Positions 1 to 64,000 of a stretch of DNA of 64,000 bases are shown here, in pieces (position 1 is the first letter of the stretch; each line of letters begins with the position of its first letter). The notes beneath the pieces are model-generated. The model saw nothing but the letters and a program-made list of their open reading frames with translations, was not told where the DNA came from and made no database searches. The position numbers were made by a program, and so were the translations under genes. Origin of the DNA: an uncultured Thermoleophilia bacterium (lineage in GTDB: Bacteria > Actinomycetota > Thermoleophilia > UBA2241). Location of the stretch: assembly GCA_963702475.1 (NCBI GenBank), contig CAVPCT010000009.1:96001-160000 (forward strand), written 5' to 3'.

Positions 1-594
1 AGCGCCGGCGCCGACATCGACGAGTTCCCCACGCGCCTGCTCACCGACGCCGTCATCTACAAGGCGCGTCGCCGGCCGCACGAGGCCATCCGCACGCTGC
101 CGAAACCGGTGATCGCCATGGTGAACGGCCTCGCCCTAGGCGGCGGCTGCGAGCTCGTCCTGGCCGCCGACCTGGCCATCGCCGCCGACACGGCCAGGTT
201 CGGCCAGCCCGAGATCCGCGTGGGCGTGATCCCGGGCTGCGGCGGCACGCAGGTGCTCCCTCGGCTCATGGGCGAGAAGCGCGCCAAGGAGTTCATCTTC
301 AGCGGCCGCATGATGGACGCCGACGAGGCCCTCAGCTACGGCATCATCAACAAGGTCGTGCCGGCGGTGGAGCTTCGCGAGGCCACCGAGAAGATGGTCG
401 GCGACCTGCTGCGCAACAGCCCCGCCATCCTCAAGATCGCCAAGCTGGCCGTCAACAAGTCGCTCGATCTGCCGCTGACGGTCGGCATGGACTACGAGCG
501 CGAGCTCTACGCCATGTGTTTCGGCACCGAGGACCAGAAGGAGGGCGCGCGGGCCTTCTTCGAGAAGAGGAAGCCCGAGTACACGGGACGATAA
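1..594 (+). CDS. Enoyl-CoA hydratase/isomerase (crotonase) family, 5' truncated by window edge
   Basis: Frame open from base 1 (SAGADIDEF); motifs AMVNGLALGGGCEL, FGQPEIRVGVIPGCGGTQ, C-terminal EGARAFFEKRKP. Confidence 0.93.
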   Translation, partial: SAGADIDEFPTRLLTDAVIYKARRRPHEAIRTLPKPVIAMVNGLALGGGCELVLAADLAIAADTARFGQPEIRVGVIPGCGGTQVLPRLMGEKRAKEFIFSGRMMDADEALSYGIINKVVPAVELREATEKMVGDLLRNSPAILKIAKLAVNKSLDLPLTVGMDYERELYAMCFGTEDQKEGARAFFEKRKPEYTGR

Positions 595-652
595 GCTAAC
601 TGCGGGAGAGCGGCGCGACGAGCGCGCCGCGCCGCGACGCAGGGGGGCGGGG

Positions 653-1501
653 ATGGCGAACGAGGGCGCGGCCGGCGGACGGCGCCGCGCGGGGCAGGCC
701 GGTGAGTCGCACCGGCGCGAGCGCGGCGACGCCAGTGTCGTCCGTACGCTGGCCACAGGGATGGCCCTGCTCGGCCTGTTCGACGCGGAGCACCGCGTGT
801 GGAGCCTGGATGCCATGGTGGACCGCCTCGGGGTGTCGCGTATCACGGCGTACCGCATGGCCAGGACCCTGCAGGGCAGCGGACACCTCGTGAGCGACCC
901 CAGCGTCGGCGGCTACCGCCTGGGGCCGGCCATGCTCGCCGGCATCTACCTCGCCGAGGGCTTCGAGCAGCTGGTCGAGGTGGCCCGGCCGTACCTGGAG
1001 GCGCTCAAGCAGGAGACCGGCGAGCTGGCCGCCATCGCGGTGGAGCTGGACGGGGTCGCCGTGTGCGCCGACCTGGTCGTCTCCTCCCGCCCCTACGTGC
1101 TGGAGATCGCCGTCGGGCGCGTCATCGGCGACACCGCCAACGCCCACGGCAAGATGTTCGCCGCCATGAAGCCGGAGGCCGAGCGGTCGCGCGTCGTGAA
1201 AAAACGTCACCCACGGCTCACGCCCCACACCATCACCGGCCCGGCGGAGCTCGCGGCCGAGTTCGAGCGCATCAGGCGTGAGGGACTGGCGTGGGACGTC
1301 GAGGAGCACGATCTGGGCACCTGCGCCGTCGTGGCCCCGGTGCGCAACCAGACGGGCGAGGTCATCGCCACGCTCGGCGTCGTCGTCCCGGCGGGCAGGT
1401 TCGGCCCCGAGGCGCGGGAGGCGTGCGCGGCGGCGGTGAAGGCGTCCGCGACGGCGCTCTCGGAGTTCTACGGGTACTCCACACGGCCGCCGGAGCCCTG
1501 A
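653..1501 (+). CDS. IclR family transcriptional regulator
   Basis: N-terminal HTH (VRTLATGMALLGLF..SRITAYRMARTL..YRLGP); C-terminal HGK..LTPHTIT..RIRREG..EEHDLG..VAPVR. Confidence 0.92.
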   Translation: MANEGAAGGRRRAGQAGESHRRERGDASVVRTLATGMALLGLFDAEHRVWSLDAMVDRLGVSRITAYRMARTLQGSGHLVSDPSVGGYRLGPAMLAGIYLAEGFEQLVEVARPYLEALKQETGELAAIAVELDGVAVCADLVVSSRPYVLEIAVGRVIGDTANAHGKMFAAMKPEAERSRVVKKRHPRLTPHTITGPAELAAEFERIRREGLAWDVEEHDLGTCAVVAPVRNQTGEVIATLGVVVPAGRFGPEAREACAAAVKASATALSEFYGYSTRPPEP

Positions 1502-1540
1502 TCGCAGGCGCCGCCCCGGCATCCAACGAAATCCACTTGT

Positions 1541-1555
1541 CACTATACGATAGTG
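1541..1555. promoter_or_regulatory. Palindrome CACTAT-acg-ATAGTG, candidate operator
   Basis: Perfect 6-bp AT-rich inverted repeat between the IclR gene and the aminotransferase start. Confidence 0.4.
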
Positions 1556-1623
1556 CGGTATCATGTCCGCACCTCGGCCCACCGGCACGGGCCCGTCAGG
1601 CACCGTCAGATCAGGGAGACCTC

Positions 1624-3012
1624 ATGAGCAGCAACGATGCACGCGAAGCGGAACTGATGCAGCTGTCCTGGCCGGACGCCCCCAGCATGGTGACCGAGGT
1701 CCCCGGGCCCAGGGTCGCGGCGCTCATGGAGGAGTCCGCGAAGTACGAGTCCTTCACGCGCGGCGGCGGCGGCTTCCCCGTCATCCTCGAGCAGGGCAAA
1801 GGGGTCACGGTCAAGGACGCCGACGGCAACCTGTACATCGATATGGCCGCCGGCGTGGCCGTCAACGCCGTGGGGCGGGCGCACCCCAGGGTGCTCGACG
1901 CCATCCGCCGCCAGTGCGACGTCATCATGCACACCACCGACATCACCAACCCCAAGCGCCTCGAGCTGGCCAAGAAGGTCTCGTCGGTGATGCCCGAGGG
2001 TCTGGCAGGCAAGTGCCACACGGCCGTGTACCAGGCGGGTTCGGACGCGGTCGAGACGGCCATCAAGTTCGCCCGCGCGTACACCGGACGCTCGCAGATG
2101 GTCGCCTTCCACGGCGCCTACCACGGGGTGTGGATGGGCACGGCGGCGCTGACGACCTCGTACAACTACCGCCACGGGTGGGGCCCGATGATGCCGGGCG
2201 TCATCCACCTGCCGTACGCCTACTGCTACCGCTGCCCGTTCGGCATGGAGTACCCCGCCTGCGACGTGCAGTGCGGCAAGTACGTCGACCAGGTCCTCAA
2301 CGGGCCGTACACCGGCGCCGACGACGTCGCTGCGGTCATCGTCGAGGCGCAGCAGGGGGAGGGCGGCTACGTCGACCCGCCGCCGGCGTTCCTCGAGGCC
2401 ATCAAGGCGGCCTGTGAGAAGAACGGCTGCCTCTACATCGCCGACGAGGTGCAGGCCGGCGCCGGCCGCACCGGCAAGATGTGGGCCGTCCAGCACTCGT
2501 CTGTCGTCCCCGACATGCTCACGTGGGGCAAGGGCATGGGCGGCGACATGCCCATGGCCGGGGTCACCTACCGCGCCGAGATGGAGGAGGCTCTGCGCGA
2601 GGGCTCGCAGCCGTCCACCTTCGCCGGCAATGCCATGGGGTGCGAGGTCGCGATGACCAACATCGACATCATCACCGACCCCAAGGCCGACCTCATCGGC
2701 CGCGCGGCCTCCTTGGGCGCCGAGATCAAGGGCCTGTTCACCGACGCCATGGCCGACGTCAAGTGCATCGGCGACGTGCGCGGCAACGGCCTCATGATCG
2801 GCATCGAGGTCGTCGCCGACCGCGCGACGAAGGAGCCTCTCGCCGGCGAGAAGGTCGGCGAGATCACCTTCAGGCTGCTCAACTCCGGCATCCTCATGAC
2901 GCCGTGCGGGCGCCACGCCAACGTGTTCCGCTTCATGCCGCCGCTCACGATCCCGCGCGACTACGCGATGACGGCGAGCGAGATCATGCTCGGCATCCTC
3001 AAGGACTACTGA
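1624..3012 (+). CDS. Class III PLP aminotransferase (4-aminobutyrate aminotransferase-like)
   Basis: DADGNLYID, GSDAVETAIK, FHGAYHG, EAQQGEGG, IADEVQAGAGRTG, WGKGMGG (PLP Lys); ATG after GGGAG. Confidence 0.92.
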   Translation: MSSNDAREAELMQLSWPDAPSMVTEVPGPRVAALMEESAKYESFTRGGGGFPVILEQGKGVTVKDADGNLYIDMAAGVAVNAVGRAHPRVLDAIRRQCDVIMHTTDITNPKRLELAKKVSSVMPEGLAGKCHTAVYQAGSDAVETAIKFARAYTGRSQMVAFHGAYHGVWMGTAALTTSYNYRHGWGPMMPGVIHLPYAYCYRCPFGMEYPACDVQCGKYVDQVLNGPYTGADDVAAVIVEAQQGEGGYVDPPPAFLEAIKAACEKNGCLYIADEVQAGAGRTGKMWAVQHSSVVPDMLTWGKGMGGDMPMAGVTYRAEMEEALREGSQPSTFAGNAMGCEVAMTNIDIITDPKADLIGRAASLGAEIKGLFTDAMADVKCIGDVRGNGLMIGIEVVADRATKEPLAGEKVGEITFRLLNSGILMTPCGRHANVFRFMPPLTIPRDYAMTASEIMLGILKDY

Positions 3013-3103
3013 GCCAGGCCGACGGGCGCACCACGGGCGGCGGGGCGTGAGGGGGCGCTCCGCCGCCCTTTCCGCCCACCGGCACCGCGAGGGGGAGGAC
3101 GGC

Positions 3104-3922
3104 GTGGACGACGCGCTGCGTTTCATCCAGGTCGGCGAGCTGGTCAAGGGCATCAGCGAGGGGACGCTGGCGCCCGACGAGCTGCTCGCCGGCTCGACCT
3201 TGAGCCTGCACGCCGAGGACGGGAGCGTCACACGCCTCACCTTCGGCGCCGGCGGGCGCCTGGTGTGGGAGGTCACGGACGGTCCCGGCGCGGGGGCGCG
3301 TGGGGAGGAGACGTGCCGCATCACGCGGCCGCGGCCCGACGTGGTCGTCGTCGACTACGTGAGCGCGACGCAGCGGGCCACGTCTGTCACCGTCGTGCTC
3401 GACATGGACCGGGCGGCGGCCACCACCGTGGTCGGCATCCTGCCGACCGCGGCGCGGGCCGCCGTCGGCGCCTTCGAACTGGCGACGGCGGGCGAGGAGC
3501 TCACCTCCGTCGCCGTCACCTTCGTGCGCAGCGCCATCGGCCGGCCGTTCGACGCCGCTTCGCACCCGCACGTACCCACCGCCGGTCTCGTCGGCAAGCG
3601 CGTGGAGTACGTGTACAGCCGCACCGAGAAGTACGAGCACATCTACCTGAACGAGGACCTGTACACGTGGCAGTGCCTCGACGGCAGTGAGAAGGGGCTC
3701 GCCGACACCGACCGCTGTCACTACCGCCTGATCGGCGACGAGCTCTACCTGTTCGTGTGGCGCGAGAAGATCGTCCCCACACTCGGCGTGGTGCTCGTGG
3801 ACTGGCGCGCCAAGGTCTCGAACGGCAAGCTGTTCGGCTACGAGGGCGGCGACTTCGGCGCCCTCTCCACTACGCCCATCTCGTCACAGGCCACGCTGCT
3901 GAACGTCACGACCTATGTCTGA
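3104..3922 (+). CDS. MoaF-family protein (two beta-barrel domains)
   Basis: YEHIYLN..YTWQCLDGSEKGLADTDRC..LYLFVWREKIVPTLGVV resembles the MoaF C-terminal signature; GTG after GGAGG. Confidence 0.75.
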   Translation: MDDALRFIQVGELVKGISEGTLAPDELLAGSTLSLHAEDGSVTRLTFGAGGRLVWEVTDGPGAGARGEETCRITRPRPDVVVVDYVSATQRATSVTVVLDMDRAAATTVVGILPTAARAAVGAFELATAGEELTSVAVTFVRSAIGRPFDAASHPHVPTAGLVGKRVEYVYSRTEKYEHIYLNEDLYTWQCLDGSEKGLADTDRCHYRLIGDELYLFVWREKIVPTLGVVLVDWRAKVSNGKLFGYEGGDFGALSTTPISSQATLLNVTTYV

Positions 3923-4021
3923 GACCGGCCTGGCGGCCTCAGCAGCTCGCCGCGGAGGCGGCGGATACCGCACGCGCAGGCGGCGCCTCGCGTCGCTCTC
4001 GGCAGACCCACCGCTCCGCGC

Positions 4022-4050
4022 TTGTCAGCCCATACATCGTGGGGTATTTT
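4022..4050 (+). promoter_or_regulatory. Putative sigma70-type promoter TTGTCA-N17-TATTTT
   Basis: Near-consensus -35/-10 with 17-bp spacer, about 280 bp upstream of the SBP start. Confidence 0.4.
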
Positions 4051-4330
4051 CCTGGTTCAGCTGTTTGCACTAGCGGCGGCGAGCTTACTGGACGCGTTGG
4101 CCGGTGGTTCGCATCCCGGGGCCGAGGCAGCGGACCGGACGGACGAAAGGAGCGACACCAGGGGGAACGTCAGCCTCACGGTCGCGCGAAGGTCCTGTCA
4201 TTCCAGAGGGTGGCGAGGGGACCGTCCGTCGGCAGTCGAACGACCGGCATCCGTTCGCCGTGAGGCGCCGCAGTCGATCCGCACAACGAGCACACTCTCC
4301 GCACAGCTTTTCCACAGGGGGACTGAGACT

Positions 4331-5563
4331 ATGCAGAGGAAAGTCACGTTCATCGTCCTTGCGCTGGTGCTGGCGCTGGCCTTCGCGTCGGCGTTGGCCG
4401 CGTGCGGCTCCGATTCCGGGGACACCGGCGCGCGCGAGGAGTCGGGGTCGCCCGCTCCGGCGGCCACCGGCGAACCCATCAAGATCGGCTTCGACGAAGG
4501 CTTCACCGGGTTCATGGCGGTCGACGCCGACATGACCGACAAGGGCATCGAGCTCGCCCTCGAGCAGCTCGGCAACCAGATCGCCGGCCGGCCGGTGGAG
4601 TACATCAAGGCCGACAACGCCTCCGACCCCGTCCAGGCGGTCGACAAGGCCAGGCAGCTCGTCGAGAGCGACGGCATCGACGTCATGATCGGGCCGATCT
4701 TCTCGCCGGCCAACGCGGCCGTCACCGACTACCTGGCGAAGAACGGCGGTATCCCCTCCATCTCCATCTACGGGCAGCCGATCGACAACATGAAGACCGC
4801 CAACGGCCTCTCCTTCGTGCCCAGCGGCCTGTTCTCGTTCGCCGGCTACCTCACCGGCAAATACGCGGCCGAAGAGATGGGCTGGAAGACCGCCAACTGC
4901 ATCAACTACGAAGACACGGCCGGGCGGCAGCTGCAGGAGGGCTTCAACCACGGCTTCGAGGAGGCCGGCGGCGAGATCCTGAGCACGCAGTTCGTGCCCA
5001 TCGACGCCGTCGACTTCAGCTCCTACATCACCAGCATCAAGGACGCCGACTGCACCTACTGGTGGATCTTCGGCAACGGCGCGGCGCCGTTCGTGAAGCA
5101 GTACAAGGACTACGGCCTCACCGCGCCGCTCATCACGGCCATGGCCAGCAACCTCACCGAGCCGCAGCTGGCCGACCTGGGCGACAACGCCCTCGGTCTC
5201 ATCGGCGGGGAGTTCTACACGCCCGAGATCGACAACGAGATCAACAAGGAGTTCGTCGAGGCCTACAAGGCTAAGTACGACGGCCAGTACCCGACCATGC
5301 AGAGCTTCGGCGCCTGGCTGGCGGTCAACCTGTTCGCGGGGGCCGTGGAGCAGCTGGGCGGCGACACGACGCCGGCCAAGCTCATCGAGGCCATGTCGAG
5401 CGTCACCATCGACACGCCGGCCGGCCCATACACGATGAGTGCGTACGAGGACATGTTCGTCGGCACCGGCAACTACTACATGATGGAGACCAAGCAGGTG
5501 GGCGACCGCATCGCGTGGGTGCCGGTCTTCACCTACGAGGGTCTGCTGCACGAGCAGAAGTGA
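4331..5563 (+). CDS. ABC transporter substrate-binding lipoprotein (LivJ/K-like)
   Basis: Lipobox LAAC; PIKIG, IAGRPVE..D, A..KARQLVE.D..D..IGP; precedes Liv-type permeases. Confidence 0.9.
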   Translation: MQRKVTFIVLALVLALAFASALAACGSDSGDTGAREESGSPAPAATGEPIKIGFDEGFTGFMAVDADMTDKGIELALEQLGNQIAGRPVEYIKADNASDPVQAVDKARQLVESDGIDVMIGPIFSPANAAVTDYLAKNGGIPSISIYGQPIDNMKTANGLSFVPSGLFSFAGYLTGKYAAEEMGWKTANCINYEDTAGRQLQEGFNHGFEEAGGEILSTQFVPIDAVDFSSYITSIKDADCTYWWIFGNGAAPFVKQYKDYGLTAPLITAMASNLTEPQLADLGDNALGLIGGEFYTPEIDNEINKEFVEAYKAKYDGQYPTMQSFGAWLAVNLFAGAVEQLGGDTTPAKLIEAMSSVTIDTPAGPYTMSAYEDMFVGTGNYYMMETKQVGDRIAWVPVFTYEGLLHEQK

Positions 5564-5601
5564 CCCGTCCGGCTCTCGCAGGGCGAGTCTGAGACGGACG
5601 T

Positions 5602-5638
5602 GGAGGGGGCCCGCGGCCACTGGCCGCGGGCCCCCTCC
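5602..5638. terminator. 18-bp perfect inverted repeat downstream of SBP
   Basis: GGAGGGGGCCCGCGGCCA-c-TGGCCGCGGGCCCCCTCC; no U-tract, so terminator or mRNA-stabilising hairpin. Confidence 0.6.
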
Positions 5639-5828
5639 GCATCACCGTCCCGCACGCGCCTCTGCTGTGTGACGTCATCAGCGTGATCACGCAGCGCGCC
5701 TCGGCGTGTCAAATGCGTAACGTGGATATCACGAACGCACAGAGTCGCACAGGCACGGTTTCGCCGTCATCCGGGGGTGTCGTCCGGGGGGGCGGGATGC
5801 GGGCATGCGAACTGCTCTTGCCAGGTCG

Positions 5829-5844
5829 TGATATCGGTATATCA
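5829..5844. promoter_or_regulatory. Palindrome TGATAT-cggt-ATATCA, candidate operator
   Basis: Perfect 6-bp AT-rich inverted repeat in the ~460-bp gap before the permease. Confidence 0.35.
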
Positions 5845-6025
5845 TTTCCCGCAACAGGCACCCGTCCGGGGGGTGTCGCCTCACCGGGTCCGGAGAGGTG
5901 GCACGAGGCACCGCGACCGCCGGCAGCGTCAGGGAGGTGGGACACAAGCGCGACGAGCTCCATCGTGAACACCGGCGCGCTGCCGGACCGCTGCTGAAGT
6001 GCTTCTGTCAACGCTAGGGGGGCGT

Positions 6026-6886
6026 GTGAGCACATTCACCATCACGACGCTGAACGGCGTCTCATACGCGTTCATCCTGTTCCTTCTGGCCGCGGGGTTC
6101 TCCCTGACCTTCGGCGTGATGGGTGTCCTGAACCTCGCGCACGGCGCCCTGTACATGATGGGCGCGTACTTCGGCCTCGCCATCGTGAGCAGGCTCGACA
6201 CCTTCTGGCTCGGCGTGGTCGTCGCGGCCGCCGGCACGGGGCTCATCGGCCTCGGCATCTACTACTTCTTCCTCCGTCACCTGTACGGCAAGGTGCCCGA
6301 GCAGGCGGTGCTGACCATCGGCCTGGGGTACGCCTTCGCGAACATGGTCCTCTGGATCTGGGGGCCGTTCGCGAAGATGGGCATGACGCCCGAGCTGTTC
6401 ACCGGCGTGGTGCGCATCGGCCACCTCGCCTTCCCGATCTACCGTCTGGCCATCGTCGGCATCGGCCTCGCCCTGCTCATCGTGCTCTGGTGGATGCAGG
6501 ACAAGACGCGCGTGGGCGCCATCATCCGCGCCGGCATGGACAACAAGGAGATGACCCGCAGCCTGGGCATCAACTACGGGCTGGTGAGCACCCTGGTGTT
6601 TCTGTTCGGCGCCGCGCTGGCCGGCTTCGCCGGCATCCTCGGCGCCCCCATCCTCGGCGCCTTTCCCTCCATGGGCGACGCGCTCCTGCTGCTCACCCTC
6701 ATGGTCGTGGTCGTCGGGGGCACCGGCTACATCCAGGGCACCATGCTGGGCGCCCTGATCATCGGGCTGCTCGACACCTACGGCAAGGCGTACGTGCCGC
6801 AGGCGGCCCTGTTCACGTCCTACGTGGTCTTTCTCGTCGTCCTGCTCATCCGCCCGAGCGGCCTGATCGGGCGGAAGGTCTTCTGA
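6026..6886 (+). CDS. Branched-chain amino acid-type ABC permease (LivH-like)
   Basis: GFSLTFGVMGVLNLAHG, TRVGAIIRA, VVVVGGTG, RPSGL. Confidence 0.92.
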   Translation: MSTFTITTLNGVSYAFILFLLAAGFSLTFGVMGVLNLAHGALYMMGAYFGLAIVSRLDTFWLGVVVAAAGTGLIGLGIYYFFLRHLYGKVPEQAVLTIGLGYAFANMVLWIWGPFAKMGMTPELFTGVVRIGHLAFPIYRLAIVGIGLALLIVLWWMQDKTRVGAIIRAGMDNKEMTRSLGINYGLVSTLVFLFGAALAGFAGILGAPILGAFPSMGDALLLLTLMVVVVGGTGYIQGTMLGALIIGLLDTYGKAYVPQAALFTSYVVFLVVLLIRPSGLIGRKVF

Positions 6887-7953
6887 TGGCCGTGCAGGTC
6901 AGGCCGGGCCCCTTCACGGGCCGCCTCTTCGCGCGCAAGGCCGTCGCCGCCCCCGCGGAGCAGAGCGGGGCGCGGGCCTGGGCGCTCAAGCTGCTGCCGC
7001 TGGTGATACTCGTCGCGCTCATGCTCCTCCTGCCCACGTTCGTGCCCTCGTACATCCAGAGTCTCATCACCAAGATGATGATCTTCGCGCTCTTTGGCGT
7101 GAGCATGAACATCCTCTGGGGCTACGCCGGCATCCCGACCTTCGGCCACGCCGCCTACTTCGGCTTCGGCGGCTACGCCTGCGGCATCCTCATCGTGCAC
7201 GGCGGCGTCGCCAGCTTCTGGCTCAACCTGGTGCTGGTCGTCGTGTTCACGGGCCTGCTTGCCGCCGGCCTCGGTATCCCGGCCTTCCGCGTGTACGGCG
7301 TCGGGGCGTCCGACAACCCGATCTACTTCCTGCTGGTCACCCTGGCCTTCGGGGAGCTCATGGTGCGCGTGGCGATCGCCGCGCGCTCGCTCACCGGCGG
7401 GTCCACGGGTTTGGCAGGCATCCCGTATCCGCAGGATGTGTTCCCCGGGGTCACCATCAACTCGCGGAGCTTCTACTTCCTCGTGCTGCTGGTCGTGGCC
7501 GTCTGTCTCGTCCTCATCTACAGGCTGGTCAACTCGCACTACGGGTACGCCCTGCGGGGCATCCACGACAACGAGCGCCGCATGCAGGCCCTGGGTTACA
7601 ACACGTGGCTGTACAAGTGGACGTCGTACATCATCGCCGGCGCGTTCGGCGGCATCGCCGGCGCCCTCTTCGCCTACTTCGGGGGGGTGATGGTGCCGGG
7701 CAACATGGGCATGGCGATGACCGACATCGTGTTCCTCATCGTCATCATCGGCAGCGCCTCCATCTACTTCGGCCCCATCGTCGGCGCCGTCCTCGTGGTC
7801 GGCGTCGAGTACCTGGCCAGCGTGTACGTGCCGGACCGCTGGCCGCTCATCATGGGCGCCCTCATCGTGTTCGTCATCATGATCATCCCGCAGGGTGTCG
7901 GCGTGCTGCTGCTGAACCTGTGGAGGAGGGTCTCTCATGGCACCGATTCTTGA
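6886..7953 (+). CDS. Branched-chain amino acid-type ABC permease (LivM-like)
   Basis: GYAGIPTFGHAAYFG, YFLLVTLAF, TGGSTGL, IHDNERRMQALG; TGATG coupling. Confidence 0.92.
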   Translation: MAVQVRPGPFTGRLFARKAVAAPAEQSGARAWALKLLPLVILVALMLLLPTFVPSYIQSLITKMMIFALFGVSMNILWGYAGIPTFGHAAYFGFGGYACGILIVHGGVASFWLNLVLVVVFTGLLAAGLGIPAFRVYGVGASDNPIYFLLVTLAFGELMVRVAIAARSLTGGSTGLAGIPYPQDVFPGVTINSRSFYFLVLLVVAVCLVLIYRLVNSHYGYALRGIHDNERRMQALGYNTWLYKWTSYIIAGAFGGIAGALFAYFGGVMVPGNMGMAMTDIVFLIVIIGSASIYFGPIVGAVLVVGVEYLASVYVPDRWPLIMGALIVFVIMIIPQGVGVLLLNLWRRVSHGTDS

Positions 7954-8703
7954 GGTACAGGACCTCTCCGTGCACTTCGGCGGCCTGGCGGCCGTCAAGG
8001 ACGTCACCTTCACCGTCGAGGAGGGCGAGCGCCTGGCCATGATCGGCCCCAACGGGGCCGGCAAGACCACGCTGTTCAACCTGCTCACCGGACAGCTCAA
8101 GCCGTCGGGCGGCAAGGTGCTGTTCAAGGGGCAGGACATCACCCACAAGCCCGTGTTCGCGCGCACCCAGCTCGGCATCGCGCGCTCGTTCCAGATCACC
8201 AGTCTGTTCCCCAACGAGACAGTGCGCGTCAACGCGCTCATCGCGCTGCAGGGCACGCGCAAGGGGCGTTACGGCGTGCTCGGGGCACGTTCCGGAAGGA
8301 CAAGCACTTGCGCGCAGCCGCCCAGGAGCTCCTCGAGTCCATCGAACTGTGGGACAAGCGCAACGAGTTCGTCAGCTCGCTCGCCTACGGCGAGCAGCGC
8401 AAGCTCGAGATGGGGCTCAGCCTGGCCAGCGCCCCGGAGCTGCTGCTCCTGGACGAGCCCAGCTGCGGGCTCACGCCCACCGAGAGCGCCGACATCACGG
8501 AGCGCATCCGGCAGCTCGGCAAGAAGATCACCGTGCTGATGATCGCCCACGACATGGACCTCGTGTTCGGCGTGGCCGAACGCATCATCCTGCTGCACTT
8601 CGGCGAGATCTCGTGCGAGGGCACCTGCGAGGAGATCCGCGCCAACCAGACCGTCAAGGACATCTACATGGGCTCGCACAAGGCGAGCACCGCGGGGAAC
8701 TGA
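7937..8703 (+). CDS. ABC ATPase (LivG-like), frameshift near 8280-8290
   Basis: Walker A GPNGAGKTT in 7937..8539; LAYGEQRKLE, LLLLDEP, AHDM in 8308..8703. Confidence 0.88.
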
Positions 8704-8705
8704 CG

Positions 8706-9413
8706 ATGCTGGTCATCAACGACATCCACACCTGGTACGGCGACAGCTACGTGCTCCAGGGCGTCGACATGGAGGTCAAGGACGGAAGCGTGGTCGCGCT
8801 GCTGGGCCGGAACGGCATGGGCAAGACCACCACGATCCGCTCCATCATCGGGCTCACGCCGCCGCGCAAAGGCAGCATCACGTTCAACGGCAAGGAGCTC
8901 GTCGGCCTGGCGCCGGAGCGCATCGCCCGAGCCGGCATCGGCCTGGTGCCGCAGGGGCGCATGATCTTTCCGTCGCTGTCGGTGACCGAGAACCTCACGA
9001 TGGCCGCGCGCACCGGCGACAAGAAGGACCCGTGGACGCTGGAGAAGGTGTACGAGACCTTTCCTCGCCTCAAGGAGCGCGGCAGGAACAAGGGCAACCT
9101 GCTGAGCGGCGGCGAGCAGCAGATGCTCACCATCGCCCGGGCCCTGATGACCAACCCGGACCTCATGATGCTCGACGAACCCTCGGAAGGGCTCGCACCC
9201 ATCGTGGTCCAGGAGGTCTACCGCGTCATCGAGAGGCTCAAGGCCGCCGGGCAGTCCATCCTCCTCGTGGAGCAGGACTTCGGCATGGCCATGAGCGTGG
9301 CCGACCACGCCTACATCATGAGCAAGGGATCGATCGTCTACGACTCCGCGCCGCAGGACCTGATCGAGAACGAGGCGGTGAAGGAGCAGTACCTCGGCGT
9401 GGGGGGGGAATGA
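8706..9413 (+). CDS. ABC ATPase (LivF-like)
   Basis: GRNGMGKTT, LSGGEQQML, MLDEPSEGLAP, LLVEQ. Confidence 0.93.
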   Translation: MLVINDIHTWYGDSYVLQGVDMEVKDGSVVALLGRNGMGKTTTIRSIIGLTPPRKGSITFNGKELVGLAPERIARAGIGLVPQGRMIFPSLSVTENLTMAARTGDKKDPWTLEKVYETFPRLKERGRNKGNLLSGGEQQMLTIARALMTNPDLMMLDEPSEGLAPIVVQEVYRVIERLKAAGQSILLVEQDFGMAMSVADHAYIMSKGSIVYDSAPQDLIENEAVKEQYLGVGGE

Positions 9414-9903
9414 CCGACGCAGCGGGATCATCGACGGGTGCACCGAAGGGACACCCGTCAATGACCCGGTACGGCACGTACGTGATCTCCGACCCCAAGC
9501 TGGTACACGACCTCGCGCACCACGACTACAGCTGCGTGAGCGGGTTCACGTACCCGGACCCGGTGTACCTGGACGCCGACCTCTGCCCGGAGGCCGGCAC
9601 CTGGCTCGACATCGTCTGGGTGTGGGAGAGGACCCTGCCGCGGGAGCTGCCCGGCCTGCACGCGCACCCCTTTCCCGGAGATCGTCCTCCTCGTCGGCTC
9701 TGACCCGCACGACCTCGACGACCTCGGCGGCGGTGGTGTCCTGGGGGATGGGGGAGGGCGCAGAGGCGGAGACGTTCACGCTCACGAAGACCACGGCGAT
9801 CTACGTGCCGGCCGGGCTGGCGCACGGCCCGCTGGTGTACGAGCGCGTCGACAGGCCGATCCTGAACATCGCCATCGGCTTGGGGAGCGGCGCCTACGGG
9901 TGA
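9410..9903 (+). CDS. Hypothetical cupin-like protein, frameshifted near 9670-9740
   Basis: Joined frames give HAHPFxEIVLLVGSDPHDLDDLGG..TTAIYVPAGLAHGPL (cupin-like HxH..E and PxGxxH motifs). Confidence 0.55.
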
Positions 9904-9997
9904 GCCGAAAGACGACGGGCGGCGGAGGCGCAGCGCCCCCGCCGCCCGGGCCGGCCATGGGGCGGCGCCACCGCCGGCGCCGCCCGCCTCCGGCGGG

Positions 9998-12610
9998 TCA
10001 GACCTGCTGCGCGTCCGGCAGGCGCTCCACCTGGATCAGCGCGGTGTTGCACGCCTGCCCCGGCGAGGTGGGCGTGATGAAGCGCTTCGGCGTCAGGATG
10101 TTGATGCAGCCGGCGAGGTCGGGCGAATGCCCCGGCTCGCCGGCCGGCTCGTAGTCGGCGCACGACTCGTAGCAGTGCACCGTGCCGGGGCGCACGCGCT
10201 CGGTCACGTAGGCGGCCAGGAGCACCTCGCCGCGGTCGTTGAAGGCGCGCACGAGGTCGCCGTGGGCGACGCCGCGCGCCTCCGCGTCCTCGCTGTTCAG
10301 GCGGATGATCCAGTAGTGCCGCCCGTCGTCCTTGAGCAGGCGGTGTTCTTCGATGTCCACAGCCCATGCGTCCTTGCCGTCGCCGTGCGTGTGGAAGCTG
10401 AAGCGCGGGTGGGGCGAGAGCAGCTGCAGCGGGTACCTCGCCGTGAGGTCGGCCGTCCGGTGGCCCTCCCAGCTCTCGATGTACTGGGGGCCCATGGCCG
10501 GGCGCTCGTCATCGACCACCTCGCCGCTCTCGTAGAACCGTGTGAGGCTCGAGCTCACGAACTCGATCTTGCCGGTGGTGGTCTGCAGGCCCTTGCGGCC
10601 CACGGTGTCCCACGGCGGCGGGCCCCAGTCCGGGGTGTCGCGCTCGCGGTCCTCGGCGAACCAGCGCAATGCCGGCGTCGAGCGGTGCGGCTCCGGCACC
10701 GGGACCACGTAGTAGCCCTTCTCATAGAACTCGTCCCAGGAGATGCGCTCGGGCAGGTCGCTGGCCTCGAAGATGCGCTTCGCCCAGTCCAGCTCCGTCA
10801 GCCCGCCCTCGGTGTAGATGTTGCCGATGCCCAGCTTGCCGGCCAGGGCCGCGAAGATCTCGTAGTCGGAGCGGGACTCGGCCAGCGGCTCGATGCACTT
10901 CTTCTGCAGGACGATGATCCTGTGGTTGACCTGCTCGAACTTGTGCGTGCCGTAGCCCGAGGCGTGCGCCCAGTCGCCGATGTCCCAGCGCTCGAAGTTG
11001 GTGCAGGCCGGCAGCACGATGTCGGCGAAGCGGGTCTCGCCCTCCATCCAGATGGCCTGGCTGACCACCGTCGGGATCATGCCCTCGCGGTAGGCGGTCA
11101 CGTAGCGGTTGGTCTCGGTCATGGTGCCGATGAACGAGCCCCCGTAGCGGTAGTACATCTGCACGTGGGGATAGCCGGGGGCGGGGTACTCGTACTTCTG
11201 GAACTGCGACTCGATGGACGAGCCGCAGAAGCCCTTGCCGTGCCACTGCAGCTTCTCGTGGCGCATGGCCTCGGGGATGCGCAGGCGGGGCACCGTCTGG
11301 CCCTCGGTGGAGTGCTGCGGGTTGCTGAGGAAGCCGCCGTTGGGCCACATGCGGCTGGCGAGCTGCTTGCCGGCGGCCGTCCCCGCTACGTCCCCGGAGA
11401 TGCCGCCCTCGGCGTAGCCGGGGAAGAAGAAGTCGGTGTCGAACGGCACGCCGCTCGTGGTGGACCAGAGGTTCTGGCCGGGCTTGCCGAGGCCCTGCAT
11501 GGCGACCAGGGCGATCATGGCGCGCGCCCACTCGTTGCCGCTGGAGGCGCGGCAGGCGCCGCCCCAGCCGCCCTGGCCGCCGGCGGCGAGCATGGTCTTC
11601 TTGCACGCCCAGGCGCGCGCCAGCGCGCGGATCTGGCGCGCCGGCACGCCGCACTCGTCCGCGGCCCAGGCCGCGGTCTTCGGCGTGCCGTCGCTCTCGC
11701 CCAGCACGTAGGCCTTCCACTCGCCGAAGCCGTGCGTGTGCGTGTGCACGTACTCGACGTCGTAGGTGCCCTCCATGAGCCACGTGTGGGCGATGCCCAG
11801 GGCCAGCGCCACGTCGGTACCCAGCCGCGGCGCCAGCCACGTGTCGCCGAGCAGCGCCGCGGTGTGGTTGTGGTACGGGTCGATGAAGACCATCTGCACG
11901 CCGAGCTGCTTGAGCCAGTCACGCCGCGAGGTGCTCTCGAACGAGGCGTACACACCGCCGGTGGTCTCGGGGTCGGACGACCAGAACACCATCAGCTCGG
12001 TGTGCCTGAGGGCGTCCTCGAGCATGTCGTACTGCTCGGGGATGCCGAGGCGGTGGCTGAAGCCCCACATGTGGACGCCGCCCCATTGCCAACCTTCCCA
12101 GCTGTCGGGGTTGTGCTCGCCGTAGGTGTAGCCGACGAGGTTCATGAAGCGGTTGTAGGCGCTGAAGCGGTAGCCCACGTTGCCCCAGAGATGGTGGGAG
12201 CCCGGCGTGGTGAGCATGCCGGCCGGGCCGACCTCGCGCTTGATGCGGACGATCTCGGCGGCCACGATGTCCAGGGCCTCGTCCCAGCTGATGGGCTCGT
12301 AGCCGGACTCGCCGCGGGTGTGGATGTTGCGGGCGCCGTCCGGGTCCCAGTCGACGCGCTTGAGCGGCGTGAGGATGCGCGACGGCGAGTAGATCGTCGA
12401 GCGATGGGCGACCGTCCAGGGCGAGAGCGTCGTCTTGCGCGGCGGCGAGAACGAGCGGCCGCGCGCCTGGATGGTCCAGGACGGCGCGTCGCTCTCGTCG
12501 AGCTGCAGCGGGATGATGCGTCGGATACGGCCGTCGGCCACGTCCACGTGCACGGGTCCGCCGGTGGTCAGATTGGTGAGGCGCCGGACCTCGGAGGTCG
12601 TTGCGGTCAT
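9998..12610 (-). CDS. Pyrogallol transhydroxylase large subunit-like Mo-bisPGD enzyme (most AthL-like copy)
   Basis: TPGSHHLWGNVGYR, NPDSWEGW, GGWGGACRAS, FPGYAEGGISGD, LPACTNFERWD, SPHPRFSFHT; no Tat signal, no N-terminal FeS motif. Confidence 0.9.
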   Translation of the reverse strand: MTATTSEVRRLTNLTTGGPVHVDVADGRIRRIIPLQLDESDAPSWTIQARGRSFSPPRKTTLSPWTVAHRSTIYSPSRILTPLKRVDWDPDGARNIHTRGESGYEPISWDEALDIVAAEIVRIKREVGPAGMLTTPGSHHLWGNVGYRFSAYNRFMNLVGYTYGEHNPDSWEGWQWGGVHMWGFSHRLGIPEQYDMLEDALRHTELMVFWSSDPETTGGVYASFESTSRRDWLKQLGVQMVFIDPYHNHTAALLGDTWLAPRLGTDVALALGIAHTWLMEGTYDVEYVHTHTHGFGEWKAYVLGESDGTPKTAAWAADECGVPARQIRALARAWACKKTMLAAGGQGGWGGACRASSGNEWARAMIALVAMQGLGKPGQNLWSTTSGVPFDTDFFFPGYAEGGISGDVAGTAAGKQLASRMWPNGGFLSNPQHSTEGQTVPRLRIPEAMRHEKLQWHGKGFCGSSIESQFQKYEYPAPGYPHVQMYYRYGGSFIGTMTETNRYVTAYREGMIPTVVSQAIWMEGETRFADIVLPACTNFERWDIGDWAHASGYGTHKFEQVNHRIIVLQKKCIEPLAESRSDYEIFAALAGKLGIGNIYTEGGLTELDWAKRIFEASDLPERISWDEFYEKGYYVVPVPEPHRSTPALRWFAEDRERDTPDWGPPPWDTVGRKGLQTTTGKIEFVSSSLTRFYESGEVVDDERPAMGPQYIESWEGHRTADLTARYPLQLLSPHPRFSFHTHGDGKDAWAVDIEEHRLLKDDGRHYWIIRLNSEDAEARGVAHGDLVRAFNDRGEVLLAAYVTERVRPGTVHCYESCADYEPAGEPGHSPDLAGCINILTPKRFITPTSPGQACNTALIQVERLPDAQQV

Positions 12611-12801
12611 CGTGGGGTCACCGTCCAGATGTGGGGCGTCAGGGCCCGGTTCTACGACGGCGATTGTACCGCGTAGCGGAATGTCACGTCCACAATGCGG
12701 TCCGCTGCACGGAACGGTCGCAACGCCGGCGCGCCCGGCGCGCCCGACGGCCCTAGCCCGAGGCGACGGCACACTGAGGTGTCCTGTCCGGACCCTCCGC
12801 G

Positions 12802-12823
12802 TTGATAGCTCGAGAGCTATCAA
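12802..12823. repeat. Perfect 10-bp inverted repeat TTGATAGCTC-ga-GAGCTATCAA
   Basis: Directly visible AT-rich palindrome in a GC-rich intergenic region. Confidence 0.7.
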
Positions 12824-13046
12824 GACCGAGTGTCCCGCGAGGTACTCCCTCACGCCCACGACGCGTCCGCGTCCGGGCCGTCGCACGGCCCGTGAGCGGC
12901 CCGGCCGGCGTCCGCTCCGGCAGGCTCGGCGCCGACACGCTCGGCGCGCCCGCCGGCAGCCCGTACGCGGCCCGGCCCGCGGCGCCTGAGGCGGCGGCGG
13001 CGCGGGCCGGGCGGAGCGGGCCGGGCAGGGGGAGGGCCCGGCCGCG

Positions 13047-15251
13047 TCAGGCTTTGCCGTATGTGGGCACCGTCCCGTAGTTCTCCGTGGTGAACACCTC
13101 GTCCTGCAGCTCCTCGGGCCTGGCCTTGTAGACCTTGCAGATGAGGCAGGTCATGTCCGGCGACCCGTACATGGGGTCGAGGTGGTCGTTGCTGGTGCAC
13201 ACGTTGGGGTTCGAGATGAACACGCCGTGGTACCCCTCTGCCGAGGCCTCGGGATAGAACCAGTTGGCGGTGCACATGATCATGCCCTTCTTGATCCCCG
13301 GGAACTCGTGCAGCTTCTGGCGGATGCGCCCGCGCTTGGTCTCGATCCAGATGATGTCGCCGTCTTCCACGTCGTACTTCTTCGCGGTCTCGGGGTGCAT
13401 CTGGCACTGCGGGAACTCCATGTAGCTGCGCAGCCAGGGGATGTTGCGGTACTGGCCCAGGAAGTAGAAGGGCTGGCGGAAGCCGGTGCTCATGACGACC
13501 GGGTACTCCTCGAAGAGCTCCGGCGTGCTCACCGGGCTCTCGCCCGGCTCGCGGAACACGGGCAGCGGGTCGTACCCGAGCGACTCCAGGTGCTTGGACC
13601 AGAACTCGAACTTCTTCGTGGGCGTCGGGAACCCGCCGCCCTCGTGCCAGTAGTCGGTCCTGTACTTGTAGTAGACCTGGTCGGGGCCCATGCACGCGCT
13701 GACGAGGTTCTGGCTGAAGTCCTTCCACTTCATGGTGCCGTCCATGCCCTTGCGCACCTGGTAGTCGAGCAGGTCGTCCGTGTTGTCGAACCACTTGTCG
13801 GTGACGCGCCGGCCGACCTCGTTGAAGATCCAGGCGTCCGACTTCGCCTCACCGGGCGGCTCGATGACCTTGTTGTGCGCCTCGATCATGAAACGCGGGT
13901 GCATGTCGTACACGTCGTCGAGCTCGAGCCAGTGGGCGGCCGGCAACACGATGTCGGCCGCCTCGGCCATCGGCCCCATGAAGAGGTCGGTGTGGCTCAT
14001 GAACTCGACCTTCTCGATGGCCGCCACGACCTCTTTGGTGTTGGCCATGTGCACGATCTGCTGGCCGCCGACGCTGAACCACACCCTGATCGGCGCCTCC
14101 CCGCGGTTGAGCGCCTTCACCATGGTGTCGGGGTTGCAGGTGCGGGCGGCGCCCATCTTGTACGTGTCGCCGCCGATGATGTGGCTCTTCATCTCGTCGG
14201 TGATCGGCAGCTCGAGGAAGAAGTCCTCGATGAGGCCGGTCTCGGGCAGCACCCACGTGATCATGCTGCCCGGCCTTTCGATGTTGCCGGTCAGGCCCAT
14301 GAGGCAGGTGATGGCGCGCAGCGTGTGGCCGCAGTTGGCCTGACGCTCCAGCGAGCTGCCCACCTGGATGCACCCCGGCGTGTCGACGGCCCATAGGCTC
14401 GGCGGCCTGCGTCACGTGTTCCCTGGGGATCCAGCAGATATCGGAGACCTTCTCCGGGCGTGAAGTCCCTGGCCCGCTCCCTGAGCTCGTCGAACCCATA
14501 GGTCCAGTTGTCGCACGAACTCCTTGTCCCAGAGCTCGTTCTCGATGATGTCGTTGATCATGCCCAGAGCCAGGGCGCAGTCGGTGCCCACCCGCGGCTG
14601 GATCCAGAGGGTGGCGCGCGAGGCGTAGGCGGACGCGCGCGGGTCGATGATGATCAGATTCTTGGCGTAGTCCAGCGAGTTCATGAACCAGTAGGCCATC
14701 TCGGAGTCGGCGCTGCTGATCTCCAGCTGCTTTGCCCACGAGATCTGGGTCTTGGGGAACTCGCCGCCCCAGCCGTGGTAATCGCAGTACAGGCGGCCGT
14801 AGCCCGTGACCAGGCCGTAGAGGCCGAGGCGTGGGCTGTGACACACGTAGCCGGGGGTGATGGCGTTGCCGGTGCCCAGCGAGCGCGCCATCTTCATGGT
14901 GTAGCGGTTGTAGCCGCGGCCGGTGCCCTGCGAGACGGCGATGGAGTGCGGGCCGGGGTCGGCGATCGCCGCCTTCATCTTGTCGGCGATGGTGTCGAGC
15001 GCCTCATCCCAGGTGATGCGCTCCCACTTGCCGCTGCCCTTGGGCCCGACGCGCTTCATCGGGTGCTTGATGCGGTACGGGTTGTCGATGTGCTGGATGC
15101 TCGAGAGACCCTTGGAGCACATGGTGCCCCGGGTGGTCGAGTCCGGGTTGCCCTGGATGTGGACGATGACGTCGTCTTCCAGAGTGACGATCACCCCACA
15201 GCCGCCGTGGCAGCTCTTGCACGTCGTCAGGACTTGCCTACGTTCACCCAT
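13047..15251 (-). CDS. Mo/W-bisPGD oxidoreductase, acetylene hydratase/catechol dehydroxylase-like; frameshifts near 14380-14520
   Basis: N-terminal CKSCHGGC..CSKG [4Fe-4S] motif, RIKHPMKR, ITWDEALD, TPGYVCH (candidate Cys ligand), ADIVLPAAHWLE, MHPETA. Confidence 0.85.
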
Positions 15252-15281
15252 TGTCTCTCTCCTGACAGGTCGTGGCCGCCA

Positions 15282-16261
15282 TCACGCGACCTTCGGGAGG
15301 ACGGACCGGTAGATGCCGACCTTGAGCACCGAGTACTTCAGCGCGAACGCGCCGACGGTGTGGCCGATGATGGCCACGATGAGCAGGCCCTCGGTGTGGC
15401 TGCCCATGGCCAGCGTCGCGAACGAGATGACCAGCGGCGTGATGATGCCCAGGAGCACGAGCAGGATCCAGAAGACCCAGCTTCTGGCTGCCCTTGATGA
15501 GGTCGTTGGCCGCCACCTCGGCGGCGGAATGCCGCCGGTAGGCGCGGAGCAGGTACCCGGCGATGAGCAGGGCGTTGGCGATGAGGAAGATGCGGCTCCA
15601 CGTCTCGAGCGTGCCGATGACGATTCGTCGGCGCCGCCCGTGGCGAGGTTGACGCCCATGGCCAGCGCCAGGCCGTCGGCGAAGCCCATCAGCACGAACA
15701 CGAGAGGCAGCAGGCCGGTGTTCCAGAACTGCAGGCCCTTGCAGTAGCTCATGGCGAACCCGCAGTAGGCGCCGGTGAGCACCATGAAGACGCCGGCGAT
15801 GATGCCGGTGATCCACGAGAGCACCGACAGCGTGGACACGGCCGAGGCTCCCAGGTCGCCCCAGAGCAGGAAGCCCCAGAACACGAGCTGGAGGAAGCCG
15901 AACCCACGAAGATGGTCGTGAACACCACGCCGCGCGCCATCCACGACGTCTTCCACGCCTTGCTGAACGGCGGGAAGGCGCGCCAGAAGCGGAGCGGCTT
16001 GCCGAGGTAGAAGAGGTGCAGGGGGAACTTGAACAGGACGATCATGAGCCAGCCGGCGACGGTCGCCCAGAACGCCCAGGCGGTGATCTCCCAGGCGCCG
16101 GCGATGAGACCGACCAGGTAGGTGCCCATGCCGAGCGCCGAGAAGACCTCGGCCAGCCACACCATGAGGCCCTTGCCGGCGATCCACTCGGTCTGCCGCA
16201 TGGGCTTGACCATCCACTCGTGGGTGGTGATCCACTGGCGGCGGGTCTGGACCTTGGTCAT
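15282..16261 (-). CDS. NrfD/PsrC/DmsC-like membrane anchor, frameshifted
   Basis: Multiple hydrophobic helices; HLFYLGKPLRFWRA..SWMARG, FWNTGLLP; lies between FeS subunit and Mo enzyme. Confidence 0.75.
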
Positions 16262-17049
16262 GACGTCACCTCCGCCTCGTCCGGGTCGCGGCCGTAGATG
16301 CGCCGGTAGGCGTCACGGTCGACGGTGCTGAGGTGCTGGAGGTGGCTGCCGGTCTGCGCCTCGCGCGGCGCCTTGTTCGACGGCGCGCCGCCCAGCTTGT
16401 AGTCGACGTACCACACCGACGGGTCGGTGGCGTACTCAGTGCGCAGCTGGAATCCCCCACGGTCGCGGATGAGCCGCGACACGTTGCTCTCGGGGTCGTC
16501 GAGGTCGCCGAACGTGAGGGCGCGCGCCTGGCAGGTGTTGACGCACGCCGGGGTGGCGTCCCTGTCGATGCCGGGCAAGAGCCCCCTGGACATGCCGTCG
16601 TCGATGCGCTCCGCGCAGAAGTTGCACTTCTCCGTGGTGCCGCGCTGGTGCGGGTAGAGCTTCTCTCCCGCCTTCTCGAACCTGGTCTTCTCGAAGCCGG
16701 GAAAGTACCCCGGGTCCTTGTCCTTGGAGACGAAGGTGCGGTTCTGGTACGGGCAGGCGATGACGCAGTACCGACAGCCGATGCACTTGTCGTGGTCGAT
16801 GACGACGATGCCGTCCTCGCGCTGGTGTGACGCCTCGGTGGGGCAGGCGTGCACGCACGGGGCGTCGGAGCACTGGTTGCAGCGCACCGGGTACGTGCTG
16901 ACGTCGACGGCGCCCTGCTCGTCCACCTCATAGGCGATGAGTTTCACCCAGGTGATGTGCAGCGGCAGGAAGTGCTCGATCCTGCACGCGGCCACGCAGG
17001 CGTGACAGCGCATGCACTTCGCCAGGTTGATGACCATTCCCCATCTCAT
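16258..17049 (-). CDS. 4Fe-4S dicluster protein (DmsB/NrfC-like)
   Basis: CMRCHACVAAC, CNQCSDAPCVHACP, CIGCRYCVIACP, KCNFC..PACVNTC, FGDLDDP. Confidence 0.9.
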   Translation of the reverse strand: MRWGMVINLAKCMRCHACVAACRIEHFLPLHITWVKLIAYEVDEQGAVDVSTYPVRCNQCSDAPCVHACPTEASHQREDGIVVIDHDKCIGCRYCVIACPYQNRTFVSKDKDPGYFPGFEKTRFEKAGEKLYPHQRGTTEKCNFCAERIDDGMSRGLLPGIDRDATPACVNTCQARALTFGDLDDPESNVSRLIRDRGGFQLRTEYATDPSVWYVDYKLGGAPSNKAPREAQTGSHLQHLSTVDRDAYRRIYGRDPDEAEVTS

Positions 17050-17078
17050 GGGCAGTCTCCCGTGGTCGGGGTGCGGGC

Positions 17079-17888
17079 CTACCGCGTCAGGGGGACGTCG
17101 CCAAGGCTGACGTCCTTGTCGGTCTGGACTTCGCAGGTGGCCGGCGCGAACCCGTCCGCGGCGATGGTGACCGCGTACGTGCCTTCCTCGAGCCCGTGGA
17201 GCCAGAAGTCGCCGAACGCGTCGGTCTGCGTCGAGCACGACGCGCCGTCGGCCGCCGTGGCTGTGACGGTGGCGCCGACCACGACCTCCTTTTCGGCCGG
17301 GTCGTACACCGTGCCGGCGATGAACCTCTTCGGGACGTTGAGGTAGTACACCCGCGGCTTGGTGCCGGCCTCGGGCTTCTTGACCTGCGCCTGCGCGATG
17401 AGGTCGGCGAACTCGTCCTGGTCGCCGAACTTGAGCGCGCCGGTGGGGCAGGAGTCCACACAGCGCGGGGCCTCCCAGCCGCCGTCCAGCAGGTGGGCGC
17501 AGCCGGTGCACTTCTGCGCCAGGTTGAGGTCTTCGTTGAAGGAGATAGCGCGGTACGGGCAGGCATCGACGCAACTCCTGCAGCCGGTGCACCTGTCGGT
17601 GTCGATGACGACCAGGCCGTCGTCGCGCTTGTACATCGCGCCCTCGACCTTGCACGAGGCCATGCAGGGCGCCTCGTCGCAGTGGTTGCAGTGGTTGGCG
17701 ACGTAGTGCATGCGCACCTGCGGCACCTGGCCGCAGATGTGCTCGTCCACGCGCATCCAGAACTGGCCGTAGTCGGGTTGCGGTTTGGCGATGGGGGCCC
17801 AGTCGTTGCCCACGTGCTCGTCCTTGCAGGCGAACTGGCAGCCGAAGCAGCCGTTGCAGATGCCGACGTCCACGATGAACGCTTTCAT
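17079..17888 (-). CDS. Transhydroxylase small subunit-like FeS protein (16 cluster Cys) with C-terminal beta-sandwich
   Basis: CNGCFGCQFACKDEH, CNHC..PCMASC, CTGCRSCVDACP, CTGC..CVDSCP; TDAFGDFW..L..GTY tail. Confidence 0.88.
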   Translation of the reverse strand: MKAFIVDVGICNGCFGCQFACKDEHVGNDWAPIAKPQPDYGQFWMRVDEHICGQVPQVRMHYVANHCNHCDEAPCMASCKVEGAMYKRDDGLVVIDTDRCTGCRSCVDACPYRAISFNEDLNLAQKCTGCAHLLDGGWEAPRCVDSCPTGALKFGDQDEFADLIAQAQVKKPEAGTKPRVYYLNVPKRFIAGTVYDPAEKEVVVGATVTATAADGASCSTQTDAFGDFWLHGLEEGTYAVTIAADGFAPATCEVQTDKDVSLGDVPLTR

Positions 17889-20518
17889 CAGTCGTTACCT
17901 CCGTCGACCACCCAGCCGTTGAAGCGCAGACCGGCGCCGGGGTCGTACTCGCGGGCGAAGGCCTCGGGGTGCTCGGTGCGCCACTGCTCCCACTCCTCGG
18001 GCCTGATCTTCTGCACGTCCACGAGGTAGCCGCTGGTGGCCTGGCCGCAGGCGTTCTTGGACGTCAGGCCGTGCGGCGCGATGGTGTTGATTGCGCCGCC
18101 GCGGTCGACCTTGCCGGGGATGATGGGGTCGTGCCGGGCGCCGTGGTCGATGTACGTCACGCCCGGCATCATGCGCTCCCACACGCAGGCGCCGGCGAGC
18201 ACGATGCCGCGCTCGTTGAAGATCTTGACGATCTCGCCGTGCCTGATACCGCGCTCCTCGGCGTCCTTTGGGTTCAGCCACACGGGCTCGTAGTTGTAGT
18301 TGTCGGGACCCAGCACCTTGCCGGTCGGGGTCTCGCGCGCCCACGTACAGTCGTCGCCCTGGGCGTGCGTGCGCCAGCGCGGGTGGTTGCTCATGAGGAT
18401 GAGCGGGAACATGTCGGCGCGCTCGCTGGAGAGCCGCTCGTCGTGCGTGATGCCCTTCTCGATCCACTTGGGGATCCCGGGGCGCTCCTTGTCGTCGGGG
18501 AAGTGCGTGGCAAGGCGATCCGAGTAGAACTCCAGCAGGCCCGACGGGGTCTTGAGCGGGTTGTTCTCAGGGTCCTCGTAGAACCTGCGCAGGCCGGGCG
18601 GGTCCTGCTCCCAGTCCTTCGCAGTGGGGTAGACGATGTACTGCTTCTCCTTGAACTCCTCCCAGGTCATGTACTCGGGACCGTACATGCACTCGAAGAC
18701 CTCACGCTGCAGGTCCTCGTTGCTCTTGCCAAGGGTGAGCTTCTCCTTGTAGCCGAGCTTCTCGGCCACCGCGAGCACGATCTCATAGTCGCTCATGGAC
18801 TCGCCCACCGGCTCGATGGCCTTCTCCGTCAGCATGCAGGTCTGGTACGGGGGACCCTGGCGGACGTTGGTGAGGCAGTCGTCGACTTCCATGGTGGTGT
18901 TGGCCGGCAGGATGATGTCGGCGTAGAGGCAGTCGTTCTCGAGCCACGGGTGCTGCGCGACCATGAACTCGATGCTCGGGTCGCGGTGCGCCTCGATGGT
19001 CCAGTTGCCGTGGTTCCAGCAGGTGATGCGGCACGGCGTGTCGGTCCAGATCATGTGCAGGCGGCTGCCGCCCTCCTCTTCTGGCTCCGGGAACCGGTAG
19101 TCGATGAACTGGTCCTCGGTCTCGGCGTTCTGCGCGCCGGTGCCGGCGAAGTGGATGGTCTCCGGGTTGAGGATGGCCTCCTGGATGAGCGTCTTGGGGA
19201 CGTTCTGCGTGCCCCAGGCGTCCACGCTGCTGCGGACCGGCGTGCGCAGGTGCTCGCTGAGGGTGGGGTTGAAGTAGCGGAAGTTGTCGAGCGCCTCCGC
19301 GCGCGGCATGCCGAAGTAGGAGAACTGCCACTGGTGCACGCCGGGGCCGCCGAGGCCCTGCATGCCGAGCAGGATGCACTCCAGGCGGCCGGGTTCGTGG
19401 GAGTACGGGCCGCGGACCATGGAGCCGCCGAAGTAGTGCAGGATCGAGGTGCACTGCTTGGCGAACTCGCGGGCCAGCGCCTTGATGGTCCACTCGGGGA
19501 CGGCGGTCTTCTTCGCGGCCCACTCGGGCGTCTTGGGCACGCCGTCTTCTTCACCGAGCACGTAGGCCGCGACCTTCTCCATGCCGACGGCGTGGCTCGC
19601 GACGTACTCCTTGTCCCAGGTGTCTTCCTTGAGCCACACGTAGATGATGGCCAGCTGCAGGGCGGCGTCGGTGTTGGGCAGGATCGGGATCCACTTGTCG
19701 GCGTGCACCGCGGCGCCGAAGTTGAGCTCGGGGCAGATGTAGACCTGCTTGATGCCGACCTTGGTGAAGAAGTAGGAGATGTTGGTGGCGTTCTGGCCGG
19801 TGAAGCCCCAGGGCGTGGTCTCGTCGTCACAGCCCCACTTGAGGACGAGGTCGCAGTTCTCCACCACGTCCTTGAGGACGTTCAGCTGGGGCGCCATCAT
19901 GCCCTGGAAGCCGTGGCCCCAGACGTGCTTGGAACCCCAGTACCAGCCCTCCCAGCTGTCGGGCTGGCGGACCTGCAGGGTGAAGCCGCCCATCTCGTTC
20001 ATCAGGCGGCCGTTGTGGCCGTGCGGCGTGTGGATGGTCTTGCTCTCGCCGTGGCCGTCGGCCTGGAGGAGGATCGCGTTGAGCCCGTAGGTCTTCTGGA
20101 TGCGCCGGATCTCCGCGGCGATGATGTCGGTGGCCTCGTCCCACGAGATGCGCGCGTACTTGCTCACGCCGCGGTTCTGCGGGTTGCGCTCGCCGTTCGG
20201 GTCCCAGTCCACGCGCTTCAGCGGGTACTTGATGCGGTTGGGGGAGTAGGTGCGCTTCTTGTACGCCGTCATGTAGGGGGCCGGACGGGACCTGGATCCC
20301 GGCTCCAGCGTGTGGCCGTTGCGTTCGAGCTTCCACGGGCGGAAGGTCTCGGCGTCGTACTTCCAGTCGTACTGGAACGGCCGGATACGCACGATCTTGC
20401 CGTCCTTGACGTCGACCATGACCTCGCCGGTGCCGCCGAGGAGGCCGCCCTGCGACAAGGCCCGGAGGACGGTCTTGTCGGGGGTCACATCCACGTTCTT
20501 GCGCGAGTCCTCACTCAT
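17888..20518 (-). CDS. Transhydroxylase-family Mo-bisPGD large subunit, 'DGHG' subtype
   Basis: RIKYPLKRVDWDP, QADGHGESK, QPDSWEGWYWG, RGPYSHEP, ADIILP, SNHPRWRTH. Confidence 0.88.
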   Translation of the reverse strand: MSEDSRKNVDVTPDKTVLRALSQGGLLGGTGEVMVDVKDGKIVRIRPFQYDWKYDAETFRPWKLERNGHTLEPGSRSRPAPYMTAYKKRTYSPNRIKYPLKRVDWDPNGERNPQNRGVSKYARISWDEATDIIAAEIRRIQKTYGLNAILLQADGHGESKTIHTPHGHNGRLMNEMGGFTLQVRQPDSWEGWYWGSKHVWGHGFQGMMAPQLNVLKDVVENCDLVLKWGCDDETTPWGFTGQNATNISYFFTKVGIKQVYICPELNFGAAVHADKWIPILPNTDAALQLAIIYVWLKEDTWDKEYVASHAVGMEKVAAYVLGEEDGVPKTPEWAAKKTAVPEWTIKALAREFAKQCTSILHYFGGSMVRGPYSHEPGRLECILLGMQGLGGPGVHQWQFSYFGMPRAEALDNFRYFNPTLSEHLRTPVRSSVDAWGTQNVPKTLIQEAILNPETIHFAGTGAQNAETEDQFIDYRFPEPEEEGGSRLHMIWTDTPCRITCWNHGNWTIEAHRDPSIEFMVAQHPWLENDCLYADIILPANTTMEVDDCLTNVRQGPPYQTCMLTEKAIEPVGESMSDYEIVLAVAEKLGYKEKLTLGKSNEDLQREVFECMYGPEYMTWEEFKEKQYIVYPTAKDWEQDPPGLRRFYEDPENNPLKTPSGLLEFYSDRLATHFPDDKERPGIPKWIEKGITHDERLSSERADMFPLILMSNHPRWRTHAQGDDCTWARETPTGKVLGPDNYNYEPVWLNPKDAEERGIRHGEIVKIFNERGIVLAGACVWERMMPGVTYIDHGARHDPIIPGKVDRGGAINTIAPHGLTSKNACGQATSGYLVDVQKIRPEEWEQWRTEHPEAFAREYDPGAGLRFNGWVVDGGND

Positions 20519-20564
20519 CTCAATCGCTGTCCTTTCGCCAGTGTCGATGCCCCCCTGAACGGGC

Positions 20565-21423
20565 TCAGACGGTTGACTCGGATGCAGGCCGGGACTGGTT
20601 CCAGCCGAGGTAGGCGGAGAGGGCGGCGGCCGTCTCCCGCACCGCCGCGGTGCAGAGCTCGCGCTCCTCGGGGCCGAAGCGACCCGAGGGCACGGCGACG
20701 GAGAGGGCCGCGACGACGGTGCCGAGCTGGTCGCGGACGGGGCAGCCGACGGAGCACACACTTTCGAAGAGGCCTTCGATGTCGTAGGCGACGTCGTCCC
20801 GCACGATGTCGTCGAGCTGCCTGCGCCAGAGCCTCGGGATCTGTGACGGTGTACGGCGTGTGTTTGCGCCGCGGCCGCGCGAGGATCTCGGCGCGCCTGT
20901 CGGGCGGCGCGAAGGCGGTGAAGATCTTGCCGTGCACGGCGGCCAGGTCGCCGATGATGCGGCCGGGCGCGATCTGCCGCTGGAACGGGCGCGCGGAGTC
21001 GATGATGCCCGCGCACACGGGCACGCCGTCGACCGGGATCGCGAGGGTGACCGACTCGCCGGTGGTCTCGACGAGCTCCTCGAGGAACGGCCGCGCGAGA
21101 TCGACGAAGTCGGAGTTGTCCTCGGCGACGTAGCTCAGGGCGATGGCGGCAGGCCCGAGGTGGTAGGTGTTCGTGGTGGCGTCGCGCACGAGGAAGTCGG
21201 CGCCTTCGAGCGTGCGCACCATGCGATAGGCGGTCATGCGCAGCAGGCCGGTGCGCGCCGCGATGTCGTCGATGGACCACTCGCGGTGCTCGGCGTCGAA
21301 CAGCGAGAGGATGGAGAGGCCGCGCGCGAGCGCGCGCACGGTGAGCGGGTCGTGCTCCGGCGTACGTTGGCTCCGCCGCCCGGACGCTCCTGGTCCCGCA
21401 ACCTGCGTCGTCGCGCCCGTCAT
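20565..21423 (-). CDS. IclR family regulator, frameshift near 20810-20825
   Basis: VRALARGLSILSLF..RMTAYRMVRTL; C-terminus CSVGCPVRDQ..PSGRFGPE in 20565..20804; paralog of 653..1501. Confidence 0.88.
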
Positions 21424-21612
21424 GCCGTCCCCCGTCCCGACTCTTGCGCGTGAAAACGATACGGGAGTACCATTGTGGGCAAGGGCGCTCCGATATCGCC
21501 GTTGCTATCAGACGATATCAGCGTTTCCACGCATTGCAAGATGTCTGACGCGAATGTGGCCCGCCCGGCACGTGCGGGCGGCTGCGGTGAAGCCGGTTGG
21601 GGAGGTGCGTGC

Positions 21613-24147
21613 ATGACTGAGCAGGTGTTCACCAATCTGACGAACAACGGTCCCGTCACGGTGTACGTCAAGGACGGCGTGGTGACGCGGGTGCGCCCGC
21701 TGGTCGCCGACGAGTCCGAGTTCAGGCCCTGGGTGATCGAGGCGGACGGCAAGGAGTACTCGCCGCCCAGGAAGTTCAACGTGGCGCCGATGGTGCTCGC
21801 CGAGCGCCGGCGCCTCTACTCCGACGACCGCATCAAGTACCCGATGAAGCGCGTCGACTTCGATCCCGACGGCGAGCGCAACCCGCAGAACCGCGGCAGG
21901 TCGGCCTACGAGCGCATCTCCTGGGACGAGGCGCTCGACCTCGTCTCCGGCGAGATCGCGCGCGTGAAGAAGAAGTACGGCAGCTCCGCGATCAGCGGCA
22001 TGACGTCGTCTCACCACAACTGGGGCATCGTCGGCTACAAGATGGGCCCCTTCATGCGCTTCATGAACTGCCTCGAGGCCACCCCCGTGTTCGACAACCC
22101 GGACAGCTGGGAGGGGTGGCACTGGGGCGCCACGCACACCTACGGGTTCTACTGGCGCCTGGGCATGCCCGAGCCGTTCGACAACCTCCAGGACGTGATG
22201 AAGAACTCCGAGATGATCGTCTTCTGGTCGAACGACCCGGACACCACGCGCGGGACGTACTCGGGGCAGGAGTCGGCCATCTGGCGCACGTGGCTCCACG
22301 AGAAGGGCGTCCAGGCCGTCTTCATCGACCCCTTCCACAACTACACCAACGCCATCTTCTCCGACGCCAAGTGGATCGCGCCGCGCATGGGCACCGACAC
22401 CGCGCTGGCCATGGCGATCGCCTACGTGTGGATCACCGAGGACACCTACGACAAGGAGTACGTCGCCGAGCGCACCATCGGCTTCGACGAGTTCAGGCCC
22501 TACGTGCTCGGCGAGACCGACGGCGTGCCCAAGACGCCCGAGTGGGCGGCGGAGGAGTCGGGCGTCGACGCGCGCGTCATCCGGACGCTCGCGCGCGAGT
22601 GGGCCGAGCAAGCGCACCGCGCTCGCGGCCGGCGCGCGCGGCGGCGAGGGGAGCGCCTGCCGCACCGCCTACGGCACAGAGTGGGCCCGCATGATGGTGC
22701 TCCTCCAGGCCATGCAGGGTCTGGGCAAGCCCGGCATCACCATCGGGGGCGTCTCCATGGGCGCGCCGGCCGAGTTCGACACCTGGTTCCCCGCCTACGC
22801 CGAACCGCGCGGCCGCATGTCGCACTCGACGGTGGCCGCCAAGTACATCCCGCAGAACTCCACGAAGCAGCGGCTCTACAGGCTCACCGTGCCCGACGCC
22901 ATCCTCGACGGGCACGTCGAGTGGTGGGGCGCCGGCTTCTGCGGCCAGTCGCTCGAGCAGCAGTTCGAGCACTTCGTGTACCCCGCCGAGGGCTGCTCCG
23001 AGATCAAGCTCTGGTACCGCTACGGCGGCTCGTTCATGGGCACCATGAGCGACACCAACAAGTGGGTGCGCATGTACCAGAGCCCCAAGCTCGAGTTCGT
23101 CGTGAACCAGGACATCTGGTTCAACAGTGAGACGACGATGGCCGACGTGATCCTGCCGGCCTGCACCAACTTCGAGCGCGACGACCTCGGCGAGTTCGCC
23201 GCCTGCGGCGGCTACACGACGAACTCGCACTCCGGCAACAACTACCGTGTCATCGTCCGCGAGCAGAAGTGCATCGAGCCCCTCTGGGAGTCGCGCTCGG
23301 ACTACCAGATCCTCGCGGCGACTCGCCGAGCGCCTCGGCATGTACGACGAGTTCACCGACGGCGGCAAGACCGAGATCGACTGGGCCAAGGCGTTCTACG
23401 ACGCCTCCGACCTGGCCAGGACGCTGGACTGGGAGACCTTCAACGAGAAGGGCTACCACATCATCAGCGCCCCCGAGCGGTACGAGCCCAAGCCGTGTCT
23501 GCGCTGGTTCGCCGAGGGCCGCGCCTGCGACACGCCCGACACCGGCAACCCCAAGCGCAACATCCCGGAGAAGGCGCACGAGCTCGGCACCTACAGCGGC
23601 AAGATCGAGTTCTCCTCCGAGAGTCTCAAGGCGCACTTCCCCGACGACCAGGAGCGCCCGGTCTCGCCGAGGTACATCGAGAGCTGGGAGGGACACCACA
23701 CCACCGAGCTCTTCGAGAAGTACCCGCTGCAGCTCATGTCGCCGCACCCGCGCTTCTCGTTCCACTGCCACTACGACAAGCACACCGACTGGCTCGACGA
23801 CATCCCCGTCCACCGCATCAAGAAGGACGGGTACGCGTGGTGGCCGGCAAGGCTTCACCCCGCGGACGCCGACGCGAGGGGCATCCGCAACGGCGACCTC
23901 GTGCGGCTGTACAACGACCGCGGGTCGGTGCTCTGCGCCGCGGTGGTCACCGAGCGGGTCCGGCCCGGGCATCATCCACAGCTACGCCTCGTCGGCCAAG
24001 TACGACCCGCTCGAGCCGGGCAAGTCCGACTCCATCGACAAGGGCGGCTGCGTGAACGTGCTCACGCCGTCGCGCATGCTGAGCAAGCACGCGCCCGGCA
24101 TGACGCCCAACTCGTGCCTCATCGACGTCGAGAAGTGGGAGGGCTGA
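21613..24147 (+). CDS. Transhydroxylase-family Mo-bisPGD large subunit, 'SSHH/GGEG' subtype; frameshifts near 22610, 23320, 23965
   Basis: TSSHHNWG, NPDSWEGWHWG, LPACTNFER, SPHPRFSFH, GCVNVLTPSR spread over consecutive frames; ATG after GGAGG. Confidence 0.88.
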
Positions 24148-24151
24148 TCCG

Positions 24152-24986
24152 ATGACCCGTCTCGGTCTGCTCATCGATGTCACCAGGTGCAGCGGCTGCT
24201 ACAACTGCTTCCTCGCCTGCCGTGACGAGCACTACGGCAACGACTACCCGGGCTACTCCGCGCCGCAGCCCCTGTACGACCACTTCTGGCTGAAGATCAA
24301 CGAGGTCGAGGGCGGCCGCTACCCGCGCCCCCGGCTCAACTACATCGCCGTCCCGTGCCAGCAGTGCCAGGACGCGCCGTGCATGGCTGCCGCCAAGGAC
24401 GGCGCCGTGTACCGTCGCGCCGACGGCATCGTGATGATCGACCCCGTGAAGGCCAAGGGGCAGGACCAGATCGTCGCCTCCTGCCCGTACCGCGTCATCT
24501 CCTGGAACGAGGAGCTGGAGCTGCCGCAGAAGTGCGGCTTCTGCGCGCACCGTCTGGACGAGGGCGAGAAGGTGCCCCGCTGCGTCGAGGCCTGCCCGAC
24601 CGGCGCCATGGCCTTCGGCGACCTCGACGACCCGCAGTCGGAGATCTCGCTGCGGCTCAAGGAGGTCTCGCCGAGGTGTTCCACCCCGAGTACGAGACCG
24701 GAGCCGAACGTGCTGCTACGCCGGCCTGCCGGGGCGCATGGTGGCCGGCGAGGTCGTGCTCGAAGGCGCCGACGCGTGCGCCGCCGGCGTCAAGGTCACC
24801 CTCAAGGGTGACGGTGAGACGTGCGAGACGCGATCGGGCGTGTTCGGCGACTTCGCCTTCGAGAAGCTGCCGAGGGGCAGGACATACCGCGTCACCGTGG
24901 CGCACGAGGGCTACGCCACGCTGTCGTGCGAGGTGCGGACCCACACCGACGTCGACCTCGGCCAGGTGGTGCTGGCGAAGGCGTGA
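24152..24986 (+). CDS. BthL-like FeS small subunit (12 cluster Cys), frameshifted near 24670-24720
   Basis: CSGCYNCFLACRDEH, CQQC..PCMAAA, KAKGQDQIVASCP, CGFC..CVEACP; FGDFAFE..Y.V tail in 24738..24986. Confidence 0.85.
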
Positions 24987-25030
24987 GGTGCGTCGCGCGC
25001 GGGCGCGCGACGAGAGAGAGGAACTAGCCG

Positions 25031-25062
25031 GCGGCCGGCTGTCCGAAGGGGCGGCCGGCCGC
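25031..25062 (+). terminator. GC-rich hairpin after the small-subunit gene
   Basis: GCGGCCGGCTGTCC-gaag-GGGCGGCCGGCCGC, 14-bp stem with two G-U pairs. Confidence 0.5.
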
Positions 25063-25226
25063 TGCCTTCGCGGCCGATGACCCCCGATCTCACGACGGAG
25101 CTGCGTGCAACTCCGCGCCCAGGGCGCGCGCCGAAGCGCCGATGTGCTTGAGCGTGGGGTTGCCGTGCCGGCTCTCGATGCGTCAGCGTGTGCTCGTCGG
25201 GAGGACCGCGTCGTATGATGAATACC

Positions 25227-25547
25227 ATGAACGCGGAGCGTCAGCTGGTTGAGGAGGTCGTCGAACGCCTGCGCGCCGTCGCGGCGCCGGCGCGCGGGAT
25301 CCTGTTCGGCTCGATGGCCATGGGCAGCGCGACCAAGGACAGCGACCGCGATCTCCTCATCCTCTTTGATGCCGTCGCCGACCCGCGTCGTGAGAGCGTC
25401 CGCTTGCGCGAGGCACTGGGCGACATCGACATGCCGGTGGACGTGATCGTCATGACGACGTCGCGTTTCGACGAGACGAAGGACGTCATCGGCGGCATCG
25501 CGTACCCCGCCAACAAGTACGGGAAGGTCATCTATGAGGCCGCCTGA
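25227..25547 (+). CDS. Minimal nucleotidyltransferase (MNT antitoxin)
   Basis: ILFGSMAMG..DSDRDLL, PVDVIV; overlaps a HEPN gene; start could be 25215 or 25218. Confidence 0.85.
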   Translation: MNAERQLVEEVVERLRAVAAPARGILFGSMAMGSATKDSDRDLLILFDAVADPRRESVRLREALGDIDMPVDVIVMTTSRFDETKDVIGGIAYPANKYGKVIYEAA

Positions 25548-25950
25548 GGACGTGGCTCGAGAGCTGGCCCGCGAGTGGCTGGTGAAAGCGGACGTCGACC
25601 TGAGTGCAGCGCGCGCACTCTCGGCACCGGCGCGCACGCCGACGCCGCGGCCTTCCACGCGCAACAGGCCGCCGTGAAGGCGCTCAAGGCGTTTCTCGTC
25701 TGGCACCAAGTGGAGTTCCCCGAAGACGCACGACATCAAGCGACTGCTCGTCCTGTGCCGCCTGGTCGATGTGGACCTTGCTCGGGCACTGGCCGACGCC
25801 GTCGTACTCACGCCTTTCGGTGTGGAGTATCGCTATCCGGGCGACTACCCGCCGGTGTCCGCGGCGGTGGCCGAGGCAGGCGTGGCCAAAGCCGACAGCG
25901 TTGTGGCGCACATCGCGGAACGGCTGGCGGTGGACCTCAGCTCAGGCTGA
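25534..25950 (+). CDS. HEPN domain protein, two compensating frameshifts near 25620 and 25720
   Basis: Joined frames: AREWLVKADVDL..FHAQQAAVKALKAFL..KTHDI..YRYPGD. Confidence 0.8.
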
Positions 25951-26139
25951 CAGGTCTGCGTGGCCTTGCTCGGGGCACGCTGGGCGAACTGACCCAGAAG
26001 CCGCGACGTGTGCTCTGCCGTGACCGCCGGCGCGATGCACCCCCGGTCGCAGGTGCGCCCAGCCCAGGAGCGCACCTGTGGTCGCTCTCATCAGGAGGTC
26101 ACCAGCGCGGCGGACGGCGGAGCTGGTCCCAAGCGTCGC

Positions 26140-26870
26140 TCAGGCCGGCGCGGCGATGCCCGAGGCCTCGAGCGCGCGCGCGACGAGCCGGCGCACGCGC
26201 TCGACGTGGGCCGCCGCCGCGGCTGCGGCGAGCTCCGCGTCGCGGCCGCGGATGGCGGCCACGATCTGCTCGTGCGTGGCGAACACCTCGTCCTCGGTGC
26301 TGTCCAGCAGCTCCTGGTCCACCGGCAGGAAGAGGTCGGCGCGCACCATGTTCATGGCGAGCGCGAGGCGCGGGCTGTGCGCCGCCTTCGCGATGCTGCG
26401 GTGGATGCCGGCGTCGGCCTGGAACAGGCTCGAGCCCGCCGGCGGTTGTCCCGCTCCTCCTCGAGGGCGCGGTCGATGGCCTCGAGGTCGGCCGCCGTGC
26501 GCCGCTCCGCGGCCAGGGCGGCCAGCCTGCTCTCCACGGTCGTGCGCAGCTCGAAGATGTCGTCGAGCTCGTCGCTGTGCTCGGTCATCCACTGGTGCCA
26601 GCAGCGCTGGAGCGTCTGGATGTCGCTGACGCGCGAGCCGCCGTGGGCCCCGCGTGTGGTGACGAGGTAGCCGGTGCTCTCGAGCGACTTGAGCGCGAGG
26701 CGCAGCGTGACGCGCGAGATGCCGAGTCTGGCGGCGAGCTCCGTGGCGGGTGGCAGCCGGTCGCCGGGGCCCAGCTCGCCCCAGAAGATGAGGGCGCGCA
26801 CGTAGCGCTCGGCGCTCTCGCTCGCCGTGCCCGGCGCCAGGGACATGTCGTCGAAGCCGTGGTCGTCCAC
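26140..26870 (-). CDS. GntR/FadR family regulator, frameshift near 26435
   Basis: GELGPGDRLP..ELAARLGISRVTLR..L..RGAHGGS; FCD domain ELRTTVE..AAER, DAGIH..IA, HEQIVAAI..D..H. Confidence 0.88.
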
Positions 26871-26908
26871 CGTCTCGCCCTCCTCGGAACGCCCCGATGA
26901 TAGCAGAC

Positions 26909-26955
26909 TTGACAGGGAAAAAGCTAAATGACTACCATCTATGCAATTGGTGGTC
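26909..26955 (+). promoter_or_regulatory. Putative promoter TTGACA-N18-TACCAT overlapped by imperfect palindrome GACTACCA..TGGTGGTC
   Basis: Perfect -35 hexamer at 26909; TGGT/ACCA-type repeat resembling FadR-subfamily operators, next to the divergent FadR gene. Confidence 0.5.
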
Positions 26956-26988
26956 GACGACCGGCGCAGGTCGGGACGGGAGGGGCGC

Positions 26989-29181
26989 ATGCCGACGCAG
27001 GTGCACGAGGAGAAGGCCTTGGCAGCCGGACTCATGGCGGAGGCCCTCGAGGCGGGGCGCCCCGCGCTCGACGAGGCGGCCGCGAAGCAGGTCCTGGCAG
27101 CCTACGGGGTACCGGTCCCGGCCGGCGGCGTCGTGCACTCCGCGCCCGAGGCGGTCGATCTGGCGGCCTCGCTGGGCGGCCCCGTCGCCCTGAAGGCCGC
27201 CGGCGCCCTGATCCAGCACAAGACGGAGGCCGGCCTGGTGCTGCTCGACCTGCGCACGCCCGAGGAGGTCGCCGCCGGCTACGCGACGCTCGCGGAGCGC
27301 GCCGGCGACGCCCTGGAGGGCGTGCTCGTCGAGCAGATGGTGGCCGGCAGCCGCGAGTTCCTCATCGGCATGAAGCGCGACGCCGCCTTCGGTCCCGTGG
27401 TGACCTTCGGTCTCGGCGGGACCATGACCGAGGTGTTCCGCGACATCGTCCTGGCGATACCCCCTGTCGCCGACGGCGATGTCGCGGGACTTCTCGGTCT
27501 CATCAAGGCGAGGGCGCTGCTCGGGCCCTTCCGCGGGCAGAAGGCCGTGGACCGCGACAAGGTCGTCGCGGTCTTCCAGGCCGTCGCCCGCCTGGCCGCC
27601 GAGCAGCCGCGCATCGCCGAGATCGACGTGAACCCGCTGCTCATCGCCGGCGACGCGCCGGTGGCCGCCGACGCCCTCATCGTGCTGGGCGCGGAGGCGC
27701 CGCAGGCGCCGGAGCGCCGCGCCTTCACACCCGACATCGAGGCCGTGCTGGCGCCGCGGTCCGTGGCCATCGTCGGCGCCTCCGACCAGGTCGTGAAGTG
27801 GGGCGGGTCGGCGCTGAAGAACATCCTTGCCGGCGGTTTCGAGGGTCCCATCTACCCGATCCACCCCAAGGGCGGCGAGTTCTTCGGCCTGCCCGTGTAC
27901 GCGAGCCTCGCCGACACGCCCGAGCCGCCGGACATGGCGCTCCTGGCCGTCGGCGCCGACCGCGTGCCGCAGATGATCGAGGAGTGCGGGCGGCGCGGCG
28001 TGCGCTGCGCCGTCGCCATCGCCGCCGGCTTCGGCGAGACGGGCGAGGCCGGCGAGCAGGCGGAGCGACACCTGCAGAAGACCGCCGCCGAAGCCGGCGT
28101 CACGCTCATCGGCCCGAACTGCATGGGCATCATCGCGAACGCCACCAGGCTCCATGCGACCGGGTTCATCGCCCTGCATCCGCGCCCGGGCAGGCTGGGC
28201 ATCGTCTCGCAGTCGGGCAACCTCGGCGTGCAGCTCACGGAGCTCGCCGACCGCCGTGACGTCGGCGTGCGCTGCTTCATCGGTGTCGGCAACGAGGCGC
28301 AGGTGAGCGCCGTCGACGTGGTGGAGTACCTGGGCGACGACCCCGAGACCGCCTCGATCCTCACGTACCTGGAGGGCATCGAGGACGGGCGTCACCTGCT
28401 GGAGGTCGCGCACGACACCAGCCTCAAGAAGCCCGTCGTCGTGCTGCGCGGCGGCCTCACCGACCTCGGCGGCAGGGCCGCCGCCTCGCACACCGGCGCC
28501 ATGGCGGGTTCGGCGGCCGTGTACGAAGCGGCCGCGCGCCAGACCGGTCTCGTCACCTGCACCTCGGTGCAGGAGGCGCTCGACCTCACCACCTGTCTGG
28601 CGCACCTGCCGCTGCCGGCCGGTCGCCGCGTGGCCGTGGTCACCAACGGTGGCGGCGCCGGGGTGCTCGCCACCGACGAGATCGCGCGGCACGGGCTCGT
28701 GCTTCCCGAGCTGCCTCCGGACCTCATTGCGGAGATCGACGGCATGCTGCCCTCCTTCTGGAGCCGCCGGAACCCCCTCGACATGGTCGCCATGGCCGGC
28801 GGGGACGTCGCCCACCGCATCCTCACCGCCGTCGCCCAGAGCCCGGCGTTCGACGCGGTGCTCGTGTTGTCGGTCCTCGGCGTGCCCAACACCGGCGACG
28901 AGGTCCGCGCCCAGAGCGGCGGCGGCGACTACGACGACTTCAGCCCCTGGGAGAGGGACTTCCTCGATCTGGTCGCCGACCTCATGGAGGAGACCGGCAA
29001 GCCCATCCTCAACGTCCCCGACCTGCCCATGCGCCGGGCGCTCCACCCCGGCGATCACCTGTACACTCCCGTCGTGGTCGGCACGCCGCGCAACGCCGCG
29101 CTCGCCCTCGAGCGCATGGCGACCTACGGCGCCTGGCGCGCCGCCCACGGCACGAACCCTCGAACGAAGGACCACGCATGA
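26989..29181 (+). CDS. ADP-forming acetate/acyl-CoA ligase, fused beta(ATP-grasp)-alpha order
   Basis: HKTEAGLV, EFLIG..D.AFGP, EIDVNP, then SVAIVGAS, IGPNCMG, SQSG, AAASHTGAMAG (phospho-His), TNGGGAG, NPLD. Confidence 0.92.
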   Translation: MPTQVHEEKALAAGLMAEALEAGRPALDEAAAKQVLAAYGVPVPAGGVVHSAPEAVDLAASLGGPVALKAAGALIQHKTEAGLVLLDLRTPEEVAAGYATLAERAGDALEGVLVEQMVAGSREFLIGMKRDAAFGPVVTFGLGGTMTEVFRDIVLAIPPVADGDVAGLLGLIKARALLGPFRGQKAVDRDKVVAVFQAVARLAAEQPRIAEIDVNPLLIAGDAPVAADALIVLGAEAPQAPERRAFTPDIEAVLAPRSVAIVGASDQVVKWGGSALKNILAGGFEGPIYPIHPKGGEFFGLPVYASLADTPEPPDMALLAVGADRVPQMIEECGRRGVRCAVAIAAGFGETGEAGEQAERHLQKTAAEAGVTLIGPNCMGIIANATRLHATGFIALHPRPGRLGIVSQSGNLGVQLTELADRRDVGVRCFIGVGNEAQVSAVDVVEYLGDDPETASILTYLEGIEDGRHLLEVAHDTSLKKPVVVLRGGLTDLGGRAAASHTGAMAGSAAVYEAAARQTGLVTCTSVQEALDLTTCLAHLPLPAGRRVAVVTNGGGAGVLATDEIARHGLVLPELPPDLIAEIDGMLPSFWSRRNPLDMVAMAGGDVAHRILTAVAQSPAFDAVLVLSVLGVPNTGDEVRAQSGGGDYDDFSPWERDFLDLVADLMEETGKPILNVPDLPMRRALHPGDHLYTPVVVGTPRNAALALERMATYGAWRAAHGTNPRTKDHA

Positions 29182-31035
29182 GCACCACCGACGTGACGGC
29201 CGCGGGTGCGGAGACGGCCGCCCCGCAGCTCGAGATCATGTCCGGCAACGAGGCCATCGCCCGCGGCGCCTGGGAGGCCGGCGTGCGCTTCGCCTCGGCC
29301 TACCCGGGCACGCCGAGCACGGAGATCCTGGAGTCGCTCTCGGGCTACGACGACGTGTACGCCGAGTGGGCCCCCAACGAGAAGGTCGCCGTGGAGGCCG
29401 CCACCGGCGCGTCCATGGCCGGCGCCCGCTCCCTGGCCTGCATGAAGCACGTCGGCCTCAACGTGGCCGCCGACCCCTTCTTCTCGGCCTCGCACGTCGG
29501 CGTCACCGGCGGGTTCGTGATCGTCTCCGCCGACGACCCGGACATGCACAGCTCCCAGGACGAGCAGGACAACCGCAACTACGCCAAGTTCGCGAAGATG
29601 CCCATGGTGGAGGCCGGCGACGCCGACGAGGCGCGCCGCTTCATCAAGGCCGCCTACGAGATCAGCGAGCGGTTCGACGCCCCGGTCCTGTTCCGCACGA
29701 CGACCCGCACCTCGCACTCCCAGGGCGTCGTGACGCCCGGCGAGCGCGAAGCCCACGACGAGCCCATCCTCGTCCTCGACCGCGACCCGGCCAAGCACAT
29801 CATGATGCCGCACAACGCCAGGCCGCGGCACGAGTTCATCGAGCGGCGCCTGCTCGAGCTCGCCGAGTTCGCCGAGACCACCGACCTGAACCAGGTCGAG
29901 ATGGGCGACACGCGCGCCGGCATCATCACGTCCGGCGCGGCCTACGGCTACGCCCGCGAGGCGTTCCCGGCCGCGAGCTTCCTCAAGCTGGGCATGACGT
30001 ACCCGCTGCCCGCCGGCCTCATCGCCGACTTCCGCGCCAAGGTCGACAAGCTGTACGTCGTCGAGGAGCTCGACCCGTTCCTGGAGGAGCTCATCCGCCT
30101 GCAGGGCGTGCACGGTGGACGGCGGCAAGGACATCCTGCCGCTCACCGGCGAGTTCAGCCCCGGCCTCGTGGCCCGTGCCCTGCACGAGGCCGGCGTGCC
30201 CGGCGTCGACGAGAGCCTGCTGGTCGTGCCCGAGCGCGCCCCCGACGACCTGCCGGACCGCCCGCCGACGCTGTGCCCCGGCTGCTCGCACCGCGGCGTC
30301 TTCGTCGCCCTGCGCAAGCTGCGCGCCTTCGTGAGCGGCGACATCGGCTGCTACAGCCTGGCGGCCCTGGCCCCGTTCAACGCCATGCACTGCAGTACGT
30401 GCATGGGCGCCGGCATCAGCATGGCGCACGGCATGGCCAAGGTCCTCGACGAGGGTGCCGACAAGAAGAACCGCCCCGTGGCCATCATCGGCGACAGCAC
30501 CTTCTTCCACTCCGGCATCACGTCGCTCCTGGACGTCGCCTACAACAGGAGCAACGTGGTCACCATCATCCTGGACAACCGCACCACCGCCATGACCGGC
30601 GGCCAGGAGAACCCCGGCATGGGCAAGTCCCTCATGGGGCAGGCCGCGCCGGAGGTCGACATCCCGGCCCTGGTGCGCGCTCTCGGCATCACCAGCATCC
30701 ACGAGATCGACCCGCTGGACGTCGCGCAGACGCAGGCCGTGCTCAAGGAGGCGATCGAGGCGCAGGAGCCGTCGGTCGTCATCGCCACGTCGCCGTGCGT
30801 GCTCGAGTACAAGATCAAGCGCGAGGCGTACCACGTGGAGGCGGCCGAGTGCACCGGCTGCAAGGTCTGCCTGCGGGCGGGGTGCACGGCGCTGAGCCTG
30901 TACAAGGACGAGGCCGGCGAGCGCAAGGTGGAGATCGACCCGGTGGCCTGCAGCGGCTGCAGCGTGTGCGCCCAGCTCTGCAACTTCGAGGCGATCAAGG
31001 CGCCTCAGCCCAAGGGTGGGGAGGAGGCCCGATGA
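29178..31035 (+). CDS. iorA: Indolepyruvate:ferredoxin oxidoreductase alpha subunit, frameshift near 30110
   Basis: GNEAIARG, YPGTPSTE, NEKVA, MKHVGLNVAAD, SSQDEQD; RPPTLCPGCSH, DIGCY, GDSTFFHSG, DNRTTAMTG, two CxxCxxC motifs. Confidence 0.92.
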
Positions 31036-31628
31036 GCCGCCCGACGTTCAACATCCTCATCTCCGGCGTCGGCGGCCAGGGCGTGGTGCTGGCCAGCTAC
31101 GTGCTCAGCCAGTCGGCCCTGGCCGAGGGCTACGACGTCAAGCAGAGCGAGGTCCACGGCATGGCCCAGCGCGGCGGCTGCGTCACGAGCCACCTGCGCT
31201 TCGGCGACAAGGTCTACAACTCGCTGATCACCCCCGGCACGGCCGACGTGCTGCTCTCGTTCGAGTCGGTCGAGGCCATGCGCTACATCAACTGGCTCAA
31301 GCCGGGCGGCCTGCTCGTCTACAACATGACGCGGGTGAACCCGAGCACGGTGTCGTCCGGCGAGCTGGAGTACCCGGCCGGCCTGGCGGAGCGCATCGCC
31401 GAGGCGTGGCCCAACACGCGTGCCCTGGACGCGAGCGCCCTGGCCGCCGAGGCCGGCACCTTCAAGGCGGCCAACGTGGTGATGCTCGGCGCCATGGCGA
31501 GCGCCCTGCCGTTCAAGCCGGAGACCATGGAGGGCATCATCCGGCGCTCGGTGCCACCCAAGACGATCGACGTGAACCTCAGGGCGTTCGAGCTCGGCCG
31601 CAGCGTCGGGGCCGAGGTCGGCGCCTGA
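31032..31628 (+). CDS. iorB: Indolepyruvate:ferredoxin oxidoreductase beta subunit
   Basis: GVGGQG, SEVHGMAQRGG, ANVVMLG, NLRAFELG. Confidence 0.93.
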   Translation: MSRPTFNILISGVGGQGVVLASYVLSQSALAEGYDVKQSEVHGMAQRGGCVTSHLRFGDKVYNSLITPGTADVLLSFESVEAMRYINWLKPGGLLVYNMTRVNPSTVSSGELEYPAGLAERIAEAWPNTRALDASALAAEAGTFKAANVVMLGAMASALPFKPETMEGIIRRSVPPKTIDVNLRAFELGRSVGAEVGA

Positions 31629-31638
31629 GAGGCGCGAG

Positions 31639-32112
31639 GTGACCGGACGCGTGGGCGGCGACGGCTCTCTTCCGTTGCCGTCGCCGGTTGCTCCCCACCA
31701 CGTCGGCATCAGCGTCGCCGACCTGGAGGAGTCGATCGACTGGTACGAGCGCGTGCTGGGCTTTCGGCTGGAGGCCGTCGTCGCCGTGCCCGAGGACGAC
31801 GGCCGGGTGGCCATGCTCGAACAGGGCGGCTTTCGTGTGGAGCTGTTCGAGATCCCCGGCGCGGCGGCGCTGCCGCCTGCGCGCCGGGAGGCCGGGAGCG
31901 ACCTGCGCACGCACGGCGTGAAGCATCTTGCGTATGAAGTGAGCGATATCGAGGCACACGCCGAGCGGCTGCGCGCCCTCGGCGTGGACATCGTGTGGGA
32001 CGTACGCGTGCACGAGGACGTCAAGGTCGTCTTCGTGCGCGACAACACGGGGAACCTCGTCGAGCTCGTCGAGCCGCTGCGCGCGGCCGGCACGGCTCGC
32101 GGCACAGTGTAA
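31639..32112 (+). CDS. VOC (glyoxalase/methylmalonyl-CoA epimerase-like) protein
   Basis: HHVGISVADLE..WY..LG, VELF, HLAYEV.D, FVRDNTGNLVELV. Confidence 0.88.
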   Translation: MTGRVGGDGSLPLPSPVAPHHVGISVADLEESIDWYERVLGFRLEAVVAVPEDDGRVAMLEQGGFRVELFEIPGAAALPPARREAGSDLRTHGVKHLAYEVSDIEAHAERLRALGVDIVWDVRVHEDVKVVFVRDNTGNLVELVEPLRAAGTARGTV

Positions 32113-32133
32113 GAGCGAAAGGAAACGGAAGTC

Positions 32134-32757
32134 ATGGAGAGCACCGTCTGGCAGGACGACCACCCCTGGACCCACATCGACTGGGAGCTCAACGACGTCA
32201 CGCCGTACCAGCTCAACTGGTTCTGGTGCAACATGGAGAAGGGCGACTACCTCTGGCACCCCAACCAGCACAAGGGCTTCGAGTGGTGGATCAGCCTCGA
32301 AGAGGCCGGTGGTCCCCTGGGTAGCGTGCACATCGCGCCACAGACCTGGAACGACGGCGTCAAGATCCGCCCGTACATCAAGTTCCCGCGCCTGGAGGAG
32401 ATCCCGGCCGAGTATCGGGACCTCATCAAGTACGACCACGTCGTGTTCGCCGGGGCGATCAGCATCATGGGCGACGACGTGAAGCCCGACGATCCGGTGC
32501 TCGGCTACCGCTGTCACCAGTGGCAGAAGAGCGACAGCGGCGTCGTCGGCATGTCTTCGGCGATCGAGGCCAAGGAGAACGCCGCCGACGACGGCCTCAT
32601 CTGGGCGCAGCACGCCACCGAGGAGGTCGGCAACTGGGAGGTCTTCCTGCCGACCCTGATGCGCCTGTACCGCGTGATCACCGACCCGGAGATCTGCCCG
32701 TACTACTCGTTCCGCGTGGAGGGCACGGGGCGCGAGGCGAAGTACGTCGAGCTCTGA
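32134..32757 (+). CDS. PhlG/phloretin hydrolase-like protein
   Basis: VTPYQLNWFW..LWHPNQH and C-terminal HATEE..FLPTL resemble the DAPG hydrolase family. Confidence 0.55.
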   Translation: MESTVWQDDHPWTHIDWELNDVTPYQLNWFWCNMEKGDYLWHPNQHKGFEWWISLEEAGGPLGSVHIAPQTWNDGVKIRPYIKFPRLEEIPAEYRDLIKYDHVVFAGAISIMGDDVKPDDPVLGYRCHQWQKSDSGVVGMSSAIEAKENAADDGLIWAQHATEEVGNWEVFLPTLMRLYRVITDPEICPYYSFRVEGTGREAKYVEL

Positions 32758-32788
32758 GAGGCGCGAGATCCGCGCGGGGACGACGACC

Positions 32789-34495
32789 GTGAACAGCCGG
32801 CGTGGCGGGGCTGTCGAGCGGGGCGCCGCAGGTACACCGCTCTGCGCGGAGCAGCACGGAGCGGACGGGGCCGGGGGCGCGGCGAGCGTCCCGGCCCCGC
32901 CTGCGTCTGCGTGGGCGCCGCTGCGCCACAAGGTCTACCGCGCGCTGTGGTTCGCTCTGCTGGCGACCAACGTCGGCGCCTGGATGCAGGCGGTGGGCGC
33001 CGCCTGGCTCATGGTGGAGCTGGAAGCTTCGCCGACGATCATCGCCCTCGTGCAGACGGCGACGTTCCTGCCCGTGGTGCTGGTCGGCGTGGTGGCCGGC
33101 GCGCTCGCCGACCTGCTGGACCGGCGCCGGCTGCTGCTGGCGACGCAGGCGGCCGGGCTGGTCGTGGCCGCGGCGTTGGCCGTCGTGACGGCTGCCGGCG
33201 CCGTCACGCCTTGGGTGCTGCTCGGCTTCACCTTCGCGCTCGGGGTGTGCACGGCGTTCAACGGGCCGGCGTATCAGGCCATCCAGCCTGAGCTGGTGCC
33301 GGCCCGCGAGCTGAAGCAGGCGCTCACGCTCGGCGGCGCCAACATCAACCTCGGCCGGGCCATCGGCCCGGCCGTGGGCGGGGTGCTCATCGCCGCCGTC
33401 GGCGCCTGGCTCGTGTTCGGTCTCAACGCCGTCGCCTACCTCGGCAGCGTCGTCGTGCTGTGGCGCTGGAGGCGGGCCCCGGGCGACGACGTCGGCCCGC
33501 CGGAGCACTTCGCCGGGGCCATCCGCGCCGGCGTGCGGTACGCCCTGTTCTCGCGCGTGCTGCAGGGCGTGCTGCTGCGCTCGTTCGTCTTCGGGCTCGC
33601 CAGCTCCGCCCTGCTCTCGCTGCTGCCGGTGTACGCCTCCCGGGCGCTCGGCGCAGGGTCCGGCGGCCTCGGCCTTCTGTACGCCGGCATCGGCGTCGGG
33701 GCGGTGGCGATGGCCGCGCTGTTGCCGCGGCTCCGCGCGCACCTCAGCGACGACCGCATCTTCGCGCTGGGGAGCGTCACGGTCGGCGCGGCGCTTGTCA
33801 CCTATGCGGCCGCGCCGGTCCTCGCCGCCGCCCTGGCCGCCAGCTTCGTGGCCGGCCTCGGCTGGCTCTGCTGTCTCTCCACCCTCAGCGTCGCCTCCCA
33901 GGACGCCCTGCCTTCGTGGGTGCGGGCCCGCGGCCTCGCCTTCTGCCTCACGGCTCTCTCGGCAGGGGTGGCTCTCGGCGCGGTCCTGTGGGGCATGCTT
34001 GCCTCCGTCGAGGGCGTTCGCGCTGCGTACGCATGGGGCGCCGCCGCGCTCGTCGTGACGCTCGTCCTCGCCCTGCGCTGGCGCTTCGACGCGATCGCCC
34101 GCCTCGACCTCTCGCCGTCGCCGCTCGCGTCGCCGGAGACGCGGCTCCTCGGGGAGGAGCACGCCGACAGCCCGGCCTTCGTGCTCGTGAGCTACGAGGT
34201 CCGGCCCGAGTGCGAGGACGACTTCCTCCGCGCGCTGCGGCTTGTCGGCCGCGTACGGCGCCGCAACGGCGCCGCCGACTGGTCCTTCTACCGCGACGCC
34301 GAGAGGCTGGACCGGTTCATCGAGACCTTCGTGCTGCCGACCTGGGACGAGCACGTGCGGCAGCACCAGCGCCTCACCGTCACGGACGCCGCCGTCCTCG
34401 ACAGGGTCCTCGAATTCCTCAAGCCCGGGACGTCCTTCACGGCCGAGCACTACGTCCAGCCGCCGCAACCGCCGCTCGAGCTCTGGCCGCGGTAG
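32789..34495 (+). CDS. MFS transporter (MFS_3/DUF894 type) with soluble C-terminal domain
   Basis: WAPLRH..RALW, WMQ.VGAAWLM, GALAD..DRRR, NLGRAIGPAVGG, RRRNGA..W, W.EH.RQH.R. Confidence 0.88.
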   Translation: MNSRRGGAVERGAAGTPLCAEQHGADGAGGAASVPAPPASAWAPLRHKVYRALWFALLATNVGAWMQAVGAAWLMVELEASPTIIALVQTATFLPVVLVGVVAGALADLLDRRRLLLATQAAGLVVAAALAVVTAAGAVTPWVLLGFTFALGVCTAFNGPAYQAIQPELVPARELKQALTLGGANINLGRAIGPAVGGVLIAAVGAWLVFGLNAVAYLGSVVVLWRWRRAPGDDVGPPEHFAGAIRAGVRYALFSRVLQGVLLRSFVFGLASSALLSLLPVYASRALGAGSGGLGLLYAGIGVGAVAMAALLPRLRAHLSDDRIFALGSVTVGAALVTYAAAPVLAAALAASFVAGLGWLCCLSTLSVASQDALPSWVRARGLAFCLTALSAGVALGAVLWGMLASVEGVRAAYAWGAAALVVTLVLALRWRFDAIARLDLSPSPLASPETRLLGEEHADSPAFVLVSYEVRPECEDDFLRALRLVGRVRRRNGAADWSFYRDAERLDRFIETFVLPTWDEHVRQHQRLTVTDAAVLDRVLEFLKPGTSFTAEHYVQPPQPPLELWPR

Positions 34496-34625
34496 GGCGG
34501 GAGGGTCTTCGCGGCAGGCTTGCTGCTCCGCTCAGCGGTCCGTGCGTCGCCGGACCGGCCTAGAGAGAGCGTTCGCTCTATTTGCCCCTTGCATCCTGGC
34601 AGAGAGGCACTATAGTATTCAGCAC

Positions 34626-34652
34626 GTGAACTAGACTTGTAGAGTAGTTCAC
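34626..34652. promoter_or_regulatory. Palindrome GTGAACTA-N11-TAGTTCAC, candidate operator
   Basis: Perfect 8-bp inverted repeat about 40 bp upstream of the MerR-TetR gene. Confidence 0.55.
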
Positions 34653-34692
34653 TGGAGCAAAGGGGAACCAGCGTCCGCCTGAGGGGGTGGGG

Positions 34693-35646
34693 ATGCGGGC
34701 ACTCACGATCGGTGAGCTCGAGACGGAATCCGGCACCGCGCGCAGCACGATCTACTTCTACGTGCGCGCGGGGCTCCTGCCGCCCGCCCAGAAAGCCAGC
34801 CCGACGCGCGCCATCTACACCGACGCCCACGTCGAGCTCCTCGAGGAGATCCGGCGGCTGAAGGCGCAGGGCCTGGACATCCGGGCCATCGGCGAGCGGC
34901 TGCGGCAGCGCGTGCACTCCGCCAGCCAGAACGGGGAAGATCTCGTGGCGCGGCAGGAAGAAGAGACCCGCCGCGCCATCCTCTCCGTCGCCGGGCGCGA
35001 GTTCTCCCGCAACGGCTACCGCCAGACGCGCATCGCCGACATCATCCGCGACCTGGGCATCACCCCGCAGACGCTCTACGGCTACTTCCCGACCAAGCGC
35101 GACCTGTTCGCCGCCGCGTACCGGGACTACCTCGAGGCGTCCATGACTGCTATCGAGCCGCGGCTCGCGGATGAGGACGATCCGGCCGTCCACGTGCTGT
35201 GGCGCATGGTGGGCGACTACAGTCTGCAGGCGCTGAACCCCGACCTTCTCTATCTCTCGCGTGAGGCCGCCTACGACGACCCCGAGACCACCCGCGAGCT
35301 GCGGGCCGCCCACGACCACGTCCTCACCGGGCCGACCGAGGATCTCCTGCGCCGCCGCGGCGGTCCGGACGAGCCGCCCCTGTCGGACGAGCTCGTCAGC
35401 TATGCCCTGTACGGCGCGTTCCAGACGATGCGTCTGCGCGCCTCGTGGGACAGCCGCTTCTCCCGCAGCGACGTGATGTGGACGAACGTGGCCATCAACC
35501 TGGCCGTCCTGGCGCTGTACGACGGCACCATCGACGTCGCCGCTCTCAGGGAGAAGTACGCCGACCTCGTCGCGGAGCTCGCGGCCATGGAGCCGCCCGA
35601 ACCCGCGGATCTCGAGACCTCACTGCCGACGCGAGAGGGCACTTGA
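34693..35646 (+). CDS. MerR-HTH / TetR fusion regulator
   Basis: LTIGELE..SG..RSTIYFY...GLLP (MerR HTH), then RRAIL..F..NGY..TRIADI...GI....YGYFPTK.DL (TetR HTH). Confidence 0.85.
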   Translation: MRALTIGELETESGTARSTIYFYVRAGLLPPAQKASPTRAIYTDAHVELLEEIRRLKAQGLDIRAIGERLRQRVHSASQNGEDLVARQEEETRRAILSVAGREFSRNGYRQTRIADIIRDLGITPQTLYGYFPTKRDLFAAAYRDYLEASMTAIEPRLADEDDPAVHVLWRMVGDYSLQALNPDLLYLSREAAYDDPETTRELRAAHDHVLTGPTEDLLRRRGGPDEPPLSDELVSYALYGAFQTMRLRASWDSRFSRSDVMWTNVAINLAVLALYDGTIDVAALREKYADLVAELAAMEPPEPADLETSLPTREGT

Positions 35647-36440
35647 TGGAGGTGCGGCCGGCCCACGACCAGCGCCTCCGCGGGCGCGTCGCCGTCGTGA
35701 CCGGCGCGGCGCGCCCGCGCGGCATCGGCCGCGCCGTCGCCCTGCGCTACGCGGCCGAGGGTGCGCGCGTGGCCGTGCTGGACCTGGACGGCGAGGGCGC
35801 GCGCGGTGTGGCCGACGAGATCACGGCGGCCGGCGGCGCGGCCGTCGGCGTCGCCTGCGACGTCGCCGATCTCGCGTCGGTGGAGGCGGCCGCGGTGCGC
35901 GTTCTCGACGCGTGGGGCGGCCGCGTCGACATCCTCGTGAACAACGCGGCCGCGCTCGACGGTGTCGTCTGGCAGCCGTTCGACCAGTGGACCGTCGAGG
36001 AGTGGGACACGATGCTCGACGTGAACCTGCGCGGCATGTGGTTCTGCGCCCGCGCCTTCGTCCCCGCCATGAAGGCGCGCGGCTACGGCAAGATCGTCAA
36101 CGTCACATCCTCCACCTTCTGGGAGGGCGTGGGCGGCTTCATCCACTACACCTCGAGCAAGGGCGGCGTGATCGGCTTCACGCGTGCCCTCGGCCGCGAG
36201 CTCGGGCCGTTCGGCGTCCGCGTGAACGCGCTCGCTCCGGGCTACACGATGACCGACGCGCAGACCGAGCACGCGACGGCGCACCCCGACCATCAGGTCG
36301 CGATGCGCGAGCAGCGTGCCCTGGCCCGCGATCAGGTGGCGGACGACCTCGCCGGCCCGGCTTTCTTCCTGGCCTCGGACGACAGCGATTTCATGACCTG
36401 CCAGACCATCCTCGTGGATGGCGGCCGGAGCATGTGGTGA
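35646..36440 (+). CDS. SDR family oxidoreductase
   Basis: VTGAARPRGIG, DILVNNA, YTSSK, VRVNALAPG. Confidence 0.92.
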   Translation: MEVRPAHDQRLRGRVAVVTGAARPRGIGRAVALRYAAEGARVAVLDLDGEGARGVADEITAAGGAAVGVACDVADLASVEAAAVRVLDAWGGRVDILVNNAAALDGVVWQPFDQWTVEEWDTMLDVNLRGMWFCARAFVPAMKARGYGKIVNVTSSTFWEGVGGFIHYTSSKGGVIGFTRALGRELGPFGVRVNALAPGYTMTDAQTEHATAHPDHQVAMREQRALARDQVADDLAGPAFFLASDDSDFMTCQTILVDGGRSMW

Positions 36441-36488
36441 TGGCGATGACCGCGACACGGCGCAGAGGCCGCCGAGGGGGTACGTCCA

Positions 36489-37367
36489 TTGACTGATTGG
36501 CTGCAACTGCTGGTCTCCGGCATCACGCTGGGGTCGATCTTCTCGCTCGTCGCTCTCGGGTTCGTGACGATCTACCGCACCTCGAAGGTGGTGAACATGG
36601 CCCAGGGCTCGTTCGTGATGCTCGGCACCATGTTCACGTACTCCTTCCTCAATGAGCTCGGCTGGCCGTTCTGGCTGTCGGCCATCGTTTCCATCGCGGG
36701 CGTGATCGTGGTCGGCATCCTGATGTTCCAGATCGTGCTCAAGCCGATGCTCAAGGCGCCGCCGGCGGCGATGATCCTGCTGACGATCGCCCTGAGCCTG
36801 CTCATCGAGAACCTCGCCCTCCTCAAGTGGGGCGGCTACGGCCTCGGCATCCCGGCGTTCACCGGGGAGACGTCCATCTGGGTGCGCGGCGTCGCCATAC
36901 CGCCCCAGACGCTGTGGGTGCTCGGGGTCACCATCGCAGTCCTCATCGCGCTCTACTGGCTCAACAACCGCACCCTCGTCGGCAAGATGATGACGGCGAC
37001 GGCCACGCGGCCCAACGCCGCCAGCCTGTGCGGCATCTCCACGACACTGATGATCATCATCGCCTTCGCCATCAGCGCCGGCATCGGCGCCATCGGCGGC
37101 GTGAGCGTCGGCTCGGTCATCCCGATCGCCTTCACCACCGGCGGCCTCATCGGCCTCAACGGCTTCGTCGCCGCCATCCTCGGCGGCTGGGGCTCAAGCA
37201 CCGGCGCCGTCGTCGGCGGCTTCACCCTCGGCATCCTCGAGTCGCTGTTCACCGGCGTCGTCCCGGCGGGCTACAAGGACGCGCTTGCGTTCGTCCTGCT
37301 CATCATCGTGGTGTACTTCCGGCCCTCCGGCCTCCTCGGTACCCCGTCCGTGGAAGGCGAGGAGTGA
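36489..37367 (+). CDS. ABC permease (LivH-like)
   Basis: GFVTIY..VVNMAQG, AAILGGWGS, RPSGL; TTG start. Confidence 0.9.
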   Translation: MTDWLQLLVSGITLGSIFSLVALGFVTIYRTSKVVNMAQGSFVMLGTMFTYSFLNELGWPFWLSAIVSIAGVIVVGILMFQIVLKPMLKAPPAAMILLTIALSLLIENLALLKWGGYGLGIPAFTGETSIWVRGVAIPPQTLWVLGVTIAVLIALYWLNNRTLVGKMMTATATRPNAASLCGISTTLMIIIAFAISAGIGAIGGVSVGSVIPIAFTTGGLIGLNGFVAAILGGWGSSTGAVVGGFTLGILESLFTGVVPAGYKDALAFVLLIIVVYFRPSGLLGTPSVEGEE

Positions 37368-40090
37368 TGGCGGCGAGCAAGGTCGACAAGAAGGCCGCCC
37401 CGCCGAAGGGCCTCGTGCCCACTCTGAGGAGCGGCAGCTTCCTCTTCAAGCTCATCTTCATCGCGATCCTGCTCATCTGGCCGATGGTGCTTCCCAACAC
37501 CTACAACATGAGCGTGATGACCACTGCCGGGTACTACGCGATGATCGTCGTCGCCGTGAGCCTCATCCTCGGCCAGGCCGGCCAGCTCTCGCTGGCGCAC
37601 AACGCGTTCTACGGGATAGGCGCCTACGTCGCCGCCATCCTCGCCACGACGTACCACTGGAACAGCCTGCTGGCGCTGTTCGTCGGGGCGCTCGCCGCCG
37701 GCGGCGTGGCCATCCTGATCGGCAAGCCGGTGCTCAAGCTCAAGTATTTCTACCTGGCCCTCGCCACCCTGGGTCTGGGCCAGATCTTCGGCATCATCGT
37801 CACGCAGCTCACCATCACCGGCGGCGCCAACGGCTTCGGGCCGATCCCGACGCTCGACATCTTCGGCTTCGACGTCGGCACCTACATGCGCCAGTACTAC
37901 GTCATCTGGATCATCGTGATCCTGACGCTGTTGTTCACCGACCGCGCCCTCAAGTACCGGTTCGGGCGCTCGCTGCGCTCGCTGGCGACGAGCGAGATCG
38001 CGGCCTCGACCCTCGGCGTGCGCACCGCCAACTGGAAGCTCGTCGCCTTCGTGGTCGGGGCCGTGTACTGCGGCTTCGCCGGCGGCCTGTTCGCCTTCTT
38101 CAGCGTGGCCATCATGCCGGGCTCCTTCGGCTTCGCCGCGGCGGTCCTGCCGGTGGTCATGATGCTCGTCGGCGGCGACCAGAACATCTGGGGCGGCGCC
38201 ATCGGCGCCATCGTGCTCACCTGGGTCGTCAACGGCTTCCCGCAGCTCCAGCAGTACAGCGGCGTCACCTACTCGGTCGTCATGATCCTGCTCCTCATGT
38301 TCCTCCCGATGGGCATCGTCGGCCTGTTCTCGCCGATGGCCCGCGCCCGGATGCGCAAGCGCTTCGGCATGAAGGACAAGGGCGATCTCGGGGAGGTGGA
38401 GGCCCTGCCCGATGTGGGTGCCGACACCGGCGGCGAGCTGGAGTTCAAGGCCTCGGTGGCCGAGGCTGCGGCCGCGGCCCAGGAGACGAAGGAGGCCCTC
38501 GCCGCCGCCGCGGACGTGAGGACGGCGGCCGCCGCCCAGGACGACGCGCCGGCGCTGCTGCGCGTGGAGGGCGTCACCGTCCAGTTCGGCGGTCTCAAGG
38601 CCGTGAACGACGTGACCATGGAGGTCCGCGAGGGCGAGATCACGGCGCTCATCGGCCCGAACGGCGCCGGCAAGACCACGCTGTTCAACGCCGTCAGCCG
38701 GCTGCAGTCCATCACCACCGGCTCCATCAGCTTCATGGGGCGGGACATCACGAAGCTCAGCCCGCCGGAGGTCGCACGACTGGGCATGGCGCGCACCTTC
38801 CAGAACCTGCGCATCTTCGCCAACATGAACGTGCTCGAGAACGTGCTCGTGGGCTGCCACCGGCACGAGCACTCCGGCATGTTCTCGGAGGGCATCGGCC
38901 TGCCCAAGCAGCGGGCCGAGGAGAAGGCCTCGCGCGAACGCGCCATGAAGACGCTCGAACTGCTCGGCCTCGAGCACTACGCCATGCGGCCGGCCGCGAG
39001 CCTGCCCTACGGCATCCAGCGGCTGGTCGAGATCGCCCGCGCGGTCGCGTCCGAGCCCAAGCTGCTCATGCTCGACGAGCCCGCGGCCGGCATGAACGCG
39101 CACGAGCGGGCTTATCTGGTCGACAGGATCGGGCGCATCCGAGACGCCGGCATCAGCGTGCTGCTCGTCGAGCACGACATCGGCCTCGTGATGGGCATCT
39201 CCGACGCGGTCAACTGCCTTGACTACGGCAAGCTCATCGCCTGTGGCACGCCGGGCGTCGTCCAGCAGGATCCTGCGGTCATCGCCGCCTACCTCGGCGA
39301 CGGCAAGGCGCGCGTCGCCAGTCACCGCGACGCGGAGCACGTGACGGCCTGCGATGACTGCATGCTGGTCGTGGAGGACCTCGTCACGTCCTACGGCACC
39401 ATCGAAGCGCTCCACGGCGTGTCGTTCGAGGTGCCCAAGGGGCAGATCGTGGCCGTGCTCGGGGCCAACGGCGCCGGCAAGACCACGCTGCTGGAGACGA
39501 TCTCCGGCCTGCTCAAGCCCAACCGCGGCCGGATCCTCTACGAGGGCGCCGACATCACCAAGGTCGCGCCACACAAGATCGCGAGGCGGGGCCTCGGCCA
39601 CGTGCCCGAGGGGCGCCAGCTCTTCCCGACGCTGAGCGTCGAGGACAACCTCATCCTCGGGGCCACGGCCCGGGCAGACAAGGCAGGGCTCCAGGACGAC
39701 ATCGCCTTCGTGTATGAGGTGTTCCCCGTGCTCGGGGAGCGGCGCAAGCAGCACGCCGGCACGCTGTCGGGCGGCGAGCAGCAGATGCTCGCCATCGGCA
39801 GGGCCATCACCGGCAAGCCCAGCCTGCTGCTGCTCGACGAGCCGTCCATGGGCCTCGCTCCCATGACGGTGGACCGCATCTTCGAGGGCCTGCAGAAGCT
39901 CAACGAACAAGGCCTCACCATGCTCATGGTGGAGCAGAACGCGGAGATGGCACTCTCCATCGCGGACTATGCGGTGGTGCTTCAGACCGGCAATGTCGTC
40001 ATCGCGGAGAGCGCCACCGCTCTCCGCGAGGACGACCGGGTGCGGGCGTCCTATCTGGGCCAGAGCCAGACCGGGGCTCGCGCAAACTGA
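37367..40090 (+). CDS. Fused LivM permease + LivG ATPase + LivF ATPase (about 907 aa)
   Basis: GQAGQLSLAH..FYG permease followed in the same frame by GPNGAGKTT..LPYG..DEPAAG and GANGAGKTT..LSGGEQQML..DEPSMGLAP. Confidence 0.88.
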   Translation: MAASKVDKKAAPPKGLVPTLRSGSFLFKLIFIAILLIWPMVLPNTYNMSVMTTAGYYAMIVVAVSLILGQAGQLSLAHNAFYGIGAYVAAILATTYHWNSLLALFVGALAAGGVAILIGKPVLKLKYFYLALATLGLGQIFGIIVTQLTITGGANGFGPIPTLDIFGFDVGTYMRQYYVIWIIVILTLLFTDRALKYRFGRSLRSLATSEIAASTLGVRTANWKLVAFVVGAVYCGFAGGLFAFFSVAIMPGSFGFAAAVLPVVMMLVGGDQNIWGGAIGAIVLTWVVNGFPQLQQYSGVTYSVVMILLLMFLPMGIVGLFSPMARARMRKRFGMKDKGDLGEVEALPDVGADTGGELEFKASVAEAAAAAQETKEALAAAADVRTAAAAQDDAPALLRVEGVTVQFGGLKAVNDVTMEVREGEITALIGPNGAGKTTLFNAVSRLQSITTGSISFMGRDITKLSPPEVARLGMARTFQNLRIFANMNVLENVLVGCHRHEHSGMFSEGIGLPKQRAEEKASRERAMKTLELLGLEHYAMRPAASLPYGIQRLVEIARAVASEPKLLMLDEPAAGMNAHERAYLVDRIGRIRDAGISVLLVEHDIGLVMGISDAVNCLDYGKLIACGTPGVVQQDPAVIAAYLGDGKARVASHRDAEHVTACDDCMLVVEDLVTSYGTIEALHGVSFEVPKGQIVAVLGANGAGKTTLLETISGLLKPNRGRILYEGADITKVAPHKIARRGLGHVPEGRQLFPTLSVEDNLILGATARADKAGLQDDIAFVYEVFPVLGERRKQHAGTLSGGEQQMLAIGRAITGKPSLLLLDEPSMGLAPMTVDRIFEGLQKLNEQGLTMLMVEQNAEMALSIADYAVVLQTGNVVIAESATALREDDRVRASYLGQSQTGARAN

Positions 40091-40124
40091 CGTGGGGACA
40101 CAAAGGCAAGGGGAGGAGAAGAGC

Positions 40125-41418
40125 ATGAAGCGTTGGAAGTGGCAGCTGGGCGTCGTGTCGGTGCTCGTGCTGCTCGCCGCCGCCACCATCGGTGTGATGG
40201 CCGCGTGCGGTGAGGAAGAGTCGGGCGGAGAGGCGTCGCCGGCGGCGAGCGAATCGGCGGGCGCCGGCGACTTCACCGGTACCACCACCAAGTGGGGCGA
40301 GATGAACTCGCTCACCGGCGTCTCGGCGGCTCCCGCCAAGACGCTGCAGATGGGCTACGACGAGGAGGTCGAGTACATCAACGCCAACGGCGGCGTCCTC
40401 GGCGCCGCCATCGACTCGATCAACCTCGACGACAAGTCGGACATGAGCGCCTCCGTGGCCGGGGTGACGCAGCTGATCAACCAGGACAAGGTCGACCTGA
40501 TCATCGGACCGTTCCCGCAGATGGTCGCCACCGCTGCGCGCTCCATCACGGAGAAGGCCGGTACGCCGCACATGCTGTACGCGCCGCCGACCATCGCCGA
40601 CCTCAAGAAGACCGACTACAAGTGGTCCTTCCTGTGCGCGGCCGGGCCTGACGCCGTCGCCGACGCGCTCCTCGTGGCCTGCCAGAAGGGCGGCTACAAG
40701 AACGTCGTCGCCATCGCCGACGTCATTCCGATCCACCAGGAGTCCCTGGTGCTCATGAAGGAGTACTACCAGGACGCCGGCATCGAGAACTTCACGGTGC
40801 TCCCCGACAAGTGGGACCTGGCCGCGACCGACGTCTCGCCGATCGTCGCCAAGCTCGCCGCTGCCGCCAAGGCGAACAAGCCTGACGTGCTGCTCGTCCT
40901 CAGCAACCCGATCCACGTGCCGGCCATCCAGAAGGGCCTCAAGGCACTCGGCATCACCACCCCGGTGATCGGCTCGGCCGCCGGTACCTCGCCGGCCATC
41001 TTCCTGCAGGGCCCCGAGGCCGTCGAAGGCTTCACTGCCCTCGGCGTCGGCATCACCAACCCGGCCGAGCTGCCCGACGGGTATCCGGGCAAGGAAGACA
41101 TGCTCGCCTTCTCCGAGCGTTTCATGGCCAAGTACGACATGCCGCCGGACTTCTACGCCGGGCTTCGCGTATGACGCCGTGCACCTGATGGCGAACGCGC
41201 AGATCGCCGCCGGCAACCCGACCGACAAGGAAGCCGTGCGCACGGCCATGGAGGCCACCACGGAGTGGGCGGGCTGCCAGGGCGTGTTCACGTACTCAGC
41301 AACCGACCACGTGGGCATCCACGGCGGCTTCTGCCTGTGGAAGGTCGAGGGCGGCCAGTTCAAGCTCGTCGAGGAGCTCAACCCGACGGGCCTGGTCATC
41401 ATCCCGCCGCTCCAGTAA
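40125..41418 (+). CDS. ABC substrate-binding lipoprotein, frameshifted near 41160-41170
   Basis: Lipobox MAAC; INANGGVLG, DDKSD, DKVDLIIGP; C-terminus G.FTYS..DH in 41179..41418. Confidence 0.87.
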
Positions 41419-41672
41419 CCCGGAGCAGCAGACCGACCACCGCGTGACGGCCTCCGGCCGCGGCGAGGCGAAGCCTCAGCACCGCGGCCGGAGGCCCCTT
41501 TCGGGGGACGTCTTCGCCGTGCGGTGGCGCATGGCCCAGGTGGCCGCCCGACGTTCTGAGCAAGACGCGGCCGGCGAGGAGGGCTCACGCCGACGACCCC
41601 CGCGACAGAGAGCCGTGACGACCCGCGGCCGGGCGTGCCATGGCCGCGGGACGAACACCGGAGGAGTTCATC

Positions 41673-42443
41673 ATGTCCGATCGTCTGGCCGGCAAGGTGG
41701 CCGTGGTCACCGGCAGCGGCAATGGGATAGGCCAGGGCTGCGCGCTCATGTTCGCTCGTGAGGGGGCCACGGTGGTGGGCGCGGACCTCGACGTGGCCGG
41801 CTCCGAGGAGACCCTCAGGCGCGCCGTCGCGGAGGGTCTCACGATCGACGGCGTCCATCCCTGCGACCTCGTCGACCCGCCTCAGGTCGAGCAGCTCATG
41901 AAGTACACGGCCGAGAAGTACGGCGGCATCCACGTGTTGCTGAATGCCGCCGCCAAGATCGCCTTCGAGTTCATCGAGGACATGGACTACGAGGCGCACT
42001 GGAAGAAGACCATCGTCGGCGAGCTGGACATCGTCTTCCTGGCCTGCAAGGCGGCGTGGCCGTACATGAAGAAGAGCGGAGGAGCCTCCATCATCAACTT
42101 CTCCTCCGCCAACGCCTGGGAGGCGCTGCAGGGCTCCGGCGCCCTGGCGCACTGCGCGACCAAGGGCGCCGTGCTCGCCATGACCCGCCAGCTGGCGATG
42201 GAGGGCGGGCCTCACGGCATCCGCGCCAACACCATCGCTCCCGCGCTCATCGTCACCTCAGAGACCAAGCCCCGGCTCGACAACGAACCGGGCTTTCGCG
42301 AGACCGTGGAAGCCAAGATGATGCTTCCGCGCCTCGGCACGCCGGAAGACATCGCCTACTGCGCGACCTTCCTCGCGTCCGATGAATCGAGCTGGGTGAC
42401 CGCCTCCGACTACAAGGTCGACGGCGGCGCCACGTCGTGGTGA
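41673..42443 (+). CDS. SDR family oxidoreductase with HxxxK in place of YxxxK
   Basis: VTGSGNGIG, SIINFSS, AHCATKG, IRANTIAP. Confidence 0.88.
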   Translation: MSDRLAGKVAVVTGSGNGIGQGCALMFAREGATVVGADLDVAGSEETLRRAVAEGLTIDGVHPCDLVDPPQVEQLMKYTAEKYGGIHVLLNAAAKIAFEFIEDMDYEAHWKKTIVGELDIVFLACKAAWPYMKKSGGASIINFSSANAWEALQGSGALAHCATKGAVLAMTRQLAMEGGPHGIRANTIAPALIVTSETKPRLDNEPGFRETVEAKMMLPRLGTPEDIAYCATFLASDESSWVTASDYKVDGGATSW

Positions 42444-42456
42444 GAGGAGCAGGGTC

Positions 42457-42927
42457 GTGACACAGCACACCGACGAACTGAAGAGCGAGTTCCTCTGGAG
42501 CGCGCACATCGACGTTGAAGGCTTCTACGAGGTCGGCCACACGTTCCGCGGTCACCGCAACATCGTCCGTGTGAAGGGCGGTTGGTTCGAGGGGCCGGAG
42601 ATCAAGGGCAGCATCCTGCCGGGGACCGGCGACTGGTTCCTCACGCGTCCGGATGGCGTCGGTGAGGGCGACGTGCGCGACACCTACCAGACCGACGACG
42701 GCGCCATCATCTACGTGAGCTACCGAGGCATCCTCGACATCAGCGCCGACGTGTGGACGCGCATCGGCGCCGGCGAGGACGTCCCGGCCACCGAGTACTA
42801 CCTGCGCGGGCAGCCGATGTTCGAGACCGGCTCGGAGAAGTACGACTGGCTCAACAGGATCGTCGCCGTCTCCGTCGGCAAGCAGGAGGCCATGGGGGTG
42901 ACCTACGACGTGTTCCGGATCCTGTAG
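42457..42927 (+). CDS. DUF3237 family protein
   Basis: GG.FEGP.IKG.ILPG.GDW, TDDGA.IYV, P.FETG..KYDWLN. Confidence 0.85.
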   Translation: MTQHTDELKSEFLWSAHIDVEGFYEVGHTFRGHRNIVRVKGGWFEGPEIKGSILPGTGDWFLTRPDGVGEGDVRDTYQTDDGAIIYVSYRGILDISADVWTRIGAGEDVPATEYYLRGQPMFETGSEKYDWLNRIVAVSVGKQEAMGVTYDVFRIL

Positions 42928-42952
42928 GGGCCGGGGATTCGAGGAGGGTCAC

Positions 42953-43816
42953 ATGCTGAAGTTCATCCTGGCTAGCCGCAGCAAGCCGGAGCACACCAAG
43001 GAGCGCTACTACTTCGAGTGGGGCATCATCCACGTCTCGCTGATGCTGCAGACGCCGACGGTCATGTCCACCTTTCGCCGCTACGCCCAGCACTTCGTGC
43101 CGGACGGACTCGAGGGCGACAGGCTGCTGTTCCCCCTCTCTCCGATGGCGTGGGAGAACATGGCCGACCACTGGCTCGAGACCTGGGAGGACCTCGTCCT
43201 CCCCTTCAGGGCGTCGGACTACCCGAACCGCATGCAGCCGCACAACTTCGGCGACTTCAACTTCGACATCCAGCTCATGACCGGCGAGGAGCTCTACGCC
43301 GAGGACGGGTACTACAGCGGGGGCATCAAGCTCGTGCACTTCCTTCACCGTCGCGCGGACGTGGGCCTCGATGAGTTCAAGTCCAGGTACGGGGCGCACG
43401 GCGACGTGCTGATCGAGGCCGGCAAGGGTCTGCTGCGCAAGTACGTGCAGAACACCGAGACGCAGGGCGACCCGAAGTACTTCGCCGGCACGCTGTTCGA
43501 GCTCGGCGGGGTCAACACCTATGCGGGTCACGAGGAGCTGTGGTTCGACGATGTGGAGTCGGTGTACGCGTTCTGCCAGGACCCCGCGCGGCGCGCGGCC
43601 CTGCTGGAGAGCTACGCCGGGTTCTCCGACGAGCGGACGTACTCGATGGTGACGACGGAGCGCGTGGTGTTCGACTTCGTCACGCCCGGGCACGTCAGCC
43701 CGCGGCCGGCGGTGCTGCAGGCCGGTTCGCTGGAGGCACTCGTCGATGCCCAGGGCTACGCAGGTTGGTGGCTTCCCGGGTGGGAGAAGACGGCCCGCGG
43801 CGAAGGGCCCGCGTGA
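42953..43816 (+). CDS. EthD-like (dimeric alpha-beta barrel) tandem-domain protein
   Basis: RRYAQH and RKYVQN repeats, EFK..Y..HG, EELWFDD. Confidence 0.65.
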   Translation: MLKFILASRSKPEHTKERYYFEWGIIHVSLMLQTPTVMSTFRRYAQHFVPDGLEGDRLLFPLSPMAWENMADHWLETWEDLVLPFRASDYPNRMQPHNFGDFNFDIQLMTGEELYAEDGYYSGGIKLVHFLHRRADVGLDEFKSRYGAHGDVLIEAGKGLLRKYVQNTETQGDPKYFAGTLFELGGVNTYAGHEELWFDDVESVYAFCQDPARRAALLESYAGFSDERTYSMVTTERVVFDFVTPGHVSPRPAVLQAGSLEALVDAQGYAGWWLPGWEKTARGEGPA

Positions 43817-45150
43817 CGTCCGGCGAGCCGGACGGGAGCGTCGGGGCCGGGCTGCCGGCCGGCGGCTTGCTGGAGCCGCCGGCGGAGGACCTGGCAGAGG
43901 CGGCGCCTCAGCTGGGTGGACTGGAGCTGCAGGGCGGCCGGGCCGACACGGTGGCCGCCGTCCTCATGGGCTACGTCGCCCTGCAGACGGTGGGCGTCAC
44001 CGTGGTCGCCGTCAGCGCGCCGGTCCTGCAGGAGCGCTTCGGGTTCAGCGCCGCGCAGGTCGGCCTGTTGACCTCGATGTTCGCGCTGGCCGTCGGGTTG
44101 ACCGCCATCCCGATGGGCCTGGGGACGGCCAGGTGGGGAGGGCAGGTGCTCTTCGCGGCCGCCGCGCTGTTCCTGATCGGCAGCCTCGTCTTCGCGGCGG
44201 CGGACTCCTACCCCTGGTTCCTGGCCGGCCGGTTCATCCAGGGGCTGGGGGCCGGTGCGGGTGTCCCGGTCGGCACGGCGCTCGTCACCCGCTTCATTGC
44301 GCCGGGGGCGCGGCACCGGGCGTTCGGCCTGTTCGGGGCCGGCGCCGGTCTGGGCACGACGGTGAGCCTGCTCATCCTGCCGAGCATCGTCGTCGCCGGC
44401 GGCTACCGGTGGGTCTTCGTTGCGGCGGCGCTGTACGGGGTCGTGCTGGTGCTCGCCGTGCTCGCGGTGCACGTGCTGCGCATCCGTCCGCACAGCGCGG
44501 ACCCCCCCGCCTCCGCCGGCGCGCTGGTCCGTGCCTTCGTGCACGCCGCCCGGAGCCCCGGCGTGTGGCTCTGCGCCCTCATGAACGTCACTGTCGTGGG
44601 CGTCGTGGTGGGCGTGCTCACGTGGACGCCGCAGTTCCTGCACGACCAGTTCGGCGCGTCCCTCGCCATCGCCGCCTTCCTCACTGCCGGCATCGGCGTC
44701 TCGCAGGCGGCCGGCAACCCCGTCGGCGCGGTCGCCATGCACAGGTGGGGCACGCCTGCCGTGCTGCTCGGGGGTCTCGGACTCCTGGCAGTGGCGACAG
44801 CGCTGGTGCCGGTCGGCCCGGGTGTCGTGTGGGCGTACGTGGCGATCCTCGCGGTCGTCCTGCTCGCCGGCGTGCTCCTGCCGCCCGGCCTGGCGATGAT
44901 CGGCGACATCGCCAAGGGTCACGAGGCGGTCGGCGCGGCCACCGGCCTCGTCGGCATGCTCAACCTCATCGGCTCGATGCTCGCGCCGTGGTTGTTCGGG
45001 GTGCTGCTCGACGTGTACGGCTCGGCGCCCGGCGATGACGGCTACGCCGCGGGCTGGTTCATGCTGGCCGGCTTCGCCGTAGCGGGCTTCGCCGGAGGGG
45101 CGGCCTTCTGGCTGCTGCGCCGGCGCGGCCACTTGCAGCCTGCCGCCTGA
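43813..45150 (+). CDS. MFS transporter
   Basis: About 12 hydrophobic segments; QVGLLTS, GRFIQGLGAG, P.LFG.LLD..GS. Confidence 0.88.
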   Translation: MTSGEPDGSVGAGLPAGGLLEPPAEDLAEAAPQLGGLELQGGRADTVAAVLMGYVALQTVGVTVVAVSAPVLQERFGFSAAQVGLLTSMFALAVGLTAIPMGLGTARWGGQVLFAAAALFLIGSLVFAAADSYPWFLAGRFIQGLGAGAGVPVGTALVTRFIAPGARHRAFGLFGAGAGLGTTVSLLILPSIVVAGGYRWVFVAAALYGVVLVLAVLAVHVLRIRPHSADPPASAGALVRAFVHAARSPGVWLCALMNVTVVGVVVGVLTWTPQFLHDQFGASLAIAAFLTAGIGVSQAAGNPVGAVAMHRWGTPAVLLGGLGLLAVATALVPVGPGVVWAYVAILAVVLLAGVLLPPGLAMIGDIAKGHEAVGAATGLVGMLNLIGSMLAPWLFGVLLDVYGSAPGDDGYAAGWFMLAGFAVAGFAGGAAFWLLRRRGHLQPAA

Positions 45151-45231
45151 CCCGGGCTCTCGGCCTTTCCCCAGTCTCGAGTGTGCGCGTACAATCGCGC
45201 TTTCCGCCCGGGAAGAGAAGGAGACGCCCCC

Positions 45232-45834
45232 ATGGCTGACTGGACGCTGCAGGGCAAGACGGCGCTGCTCGTGGTCCACATGCAGAACGCCATCACCAAG
45301 TCGCCGAGCCCTCTGGACTTCATGGGCCACCCTCGGGCAACGGCCGAGGATGAGGTCATCCCGCACATCGCCGCTCTGCTCGAGGCGTTCCGGGAGAAAG
45401 ACCTGCCGGTCTTCTACGTCGTCGCGTACACGCCCGACGACTCGCCTGCGCCCGTCTACGGCCAGTTCTGGCGCGGGATCGAGGAGTCGCAGGCCAACAG
45501 GCTGGGCACGCGCGACGTTCAGATCGTCGACGAGCTCACGCCGCGCGACGGCGAGCCTGTCCTGTACAACTGGCCGTTCGACATCTTCCGGACGACCGAC
45601 CTGGAACAGCGCTTCGCGGACCAGGGCATCGAGACGGTCGTCCTCGTCGGCGTCTCGACCGGCATGGCCATCAACGTCGCCGCGTACCAGCTCGCCGAGC
45701 GCTTCTACAACCTCATCATCCCGTCGGACTGCATCACCGACGGCAACCGCGAGCTGCACGAGGTGCTGCTGGCCGGGGTGCTGCCGGTGCTGGGCCTGGT
45801 GACGACGCACGAGGACGTGATCGCGCACCTGTGA
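45232..45834 (+). CDS. Isochorismatase/cysteine hydrolase-fold protein lacking the canonical triad
   Basis: KTALLVVHMQN, F..TDLE..F...GIETVVLVGVST, SDC; ATG after AGGAG. Confidence 0.8.
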   Translation: MADWTLQGKTALLVVHMQNAITKSPSPLDFMGHPRATAEDEVIPHIAALLEAFREKDLPVFYVVAYTPDDSPAPVYGQFWRGIEESQANRLGTRDVQIVDELTPRDGEPVLYNWPFDIFRTTDLEQRFADQGIETVVLVGVSTGMAINVAAYQLAERFYNLIIPSDCITDGNRELHEVLLAGVLPVLGLVTTHEDVIAHL

Positions 45835-45852
45835 GCGAGGCGCCCTACTGAG

Positions 45853-46971
45853 TCAGTGGGTCTCTGCCGCAGTCGCAGCCCAGTGAAAGCGCGTCCGCAG
45901 CGAATTCCGCTCGTCGTGTTTCAGGTGGCCGTCATGCTGAAGGCGACCGACGACGATGCCGGCGTCGATGCCGACCTCGGAAGCGAAAGCCGAGATCGCT
46001 GCTCCTGAGAAGCGTCCGGACGCAACGAAGCGCAGGTAGTCGTCCGCTGGGAGCAGCAGGTCAGCGGCGAAGCGGTCGGCCTCGTCTTCCCTCGCCTGGA
46101 GTGCGGGATCCGCGTCGTCGTTCTCGAGAATCACCTCCTGCCGGCCGTGGAGCAGGACATGCCCGATCTCGTGGAAGAGACTGAACCAGAAGACATCGGC
46201 CCAGGCACCGCGAATCGTCATCATGAGCGCGGCCTTGCTCCGGCCCAGCCAGAACGTGGCTCCGTGGACCCGAGTGCCGGGGAAGTGCGGGCAGATGACG
46301 AGAGCGACGCCTGACTTGGCGAGGAGCGATGTCAGTGCGGGCTCAAAGACCTCGGGAGCCTGGTGGGTCATGGCGCGTAGAGCGGGCAGGGCTGCCTCCA
46401 GCAGCTTCTTGTCGAAGATGGCGCAGTCCAGCCTCCTGGCTTCGAGCTCTCCGAGGCGAAGCCAGGAGGCCAGGGCCTCGGGAGACCGCCGATGCCGGCC
46501 GGCAACTCCCTGCCGGAATGCCGCCTGATACCGTCGGACCTCGGGGATCGCGGCCAGCGACGCCACGCCGAAGAAGCGCTGCAGCTCAGCGACTCTCACC
46601 AGCGGCTTGGTAGTGCGGGCCACTGCCCCGAGCTTGGAGAGCTGGCTGTAGCAGTACGCTGATGTGAGCTTGCTCTCTTCGCGGAGGCGCTCGAGCTCCG
46701 CCTGACTCTGGCGTCGGGCCAGGGTCAGGCGATACTCGGATTCAAGGCCCAGCCAGATGTGCGCCGGCACGCCCAGGACCTTCTCGAGCTGTAACGCCGT
46801 GTCTGGGGTGATGGCCTTCTCACCCTTGAACACGGCGCTGAGCTTCGCGGCAGGGCGGCGCATGCGGCGCGCGAGCTCGTCCTTGCTCATGTCCAGCTCG
46901 GCGATCACCTCCTCGATGTACTCGCCCGGCGGGATGGCCAGATCGGAGTGGATGGTCGCGTCAGTCGTCAT
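45853..46971 (-). CDS. higA: HigA antitoxin (XRE HTH) fused to ImmA/IrrE metallopeptidase domain
   Basis: PPGEYI..ELARR..G...ITPDTALQLE.VLG....WL.LE..Y; FWFSLFHEIGH (HExxH), EDEADRFA. Confidence 0.88.
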   Translation of the reverse strand: MTTDATIHSDLAIPPGEYIEEVIAELDMSKDELARRMRRPAAKLSAVFKGEKAITPDTALQLEKVLGVPAHIWLGLESEYRLTLARRQSQAELERLREESKLTSAYCYSQLSKLGAVARTTKPLVRVAELQRFFGVASLAAIPEVRRYQAAFRQGVAGRHRRSPEALASWLRLGELEARRLDCAIFDKKLLEAALPALRAMTHQAPEVFEPALTSLLAKSGVALVICPHFPGTRVHGATFWLGRSKAALMMTIRGAWADVFWFSLFHEIGHVLLHGRQEVILENDDADPALQAREDEADRFAADLLLPADDYLRFVASGRFSGAAISAFASEVGIDAGIVVGRLQHDGHLKHDERNSLRTRFHWAATAAETH

Positions 46972-47263
46972 AGTGCTTGCTCACCTCCTCGATCATCGCG
47001 ATCTCCAGTCGTTCTCCCTCCAGCGTGAAGATGAGCCTGCTGGATCCCGTCAACGTCACCGCCCATTGGCCGGCGCGATCGCCTTTGAGCGGATGGCAAC
47101 GCAGGACCGGCAGTTCCCGAAGCTCCTCGATGTCGCTTGCCTGCTTCATGAGATTGATTCTGGCGATGTACGTTCGGCCGACCTCGTCGCCGTATGCCCG
47201 GATCGCATCGGCGGAGCGCTCGTACTGGCGTTTGAGCTTGCGCGTCCGGAAGGCGATCTCCAC
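46961..47263 (-). CDS. higB: HigB (RelE/ParE superfamily) toxin
   Basis: MEI.F..RKL, CHPLKGDRAGQWAV.L....RLIF, I.EV..HY; directly upstream of higA. Confidence 0.85.
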   Translation of the reverse strand: MEIAFRTRKLKRQYERSADAIRAYGDEVGRTYIARINLMKQASDIEELRELPVLRCHPLKGDRAGQWAVTLTGSSRLIFTLEGERLEIAMIEEVSKHYDD

Positions 47264-47658
47264 GCAGACCTCTCAGGGCTGTCGGTATTCACCGATGGGG
47301 TAAATCGAGTCTACCGCAGTTGGGCCGGCAATACACTGCTTCGCTTTACCTGAAAGGTATACCAGATGTCCGTGCCGCCTGCGAGAACGTGCTCGACGCC
47401 TTTGCCTGTCCGTCGTGCGGCAAGAAGGTCCGGTGCGCAACTGGAGAAGCACATCCTCAGGATGCTCAAGTAGACCGCCACTGGGTTGGCAGCGCCCGCT
47501 TGCGCATCGCACCCGTGGCGCGCAGCGTGGCACGTTCGTGACGATCTGAGATGAAGAAGGCGGCTCGCGAGCTCGATAGCCAGCTCGCGGGCCGCCCTGT
47601 GAAGTGAGACTGCCGGCGAAGGGGGACGCCGCGGGGCAGTCTCGGAGGCAGCGTATGG

Positions 47659-48147
47659 TCAGCGGAGGTGCCGGCGCTCCTCGGCACGAGACTCGCCGTC
47701 CCGCGCCAGCGGGCTGATCGCCTGGAAGGTTGGGCTGTCGAACACGCCGCCCAGGCAGGCGCCGGTCTCCTGCAGCTTGGCCTTGCCGACGGAGTAGCAG
47801 ACGCAGTACGCGACTTCCATGATCTCCTCGTCGGTGGCGCCGGCGGCTTTGGCGTTGCACGCCTGCGGCAGCACGCCGTCGTAGTGGCCGTTCATCATGT
47901 AGAGGCCGACGAGCAGCAGGTAGCGCGTCTTGGGGTCGAGGATGCCGCGGTCGAGCAGGCCGGTGAGCTGGTTCTGCGCGTAGGTGTGCAGCATGTCGGG
48001 GCGGTTCTTGACCCAGAAGTCGAGGCTCGGGTCGTCCGGCGGCTTGCCGTAGCCCGGGCGCTGCTTGGCCCACGAGGCGAGGACCTCCTCGCCGGTGACG
48101 GCGGCCTTCATCGCTTCAACGACGTCTACTTCTTCCGGTCGGGGCAT
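47659..48147 (-). CDS. Carboxymuconolactone decarboxylase (AhpD-like) family protein
   Basis: LDPKTRYLL..A.AAGATDEEIME. Confidence 0.75.
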   Translation of the reverse strand: MPRPEEVDVVEAMKAAVTGEEVLASWAKQRPGYGKPPDDPSLDFWVKNRPDMLHTYAQNQLTGLLDRGILDPKTRYLLLVGLYMMNGHYDGVLPQACNAKAAGATDEEIMEVAYCVCYSVGKAKLQETGACLGGVFDSPTFQAISPLARDGESRAEERRHLR

Positions 48148-48166
48148 GGGAAGCTCCTTGTCGTGA

Positions 48167-50224
48167 TCAGGCGAGTGCCTTCTCGGTCGGTGTGCCCGGA
48201 GCGGCCAGGTGGAGCCGTCCGGCGAGGATCTCCGCCAGGTCCATGACGCGGACGTCGCGATCGGGGGCGACGCTCCCGAGGCCGTCCTCCATCATGGTCA
48301 GGCAGTAGGGACAGTTCACGCCGATGAGATCCGGCGACGTCTCCAGGAGCTGGCCGACGCGCAGCTCGTTGACGCGGTGGCCGGCCTCCTCCTCCATCCA
48401 CATGCGGCCGCCGCCGGCGCCGCAGCAGAGGCTCTTGCTGCGCGTGCGCTTCGGCTCGAGCACGGCGACGCCGGGCACGGAGCGCAGCACGTCGCGCGGC
48501 GCCTCGTACTGCTCCTGGTAGCGGCCGAGATAGCAGGAGTCGTGGTAGGCGACCTTGGCGGCCCGGGCGCCGCCGGCGGAGGCGGCCGACGTTGCGCCGC
48601 CGCCCGTCTCGCCGTTGAGCGTCAGCCGGCCGCTCTTCAGCAGGTCGGCGAGCAGCTCGGTGTGGTGCACGACCTCGTAGTGCCCGCCGAACGCCGGGTA
48701 CTCGTTTCTCAGCGTGTTCAGGCAGTGCGGGCACGAGGCGAAGATCTTCGTGACGCCCAGCGCGTTCATGGTCTCGACGTTCTGGGCGGCGAGCATCTGG
48801 AAGAGGTACTCGTTGCCGATGCGGCGCATCGGGTCGCCGCAGCAGGTCTCGTCGGGGCCGAGGATGGCGAAGCTCACCTCGGCCTGCCTGAGGAGGGCGA
48901 CGAGTGCCTGGGAGACCTTGACGGCGCGGTCGTCGAAGGCGCCGGCGCAGCCGACCCAGTAGAGGTACTCGACCGGCGCGTCGGTGTCGAGCACGGCGAC
49001 GTCGAGGTCCTTGGCCCAGTCGCCGCGCGTGTGCGCGCCGATGCCCCAAGGGTTGCCGTTCTTCTCCACGTTGGCGCAGGCGAGCTGCGCCTCCTGCGGG
49101 AACTCGGCCAGGTCCAGGACCAGGGCGCGGCGCATGTCGATGATCTTGTTGACGTGCTCGTTCTGCACCGGGCACTGCTCCTGGCAGGACCAGCAGGTGG
49201 TGCAGGCCCACAGCTCATCCTCGCTGATGACGTCGCCGATCATGCTGGGTCGGCGGCCGGTCGGCATCGGTCGCCGCGGCGTGGCGCAGGGCTGGACCAA
49301 CCCCGTTCAGGTGGTCCTTCAGCTTCGTCATCAGCAGCTTGGGGGAGAGGGGCTTGCCGGTGAGCCACGCGGGGCAGTGGTCCTGGCAGCGGCCGCACTC
49401 GGCGCACGCGTACAGGTCCAGGAGCTGCCAGCGCGTGAACTGCTCGACGCGGCTCGACGCCGTACTCCTCGAGGTCCTCGTCCTCCAGGTCGAGCGGCCG
49501 GACCTGCCCGCCGCGCGGCTTGAGGTTGCGGAAGAACTCGTTGACCGGGCACATGATCAGGTGCAGGTGCTTGCTCAGCGGGATGTAGACGAGGAAGGCG
49601 AGCAGCAGCGCGAGGTGCACCCACCAGAAGACCTGCATGCGCGGTCTGCGTGGCGCCGTCGTCGAGCGGTCCGAACAGTGCCGCGAGCGCGCCGGTGACC
49701 GGCGCGAGGGCGTACTTGTCGTGCGCCTCAAGGGCGTAGGCGAAGCCGCTGTACACGAGAGCGGCGGCCACCAGGCCGAAGATGAGCGCGAGGATGACGG
49801 CCGCCTCCAGGCTGGCCTCCAGCCGCGGCGGCCTCACGACGTAGCGGTACACGATGGCGACCACGATGGCGACCAGGACCAGCACCATGAGGACGTCCAG
49901 CACGAGGTAGAAGACCGGCCAGGCGCCGATCGCCGGCAGTGAGAACGCCTCCCACAGCCCTTCGCCGATGATCTGCAGCGTGCCGAAGGCGATGACGATG
50001 AAGCCCCAGAAGATGACGAAGTGGACGATGCCCACGGGCTCCTTGAAGAGCTTCTTCTGGCCGAGGACGTAGACGACGAAGCCGCCGGTGCGCGTGCCGA
50101 GGCGGTCGTGGCGAGCCTCGGGTCGCCCGACAAGTACGTACTGCACGCGCCGCGTGAGGAACACGCCGAACACGGCGAGCGCGACGACGAGGACGGCGAG
50201 GAAGATGGCGGCGGTGAGCGTCAT
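48167..50224 (-). CDS. FadF/HdrD-like membrane Fe-S oxidoreductase, several frameshifts (about 49240-49640)
   Basis: N-terminal TM region ([21 protein letters not shown]), [13 protein letters not shown], two CCG domains ([30 protein letters not shown]). Confidence 0.87.
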
Positions 50225-50240
50225 GCCAGGGTCACTCGCG

Positions 50241-51225
50241 TCAGGAGGCGGCCTTGCGCCGGCGCAGCTCGTCCGCGAGCGCCGGCACGACCGTGAACAG
50301 GTCGCCCACCACGCCGAAGTCGGCGATGGAGAAGATCGGCGCCTCGGGGTCCTTGTTGACGGCGACGATGTGCTGCGAGCTCTGCATGCCGGCGCGGTGC
50401 TGGATGGATCCGGAGAGGCCGACGGCGATGTAGAGCTTGGGCGACACGGTCTTGCCGGTCTGGCCGACCTGGTACTGGTGGTGCTTCCAGCCGGCGTCGA
50501 CGACGGCGCGGCTCGCGCCGACCGCCGCGCCGACGGCCTCGGCGAGCTGCTCGACCACGGCGAAGCCCTCCGCGCTACCGACGCCGCGGCCGCCGCTGAC
50601 GATGATGGAGGCCTCCTCGAGGCTCACGATGCCGGCGTTCTCGCAGACCACGTCGGCGATGCTCGTGAGCAGGCTCGCGGGGCCGAAGTCGACCGCGAGC
50701 GGGACGACCTCGGGCTCGGCCGGCGCCTCTTCACGAGCGAACGAGCTCGGGCGCAGGGCGACGACCGTCGGGGCCTGCCGTGACTTGCATCGTGGCGACC
50801 ACGCTGCCGCCGAAGCAGGGGTGCGTGGCCACGAAGCCGCCGTCGGCGAGCTCGAGGCCGGTGGCGTCGATCAAGCAGCCGGCGCCGAAGCGGGCCGCGC
50901 AGGCCGAAGCCACATCGCGGCCCTCGGCGGAGCCGGAGAACAGCACGGCCGCCGGTTGCTCTGCCTTCACGGCGGCCGCGGCCGCGTCGGTGAACGGGCC
51001 CGGCCGGTAGGTGGCCAGCTCCGGGCTCTCGGCGACGTACACGCGCTGCGCGCCGAAGCGCGCCGCCTCGGCGACGAGCGGCGCGGCGTTCGCCGCCGCC
51101 ACGAGAACGCTCAGCGTGCTGCCGAGGGCGGCGGCCAGGCCGCGCCCGTGCGAGATGCTCTCGAGGGTCACGCCGGCGAGCCGGTCGCCGCGCGCCTCCG
51201 CGATGACGAGGATGTTGTCAGCCAT
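50241..51225 (-). CDS. etfA: Electron transfer flavoprotein alpha subunit, frameshifted near 50650-50790
   Basis: [51 protein letters not shown]. Confidence 0.9.
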
Positions 51226-51238
51226 GTCTCCGCCCTCC

Positions 51239-52015
51239 TCAGACGAGCCTGGCGCTCGCCAGGAAGTCGGCGATCTGCTGCGCGCCGCTTCCGTCGTCCT
51301 CGATCTTGACGCCGGCCGCGCGCGGTGGCGGCACGCTCGCGGAGAGCACCCGGGTCTTCGCCCCTGCGAGGCCGACGCCCGTGACGTCCAGGCCCAGGGC
51401 CGCGACGTCGTGCTGCGCGATCGGCTTCTTCTTGGCCGTCATGATGCCCTTCATCGAGGGGTAGCGAGGCTCGTTGATGCCCTTGACCACGGAGATGACG
51501 GCCGGCGTCGGGCACGAGTACGCCACGTAGCCCTCGTCGGTCTCGCGGTGCACGCTCAGCGCGCCGCCGTCGACCTCGACCTTCGACAGCGCCGAGAGCA
51601 GCGGCAGGCCGAGCAGTTCGGCCACCGCGGCCGGCACGGCGCCAGTCTCGCCGTCAGTCGACCTGAGCCCGAACAGGGCCAGGTCGCACGGGACGGTCCT
51701 GAGCGCCGCGGCCAGCACGGCGGCCGTGGCCTGCGCGTCCGAGCCGGCCAGCGCCGGGTCGGTGACCAGCACGGCGTCGTCGGCGCCCATGGCCAAGGCC
51801 TTACGGACAGCGTCGGTGGCGTCGTCCGGGCCCATACACAGCACCGTGACCTGGCCGCCGGCGGCCTCCTTGATGCGCAGCGCCTCCTCCACTGCGTACT
51901 CGTCGTACGGGTTGAGGATGCGGTTCACGCTGCGGTCGAGACACCAGGTGGACGGATCGAGGCGCTTCTCGGCCTCGGTGTCGACCACCTGCTTCACGCA
52001 CACGACGATGTTCAT
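51239..52015 (-). CDS. etfB: Electron transfer flavoprotein beta subunit
   Basis: MNIVVCVKQV.D, NPYDEYAVEEAL, ALAMGAD, DGETG, NEPRYPS. Confidence 0.93.
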   Translation of the reverse strand: MNIVVCVKQVVDTEAEKRLDPSTWCLDRSVNRILNPYDEYAVEEALRIKEAAGGQVTVLCMGPDDATDAVRKALAMGADDAVLVTDPALAGSDAQATAAVLAAALRTVPCDLALFGLRSTDGETGAVPAAVAELLGLPLLSALSKVEVDGGALSVHRETDEGYVAYSCPTPAVISVVKGINEPRYPSMKGIMTAKKKPIAQHDVAALGLDVTGVGLAGAKTRVLSASVPPPRAAGVKIEDDGSGAQQIADFLASARLV

Positions 52016-52181
52016 GCTTGGCTCCTGAGCTCGTGCGGTTCCCCTTCGCACCGACCCGGGGCAGCGCTCGCGCGCACGCCGGGCCCGTCGGTTGCGGCCA
52101 TGATAGGCGGAGGTCCCGCGAGCGCGGACAGGTTCGCCGCAACTTTTCATGCAGGCGCGGCGGTATTACCATCGCGTATAG

Positions 52182-53075
52182 ATGGAACTGGACCTCTTCC
52201 GCTCGTTCGTGGCCGTCGCCGAGTCCCGTAGCTTCAGCCGGGCCGCGCGTGCCATGCACTCCACGCAGCCCACGCTGAGCCGCCAGATCGCACGCCTGGA
52301 GGGCGAGCTGGGCGTGCGCCTGTTCGAGCGGTACGGCCGGCACGTGGAGTGCACCGAGAGCGGCCAGCTCCTGCTGCCGCTGGCGAAGGCCATCGTGTCT
52401 CGCACCGACGAGGTCGTGAGCCTCATGCGCGAGCAGGCCGGCGGCGGCCCCAGCACGGTGCGCTTCGGGGCCGCCGGCAACGTCATCGTGATGCTCACGC
52501 CCATCTTGGCGTCGTTCTTCAAGGCGTACCCCAAGGTCACGGTGGACCTTGTCGAGAAGGACGACTCCCAACTCGAGGAGGCCGTCATCACCGGCGAGCT
52601 GGACTGCGCCGTGATCACCCCGTGGGGGTCGACGCGGGCGATGGCCCAGCACCTGCTGACGGAGGAGATCCTGCTGGTCGTGCCGGAGGGGCACCGCTTC
52701 GCGGAGCTCCCGGCGGTGCCCATCGGCATGCTCGCGAGTGAGTCGTTGCTGCTCCCGCGCGCGACGATGAACGCCAGCAACGTGATCGCCGACGCCCTGC
52801 GCAGGGCCGGCGTCGAGCTGCGCTTCTCGTACCGCGCCAACTACCCCGATCTGACCAAGGCGCTCGTCCGTATGGGTCTCGGCGTCGCGCCGATGCCCAG
52901 GATGCTCGTCGCGCCGGAGACCATGGACGGCCTCGTCGCGATACCGTTCGAGCCGCGCGTGCAGCGCGACCTCACGATGCTCGCGCCGCGGGACCGGCCC
53001 CTCCCGGGCGCCGCCCGCGCCCTCATGGCGCACGTGAGGGGTGCCCTGGCCGGCCGCGGGGTCTCCGGCGCCTGA
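52182..53075 (+). CDS. LysR family regulator
   Basis: SFSRAA....TQPTLSRQI..LE.ELG..LFER; divergent from etfB. Confidence 0.93.
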   Translation: MELDLFRSFVAVAESRSFSRAARAMHSTQPTLSRQIARLEGELGVRLFERYGRHVECTESGQLLLPLAKAIVSRTDEVVSLMREQAGGGPSTVRFGAAGNVIVMLTPILASFFKAYPKVTVDLVEKDDSQLEEAVITGELDCAVITPWGSTRAMAQHLLTEEILLVVPEGHRFAELPAVPIGMLASESLLLPRATMNASNVIADALRRAGVELRFSYRANYPDLTKALVRMGLGVAPMPRMLVAPETMDGLVAIPFEPRVQRDLTMLAPRDRPLPGAARALMAHVRGALAGRGVSGA

Positions 53076-53466
53076 GAAAGCGCTTTCACGAGCGAGCCTT
53101 TGCTCGGCGCCTTTCCGAAGAAGCCCAGTCGCCGATGTTCACGCAGGGCACCGGCCGCATCTGTCGTTCCTCAGTGTTGGTTGCGTTTTACACCGAACGC
53201 CGAGGGCGTGAGGAGGATGACAGGGGCGCGGTCAGGTGGACGTTGAGTCGCATTGCGCCGCGAGCGTCCAGAGAGCGAGTCTCATGCAACGGGCACAGAG
53301 CCTCGGCGTCGCCTCCTGCGCAGCCGCGCGGCGTCAGTCCTATACGTTATGGTCATACTTCGCACCAACGATGAAGACTTCCGCCGAAGTGCTTCCGCCG
53401 CCTTCATGCGCGGCCTACTCTGTGACATTCGCCGACCCCACGTCATCGCACGCCAGGAGCTGCCGC

Positions 53467-54684
53467 ATGGATTTCCGGCTGACCGAAGAGCAAGAGATGA
53501 TCCGCGACATGGTGCGGGAGTTCGCCCGGGAAGAGGTGGCGCCTGCGGCCATGGTGTACGACGCGTACCGCGACCCCCAGGAGTGCGTGCCCTGGGACCT
53601 CCTCAAGAAGGCTTCGGCCCTCGGGCTGCGCACCGCCGCCATCCCGGAGAAGTGGGGCGGCGAAGGCGCCGACTACCTCACGCTGGCCATCATCCTGGAG
53701 GAGCTCGGCGTCGCCGACCAGGGCTTCGCCACCCTCATCCGCGGCTGCTACACCGAGTCGCCGCGCCTCATCGGCGAGCTGAACGACGAGCAGCGCGACG
53801 AGTGGCTGCCCAGGTTCATGGAGGACGACACGTTCCTGCTCGGGCTGGCGCGCTCGGAGCCGGACGCCGGCACCGACTCGCACTTCCTCTACGACGAGCC
53901 CGGCGCGTCCATCCAGACCTACGCCGTGTGCGAGGGCGACGAGTACGTGATCAACGGCACCAAGCACTACATCTCGTGCGGCGGCATCGCCAAGCTCTAC
54001 TTCCTGTACGCGCGCACGGACAGGAAGGGGCCGATCTCGACCAGCCTCAGCTGCTTCCTGCTGCCCGCCGACGCGCCGGGGTTCCGCATCGGCCGCTTCC
54101 ACAACAAGCTCGGGCGGCGCACGCTGGCAAACGCCGAGCTCGTGTTCGAGGACGCTCGCATCCCCGCGAGGTACCTGCTCGGCAACGAGGGCGAGGCGTG
54201 GGGCACCGAGGGCGAGTGGGGCGGCCCGCAGAAGGACTGGTCCAAGACGCCGCTGGGTGTGCCGCCGCCCTTCGGGCTTCTGGGCGCGGCGGCCAACCTC
54301 GGCACCGTGCGCTCGGTGTACGAGGAGGCCCTGGACTACGCCAGGAAGCGCATCCAGGGCGGCAAGCCGATCATCGAGCACCAGCACGTGGCCATGAAGC
54401 TGGCCGAGCTCCAGGTGCAGGTGGAGGCCGCGAGGGCCCTGCTCCACAAGGCCTGCTGGTCGTTCGAGACCAAGTACGAGTACGACCCCAAGATCGGCAT
54501 GCTCGTGAAGGCCTACATCGACACGATCGGCGTGAACGCCGTGAACATCGGCGCCGGCATCTTCGGCGGCTACGGCACCGCGGACGACGACGTGCCCTTC
54601 GGCAAGCACCTGCGCGACATCTACTCGTTCCTGCACGGCTTCGCGACCACGGAGATGGCGTTCCTGAACGGCGCTCCGGTCTGA
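53467..54684 (+). CDS. Acyl-CoA dehydrogenase family flavoprotein (atypical active site)
   Basis: MDF.LTEEQ, PEKWGG.G, SEPDAGTD, INGTKHYIS, KLG.R, YA..R.QGGKPI..HQ. Confidence 0.88.
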   Translation: MDFRLTEEQEMIRDMVREFAREEVAPAAMVYDAYRDPQECVPWDLLKKASALGLRTAAIPEKWGGEGADYLTLAIILEELGVADQGFATLIRGCYTESPRLIGELNDEQRDEWLPRFMEDDTFLLGLARSEPDAGTDSHFLYDEPGASIQTYAVCEGDEYVINGTKHYISCGGIAKLYFLYARTDRKGPISTSLSCFLLPADAPGFRIGRFHNKLGRRTLANAELVFEDARIPARYLLGNEGEAWGTEGEWGGPQKDWSKTPLGVPPPFGLLGAAANLGTVRSVYEEALDYARKRIQGGKPIIEHQHVAMKLAELQVQVEAARALLHKACWSFETKYEYDPKIGMLVKAYIDTIGVNAVNIGAGIFGGYGTADDDVPFGKHLRDIYSFLHGFATTEMAFLNGAPV

Positions 54685-54733
54685 TCGACCATCTGATCCA
54701 TCACTGCCCAACTCGACCAATGGGGGACCGAGG

Positions 54734-57238
54734 ATGGCGGAACAGAGCTTCGTGAACTGCACCAGCGGCGGCGCGATCCGCGTGGACGTGGCCGACGGCA
54801 GGATCGTCCGCGTGCGGCCGCTGGTGTTCGACGAGACGGACGCCGCGTCGTGGACGCTGGAGGTCGAGGGACACGAGTACACGCCGCCGCGTAAGTCCTG
54901 CGTGGCGGCGTTCTCGCTCACCGAGCGCGCGCGCGTCTACTCCGAGGAGCGGATCCAGTACCCGATGAAGCGGGTCGACTTCGACCCGGACGGGGAGCGT
55001 AATCCGCAGAACCGCGGCAAGTCCGGGTACGAGCGCATCAGCTGGGACGAGGCGCTCGATCTCGTGGCCGGCGAGATGAAGCGCATCCGCGAGAAGTATG
55101 GCCCGGAGGCCATCACCTCGCGGGCCTCGTCCCACCACAACTGGGGCAACCTGGGCTACCGCTCGGCGGCCTGGGCCCGCTTCTTCAGCCTCATCGGCTT
55201 CACCGACATCCTCGACAACCCGGACAGCTGGGAAGGCTGGCACTGGGGCGCCACGCACGCCTGGGGCTTCTTCTGGCGCCTCGGCAACCCGGAGCATTAC
55301 GACCTGCTCGAGGACGCGCTGCGCAACACCGAGCTGATCATCCAGTGGGGCAATGACCCCGACACCACGCACGGCATCTACGGCGGCAACGACTCGGCCG
55401 TGTGGCGGCTGTGGCTGCGGGAGCGGGGCATCAGGACCATCGTCATCGACCCCTTCTTCAACTACACGGGCGCGCACGTGGGCGACAAGTGGATCGCCTA
55501 CCGGCCGGGCACGACGGCGGCGCTCGCACTGGCCATCGCCCACGTGTGGATCGAGGAGGACACCTACGATCACGAGTACGTGGCCGCGCGGACGCTCGGG
55601 TTCGAGGACTATCGCGCCTACGTGCTCGGCGAGGAGGACGGCGTCGCCAAGACGCCGGCCTGGGCCGCCGAGCTCACCGGCGTACCGGCGCGCACGATCG
55701 TCGCGCTGGCGCGCGAGTGGGCGTCCAAGCGCACGTGCCTGGCGGGCGGAACCAAGGGTGGCGAAGGCGGGGCCTGCCGGCAGGCCTTCGCCACCGAGAG
55801 CGCCCGCATGCTCGTCCTGCTGCAGGCCATGCAGGGCCTCGGCAAGCCCGGCGTGATGATCTGGGGCACGGCCAACGGGCCGCCGTACAACGCTACGCTC
55901 GAGTTCCCCGGCTACGCCTCCGGCGGCTTCAACCTCATCGCCGAGAAGCCGGCCGTGAACCCCGTTCGACAGCGCCTGTACCGCCTCACGGTGCCGGAGG
56001 CCATCCTGAGCGCGCCCATCAGCTGGATGGGCGAGGGCTTCTGCGGCAACTCCATCGAGCAGCAGTTCACGAAGTTCACGTACCCGATGCCCGGTCACTC
56101 CGAGGTCAGGATGTTCTACCGCTACGGCGGAGCCTTCCTGGCCACGATGACGGACACGAACCGCTGGGTGCGCATGTACCAGAGCCCCAATCTCGAGTTC
56201 GTCGTGAACCAGGACTGCTGGTGGTGCACCGAGACGAAGTTCGCCGACGTGGTGCTGCCGGCGTGCACAAACCTGGAGCGCGAGGACATCGCCGAGTGGG
56301 CGAGCTCCGGCGGCTACTCGCTGCACGCCTCGGGCAGCGCCAGCCACCGCGTGATCGTCTACCAGCAGAAGTGCATCGAGCCGGTCGGCGAGTCGAAGCC
56401 CGACTACGACATCTTCGTCGAGCTGGCCCGGCGCCTGGGCGTGGAGCAGGAGTACACCGAGGGCAACACGTTCGAGGGCTGGATCCGCAAGATGTTCGAC
56501 AAGTCGGACCTGCCCCAGTACGTCTCGTACGAGGACTTCAAGGCGAAAGGCTACTTCGTCGTCCCGCAGATCGAGGACTACAAGCCGACGCCGGCCCTGC
56601 GCTGGTTCGCCGAGGGCCGGCCCTGCGACACGCCGGACACGAGCAACCCGAACCGGGGCACGGACAAGGAGCATCTGCTCGCGACCGTCAGCGGCAAGCT
56701 CGAGTTCGTCTCCCAGAGCCTGCTGGCGCACACGCCGGACGACGACGAGCGCTCGCCGCTGCCGCGCTGGCACGAGAGCTGGGAGGGGCACACGTCGGAG
56801 CTGGCGCAGGCGTACCCGCTGCAACTGATCTCGCCGCACCCGCGCTTCTCCTTCCACACGCAGCACGACACGCGCGTGCCGTGGCTCTCGGAGATCCCCG
56901 GGCACCGCAGGTGGATCGACGGCTACCCGTACCAGGTGGTGCGCGTGCATCCGGACGACGCCGCTGCGCGCGGTATCCGCGACGGCGACGTCGTGAAGCT
57001 CTACAACGGCCGGGCATCGGTGCTGCTCGCGGCGCAGATCACGGAGCGTGTGCGCCCGGGTGTGGTGCACTCGTATGAAGGCTCCTCGAGGTACGACCCG
57101 CTGGAACCGGGCAAGGCCGGGAGCACCGACCGCGGCGGCTGCGTGAACCTGCTCACGCCGTCGCGGATGCTCTCGAAGAACGTGCCCGGCATGGCGCCCA
57201 ACTCGTGCCTCGTCGAGCTCGCGAAGTGGGAGGGGTGA
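54734..57238 (+). CDS. Transhydroxylase-family Mo-bisPGD large subunit, 'SSHH/GGEG' subtype
   Basis: ASSHHNWGNLGYR, NPDSWEGWHWG, GGEGGACR, FPGYASGG, SPHPRFSFH; paralog of 21613..24147. Confidence 0.9.
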   Translation: MAEQSFVNCTSGGAIRVDVADGRIVRVRPLVFDETDAASWTLEVEGHEYTPPRKSCVAAFSLTERARVYSEERIQYPMKRVDFDPDGERNPQNRGKSGYERISWDEALDLVAGEMKRIREKYGPEAITSRASSHHNWGNLGYRSAAWARFFSLIGFTDILDNPDSWEGWHWGATHAWGFFWRLGNPEHYDLLEDALRNTELIIQWGNDPDTTHGIYGGNDSAVWRLWLRERGIRTIVIDPFFNYTGAHVGDKWIAYRPGTTAALALAIAHVWIEEDTYDHEYVAARTLGFEDYRAYVLGEEDGVAKTPAWAAELTGVPARTIVALAREWASKRTCLAGGTKGGEGGACRQAFATESARMLVLLQAMQGLGKPGVMIWGTANGPPYNATLEFPGYASGGFNLIAEKPAVNPVRQRLYRLTVPEAILSAPISWMGEGFCGNSIEQQFTKFTYPMPGHSEVRMFYRYGGAFLATMTDTNRWVRMYQSPNLEFVVNQDCWWCTETKFADVVLPACTNLEREDIAEWASSGGYSLHASGSASHRVIVYQQKCIEPVGESKPDYDIFVELARRLGVEQEYTEGNTFEGWIRKMFDKSDLPQYVSYEDFKAKGYFVVPQIEDYKPTPALRWFAEGRPCDTPDTSNPNRGTDKEHLLATVSGKLEFVSQSLLAHTPDDDERSPLPRWHESWEGHTSELAQAYPLQLISPHPRFSFHTQHDTRVPWLSEIPGHRRWIDGYPYQVVRVHPDDAAARGIRDGDVVKLYNGRASVLLAAQITERVRPGVVHSYEGSSRYDPLEPGKAGSTDRGGCVNLLTPSRMLSKNVPGMAPNSCLVELAKWEG

Positions 57239-57240
57239 CG

Positions 57241-58086
57241 ATGCCGCGCTACGGGATGGTCATGGACGTCGCCCGCTGCAACGGGTGCTACAACTGCTTC
57301 CTGGCCTGCAAGGACGAGCACTGCGGGCAGGCCCATCCGGGCTACGCCGCGGCGCAGCCGATGACGGGCCAGTCCTGGATCCGCGTGACGGAGCACGAGC
57401 GCGGCCAGTTCCCCAAGGTCAAGGTCGACTACACGGCGGTGCCGTGCCTGCACTGCGACGAGGCGGCGTGCGTGGCGGCCGCCTCCGAAGGCGCCGTGTA
57501 CCGCCGCGACGACGGCATCGTGCTCATCGATCCGGAGAAGGCGGCGGGGCAGAGGGACGTCGTGCAGAGCTGCCCGCACCGCCTGATCTTCTGGAACGAG
57601 GCGGAGCAGGTGGCGCAGAAGTGCACCCTGTGCGCCCACCTGCTGGACAAGGGCTACAAGGAGCCCCGGTGCGTGGAGGTGTGTCCCACCGGGGCCCTCG
57701 TCTTCGGCGACCTCGACGACTCCGACAGCGAGGTCGCGCGGGCGTTCGCCGAGGCCGAGGTCCTGCACCCGGAATACCGCCTCGGCGACAAGGTCCGCTT
57801 CGTCGGCCTGCCTGCCGAGTTCGTCGCCGGCTGCGTCGTGTTCGGCGACACCGACGCCTGCGGGGTCGGCGCCACGGTCACCCTGCAGGGTGACGACGGC
57901 GTGGCGGTCTCGGCTGTGGCCGACAGCTACGGCGACTTCGCGTTCGACGGCCTGCCGCGGACCGCGCGCTTCACGGTGTCTGTGTCGGCTCCGGGCTACG
58001 CCCCGTCAACCTGCGAGGTGACGACCCGAACGTCCATCAACCTCGGCGACATCGTGCTCGGCACGCTCACGGAAGGAGCGGTGTGA
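57241..58086 (+). CDS. BthL-like FeS small subunit (12 cluster Cys)
   Basis: CNGCYNCFLACKDEH, CLHC..ACVAAA, KAAGQRDVVQSCP, CTLC..CVEVCP; YGDFAF tail. Confidence 0.88.
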   Translation: MPRYGMVMDVARCNGCYNCFLACKDEHCGQAHPGYAAAQPMTGQSWIRVTEHERGQFPKVKVDYTAVPCLHCDEAACVAAASEGAVYRRDDGIVLIDPEKAAGQRDVVQSCPHRLIFWNEAEQVAQKCTLCAHLLDKGYKEPRCVEVCPTGALVFGDLDDSDSEVARAFAEAEVLHPEYRLGDKVRFVGLPAEFVAGCVVFGDTDACGVGATVTLQGDDGVAVSAVADSYGDFAFDGLPRTARFTVSVSAPGYAPSTCEVTTRTSINLGDIVLGTLTEGAV

Positions 58087-60785
58087 ACGGCATGAACGAT
58101 GAGGGCAAGGCCGGCGCGCCTGCGGACGCCGGCCCCGGCGCGGCTCCAGCTACGCCCGCCGCGCCCCTCGACACTCGCGGCGACAAGAGCGTCCTCAAGG
58201 CGCTCGGCCTGAGCGGCGGCATCTTCGGCGCCTGCCCGTCCAGCGTGGACGTCAAGGACGGGCGCGTCGTCCGCATCCGCCCGCTCCACTGGGACGACAA
58301 GTACGACCCGGCTACCTTCAACGCCTGGAAGATCGAGAAGAACGGCCACACCCTCGAGCCGCTCTACAAGTCCGTCCCGGCCCCGTGGAGCCTCGCGTAC
58401 AAGAAGCGCACCTACTCGCCGAACCGCATCAAGTACCCGCTCAAGCGCGTGGACTGGGACCCGAACGGCGAGCGCAACACCCACAACCGCGGCGTGAGCA
58501 AGTACGTGCGCATCAGCTGGGACGAGGCCACCGACCTCATCGCCGCCGAGATCCGCCGCCTCCATGAAGAGTACGGTCCGCTCAGCATCCTCGTCCAGGC
58601 CGACGGCCACGGCGAGTGCAAGATGATCCACGCCCCGCACGGCTGCGCCACGCTGCTGCTCGACAAGATGGGCGGCTTCACCCAGCAGGTCCGCAACCCG
58701 GACAGCTGGGAGGGCTGGTACTGGGGCTCCAAGCACGTGTGGGGCAAGGGCTTCATCGGGATGATGGCGCCCAACGACAACCTCGTGAAGGACATCTCCG
58801 AGAACAGCGATATGGTCGTCGTCTGGGGCGGCGATCCGGAGACCACCACGTGGGGCTTCCGCGGCCAGTTCGCCAGCCGCCTGTTGTTCTTCTGGAACGA
58901 CATCGGCCTCAGACAGGTCTACATCAACCCGGACCTGAACTACGCGGCCGCCATCCACGCCGACAAGTGGATCCCGATCCTGCCCAACACCGACGCGGCG
59001 CTGCAGCTCGCGCTCATGTACGTGTGGATCACCGAGGATACGTACGACAAGGAGTACGTGGAGACCCACACGGTGGGCTTCGACAAGATGAAGGCCTACG
59101 TGCTGGGCGAGGAAGACGGCGTCGCCAAGACGCCCAGGTGGGCCTCGGAGAAGTGCGGCGTGCCGCCGTGGACCATCAAGGCCCTGGCCCGCGACTGGGC
59201 CACGAAGGCCGTCACCATCGGCCACTACTTCGGCGGCGGGCTGGCGCGCGGGCCGTACTCTCATGAGCCCGCGCGGCTCGAGGTCGTCCTGCTGGGCATG
59301 CAGGGCCTGGGCAAGCCCGGCGTGCACCAGGCCCAGATCGCCTATACCGGTATGCCCAAGAACGTGATCACCGGAGGCGCCGACCACATGGGGCCCTTTG
59401 CCCACCTCACGGCGACGCCGGCCGGCGACCGTCTGCTCAAGCCCCACAAGGGCACCCCGACGGCGTGGGGCAAGCAGATGATCCCCAAGACGCTCATCGA
59501 GGCGGCCATCAAGCACGGCACCGTGGACTTCTGGGGCACCGGCGGTCACGAGGAGCCGACCTCCGACCAATACAGGAAGTACACGTACCCGATCGCCAAG
59601 GAGGACGGCGGCACCGAGATCCACATGATGTGGACCGACACGCCCTGCCGCACGACCTGCTGGAACTGCGGCAACGACGTCGTCGAGGCCATGCGCAATC
59701 CCAAGATCGAGTTCGTGCTGGCGCAGCACCCGTGGCTGGAGAACGACACCCTGTTCTCCGACATCATCCTGCCGGTCAACACCACGCTCGAGGTGGACGA
59801 CATCAGCCCGTGCATCCGCGAGGGCGACAGCTTCCAGAGCGTCATCCTGATGCGCAAGGCTGTGGAGCCCATCGGCGAGTCCCGCAGCGACTTCGAGGCC
59901 GTGTGCGCCATCGCCGAGAAGCTCGACATGCTCGAGGCGGTCACCGACGGCTTCTCGGTGGAGGACCTGCAGCGCATCACCTACGAGGGCATGAAGTTCG
60001 ACTCTGTGGTGCCGTGGGACGAGTTCGCGGAGAAGGACTACTGCGTGCTGCCGGTCGCGCCCGACTGGGAGAAGTGGCCGGCGGGCCTGTACGAGTTCTA
60101 CGCCGACCCTGAGGGTCACCCGCTGCCCACGCCGACCGGCAAGCTCGAGTTCTACTCGGCGAGCCTGGCGCAGGCGTTCCCGACCGACGAGGAGCGCCCG
60201 CCGTACCCCAAGTGGGTGGAGAAGGGCATCACCCACGACGAGCGCATCTCGAGCACGCGGGCGAAGGCGTATCCGCTGCTCGTGATGTCCAACCACGGGC
60301 GCTGGCGCACGCACGCGCAGGGCGACGACATCCCGTGGACGCGCGAGGCCCTCACCTGCAAGGTCAAGGGCTTCGACGGCTACCTGTACGAGCCGTGCTG
60401 GATGCACCCGTCCGACGCCGAGGCGCGAGGGATCAAGGGCGGCGACATCGTCCAGGTCTACAACGAGCGCGGCGGCGTGCTCTGCGGCGCCCTTGTGTGG
60501 GAGCGCATCATGCCGGGCGTGCTGTCCATCGACCACGGCGCCCGCGCCGACTACATCATCCCGTGCAAGCTGGACCGCGGCGGCGCCATCAACGTCATCG
60601 CCCCGGAGGGGCTGACGTCCAAGCACGCCGCCGGCCAGGCCACGAGCGGCTACCTCGCCGACGTCGAGCGCGTGTCCATGGCGCAGATGGAGCAGTGGAT
60701 GCGCGACTACCCCGAGGCGTTCCAGCGCGAGTACGACCCGGCTTCGGGTCTGCGCTTCAACGCCTGGGTCCAGGAAGGGAGGTGA
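58083..60785 (+). CDS. Transhydroxylase-family Mo-bisPGD large subunit, 'DGHG' subtype
   Basis: QADGHGECK, NPDSWEGWYWG, RGPYSHEP, SNHGRWRTH; paralog of 17888..20518. Confidence 0.9.
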   Translation: MNGMNDEGKAGAPADAGPGAAPATPAAPLDTRGDKSVLKALGLSGGIFGACPSSVDVKDGRVVRIRPLHWDDKYDPATFNAWKIEKNGHTLEPLYKSVPAPWSLAYKKRTYSPNRIKYPLKRVDWDPNGERNTHNRGVSKYVRISWDEATDLIAAEIRRLHEEYGPLSILVQADGHGECKMIHAPHGCATLLLDKMGGFTQQVRNPDSWEGWYWGSKHVWGKGFIGMMAPNDNLVKDISENSDMVVVWGGDPETTTWGFRGQFASRLLFFWNDIGLRQVYINPDLNYAAAIHADKWIPILPNTDAALQLALMYVWITEDTYDKEYVETHTVGFDKMKAYVLGEEDGVAKTPRWASEKCGVPPWTIKALARDWATKAVTIGHYFGGGLARGPYSHEPARLEVVLLGMQGLGKPGVHQAQIAYTGMPKNVITGGADHMGPFAHLTATPAGDRLLKPHKGTPTAWGKQMIPKTLIEAAIKHGTVDFWGTGGHEEPTSDQYRKYTYPIAKEDGGTEIHMMWTDTPCRTTCWNCGNDVVEAMRNPKIEFVLAQHPWLENDTLFSDIILPVNTTLEVDDISPCIREGDSFQSVILMRKAVEPIGESRSDFEAVCAIAEKLDMLEAVTDGFSVEDLQRITYEGMKFDSVVPWDEFAEKDYCVLPVAPDWEKWPAGLYEFYADPEGHPLPTPTGKLEFYSASLAQAFPTDEERPPYPKWVEKGITHDERISSTRAKAYPLLVMSNHGRWRTHAQGDDIPWTREALTCKVKGFDGYLYEPCWMHPSDAEARGIKGGDIVQVYNERGGVLCGALVWERIMPGVLSIDHGARADYIIPCKLDRGGAINVIAPEGLTSKHAAGQATSGYLADVERVSMAQMEQWMRDYPEAFQREYDPASGLRFNAWVQEGR

Positions 60786-60787
60786 CC

Positions 60788-61618
60788 GTGGGCAAGGTCT
60801 TCGTCATCGACGTCGGCAGGTGCAACGGCTGTCACTCGTGCCAGGTCGTCTGCAAGGACGAGCACGTGGCCAACGACTGGACGCCGTACGCCAAGCCGCA
60901 GCCCGAGGTCGGTCAGTTCTGGATCGAGCTCACCGAGCGGGTGCGGGGCACGGTGCCCAAGGTCAAGGTGGCCTACCGCCCGCACCTCTGCATGCACTGC
61001 GACAACGCCCCGTGCATGACCTCATGCACGGTGCCCGGCGCCCTGTACAAGCGCGCCGACGGGCTGGTCATCATCGACCCGGTCAAGTGCACCGGGTGCA
61101 AGAACTGCGTGGACGCGTGCCCGTACGGCACCATCTTCTTCAACGACAACCTCAACATCGCCCAGAAGTGCACCGGCTGCGCCCATCTGCTGGACGACGG
61201 CTGGGCCGAGCCGCGCTGCGCCGACGCCTGCCCGACGCTGGCCATCAAGCTGCTGGAGGAGGACGAGGCGAAGGCACAGGGGCTGCTCGACGGCGCCGAG
61301 GTCTGGAAGCCGGAGCGCGCGGAGGAGCTCAGGCCGCGCGTGTACTACCGCAACCTGCCGAAGAAGTTCATCGCCGGCACGCTCTACGACCCGGCGGAGG
61401 AGGAGGTCGTGATCGGCGCGACGGCGACGCTGACGGCGGCGGACGGTGGGGGAGAGGCGCTGACCGCCGAGACCGACGCCTACGGCGATTTCTGGTTCGA
61501 GGGCCTCGAGGACGGCGTGTACGACCTGGAGCTGAAGCACGACGGCCAGGCCGTGAGCTTCGCCGGCCTGGACGCCGCCGCGGCCGACATCAACCTGGGG
61601 GACATCCCGCTGGTGTGA
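60788..61618 (+). CDS. Transhydroxylase small subunit-like FeS protein (16 cluster Cys)
   Basis: CNGCHSCQVVC, CMHC..PCMTSC, CTGCKNCVDACP, CTGC..CADACP; TDAYGDFWF tail; paralog of 17079..17888. Confidence 0.88.
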   Translation: MGKVFVIDVGRCNGCHSCQVVCKDEHVANDWTPYAKPQPEVGQFWIELTERVRGTVPKVKVAYRPHLCMHCDNAPCMTSCTVPGALYKRADGLVIIDPVKCTGCKNCVDACPYGTIFFNDNLNIAQKCTGCAHLLDDGWAEPRCADACPTLAIKLLEEDEAKAQGLLDGAEVWKPERAEELRPRVYYRNLPKKFIAGTLYDPAEEEVVIGATATLTAADGGGEALTAETDAYGDFWFEGLEDGVYDLELKHDGQAVSFAGLDAAAADINLGDIPLV

Positions 61619-61764
61619 CGGCGGCCACAGTCTGACTCATCGCATGCGGACCTTTCGCCGCCGGGGGTTGCCACCGCGACCCGGATGGGTAACCCTCGCT
61701 GCAGCGCCGCTGCGTGAGCGCGGCGATTCCTGTACTCGATCGGTCGCGTGGAAGGGAGCCCGGG

Positions 61765-62160
61765 ATGTCAGGCTGGGAGAAGGTCGCCGGTAGCGACGAG
61801 AAGGACCCCATCAAGCTCGCCGAGAGCGGCGAGAAGCAGCAGTGGTCCTTTCACGGCCACGTCTTCGAGTTCGAGTGCCGTCAGGCACCGCACAAGTACA
61901 CGCTGATCCCCAACGGCGTGCAGCTCGAGGTCAGCATCGTCGAGACGGCTGCCGGCGACCCGGCGAGGCCCATCCAATGCACTGAGACCGTGCTCCAGGG
62001 CAACGATGGTGCGGAGCTCCTCAGTGACTTCGACGAGTACGCACGCATCAACGCCGAGGCGAAGATGCGGGAGATCTTCGCGTACGCCGGCAAGATGGTG
62101 CTCGCGCAGGAGGAGCTGAAGCGGCTGTACGATCCGGAGCCTGTCGCTGAGGAGGCCTGA
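61765..62160 (+). CDS. Hypothetical protein
   Basis: Host-like codon usage, ATG after GGGAG; no recognised motif. Confidence 0.6.
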   Translation: MSGWEKVAGSDEKDPIKLAESGEKQQWSFHGHVFEFECRQAPHKYTLIPNGVQLEVSIVETAAGDPARPIQCTETVLQGNDGAELLSDFDEYARINAEAKMREIFAYAGKMVLAQEELKRLYDPEPVAEEA

Positions 62161-62220
62161 TCGGGCGCACCTGCGCGTGCTGCTCGGCAGGGACGTCGTG
62201 CTCGGCCGCTGAGAACGCGG

Positions 62221-62256
62221 GAGCGGGCCGGGCGCCTCGCGGCGCCCGGCCCGCTC
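62221..62256. terminator. 16-bp perfect hairpin between convergent genes
   Basis: GAGCGGGCCGGGCGCC-tcgc-GGCGCCCGGCCCGCTC. Confidence 0.65.
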
Positions 62257-62265
62257 TTCCAGACG

Positions 62266-63480
62266 TTACTGCACGACCACAGTCCCGTGGTGGCACTGCG
62301 GGCCCATCCAGCACTCCCACTCGTAGGAGCCGGGAGCCAGGCCTGTGGTGTGCCAGGTGAGCGGGTCGGGGTAGGCCTTCGTCTTGGTGAGGTCGCTCGC
62401 CGTGGTGAAGTACATCGTGCGCCAGCAGGCCATCCTGGTGCCGGTGAAGACGATGTCGACCGGCGTGTTGGCCGACACCTGCGTGATCGAGTCGTGCGGG
62501 TCCGAGTCGATGGTCACCTTCTGGGGCGCACCGTCTACCACGAGCTTGCCGTAGTGGCACTCGTCCATCCAGCACTTCCAGGAGTAGCTGCCGTAGTCCA
62601 GGCCGGCCGTGTACCAGACGAGGGGATCGGCGCTGGTCTGCGCGAAGACGCGCGTCTCGAAGGCGATGCTCCGGTCGCAGCCCATGCCCTCGGAGGAGAC
62701 GTCACCGAAGGAGACGTAGGCAGGCAGGTACGGCAGGGCGTGCGTGTCGGCGTGGGACGTCTTGTCGATCGCGATGTCCTGGGCGACCACCAGACAGCCG
62801 GTGCCCCACTTGGGCATGGCGTCGCGCATCCAGTCGTAGCGGCCCGGTGCCAGCCCTGAGGTGCGCCAGACCAGCCCATCGGTGTCGGCCTTCTCGAAGT
62901 CGCCCCAGATGAAGTGCGCGGCGCCGTTCTTCTTGGGGTCGTTGGAGGTCCAGTCGGAGGGGGTGCTGAACACGACCTCGAGCGGCGTGTTCGCGGGGGC
63001 GACCGTGTCCCGAAGCGCTGCAGTCAGCCAGCCGTTCACGTTGGAGTCGACGTGGACCTGCAGGATGGCCTTCTCGACGTCGAAGCTCGTCATGTCGGAC
63101 CGCTTGACGAGCTTGCCGCCGCGGTACTGGTAGGCGCGGACGGCGTACTCGCCCTCGGCCGGGACTGTCATGCGGGACGAGTACGCGGTGCCAGCCGTGC
63201 CGGCGGGCGGCTTGGCGAGCGCGGCGCGGTGCGTGTCTGTGAGGTCCCACTGTCCGTCGTCGCGCATGTACAGCTTGACCTCGACGGTGGCGCGCGACGA
63301 TGCGGTCGATGCCGGCGTGATCACGCCGGAGACGGTGAAGGGCTCGCCGGCGACGGGCGCTGTGGAGAGCTTCGGTGTGCTGACCTTGTAGGTCACGCGC
63401 GCCTGTGCCACAGCGGGCAGGACTCCGACCAAGGCAAGCACGAGCGCCGCCAGCAGCAGTCGCTTCACGGGACGTGACAT
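62266..63480 (-). CDS. Secreted protein with Ig-like N-terminal region and three cupredoxin-like repeats
   Basis: Signal peptide (KR + hydrophobic + AQA); repeats PANTP..V.F and W.T.GL..G.Y.W.CWM..CH.G.LVV. Confidence 0.6.
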   Translation of the reverse strand: MSRPVKRLLLAALVLALVGVLPAVAQARVTYKVSTPKLSTAPVAGEPFTVSGVITPASTASSRATVEVKLYMRDDGQWDLTDTHRAALAKPPAGTAGTAYSSRMTVPAEGEYAVRAYQYRGGKLVKRSDMTSFDVEKAILQVHVDSNVNGWLTAALRDTVAPANTPLEVVFSTPSDWTSNDPKKNGAAHFIWGDFEKADTDGLVWRTSGLAPGRYDWMRDAMPKWGTGCLVVAQDIAIDKTSHADTHALPYLPAYVSFGDVSSEGMGCDRSIAFETRVFAQTSADPLVWYTAGLDYGSYSWKCWMDECHYGKLVVDGAPQKVTIDSDPHDSITQVSANTPVDIVFTGTRMACWRTMYFTTASDLTKTKAYPDPLTWHTTGLAPGSYEWECWMGPQCHHGTVVVQ

Positions 63481-63837
63481 GGCTTCCTCCCAACGTCGCG
63501 GCGCCGGGTGCGGCCCCGGCGCCTCCCCAATGCATAGGACAGCGTGCATAGGCGAGCATATATCATTGTGCGTAGCTTCCTTCCGCCTGTTGGCGTTGAC
63601 TGCCGCCGAGGAGTCAGACCCGCGTGCGGTTCAGCGGTCGTCGGGCCGCGCTCGACCGTCGTCTCTGGGGCGACCAGTAACGTGCAGGTCGACGTACTCA
63701 GCGAGGCCACGCCGAGCGACGCGGAGAGTCCGGCGACGGTCGGGATGGCGTCGCTGGAGGCGGGGCGTTGCCGTTTGTCCACCCTGCGCGGCCGCAACGG
63801 CGTTGCCGCCGTCAGGGCGACTCCGTATCATCGGGTC

Positions 63838-64000
63838 ATGAGCATGCCTGCCATCGACATCGAGAAGCTCGCGCCGGAGGAGCGCCTGGAGCTCATCTCA
63901 GAGCTATGGGAGAGTCTCCGCGCAATACCTGAGACCGTGGCTCTCACACCTGCGCAGCGAACCGAGCTCAAGCGACGGCTCGACGAGCTCGACAGCGGCA
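63838..64000 (+). CDS. Putative addiction module component (unstable antitoxin), 3' truncated
   Basis: MSMPAIDIEKLAPEERLELISELWESL..LTPAQRTELKRRL; absent from the ORF track because it runs off the window. Confidence 0.75.
   Translation, partial: MSMPAIDIEKLAPEERLELISELWESLRAIPETVALTPAQRTELKRRLDELDSG

Follow-up and report, generated by a model that had tools for sequence, protein, structure and literature searches.

We have analysed a gene cluster from a Thermoleophilia-like (soil- or sediment-type) actinobacterium that encodes two different molybdenum enzymes within one tightly packed run of genes. The arrangement is not due to chance, since related loci of several phyla show it again. Our preferred reading, which we put forward tentatively, is that both are cytoplasmic enzymes of a single anaerobic polyhydroxybenzene pathway, one hydroxylating and the other dehydroxylating, with a link to menaquinone.

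Gene organisation and the extent of the run

The minus strand of the window (the whole 64-kb stretch of DNA analysed) carries five closely spaced genes between positions 13047 and 20518. In order, these encode an AthL-like alpha subunit of the DGHG clade (alpha1), a four-cluster beta subunit (beta1), a second four-cluster FeS protein, an NrfD-type membrane anchor and a Cys-ligated Mo subunit. The alpha1 and beta1 genes overlap by 1 nt, a gap of 29 nt separates beta1 from the FeS gene, the FeS and NrfD genes share a 4-nt ATGA overlap, and 30 nt lie between the NrfD and Mo genes. All five are present where the preliminary description had placed them. However, the unit it proposed is too short, since the run begins with an IclR gene (to ~21423) and ends with a further AthL-like gene, alpha2, and a terminator-like hairpin. 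The features are as follows.

9916..9948, minus strand: terminator-like hairpin directly after alpha2 (15-bp stem, 14 GC pairs)
9998..12610 (end approximate), minus strand: alpha2, classical SHH type (Pfam AhtL-like_1st, 83.8 bits; clade I)
13047..15251, minus strand: Mo subunit (Pfam Molybdop_Fe4S4, Molybdopterin and Molydop_binding; PDB profile; residue alignment)
15282..16261, minus strand: NrfD/PsrC-type 8-helix quinone anchor (Pfam NrfD matched by both the window fragment and an intact orthologue)
16258..17049, minus strand: FeS subunit, DmsB/PsrB-type, four-cluster (Pfam; four Cys groups)
17079..17888, minus strand: beta1, BthL-like FeS subunit (Pfam Fer4_11 and CarboxypepD_reg; alignment to 4v4c_B)
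17888..20518, minus strand: alpha1, 876 aa (Pfam Molybdopterin, Molydop_binding and AhtL-like_1st)
20565..21423, minus strand: IclR-type regulator (HTH_IclR and IclR_C, profile positions 6-109, in one frame; IclR_C, 92-173, in another)
21454..24983, plus strand: alpha3/beta3, classical AthL-like, divergent (Pfam pieces in different frames)

The IclR gene is broken by a frameshift in the assembly, its true stop lying ~46 nt upstream of alpha1, and the related locus L001 has the same layout around it. No beta accompanies the alpha2 gene, which follows the Mo gene after ~436 nt and has a downstream counterpart in nine related Thermoleophilia loci. The divergent alpha3/beta3 pair, split in the assembly into three and two frames respectively, is also present in eight related loci. 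The alpha2, alpha3 and alpha4 proteins of the window are of the classical motif type; alpha5 lies 37 kb from the trio of FeS, NrfD and Mo genes. Between 20518 and 9998 no terminator-like site was found on the minus strand, and from this and the gene spacing we infer that the run would be co-transcribed as one operon.

The anchor and Mo genes contain frame breaks. Relative to six orthologues the NrfD gene has a 1-nt deletion at ~15902, a 2-nt insertion at 15627-15626 and a 1-nt insertion at 15487, and comparison of the Mo gene with six intact orthologues shows three insertions of 1 nt each (~14514, ~14459 and ~14397). These are most likely sequence errors, because the orthologues are intact and at least seven unrelated genes of the window are broken in the same manner (ABC ATPase, IclR, alpha3, beta3, GntR/FCD, 2-oxoacid oxidoreductase and ETF-alpha). 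Several related long contigs, too, have genes broken in a similar way at different sites. Read in the correct frame, the pieces of the anchor and Mo genes continue to encode conserved protein, with identities apart from the indels of 84% over 735 aa for the Mo subunit and 87.5% over the first 120 aa of NrfD. It could be argued that the six indels are real and that the operon is decaying in this genome, leaving alpha1/beta1, the FeS protein and alpha2 as its functional remainder; all six fall inside 1.6 kb and in exactly two adjacent genes, while the flanking alpha1, beta1, FeS and alpha2 genes are intact. Given the breaks elsewhere and the conserved coding, we consider this unlikely.

The two enzymes and their orientation

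The Mo subunit (735 codons) is of the Cys-ligated Mo/W-bisPGD catalytic type. Its best match among solved structures is Pelobacter acetylenicus acetylene hydratase (PDB 2e7z), a full-length match of 380 bits (E 1.4e-112), compared with 231 bits for FdhF and 216 for thiosulfate reductase, so that it does not group with the formate and nitrate reductases, in keeping with the earlier assignment. The two proteins share a CxxCxxxC N-terminal FeS motif, an aligned metal-ligand Cys (Cys137 of the Mo subunit), a length of ~730 aa and a cytoplasmic location. They differ in that His15, within the motif CKSCHGGC, replaces the hydratase Asp beside the second Cys, and His138 replaces the residue after the ligand Cys. 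Alignment confirms the CxxCHxxC motif and the position of its His, both noted previously, and the motif is invariant in 17/17 relatives, as are His15, Cys137, His138 and Arg141. This invariance suggests that the substrate site is polar rather than hydrophobic. Acetylene hydratase is reportedly a stand-alone non-redox enzyme, whereas in the Mo-subunit family the four-cluster FeS partner is never missing and an NrfD anchor is nearly always present. The relatives listed (63-89% identity, the same family occurring in loci from several phyla) come from Thermoleophilia and other environmental lineages and not from Eggerthellaceae, to which the preliminary description had drawn a connection. Their source labels are generic (for example TMAO reductase, S/N-oxide reductase-like, anaerobic dehydrogenase), and none of the curated families reaches its cut-off.

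The Eggerthella and Gordonibacter catechol dehydroxylases (Dadh, Hcdh, Cadh and Gp Hcdh) were compared with the present family by their published descriptions. They are bis-MGD enzymes, described as the nearest relatives of acetylene hydratase (PMC7028382), and act on hydroxylated aromatics; in the E. lenta type the catalytic subunit is accompanied by a four-[4Fe-4S] subunit and a membrane anchor (PMC7028382 and PMC11585353). Those of E. lenta have Tat signals, and its Hcdh is 1193 aa long, compared with 735 aa and no Tat signal for the present Mo subunit, and the Gordonibacter enzyme has 770 aa and only two subunits, whereas the present family has an anchor.

The FeS subunit has a conserved C-terminal extension and no signal peptide, with an MRWGMVI-like start in 25/25 orthologues; its best PDB matches are ArrB-like 6cz7_B and PsrB 2vpw_B. 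The intact NrfD orthologue has 325 aa (L001:8990-9967). The trio shares its three-part build with the Psr/Phs/Nrf-type complex iron-sulfur molybdoenzymes, in which Mo and four-cluster FeS subunits are joined to an NrfD/PsrC quinone-binding membrane subunit of 8-10 helices (PMC13059093). Chains of PDB 2vpw are among the best matches for all of the soluble parts. Psr/Phs/Nrf-type enzymes are exported and lie on the periplasmic side. In contrast, none of the four soluble subunits here has a Tat signal, since each begins within a few residues of its first Cys motif or domain. Furthermore, the anchor loops carry a mean K+R of 15.6 on the N-terminal side and 0.3 on the opposite side in 25/25 sequences, a charge bias that places both termini in the cytoplasm. 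Both observations fit the cytoplasm-facing orientation proposed at the outset, which is also known from the sulfite dehydrogenase SoeABC.

The alpha1 protein is a Ser-ligated Mo-bisPGD subunit without an N-terminal FeS motif. The best solved relatives of alpha1/beta1 are the AthL/BthL subunits of the transhydroxylase of Pelobacter acidigallici (4v4c), with 443 bits (E 1.9e-131) for alpha1 against 4v4c_A, compared with 225 bits for DMSO reductase, and 169 bits for beta1. The pairs have in common the Ser-ligand motif PDSW (PDSWEGW in alpha1), an aligned His, a C-terminal Ig-like domain in beta (CarboxypepD_reg) and a cytoplasmic location. However, alpha1 has DGHGES where AthL has SSHHMW, so that DGHG stands in place of SSHH, and T-P where AthL has Y-R. 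The beta1 protein has four complete Cys groups, their 16 Cys being invariant in 25/25 orthologues, whereas solved BthL (4v4c_B) lacks one CxxCxxC. A further difference from AthL/BthL is the link of alpha1/beta1 to a membrane molybdoenzyme. In the tree alpha1 falls into clade II (36 rows, SH-aLRT 100), where the DGHGE motif occurs in 36/36 rows, and all trio-adjacent alphas outside Thermoleophilia fall into one clade (SH-aLRT 100, DGHGE). The loci were chosen throughout via the Mo subunit, so that the sample covers DGHG-clade alphas near a trio; alpha5 of the window, 37 kb away, is an instance apart from one.

Net-oxidising AthL-like anaerobic ring hydroxylases are represented by RhLS/RehLS and DbhLS, acting on resorcinol and 3,5-dihydroxybenzoate (3,5-DHB; PMC10100899 and PMC10084136). 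The 3,5-DHB operon of Thauera aromatica AR-1 includes a putative dehydroxylase homologue needed for normal growth (PMC7028382), which provides a precedent for both kinds of enzyme in one aromatic cluster. The 3,5-DHB pathway differs from the present cluster in that it is oxidative, proceeds via hydroxyhydroquinone dehydrogenase, has a DoxX-type membrane subunit and belongs to nitrate reducers (PMC10084136).

Conservation and neighbours in related loci

Across 80 related loci the trio is essentially constant. Wherever the flank was long enough (76/76 loci), the FeS gene is found directly upstream, and an NrfD-like gene stands between FeS and Mo in 77/79. A DGHG-clade alpha/beta pair adjoins the trio in 33/80 loci (25/55 of those with full flanks). 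The pair is upstream in nine loci, all Actinomycetota (upstream in Thermoleophilia), downstream in 23 (12 Thermodesulfobacteriota (Desulfobacterota), 3 Acidobacteriota and others) and convergent in one. Evidently the gene order described for the window is conserved elsewhere, and the two independent arrangements of alpha/beta argue for selection on the linkage. The trio occurs without an adjacent pair in 30/55 fully flanked loci, including 15/15 Chloroflexota, and is therefore a self-sufficient enzyme. Loci L058 and L060 have no anchor and retain FeS, Mo, alpha and beta; apart from the alpha/beta pair, their strings encode no further redox partner. Menaquinone-biosynthesis-like genes come after the trio in three Chloroflexota loci, in agreement with a quinone link.

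At least one phloroglucinol-pathway-like gene is present within 10 kb in 28/80 loci (SDR in 25, 3HCDH in 21, BKACE in 11 and a cyclase pair in 5). The SDRs include phloroglucinol reductase, and the cyclase family includes dihydrophloroglucinol cyclohydrolase (PMC10470551). L060 contains a co-directional string of SDR, cyclase, cyclase, FeS, Mo, alpha, beta and TRAP transporter genes, and the trio of L021, L030 and L061 has flanking blocks of IclR, SDR, BKACE and 3-hydroxyacyl-CoA-dehydrogenase-like genes. The role in hydroxylated-aromatic metabolism suggested earlier gains support from these neighbours. No SDR orthologue, BKACE, 3HCDH-type or cyclase gene was found within the 64-kb window, and the cyclase gene is absent from the Actinomycetota blocks. 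The pathway assignment is at the family level only, no NCBIfam model reaching its cut-off on the neighbours: BKACE scored 288 with Kce (cut-off 382) and 206 with the 3,5-dioxohexanoate transferase (cut-off 430), and the best solved relative of the neighbour SDR is gluconate 5-dehydrogenase. IclR regulators and organic-acid transporters are present, and the Desulfobacterota neighbourhoods otherwise consist of housekeeping genes.

Possible function of the cluster

In our preferred reading both enzymes would be produced from the IclR-led operon. The first, alpha1/beta1, a DGHG-clade relative of pyrogallol-phloroglucinol transhydroxylase, would be a true redox hydroxylase that introduces a water-derived OH and releases two electrons; it is read in this way because beta1 keeps a full four-cluster electron wire. 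The second, the cytoplasm-facing three-subunit complex, would reductively remove hydroxyl groups in a quinol-linked reaction, as a dehydroxylase akin to those acting on catechols. The result would be a hydroxyl shift, for example from pyrogallol or hydroxyhydroquinone via tetrahydroxybenzene to phloroglucinol. The second enzyme would consume the electrons of the first, either directly by contact between their FeS subunits or via menaquinone at the anchor, and it is plausible that both would share one electron/quinone module. Enzymes of the phloroglucinol pathway could go on to reduce and cleave the 1,3,5-substituted product. The analysis establishes the anatomy of the genes, their families, the orientation towards the cytoplasm and the conserved surroundings; which substrates are used, which way electrons flow and whether the two enzymes touch are inferred.

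We count in favour of this the constant trio, the alpha/beta linkage in two arrangements, the single DGHG clade, the four clusters of beta1 (incomplete in the non-redox transhydroxylase beta), and a Mo subunit nearest to acetylene hydratase, whose reported closest relatives are catechol dehydroxylases. To these are added the L060 string, the SDR/BKACE/3HCDH blocks, the anchor-less L058 and L060 and the Chloroflexota menaquinone-like genes. Counted against it are the lack of phloroglucinol-pathway-like genes in the window, the family-level neighbour assignment, the lone trio in 30/55 loci, the lack of a cyclase in Actinomycetota blocks, the choice of loci via the Mo subunit and the six indels, which could be real inactivation.

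The frequency of the lone trio might instead mean that the enzymes serve the same pathway and share no electrons. The trio would then be a stand-alone menaquinol-dependent reductase or dehydrogenase, and alpha1/beta1 a soluble transhydroxylase-type enzyme acting before or after it, the two being neighbours by virtue of one catabolic route. Many lone trios do adjoin phloroglucinol-pathway-like genes without an alpha/beta pair, and the trio supplies the three components that make up a complete quinone-linked molybdoenzyme. Yet the four-cluster wire of beta1 needs a redox partner for which the operon encodes no other candidate, and the two anchor-less loci keep FeS-Mo beside alpha/beta; we judge this alternative somewhat unlikely. 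A reversed polarity seems improbable. Here the acetylene-hydratase-like enzyme would be an oxidising, water-dependent hydroxylase or dehydrogenase passing electrons from a cytoplasmic aromatic to the menaquinone pool, with alpha/beta as hydroxyl-transfer or reducing partners. The cytoplasm-facing, NrfD-anchored layout suits electron delivery in this direction; also in favour are the menaquinone-biosynthesis-like genes of the three Chloroflexota loci and the addition of water by acetylene hydratase itself (PMC10100899). However, those redox relatives of acetylene hydratase that have been characterised carry out reductive dehydroxylation (PMC7028382), and the known anaerobic ring hydroxylases of the superfamily are of the Ser-ligated RhL/PgtL type (PMC10100899), which is that of alpha1.

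We give least credence to substrates that are unrelated or non-aromatic, such as S-/N-oxides or inorganic oxyanions, which would make the cluster a set of respiratory or detoxifying molybdoenzymes within a catabolic island. The generic labels of the relatives, the want of a curated family at cut-off and the housekeeping surroundings in Desulfobacterota would be compatible with this, but alpha1 matches the transhydroxylase at nearly twice the score of DMSO reductase, beta1 carries the BthL-specific C-terminal domain, and the phloroglucinol-pathway-like genes of the 28 loci, the IclR regulators and the organic-acid transporters all point elsewhere.

The earlier interpretation is, as a whole, partly supported. 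Should the indels be real, this copy would be a pseudo-operon, and the reading at the level of the family would be unaffected. The literature searched yielded no published description of the gene cluster. It is widely conserved yet unstudied, and it probably moves or removes hydroxyl groups on plant polyphenols for their oxygen-free degradation.

The gene run and its frame breaks

The preliminary description placed a tightly packed minus-strand operon at 13047..20518. The five genes are indeed found there, but the true unit extends past both ends. The run encodes alpha1 and beta1, resembling the large and small subunits of the pyrogallol-phloroglucinol transhydroxylase AthL/BthL, followed by three genes that we call the trio: a second FeS protein, an NrfD-type anchor and an acetylene-hydratase-related Mo subunit. 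The G+C content of the window is 66-73%.

Features of the gene run and its downstream end
17888-20518, minus strand: alpha1, 876 aa; Pfam Molybdopterin, Molydop_binding and AhtL-like first domain (PF21423)
17079-17888, minus strand: beta1; Pfam Fer4_11 and CarboxypepD_reg
16258-17049, minus strand: second FeS protein, of the PsrB/ArrB kind (Pfam, PDB)
15282-16261, minus strand: NrfD-type membrane gene (Pfam)
13047-15251, minus strand: Mo subunit, 735 codons; Pfam Molybdop_Fe4S4, Molybdopterin and Molydop_binding
9998-~12610, minus strand: alpha2, an AthL-like alpha, ~436 nt after the Mo gene (Pfam)
9948-9916, minus strand: terminator-like hairpin with a 15-bp GC-rich stem, after alpha2

From alpha1 to the Mo gene, successive neighbors overlap by 1 nt, stand 29 nt apart, overlap by ATGA and stand 30 nt apart, and the end of an IclR gene lies ~46 nt upstream of alpha1. 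No terminator-like site was found on the minus strand inside the run. The promoter scan gave a single promoter-like site (12692-12663, minus strand), not above the level of shuffled sequence. Rfam returned zero families at gathering score over the whole window, and there is therefore no Moco or other riboswitch. The Mo, alpha, beta, FeS and NrfD proteins all score below the curated cut-off of every NCBIfam model. The alpha2 gene has no beta of its own, either in the window (9998-12610) or in related Thermoleophilia loci (L001:12331-14961); its product may borrow beta1 or the FeS subunit, or act alone. A protein of 1016 aa that is 93% identical to alpha1 (P0125) carries an IclR_C domain ahead of the AhtL domains, most likely because the IclR and alpha1 genes run together on a related contig and not because they are truly fused.

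Two genes of the run are broken. The NrfD gene departs from six orthologues by a 1-nt deletion (~15902) and by insertions of 2 nt (15627-15626) and 1 nt (15487); against six intact orthologues, the Mo gene shows single inserted nucleotides at three points (~14514, ~14459 and ~14397) and an in-frame deletion of one codon. Are these sequence errors, or is the operon truly decaying in this genome? The correct-frame pieces of both genes still encode conserved protein. When the proteins of L001, a related locus in which all six genes are intact, were compared with the window by tblastn, Mo matched with 84% identity over 735 aa and NrfD with 87.5% over the first 120 aa. Pfam domains are also split between frames in at least seven window genes of unrelated function.

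Window genes with Pfam domains split between frames
7916-8700: ABC ATPase
20565-21423: IclR gene
21454-24983: alpha3 and beta3, with alpha3 over three frames
26143-27101: GntR/FCD regulator
28260-31625: 2-oxoacid:ferredoxin oxidoreductase
50244-51438: ETF-alpha

Since these genes are unrelated in function, small indels are spread across the assembly and not confined to the operon. Several related long contigs (e.g., L003, L005, L009, L025, L058 and L065) have split genes too, at other positions. Because the in-frame pieces are conserved, and because the same breakage occurs elsewhere in the window and in related contigs, sequence error appears, on sequence grounds, considerably likelier than decay; that the indels are real and the operon is decaying we consider unlikely.

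Two molybdenum enzymes of different lineages

The run encodes two cytoplasmic Mo-bisPGD enzymes of different lineages, one of which is wired to an NrfD quinone anchor. Of 2533 candidates scored against the C-terminal 454 aa of the Mo subunit, 1083 were relatives. The top 120 of these are 63-100% identical, relatives of 63-89% identity among them, and mostly 710-750 aa in length; they bear generic names only, with MAG labels of Thermoleophilia, Desulfobacteraceae, Dehalococcoidales, Chloroflexi and Proteobacteria. The protein atlas returned generic molybdopterin clusters only.

A profile of 17 full-length relatives was compared with the PDB, giving acetylene hydratase (2e7z) as the top match over the whole length (E 1.4e-112, 380 bits). 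FdhF followed with 231 bits, formate dehydrogenase H with 224 and thiosulfate/polysulfide reductase with 216; among solved structures, the subunit thus does not fall with the formate or nitrate reductases. Its [4Fe-4S] motif CxxCxxxC...C (C11, C14, C18 and C45) is invariant in 17/17 relatives, and CKSCHGGC within it aligns on CQSCDINC of acetylene hydratase. In the hydratase, the Asp directly after the second Cys of this motif is catalytic. The alignment therefore places a His in the family at the position of that Asp, as the preliminary description had proposed. Cys137 aligns on the ligand Cys of the hydratase (chain position 138), followed by H-S-P-R vs I-G-N-T, and H15, C137, H138, S139, P140 and R141 are invariant in all 17 relatives. 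The protein starts 9 residues before its first Cys in the window, and ~20 or fewer in 17/17 relatives; the 9-residue lead leaves no room for a Tat signal, whose absence had also been claimed.

The FeS subunit has an MRWGMVI-like start in 25/25 orthologues and four invariant Cys groups. The anchor has eight hydrophobic helices, with a mean of 15.6 Lys and Arg on the N-terminal-side loops vs 0.3 on the opposite side, a bias seen in 25/25 sequences. By the positive-inside rule, basic loops stay cytoplasmic, so both termini of the anchor are predicted to be cytoplasmic. No Tat signal was found on the Mo or FeS subunit. Charge bias and Tat absence agree, and a cytoplasm-facing complex, as first suggested, is the straightforward reading of the predicted topology.

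How does the trio compare with known systems? The Mo subunit shares with acetylene hydratase an N-terminal [4Fe-4S] motif and the metal-ligand Cys. The hydratase is a stand-alone soluble enzyme, however, whereas the Mo family has FeS (76/76) and NrfD (77/79) genes among the best 80 of 219 loci. With the Asp missing and partner subunits present, the Mo subunit is not an acetylene hydratase. The catechol dehydroxylases of E. lenta likewise have a co-encoded four-cluster FeS subunit and a membrane anchor, and their Hcdh is much longer than the Mo subunit (excerpts of PMC11585353); these enzymes are compared here by description, the nearest solved structure to the Mo subunit being acetylene hydratase. 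Their bis-MGD catalytic subunit, which groups with acetylene hydratase and removes a ring hydroxyl from catechols reductively, has a Tat signal, in contrast to the Mo subunit. Psr/Nrf-type complex iron-sulfur molybdoenzymes comprise Mo, four-cluster FeS and NrfD-type anchor subunits, the last with 8-10 helices (PMC13059093, in part). The trio has all three kinds of subunit, but whereas the Psr/Nrf type is Tat-exported and lies on the periplasmic side, the trio has no Tat signal and would be cytoplasmic by charge bias.

The other enzyme resembles the transhydroxylase. Among PDB entries, alpha1 matched the large subunit of pyrogallol hydroxytransferase (4v4c_A, E 1.9e-131), with the next families, DMSO and TMAO reductases, at about half its bits; beta1 matched the small subunit, 4v4c_B. 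The PDSWEGW of alpha1 aligns with D174-S175-W176 of AthL, where the Ser is the Mo ligand, and the PDSW motif is kept in 52/53 AthL-like alphas. At the position of the AthL active-site stretch SSHHMWGNVGYR, whose residues we take to be functional, alpha1 has DGHGESKTIHTP, retaining only the His aligned with His144. There are four complete Cys groups in beta1, its 16 Cys being invariant in 25/25 orthologues; in crystallized BthL (4v4c_B) one CxxCxxC is missing, as is one Cys from another group. Alike in the two enzymes are the AhtL-like first domain, the absence of an FeS motif from alpha, the PDSW Ser ligand and the C-terminal Ig-like domain of beta. Because the active-site stretch differs and beta1 has four clusters where BthL has three, alpha1/beta1 falls outside the classical transhydroxylases.

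In a tree, the 53 AthL-like alphas of the window and related loci separate into two clades (SH-aLRT 100). Clade II (36 rows) holds alpha1, alpha5 and all trio-adjacent alphas outside Thermoleophilia, and has the DGHGE motif in 36/36 rows; clade I (17 rows) holds alpha2, alpha4 and the alpha3 type, with an SHH-type motif in 16/17. In all, five AthL-like alphas are present in the 64-kb window, and a BthL-like beta comes after four of them.

AthL-like alphas of the window
9998-12610: alpha2, classical SHH motif
17888-20518: alpha1, DGHG motif
21454-24152: alpha3, classical SHH motif
54668-57235: alpha4, classical SHH motif
57894-60782: alpha5, DGHG motif

The alpha4/beta4 and alpha5/beta5 pairs stand in tandem, adjoining genes for a LysR regulator, an acyl-CoA dehydrogenase and ETF. 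In a Chloroflexota locus (L076:3332-8039), a divergent AthL-like alpha/beta pair on a long tree branch lies just upstream of the trio and adjoins a NarJ-type chaperone gene (Nitrate_red_del).

Conservation of the gene order and its neighborhood

Related loci were sought with a 17-sequence Mo alignment in one genome per species; 371 stretches matched, of which 219 encode a relative, and loci were counted on the best 80 of the 219 with 10-kb flanks. All were selected through the Mo subunit, so the counts speak for alphas beside the trio and not for those away from it. The source MAG labels of these 80 include Thermoleophilia, other Actinomycetota, Desulfobacterales, Desulfatiglans, Acidobacteriota, SAR324 and Dehalococcoidales. 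An Eggerthellaceae origin is accordingly rejected, since the related loci come from Thermoleophilia and other environmental lineages.

The gene order is conserved elsewhere. Among the best 80 of 219 loci, all 76 whose upstream flank reaches 1.9 kb or more carry the FeS gene directly upstream, and 77 of the 79 with any upstream sequence have an NrfD-like gene placed between FeS and Mo. The other two, L058 and L060, have none in the whole of their 22 kb. A DGHG-clade alpha (at least 55% identity to alpha1) is adjacent to the trio in 33 of the best 80: in 9, all Actinomycetota, it is upstream with its beta as in the window, in 23 it comes directly after Mo on the same strand, and in 1 it is convergent. 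Of the loci whose flanks reach 5.5 kb or more upstream and 3 kb or more downstream, 25/55 have such an alpha and 30/55 do not (best 80 of 219). By phylum label within the same 80, the downstream alpha is present in 12/13 Thermodesulfobacteriota and 3/4 Acidobacteriota loci, and a DGHG-clade alpha is within reach in 0/15 Chloroflexota loci. Relatives of alpha1 (69-71% identity) do occur under the names of two Chloroflexi trio MAGs, and co-occurrence may therefore extend beyond adjacency. The six-gene order of the window recurs in L001, L006, L008, L013, L015 and L065. Evidently the genes of both enzymes are kept together in several phyla.

The paired genes are often beside genes of the phloroglucinol-degradation type. 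In that route, as described in the excerpted text of PMC10470551, an SDR serves as phloroglucinol reductase and a Mn-dependent enzyme of the cyclase family as dihydrophloroglucinol cyclohydrolase; the dehydrogenase that follows is similar to 3-hydroxyacyl-CoA dehydrogenases (3HCDH), and triacetate lyase belongs to the BKACE family. L060:6513-19260 has a divergent IclR gene and then, co-directionally, SDR, cyclase, cyclase, FeS, Mo, DGHG alpha, beta and a TRAP transporter; L058 is a second example of this anchor-less variant. Genes of the IclR, SDR, BKACE and 3HCDH types stand on the flanks of the trio in L021, L030 and L061. At a query coverage of at least 60%, the best 80 of 219 loci include 25 with the SDR, 21 with a 3HCDH-type gene, 11 with BKACE and 5 with the cyclase pair. 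At least one such gene is present in 28 of these 80, 7 of the 28 having the alpha/beta pair too. These matches are at family level only: the SDR, cyclase, BKACE and 3HCDH neighbors fall below every curated NCBIfam cut-off, no named phloroglucinol enzyme came up when the SDR and cyclase of L060 were searched against the PDB, and the best solved relative of the SDR is gluconate 5-dehydrogenase. None of the four kinds was found in the 64-kb window. The window and those loci have in common class III aminotransferase, MoaF, ABC transporter, GntR/FCD regulator, ADP-forming acyl-CoA synthetase, 2-oxoacid oxidoreductase, glyoxalase and EthD genes. The oxidative hydroxyhydroquinone pathway, which has a DoxX-type membrane subunit (PMC10084136), was rejected on that account as the setting of the trio.

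Other gene groups recur near the trio. Class III aminotransferase, MoaF, alanine dehydrogenase and tungsten-type aldehyde:ferredoxin oxidoreductase (AFOR) genes stand beside it in L021:742-6927, L030:2768-7481 and L061:1-3875, a group that looks like a primary-amine catabolic set; AFOR is beside the trio in 11 of the best 80 of 219 loci, in Actinomycetota, and the aminotransferase and MoaF are present at 1282-3919 of the window. A block of GntR/FCD, ADP-forming acyl-CoA synthetase, fused 2-oxoacid:ferredoxin oxidoreductase and glyoxalase-fold genes is conserved in several Actinomycetota loci (window 26143-32109; L020:13546-21165; L021:14172-19390; L061:13996-19606). Downstream of the trio in three Chloroflexota loci (L067:12417-18115, L072:12187-15067 and L076:12232-18308) is a same-strand set encoding an FAD oxidoreductase with a small Fer4 protein, a UbiA prenyltransferase, a UbiE-like methyltransferase and two radical-SAM proteins, which looks like futalosine-route menaquinone biosynthesis. 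In L072 a cytochrome b561-like gene immediately follows Mo. The window also carries small genes of mobile or addiction type, for a nucleotidyltransferase (NTP_transf_2/Polbeta; 25152-25544), an IrrE/Peptidase_M78-like protein (45856-46980) and, at the window end, an Unstab_antitox domain (63538-63999).

A coupled reading, its rivals and its significance

What might the two enzymes do together? We tentatively read the operon as a coupled hydroxylase and dehydroxylase, a reading to which we give somewhat less than an even chance. With its full electron wire, alpha1/beta1 would act as a net hydroxylase by analogy with resorcinol hydroxylases, which are Ser-ligated and cytoplasmic (PMC10100899, in part). 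The acetylene-hydratase-like enzyme would be a reductive dehydroxylase like its gut relatives (PMC7028382, in part). Acting in sequence, the two would move a hydroxyl group to give a 1,3,5-substituted ring, reducible by an NADPH-dependent SDR. Electrons would pass directly from one FeS subunit to the other, or via menaquinone. The anchor-less L058 and L060 have no other redox partner in the gene string, which hints at direct exchange, although this is probably a single evolutionary event. The trio is nevertheless often found alone and, in Chloroflexota, with menaquinone-biosynthesis-like neighbors, and so makes up a self-contained quinone-linked enzyme; that alpha1/beta1 and the trio serve the same pathway with no electrons shared is a rather unlikely alternative. 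A reversed polarity of the two enzymes seems improbable, and unrelated substrates slightly more so.

A more elaborate possibility is that the five genes encode one membrane-associated supercomplex, a split transhydroxylase. The DGHG-clade alpha/beta would hydroxylate a polyhydroxybenzene with water, the two electrons would flow through both four-cluster subunits to the acetylene-hydratase-like subunit, this would strip the neighboring hydroxyl from the alpha/beta product, and the NrfD anchor would use the menaquinone pool merely as a redox buffer. Taken jointly, these steps are unlikely to hold. Complex prediction with the L001 FeS and NrfD proteins and the beta partner (25-row alignments each) gave scores of 0.01 and 0.06 vs a mark of 0.32, which speaks neither for nor against such a complex. 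Were it true, the supercomplex would perform a redox-neutral isomerization by two wired Mo centers, and would be a new complex iron-sulfur molybdoenzyme architecture.

The nearest precedent for both kinds of enzyme in one cluster is the 3,5-dihydroxybenzoate operon of Thauera aromatica AR-1 (PMC7028382, in part). The pairing is not described in the full texts searched, and papers on Thauera and Aromatoleum may hold a comparable one; "phloroglucinol" and "NrfD" occur together in no paper of the library searched. The operon is real, conserved and uncharacterized, and the mechanism is a testable proposal.

The persistence of plant polyphenols in waterlogged soils, peat and sediments is ascribed to the inability of oxygen-dependent phenol oxidases to act there, and anaerobic polyphenol routes are known for few substrates only (both from excerpts of PMC10470551). 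If the coupled reading is true, the operon would make electron sharing by two molybdoenzymes open to testing. Annotation would gain two markers, namely the DGHG motif and the CxxCH plus C-H-S-P-R signature, and environmental "pyrogallol hydroxytransferase" annotations would span two or more clades of distinct function. The anaerobic polyphenol toolkit outside the gut would then gain a quinone-linked dehydroxylase, together with a new ring-hydroxylase clade.

Follow-up and report, generated by a model that had tools for sequence, protein, structure and literature searches.

A cytoplasmic molybdenum (Mo) enzyme of two subunits, from the pyrogallol-transhydroxylase (AthL/BthL) family, has its electron-transfer (beta) subunit encoded at positions 17,079 to 17,888 of the reverse strand. 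Unlike BthL, this subunit and a second one from the same stretch of DNA keep four cysteines that, by homology, would hold FS4, the iron-sulphur cluster farthest from the Mo site. The rule that ties this extra site to one type of large (alpha) subunit is one-directional and mostly reflects ancestry, and cluster number alone does not predict chemistry. The explanation that we favour, and to which we would give an even chance of being right as a whole, is that the difference in cluster number goes back to two old alpha-beta lineages and that FS4, where it was kept, would complete a through-wire for net two-electron polyphenol chemistry.

The window, as we call the whole stretch of 64,000 nucleotides analysed here, has a G+C content of 68.8% and encodes four alpha-beta pairs of this family, A to D (Table 1). 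In each, the BthL-like small gene directly follows the AthL-like alpha gene, with start and stop overlapping or a few nucleotides apart. Pfam models assign the core of small subunit A to Fer4_11 (E 4e-27) and its C-terminal domain to CarboxypepD_reg (E 5e-16). Its top relative of solved structure is BthL (4v4c_B, E 9.8e-49, residues 4-266), followed by PsrB (2vpw_B), and the homology to BthL is full-length, C-terminal barrel included. The AlphaFold model, built from a 27-sequence alignment, has a mean pLDDT of 97.2; its best structural match is again 4v4c_B (TM 0.89), and then PsrB (TM 0.80, normalised to PsrB). None of the NCBIfam models reached its cut-off for the small subunit (DmsB 119.5 against 214 bits, ArrB 121 against 450, TtrB 117.6 against 416). 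The alpha subunits contain PF21423 and lack PF04879, so that an AhtL-like_1st domain stands in place of the Fe4S4 domain; the Pfam scan found no Fe4S4 domain in the AthL-like large subunits C, D and F. The first ~100 residues of alpha A are free of cysteine, and alpha A and D have no RR motif. Alpha A is 40% identical to alpha C, and alpha D carries the same Pfam domains as its paralogue A.

Table 1. Genes and segments of the window discussed in the text, with positions counted from its first letter
Feature	Position	Strand	Description
Large subunit F	9998..12610	-	orphan, AthL-like, GSHH; no adjoining small-subunit gene
Acetylene-hydratase-like Mo/W subunit	13047..15251	-	N-terminal Fe-S motif; disrupted by an out-of-frame stretch ending in TGA 14412-14414
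NrfD-like membrane subunit	15282..16235	-	PF03916, E 1.8e-13
PsrB/DsrO-like four-cluster Fe-S protein	16258..17049	-	no barrel domain; 30 nt downstream of small A; DsrO model 179.7 bits, below cut-off of 200
Small (beta) subunit A	17079..17888	-	BthL-like, 269 aa, 16 ligand Cys, four cluster sites, C-terminal CarboxypepD_reg-like beta-barrel
FS4 ligand segment of subunit A	17571..17654	-	codons of Cys79, Cys100, Cys103, Cys106
Large (alpha) subunit A	17888..20518	-	AthL-like, DGHG, 876 aa; without N-terminal Fe-S domain or twin-arginine signal; stop overlaps start of small A
Large subunit B	21613..24155	+	SSHH; three frame changes near 22607-22611, 23317-23322, 23965-23969
Small subunit B	24152..24983 (ORF 24152-24811)	+	12 ligand Cys; frame change near 24712-24717 puts the C-terminal barrel in another frame
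Large subunit C	54734..57238	+	SSHH; close to AthL: 882 bits to 4v4c_A, residues 7-834
Small subunit C	57241..58086	+	281 aa, 12 ligand Cys, FS4 ligands absent; BthL 205 bits, E 1.3e-59; stop overlaps start of large D
Large subunit D	58083..60785	+	AthL-like, DGHG, 900 aa; AhtL-like_1st, Molybdopterin, Molydop_binding; AthL 4v4c_A 419 bits
Small subunit D	60788..61618	+	276 aa, 16 ligand Cys; FS4 ligand codons within 61025-61108

Pairs C and D form one operon, in which their genes overlap end to start. A tblastn comparison, with the intact orthologues of a related locus (L002) as queries, located the apparent frame changes of pair B: three interrupt the gene of the large subunit, and a fourth that of the small subunit. 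The orphan large subunit F occurs in the same arrangement at L002, where the acetylene-hydratase-like gene is also intact and scores 305 bits to 2e7z_A. The frame changes of pair B, the orphan gene and the fifth four-cluster protein, upstream of which small subunit A lies, as well as the NrfD-like and acetylene-hydratase-like genes that come after it, had gone without mention in the preliminary description of this DNA.

The ligand cysteines of subunit A form four groups (11/14/17/21, 67/70/75/79, 100/103/106/110 and 127/130/143/147), 16 residues in all, alongside three other cysteines; small subunit D has the same 16. Small subunits B and C lack four of these, the last in group II and the initial three in group III, and so have 12 ligands; at these gaps B reads PCMAAA and KAKGQDQIVASCP, and C reads ACVAAA and KAAGQRDVVQSCP. 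The same four gaps occur in the BthL chain 4v4c_B, which carries three clusters, and the three-site pattern of BthL is found in B and C, not in A and D. Cysteines 79, 100, 103 and 106 of subunit A align with FS4-ligand cysteines of PsrB (2vpw_B), at positions where BthL, small B and small C have no cysteine; in the literature on NarH and DmsB, this set is the one that binds FS4. The counts given in the preliminary description, 16 cluster cysteines in the partners of the DGHG enzymes and 12 in those of the SSHH enzymes, were thus confirmed by the cysteine positions of the ORFs and by alignment to PsrB and BthL. With four pairs drawn from two paralogue lineages, however, so perfect a match of subtype and cluster number has a chance of about 1 in 6, and the window alone therefore proves little. 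As for the place of FS4 in the wire, the passages on NarH/NxrB-type subunits in two papers put FS1 beside the active-site subunit and FS4 beside the haem subunit (PMC8387239, PMC8301774), the latter arrangement being described for NxrB in particular (PMC8387239).

The two types of large subunit differ at the columns of AthL residues 142-145 (numbered from the alignment to 4v4c_A), which read DGHG in large A and D and SSHH in large B and C. Both types retain His144, and the motif of the Mo ligand, NPDSWEGW, with Asp174 and Ser175, is present in all of these large subunits. In AthL, Ser175 serves as the Mo ligand, with roles for Asp174, His144, Tyr404 and Tyr560. Across the large-subunit alignment, equivalents of His144, Asp174 and Ser175 are present in all 20 SHH rows and all 70 DxH rows. 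The tyrosines behave differently. An equivalent of Tyr404 is found in 20 of 20 SHH rows; nine of the 70 DxH rows have a tyrosine there, in a badly aligned stretch, and the motif FPGY to which Tyr404 belongs is absent from the D-x-H-G large subunits. Tyr560 has an equivalent in all 20 SHH rows, C and F included, and in none of the 70 DxH rows (a gap in 69, phenylalanine in one). Since the D-x-H-G enzymes have no equivalents of Tyr404 and Tyr560, it is plausible that their reaction differs from that of the transhydroxylase. The second position of their motif varies (G in 35, M in 27, Q in seven and L in one of the 70 full-length rows).

Overall, pairs A and D combine features of two groups of known enzymes. 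With AthL/BthL they share the two-subunit make-up, an alpha subunit that begins with an AthL-like domain and is free of Fe-S domains, a beta subunit in which a C-terminal beta-barrel follows the ferredoxin core, and the equivalents of His144, Asp174 and Ser175. Pair C is a close relative of AthL/BthL in both subunits; alpha A and D lie much farther from AthL, and depart from it in the DGHG motif and the two tyrosines. With the beta subunits of PsrB/NrfC (2vpw_B), ArrB, DmsB and FdnH, beta A and D share the ferredoxin core fold and 16 cysteines in four groups, all of them aligned with those of PsrB. Unlike PsrB/DmsB-type systems, the partner alpha subunit has neither FS0 nor a twin-arginine signal, and the beta subunit has the additional C-terminal barrel. 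A membrane anchor does not appear to be conserved beside the pair, although an NrfD-like gene lies two genes after beta A.

To see how cluster number and subtype go together more widely, we searched genome contigs with an alignment of the four small subunits, which returned at least 600 stretches, at least 588 of them encoding relatives. The 80 loci most similar to small A were taken from these at least 588 and joined by the window. Because loci were chosen by similarity to small A, the sample leans to partners of D-x-H-G enzymes, and SSHH pairs are included only where they lie within 10 kb of kept loci. Profile searches of all ORFs found 112 small-subunit-like and 124 large-subunit-like sequences. 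We used the 103 small subunits that scored at least 230 bits, kept six PsrB-like rows as an outgroup and dropped three fragments. A full-length large gene lies directly upstream of 77 of the 103; the other 26, at contig ends or next to partial genes, were excluded from the typing.

At the four FS4 positions, the 103 BthL-like small subunits show only three states: all four cysteines (CCCC, 50), three of them (CCxC, 19) or none (34). Among the 77 typed pairs, from 80 other genomes and the window, all 15 partners of SSHH/GSHH large subunits are without FS4, with no CCCC or CCxC case. The 62 partners of D-x-H-G large subunits comprise 38 CCCC, 11 CCxC and 13 FS4-less subunits, the last including cases from Gordonibacter faecis, Raoultibacter, Oscillospiraceae and Lachnospiraceae. 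The claim that cluster number tracks the subtype of the large subunit, made from the window, therefore holds on the SSHH/GSHH side and breaks down on the D-x-H-G side, where 13 of 62 partners have lost the site and 11 of 62 have the three-cysteine variant. In the literature that we searched, no paper connects the subtype of the enzyme with the number of clusters.

In the CCxC variant, the middle cysteine of group III is replaced by N, S, A or K; its 19 members form a clade from other genomes than that of the window. NarH is not known to have a cysteine at this middle position either, and the clade can be likened to beta subunits of the NarH, NxrB and EbdB type, in which FS4 is a [3Fe-4S] cluster; the variant probably holds a 3Fe-4S cluster as well, a cluster type read from sequence only. 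For NarH, FS4 is described as a 3Fe-4S cluster in the relevant part of PMC8301774. Counting the three cysteines of this clade as well as the full four, the FS4 ligands persist in Actinomycetota, Chloroflexota, Thermodesulfobacteriota and Bacillota. Searching 1.84 billion representatives with a profile yielded 535 proteins at E <= 1e-30. Of the best 150 of these, 143 are under 600 aa and 114 (50%-identity representatives) cover the core; among these 114, 80 have no FS4 cysteine, 24 are CCCC, four CCxC and six odd. With CCxC counted in, the FS4 cysteines are thus all-or-none in 103 of 103 locus rows and in 108 of 114 representatives.

We then asked how often each trait changed. In a small-subunit tree of 109 rows, inferred with the FS4 columns removed, the type of the large subunit changes once and FS4 presence six times, and strong branch support demands at least three of these changes; all CCxC rows group in a single clade. 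A large-subunit tree (FastTree, 90 rows) likewise has a single change of type, with the 20 SHH rows as a clade of support 100, against seven changes of FS4 presence; here, branches with good support require the FS4-less label to change at least six times. A joint tree of 214 rows has ten changes of FS4 presence, and its clade of D-x-H-G partners contains 62 CCCC, 21 CCxC, 34 FS4-less and three odd rows. Nine FS4-positive rows fall outside that clade, as sisters, in basal positions or, in one case, with the outgroup, and none among the SHH partners. The six PsrB-like outgroup rows have 16 cysteines each. As FS4 is present in the outgroup and in basal lineages, the ancestral state of the family is four clusters; FS4 was lost in the transhydroxylase-proper (SSHH/GSHH) lineage and lost repeatedly in the D-x-H-G lineage. 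An origin of the FS4-less segment by gene conversion was backed at one locus only (L043), and a codon-level test was ambiguous for the others.

Covariation across homologues is one-directional, and on the trees the subtype changes once, against six to ten changes of FS4, which leaves a single independent contrast. With only one independent pair that differs in type, no test of association is possible, and the match of subtype and FS4 is mostly ancestry. It could follow that ancestry is the whole story, that FS4 is an undecayed ancestral state which says nothing about net redox chemistry, and that the match in the window goes back to two old paralogue lineages. The single contrast, the FS4-less partners of 13 of 62 D-x-H-G enzymes and the lack of a conserved partner gene (see below) all speak for such a reading. 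We nonetheless regard it as somewhat doubtful, although it deserves to be taken seriously, as the FS4 cysteines persist across four phyla in their all-or-none pattern. Moreover, the set of the other 12 ligand cysteines is complete in 85 of 86 rows that have FS4 and in 70 of 93 that do not (Fisher p 1e-6, kinship ignored), one group of the latter being also without three FS2 ligands. That the remaining cysteines are kept far more often where FS4 is present points to selection on the whole wire.

What the wire would be selected for is a separate matter. The transhydroxylase catalyses a redox-neutral reaction and yet keeps three clusters, so conserved clusters are no proof of electron transfer during turnover. 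FS4 could then help to activate the Mo centre by reduction or to poise its redox state, or have a structural role, and the D-x-H-G enzymes might still be redox-neutral hydroxyl transferases, in keeping with the equivalents of His144, Asp174 and Ser175 in all 90 large subunits. The absence of both transhydroxylase tyrosines from the D-x-H-G enzymes argues against this, and activation alone leaves unexplained why FS4-less lineages erode further clusters and FS4-positive ones do not; we think this explanation unlikely. FS4 is dispensable in at least part of the clade, since those D-x-H-G alpha subunits whose partners are without FS4 show no transhydroxylase-like change of the active site. The tyrosines in the column of Tyr404 gave no association with FS4 loss in D-x-H-G enzymes, the column being misaligned.

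In the gene neighbourhood, clustering all ORFs within 7 kb against each other and scanning downstream ORFs with Pfam revealed no conserved redox-partner gene beside the FS4-positive pairs, and no neighbouring gene family lies beside more than 18 of the 103 pairs. (The scan covered 80 of 83 downstream ORFs; the remaining three belong to the window, two of them scanned separately and the third a shadow frame over a scanned Fe-S gene.) The next gene encodes an Fe-S protein after just two of 69 FS4-positive small genes, in the window and in its close relative L002. In the window, this PsrB-like gene is followed by the NrfD-like gene, two genes after beta A, and then by the acetylene-hydratase-like gene. 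It is very unlikely that FS4 of pair A docks on this downstream membrane module (PsrB-like and NrfD-like proteins) and couples the enzyme to the quinone pool: the order alpha-A, beta-A, PsrB-like, NrfD-like is common to the window and L002, but these close relatives are the only such cases, pair D has no NrfD-like gene or other such neighbour, and both proteins would be expected to partner the acetylene-hydratase-like alpha subunit, which has an Fe-S motif of its own.

The proposal that the extra cluster lengthens the wire to an external redox partner, and thereby suggests net oxidation or reduction, thus survives in part. In its favour are the place of FS4 at the far end, the all-or-none cysteines, the intact remainder of the wire and the missing tyrosines, which fit, and do not prove, a working through-wire and a different reaction; against it, no electron-transfer gene is a conserved neighbour of the FS4-positive pairs. 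In our preferred explanation, the difference in cluster number would be inherited between two old paralogous alpha-beta lineages. The partner alpha of subunit A belongs to a large, uncharacterised D-x-H-G clade that mostly keeps FS4, as four cysteines or as the probable 3Fe-4S variant, with several losses. Where FS4 is kept, we infer that the four clusters would form a wire linking the Mo centre with a soluble partner whose gene is not next to the pair, and that the enzyme may carry out net two-electron chemistry on polyphenols, either hydroxylation with water or reductive dehydroxylation. Such a net-redox function is plausible for the D-x-H-G enzymes, and they may act in the same pathway as the co-encoded transhydroxylase.

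Resorcinol hydroxylase RhLS and 3,5-dihydroxybenzoate hydroxylase DbhLS are the known net-oxidising relatives of the transhydroxylase. PMC10100899 groups RhL with PgtL, in one Ser-coordinated RhL/PgtL family. The gut catechol dehydroxylases of Eggerthella and Gordonibacter are also Mo enzymes that act on polyphenols with Fe-S partner subunits, and the Gordonibacter type, of two subunits, reportedly has fewer Fe-S clusters, according to passages in PMC11574389 and PMC7028382. We considered the latter as a characterised counter-example, net reductases with few clusters, and set it aside: these enzymes are acetylene-hydratase-like, not AthL-like, the catalytic subunit of Gordonibacter Hcdh has 770 aa by the account in PMC11585353, and a tree shown in PMC7028382 puts catechol dehydroxylases apart from the transhydroxylase. 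Their relative in the window is the acetylene-hydratase-like gene, not pairs A to D.

The surroundings of the pairs are consistent with a pyrogallol/phloroglucinol fermentation route. A thiolase gene directly follows the pair in nine of 15 typed SSHH pairs. Two loci (L021 and L025) have genes for acyl-CoA dehydrogenase, Etf, CoA-transferase and short-chain dehydrogenase nearby, and genes for acyl-CoA dehydrogenase, Etf and short-chain dehydrogenase also occur in the window. At 14 of 63 loci, from three phyla, no more than 10 kb separates the two enzyme types. One can imagine that D-x-H-G enzymes with an FS4 partner are net-redox polyphenol (de)hydroxylases that work alongside the transhydroxylase, possibly making or recycling its cosubstrate 1,2,3,5-tetrahydroxybenzene from pyrogallol or phloroglucinol, and that FS4 hands the two electrons on to a soluble carrier, for instance the Etf system nearby or a ferredoxin. 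In this specific form the idea is quite improbable; if true, it would explain why both types occur together in Thermoleophilia, Desulfobacterales and Clostridia.

Genes all labelled "pyrogallol hydroxytransferase" in genome papers, including those of Chloroflexi, for which the passages concerned do not distinguish subtypes (PMC3971608, PMC4959651), separate into two lineages. In the lineage of the transhydroxylase proper, the Fe-S wire is shortened and sometimes eroded further. The D-x-H-G lineage is much larger and unstudied, and mostly keeps the full four-cluster wire; it has at least 5643 homologues at E <= 1e-30, and the best 120 of them all have generic names, none of them functional. Cluster count is a useful marker of these lineages and an unreliable predictor of chemistry. 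If the D-x-H-G enzymes do catalyse net redox reactions of polyphenols, it would be necessary to revise how anaerobic polyphenol degradation is annotated in soils, sediments and guts, and the source of the transhydroxylase cosubstrate would become testable.

The window carries an acetylene-hydratase-like gene set, in which a Mo/W subunit of that type is encoded together with an NrfD-like protein and an Fe-S protein with four clusters. The Mo/W subunit has an Fe-S motif and lacks a twin-arginine signal. In composition, the set resembles the catechol dehydroxylases of the Eggerthella type, but it would face the cytoplasm. The Mo/W subunit gene is interrupted by an out-of-frame stretch of about 35 amino acids that ends at a TGA codon, and the genes of pair B (an SSHH-type AthL-like large subunit and its BthL-like small subunit) are broken by four frame changes. 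Orthologues of both in L002, a close relative of the window, are intact, and pairs A, C, and D and gene F of the window are free of breaks. An IclR gene is also apparently truncated. These interruptions represent either pseudogenes or assembly errors.

Gene F, which encodes an AthL-like large subunit of the GSHH type, retains the equivalents of Trp354, Tyr404, and Tyr560. No small-subunit gene adjoins this orphan, and the arrangement in L002 is the same. Among the homologues of large subunit A, P0001 (93% identity) has a recorded length of 1016 amino acids that includes an IclR_C domain, and its gene seems to have been called too long, into the upstream regulator.

The genes flanking the C-D operon encode an acyl-CoA dehydrogenase, a LysR regulator, both Etf subunits (alpha and beta), and a CCG-domain Fe-S protein. 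In L021 and L025, two related loci in other genomes, the pairs have similar genes for acyl-CoA dehydrogenase, thiolase, and LysR next to them, and L021 has Etf genes there as well. Elsewhere in the window, a nucleotidyltransferase gene adjoins an ORF that matches HEPN weakly, and the end of the window encodes an addiction-module antitoxin domain; these are likely toxin-antitoxin genes.

Positions of the features described, in the window or in related loci
Locus	Position	Strand	Feature
Window	9998-12610	-	Gene F
Window	13047-17049	-	Acetylene-hydratase-like gene set
Window	13047-15251	-	Acetylene-hydratase-like gene
Window	14412-14414		TGA ending the out-of-frame stretch
Window	20515-21423	-	IclR gene
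Window	21613-24983	+	Pair B
Window	25152-26900		Nucleotidyltransferase gene and ORF
Window	48167-54684		Flanks of the C-D operon
Window	63544-63999		Antitoxin domain
L043	9881-10813, 16119-17177		FS4-less partners of D-x-H-G enzymes
L042	5652-6650		FS4-less small subunit that has lost FS2 ligands
L058	1519-2445		FS4-less small subunit that has lost FS2 ligands
L008, L015, L016, L038, L040-L042, L044, L050, L052, L053, L055, L056, L058, L067, L069, L070, L077			Clade of 19 small subunits

Small subunits lacking the fourth cluster site (FS4) and paired with D-x-H-G enzymes, found in L043 and twelve other loci, have a mosaic appearance. Across the FS4 segment, they share 58-84% identity with the corresponding segments of SSHH partners; on either side of it, they match the FS4-positive small subunits to which they are related. 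Within L043, the segment shares 81% DNA identity with the co-resident SSHH-partner gene, compared with 52% and 62% for the flanks. Such segments would have arisen either by patch gene conversion or by convergence.

Some FS4-less small subunits, among them those in L042 and L058 and, for example, the representatives P0179 and P0207, have also lost FS2 ligands. In ligand group I they carry D, T, A, or V instead of the fourth Cys, and in group IV the first two Cys have given way to W and D. These proteins keep two intact cluster sites at most, and their wire has a gap. In one clade of 19 small subunits, whose large partners are mostly of the DQHG type, the middle Cys of group III is replaced by N, S, A, or K; by analogy with NarH, the FS4 of this clade is probably a 3Fe-4S cluster.

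Follow-up and report, generated by a model that had tools for sequence, protein, structure and literature searches.

The closest described relative of the enzymes considered here is the pyrogallol–phloroglucinol transhydroxylase (TH) of Pelobacter acidigallici, AthL/BthL (PDB 4v4c/4v4d/4v4e), which combines a three-domain alpha subunit with a beta subunit bearing a C-terminal barrel. TH needs a cosubstrate. Sequential transhydroxylations were reportedly found in Pelobacter massiliensis by Brune, Schnell and Schink in 1992, which would make this organism an earlier example of one substrate being processed by successive TH-type activities; to our knowledge, no genes have been linked to these activities and no partner of hydroxylase type has been described. 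Other TH-family molybdenum enzymes, the resorcinol hydroxylase RhLS/RehLS of Aromatoleum anaerobium and the 3,5-dihydroxybenzoate hydroxylase DbhLS of Thauera aromatica AR-1, are reported to hydroxylate phenols with net electron release (PMC10100899; PMC10084136). Genome surveys routinely give the label "pyrogallol hydroxytransferase" to all members of this family and interpret them as a sign of pyrogallol fermentation (PMC3971608; PMC4959651).

The present study concerns a 64,000-nucleotide stretch (the window) of contig CAVPCT010000009.1 from an uncultured Thermoleophilia bacterium, in which alpha/beta gene pairs of two types, DGHG and SSHH, lie together twice (Table 1). This double occurrence, proposed in a first-pass annotation, is borne out by gene order, Pfam domains and motifs. 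At 17079-24986, the DGHG-type pair A2/B2 lies around an IclR gene opposite the SSHH/GGEG-type pair A3/B3, as had been described. The IclR stop overlaps the A2 start (ATGA), making IclR–A2–B2 one co-directional unit, and A3 starts 189 nt from the IclR gene on the opposite strand; the IclR product has a PcaR/PcaU-like NCBIfam match below cut-off. At 54734-61618, A4-B4 (SSHH/GGEG) and A5-B5 (DGHG) lie in tandem, and inspection of the junctions confirmed the abutting or overlapping stops and starts: the A4 stop at 57238 is followed by the B4 ATG at 57241, and the GTG starts of A5 (58083) and B5 (60782) overlap the stops of B4 and A5, respectively. The acyl-CoA dehydrogenase-family (ACAD) gene lies directly upstream of A4, a position kept in A4 orthologs. 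A fifth alpha gene, A1, lies just outside 17079..61618 and has no adjoining beta gene.

Table 1. Features of the two loci and their flanks, in window positions
Feature	Positions	Strand	Basis and remarks
A1, SSHH-like TH-like large subunit	~9998-12637, start approximate	-	Pfam; tblastn; motifs
PsrA/PhsA-like molybdopterin oxidoreductase, N-terminal Fe4S4 domain	13047..15266	-	Pfam
NrfD-family membrane subunit	15282..16235	-	Pfam PF03916; syntenic in genus relatives L115-L122
PsrB-like multi-cluster ferredoxin	16258..17050, start approximate	-	Pfam Fer4 families; tblastn match 16462-17046
B2, DGHG-type small subunit	17079..17888	-	Pfam Fer4_11 + CarboxypepD_reg; Cys-group census, four complete groups
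A2, DGHG-type large subunit	17888..20518, start ATG at 20518	-	Pfam; motifs
IclR-family regulator	20515..21423	-	Pfam HTH_IclR + IclR_C
A3, SSHH/GGEG-type large subunit	21613..24144, three reading frames	+	tblastn segments
B3, three-cluster-type small subunit	24152..~24986	+	tblastn; Cys pattern
ETF alpha	50241-51225, split over two frames	-	Pfam; divergent from LysR; synteny with L079-L082
ETF beta	51239-52150	-	Pfam; divergent from LysR; synteny with L079-L082
LysR-family regulator, head of cluster 2	52182..53075	+	Pfam; syntenic
ACAD protein	53236..54684	+	Pfam
A4, SSHH/GGEG-type large subunit	54734..57238	+	Pfam; motifs
B4, three-cluster-type small subunit	57241..58086	+	Pfam; Cys census; group III Cys motif lost
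A5, DGHG-type large subunit	58083..60785	+	Pfam; motifs
B5, four-cluster small subunit	60782..61618	+	Pfam; Cys census; alignment to 4v4c_B and 2vpw_B

Several of these genes are interrupted. Relative to intact orthologs (L116/L117/L119/L122), A3/B3 carry six single-base indels, namely insertions near 22606, 23320 and 23967 in A3 and indels at 24671, 24698 and 24715 in B3. The extra base is absent at all three A3 sites in contigs of other public runs, so the indels are probably assembly errors or strain-specific lesions. The PsrA/PhsA-like gene contains an out-of-frame stretch of ~35 residues with a TGA near 14400-14510; the slip is visible in the alignment to the intact ortholog L120 (one HSP, 82% identity).

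Judged by sequence, all alphas and betas of both loci are relatives of the Pelobacter TH. A1–A5 have the family's alpha architecture, an AhtL-like first domain with molybdopterin and MGD-binding domains (PF21423, PF00384 and PF01568 in A2, A3, A4 and A5). Fer4_11 is found in B2, B3, B4 and B5, and CarboxypepD_reg in B2, B4 and B5, which also have the C-terminal barrel domain; the in-frame part of B3 gave no match to the latter, and the equivalent stretch lies in another frame (tblastn). Against 4v4c_A, A1 scores 1173 bits and A4 882 bits over a full alignment; the DGHG type reaches 419-443 bits (A2, 443). The genome also encodes, outside the window, a copy (C4:267322-269946) that reaches 1709 bits with motifs identical to those of Pelobacter, and the SSHH genes of the window are thus not the canonical ortholog. 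The paralogs are diverged (tblastn identities of 61% for A5-A2, 56-70% per segment for A4-A3 and 57% for B5-B2), which excludes a recent duplication, in agreement with the first-pass annotation; A4 and A5 share 37% identity, and A1 and A4 50%.

In a tree of 194 alphas, the two types form well-supported separate clades: 147 (+1 variant) DGHG sequences (support 0.981) and 45 SSHH-like sequences (0.988), the latter including a GGEG subclade of 26 (+2) members (0.984). A4 carries SSHHNWG and GGEGGACR, A1 has GSHHLWG and GGWGGACR, and A5 and A2 have DGHGE(C/S)K; Pelobacter AthL has GGWGG where A4 has GGEGG. The NPDSW motif and a histidine are common to AthL and both types, and NPDSWEGW with the His is kept in the 45 SSHH-like and 148 DGHG aligned alphas, although the first two residues of the motif vary slightly. 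We take the NPDSW Ser175 to be the Mo ligand, preceded by Asp174, and the conserved His to be equivalent to His144. FPGY, the loop of Tyr404, a residue proposed to act with the cosubstrate, and GGxGGACR are confined to the SSHH-like alphas, which keep FPGY except for a few A3-like sequences with FP(A/S/N)Y. The 148 aligned DGHG alphas lack FPGY, in a region that is not alignable, and have a 3-residue deletion and GGxxxRGP. The retention by DGHG alphas of the Ser/Asp motif and His without the Tyr loop is new here.

The betas differ correspondingly, and this too is new: a predicted fourth Fe-S cluster site is kept by DGHG betas and lost in the betas of SSHH-type alphas. It is present in all 105 distinct betas that follow DGHG alphas, as a full CxxCxxCxxxC group III in 88 and as the three-Cys form CxxXxxCxxxCP in 17, mostly of the DQHG subclade; the fourth residue of group II is Cys in 100 of the 105. 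Neither group III nor this group II Cys occurs in any of 65 distinct betas that follow SSHH alphas. All 65, together with B4 and B3, fit the three-site pattern of Pelobacter, and B5 and B2 do not. The missing site is presumably the distal cluster of the electron wire. All four Cys groups seen in the four-cluster subunits (PsrB, DmsB) of complex iron-sulfur molybdoenzymes (CISM) are present in B5 and B2, which can be aligned to PsrB (2vpw_B), B5 Cys for Cys, whereas Pelobacter BthL (4v4c_B) lacks those Cys. Unlike CISM alphas (DmsABC/PsrABC type), which have an N-terminal Fe4S4 (FS0) domain, A2 and A5 have no PF04879 match; no RR/twin-arginine (Tat) motif was found in the A5 N terminus. No clearly dedicated membrane anchor was found for the DGHG pairs: none lies near A5B5, and the NrfD gene 0.8 kb downstream of B2, although syntenic in the genus, is grouped with its own PsrA/PsrB-like genes.

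How often the two types pair was assessed across phyla and within the class. Among 78 cross-phylum DGHG loci searched within their available flanks, 14 had an SSHH-like neighbor, a fraction that was 10/32 where both flanks reached at least 5 kb and 6/21 with full 10 kb flanks; within the class it was 37/60. Across phyla, DGHG genes thus mostly stand without an SSHH-like neighbor, the outcome that the first-pass annotation had named as refuting its unit, yet linkage is far above chance: this genome has 15 alpha genes, all three of its DGHG genes lie within 10 kb of an SSHH-like gene, and when the 12 SSHH-like genes were placed at random 20000 times, a fraction of 0.0002 of the trials reproduced this. 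Neither arrangement is a singular accident; each is a conserved gene order. The LysR-ACAD-A4-B4-A5-B5 order recurs by synteny in 4 other genomes, an A4 ortholog occurs in 9/20 A5-ortholog loci of the class sample, and B2-A2-IclR faces a GGEG-type alpha/beta pair in 15/20 A2-ortholog loci (of the rest, one runs into a contig end and four lack the pair), counts in which kin genomes are not independent of one another. GGEG-type partners also adjoin DGHG genes in Desulfobacterota and one Steroidobacteraceae MAG; cross-phylum cases of the pairing are L004, L060, L066, L068 and L078. When the top two candidates per genome were scored in large searches of the class, 66 genomes had both types, 4 DGHG only, 5 SSHH-like only and 326 neither. 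SSHH-like genes lay elsewhere in 20/20 genomes whose sampled DGHG locus had no such neighbor.

Viewed from the SSHH side, a DGHG gene lies near 10 of 80 A4-like metagenome loci (5/13 where the flanks extend 5 kb or more). In L150 and L154, close A4 orthologs whose flanks are complete, LysR-ACAD-A4-B4 stands without A5. Across 24 class genomes encoding a full-length A4 ortholog, a DGHG gene of at least 75% identity, from two scored candidates each, lay within 10 kb in 9, at 10-14 kb in 4, further off on the same contig in 2 and on another contig in 3; in the remaining 6 neither candidate reached 75%. The pairing is therefore recurrent but optional. The earlier proposal that the two subtypes work as a unit is partly supported: the conserved gene orders speak for it, but the many unpaired DGHG loci and the A4 orthologs without A5 argue against obligate association, and the two are unlikely to form an obligate unit of four subunits.

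What was observed directly is the order of the genes, the clades, the motif and cysteine patterns and this partial conservation of the pairing. The model we favor, at roughly even odds (probability about 0.5), sees here two alpha/beta enzymes that are distinct but belong to a single anaerobic polyphenol route, one net-redox and the other a redox-neutral hydroxyl shuffler. A4B4, A3B3, A5B5 and A2B2 would all be bis-MGD molybdenum enzymes of the pyrogallol-transhydroxylase family. The SSHH/GGEG enzyme (A4B4, A3B3) retains the marks of a transhydroxylase, with Ser/Asp motif, His and Tyr loop in the alpha and three clusters in the beta, and would most likely transfer hydroxyl groups from one phenol to another with no net redox change. 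The DGHG enzyme (A5B5, A2B2), with the Mo site kept, the Tyr loop absent and a complete four-cluster wire in its beta, would most likely be net-redox, a role that gains support from the four-cluster beta: either a water-dependent ring hydroxylase passing electrons to an outside acceptor, with the same chemistry as that described for RhLS/RehLS and DbhLS, or a reductive dehydroxylase fed from outside. None of 240 listed homologs of two DGHG queries bears the name RhLS/RehLS or DbhLS. Signs of co-regulation are the overlapping stops and starts and the IclR and LysR genes at the heads; both enzyme types would be placed under one regulator because they serve the same route. The neighboring genes (IclR, SDR, MFS, TRAP, thiolase, OYE/FadH-like reductase, CoA-enzyme activase) fit aromatic or polyphenol catabolism, and TRAP transporters beside some DGHG pairs recall the AR-1 cluster, which we take to include such transporters. 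The chemistry, step order and substrates of both subtypes are what we infer, and the partnership probably serves oxygen-free breakdown of plant polyphenols in this sediment actinobacterium.

It is possible, though we doubt it, that the two types are independent isoenzymes for different phenolic substrates, brought together only because TH-like paralogs accumulate in the catabolic islands of polyphenol specialists. The paralogs of this genome cluster with each other generally, so some adjacency may reflect such islands alone; the 15 alpha genes include several same-type tandems (C2:368190/370744; C9:556/3104), relatives have up to 45 matches, DGHG-DGHG tandems occur in 11/78 loci, DGHG pairs are found in four or more other fixed contexts that include no SSHH gene, and L150 and L154 have A4-B4 but no A5. 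Against this reading stand the translational coupling within one operon, the preferred partner subclade of each DGHG subclade in the class sample, and a type pairing that recurs across orientations and phyla with partner subclades shuffled (A5-like DGHG with A3-like GGEG in Desulfospira, A2-like with A3-like in Actinomycetota). A less probable alternative is that the DGHG enzyme, by hydroxylating a trihydroxybenzene to give 1,2,3,5-tetrahydroxybenzene, makes or regenerates the catalytic cosubstrate of the TH type, a help not always encoded next door. This would suit an optional but enriched linkage, genome-level co-occurrence, a redox-competent beta and an active site with Ser, Asp and His but no Tyr loop, although some DGHG pairs have TRAP transporters or CoA-enzyme activases as neighbors, a hint that they handle separate substrates. 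Least credible is an obligate unit, whether a complex of four subunits or a redox-coupled pair of hydroxylase and dehydroxylase, in which the transhydroxylase reaction is divided between the two enzymes (itself pure conjecture) and electrons pass from beta to beta: the complete wire in one beta type and truncated wire in the other, the tight operon coupling and the strong co-occurrence in the class are set against a partner missing in ~70% of DGHG loci with adequate flanks, A4 orthologs without a close A5 ortholog nearby or among scored matches, a three-cluster beta without the site by which four-cluster relatives presumably reach their partner, and an SSHH type that keeps everything of the self-sufficient Pelobacter enzyme.

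Under the favored model of two separate enzymes in one route, the family would split into at least two mechanistic types that can be told apart by the Tyr loop and by three- versus four-cluster betas. The DGHG type, the less TH-like, is the most widespread in the uncultured anaerobes sampled. Should it prove to act as a redox hydroxylase or dehydroxylase, what is predicted about how polyphenols turn over in anoxic soils and sediments would have to be revised, and the source of the transhydroxylase cosubstrate would become testable with a defined gene pair. A bolder version, which we regard as improbable as it stands, is that DGHG proteins are uncharacterized, widespread O2-independent phenol hydroxylases (or dehydroxylases) with a four-cluster wire that form with GGEG-type transhydroxylases a two-enzyme module, supplying the tetrahydroxybenzene cosubstrate or feeding di- and trihydroxybenzenes into the phloroglucinol pathway. 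If this is true, the module would explain polyphenol breakdown in anoxic sediments by uncultured Thermoleophilia-like actinobacteria, Dehalococcoidia and Desulfobacterota.

Two types of pyrogallol-transhydroxylase (TH)-like molybdoenzyme, called DGHG and SSHH/GGEG after their motifs, lie together twice in the window, which has a G+C content of 69% and covers positions 96001-160000 of contig C9 in a metagenome-assembled genome (G000) of 4.3 Mb in nine contigs, 93.8% complete and 6.5% contaminated. Pfam finds in the window five genes for large (alpha) subunits, A1 to A5, with a pyrogallol-hydroxytransferase first domain and two molybdopterin domains, and four genes for small (beta) subunits, B2 to B5, with a four-cluster-ferredoxin core, the C-terminal barrel domain being matched in B2, B4, and B5. 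Pfam, tblastn, and a junction check confirm the coordinates and enzyme types that the first-pass annotation had given for both clusters (A2/B2 and A5/B5 of DGHG type, A3/B3 and A4/B4 of SSHH/GGEG type), and its view of the paralogs as diverged also holds: by tblastn, identity is 61% between A5 and A2, 56-70% per segment between A4 and A3, and 37% between A4 and A5.

Features of the two clusters (window positions) and regions of G000 with TH-like alpha genes (contig positions)
Feature	Position	Strand	Remark
A1	~9998-12637		fifth alpha, SSHH-like, without beta
B2	17079-17888	-	cluster 1
A2	17888-20518	-	cluster 1
IclR	20515-21423	-	cluster 1; stop overlaps A2 start
A3	21613-24144	+	cluster 1; start 189 nt from IclR
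B3	24152-~24986	+	cluster 1
Cluster 2	A4-B5 at 54734-61618		order LysR, ACAD-family gene, A4, B4, A5, B5; A4-B5 stops and starts abut or overlap
Alpha region, C2	356646-373279		
Alpha region, C3	557680-575539		
Alpha region, C4	267313-269874		
Alpha regions, C9	556-5638; 106022-120144; 150734-156671; 177857-180394		

A3 and B3 are readable only by crossing frames. Compared with four intact same-genus orthologs of about 87% DNA identity, A3 carries single-base insertions at 22606, 23320, and 23967, and B3 one deletion and two insertions. The extra A3 bases are absent from public contigs of four sediment and related runs (22604, 2 runs; 23320, 3 runs; 23970, 3 runs), which cover the A3 sites and none of the B3 sites (24678-24905). 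Similar breaks affect the PsrA-like gene, with a local double frameshift and an in-frame TGA at 14400-14510, and the ETF-alpha gene (50241-51225), which is split over two frames. These indels are therefore probably assembly errors or strain-specific lesions, and those in A3 and B3 do not argue for the first pairing being defunct in nature. Selenocysteine was rejected for the TGA of the PsrA-like gene, because that codon sits within the local double frameshift.

An alpha tree of 194 distinct sequences, taken from G000 and 142 fetched loci, contains a DGHG clade of 147 members and a single EGHG variant (support 0.981) and an SSHH-like clade of 45 sequences (0.988), inside which GGEG marks out a subclade of 26 (+2) sequences (0.984). 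Against the alpha subunit of the Pelobacter acidigallici TH (4v4c_A), one gene copy on contig C4 (C4:267322-269946; locus L143:9322-11946, minus strand) scores 1709 bits, A1 1173, A4 882, A2 443, and A5 419, and the C4 copy has the Pelobacter-identical motifs SSHHMWGNVG, GGWGGACRAS, and FPGYAEGG. The canonical ortholog thus sits outside the window, both paired types belonging to non-canonical subfamilies; judged by sequence, the C4 copy is likely the true pyrogallol transhydroxylase of the organism. It shows native codon usage (GC3 0.95) yet is strikingly similar to a deltaproteobacterial enzyme. The genome encodes fifteen TH-like alphas in all, 3 DGHG and 12 SSHH-like, several without an adjoining beta and two in alpha-alpha-beta tandems, and relatives have up to 45 matches per genome. 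NCBIfam gave only generic DMSO-reductase-family matches, all below cut-off, and the ESM Atlas only generic names. Among the 240 matches listed for two DGHG queries there was no characterised relative and none named resorcinol or 3,5-dihydroxybenzoate hydroxylase; the DGHG clade could be the resorcinol-hydroxylase type already known or a separate one.

In the alpha alignment both types keep NPDSWEGW, with its Asp-Ser pair, of which we take the Ser to be the Mo ligand, and the His of SSHH/DGHG. The SSHH-like alphas also retain FPGY and GGxGGACR; in the GGxGG of A4, Glu stands where the Pelobacter enzyme has Trp. In DGHG alphas the first motif reads DGHGE(C/S/N)K (DQHGENK in one subclade), a three-residue deletion comes with GGxxxRGP, and FPGY is absent; Pfam detects no Fe4S4 domain in A2 or A5, and A5 has no twin-arginine (Tat) motif. 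The beta subunits also tell the types apart. Of the 105 distinct betas encoded immediately after DGHG alphas, 88 have Cys group III, a second CxxCxxCxxxC, in full and 17 in a three-Cys version, and in 100 the fourth residue of group II is Cys. The 65 distinct betas encoded after SSHH-like alphas have neither group III (0/65) nor this group II Cys (0/65). By alignment, these group III and group II cysteines of B5 are found in PsrB (2vpw_B) but not in BthL, the Pelobacter beta (4v4c_B). By the cysteine census and the alignment, the DGHG enzymes thus have a complete four-cluster wire, as in ordinary electron-transferring molybdoenzymes, and the SSHH enzymes a truncated one like that of the redox-neutral transhydroxylase. 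The cluster lost from the SSHH-type betas is presumably the distal, partner-facing one, by the geometry of formate dehydrogenase-N.

The first-pass annotation had proposed that the two types work as a unit, and linkage between them is indeed recurrent. Each of the three DGHG genes of G000 lies within 10 kb of an SSHH-like gene (random placement, p = 0.0002), and four other genomes share the LysR-ACAD-A4-B4-A5-B5 order, with 77-82% identity. Within the class, in a sample of 60 loci hand-picked from the homolog listing at 20 per identity band, some of them from genomes shared with other comparisons, an SSHH-like partner accompanies 37/60 DGHG loci over all bands: an A4 ortholog is present in 9/20 A5-ortholog loci, an A1-like gene in 13/20 DQHG-subclade loci, and a GGEG-type pair divergent around IclR in 15/20 A2-ortholog loci (1 is cut by a contig end and 4 are without it). 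GGEG-type partners also adjoin DGHG genes in Desulfospira, Desulfocapsaceae, and Steroidobacteraceae MAGs, in differing partner-subclade combinations. Of 401 class genomes, scored on two candidates each and including kin that are not independent, 66 have both types, 4 DGHG only, 5 SSHH-like only, and 326 neither. All 20 genomes whose sampled DGHG locus lacks an SSHH-like neighbour carry SSHH-like genes elsewhere.

Across phyla, however, only 14/78 DGHG loci have an SSHH-like neighbour (10/32 with both flanks at least 5 kb, 6/21 with full 10-kb flanks), and 11/78 have a second DGHG copy instead. A DGHG gene lies near A4-like metagenome genes in 10/80 loci (5/13 with flanks of at least 5 kb), and two loci with A4 orthologs of 79-82% identity and full flanks (L150, L154) read LysR-ACAD-A4-B4, with no DGHG gene within 10 kb. 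In the class, 24 genomes have an A4 ortholog of full length; with two candidates scored per genome, a DGHG gene of at least 75% identity lies within 10 kb in 9, at 10-14 kb in 4, farther along the same contig in 2, and on another contig in 3, with none among the two scored in 6. DGHG pairs without SSHH have fixed contexts, namely SDR-MFS-alpha-beta-OYE/FadH-like, CoA-enzyme-activase-MMPL-alpha-beta-TetR, a TRAP transporter with alpha-beta, and IclR-alpha-alpha-beta. Outside this lineage, therefore, DGHG genes usually stand without an SSHH-type neighbour, the very pattern that had been named in advance as refuting a unit.

In another family of the class (L086, L095, L098, L100, L102) a (TetR)-SDR-MFS-DGHG alpha-beta-OYE/FadH-like module recurs with no SSHH gene, and its flavoprotein, with FMN and FAD/NAD domains, could be the electron partner of the four-cluster beta. 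Directly downstream of B2 (13047-17050, minus strand) are a PsrB-like ferredoxin, an NrfD membrane subunit, and a PsrA-like molybdoenzyme, a set whose order is conserved in relatives of the same genus (L115-L122) and in L104, and through which a quinone link for the A2B2 enzyme is possible. The acyl-CoA-dehydrogenase-family (ACAD) gene (53236-54684), which has an N-terminal extension of ~80 residues, is kept directly upstream of A4 orthologs, even without A5; beside it lie divergent ETF genes and the gene of a CCG-domain Fe-S protein (48167-52150). Two metagenome loci (L173:3823-12291, L174:2324-11300) carry, one after another, two alphas of SSHH type and one of DGHG type and then only one beta, of four-cluster type, which the several alphas might share. 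An SSHHNWG alpha subclade on metagenome contigs (L163-L172, L181-L183; 64-68% identity to A4) has no beta gene in the available flanks, up to 10 kb downstream (e.g. L181).

The most economical reading of these sequences is two self-contained alpha/beta enzymes that are frequently, though not of necessity, drawn into one regulon. Of the two, the DGHG enzyme would exchange electrons, as a hydroxylase or dehydroxylase, and the SSHH/GGEG enzyme would be a transhydroxylase-like hydroxyl shuffler with a pocket different from the Pelobacter one. The two may act in series on one substrate, the DGHG enzyme may prime the transhydroxylase with its tetrahydroxybenzene cosubstrate, or they may merely share an island. 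A direct beta-to-beta redox couple is least likely, because each type frequently occurs alone.

Where Chloroflexi papers note multiple "pyrogallol hydroxytransferase" copies, those passages do not separate subtypes (PMC3971608, PMC4959651), and the relevant part of a superfamily survey handles RhL, the resorcinol hydroxylase alpha, and PgtL as one family (PMC10100899). Among the papers listed by literature searches of open main texts, none describes two TH subtypes or their pairing. The dichotomy between three and four clusters, together with the Tyr loop, offers a concrete, testable handle.
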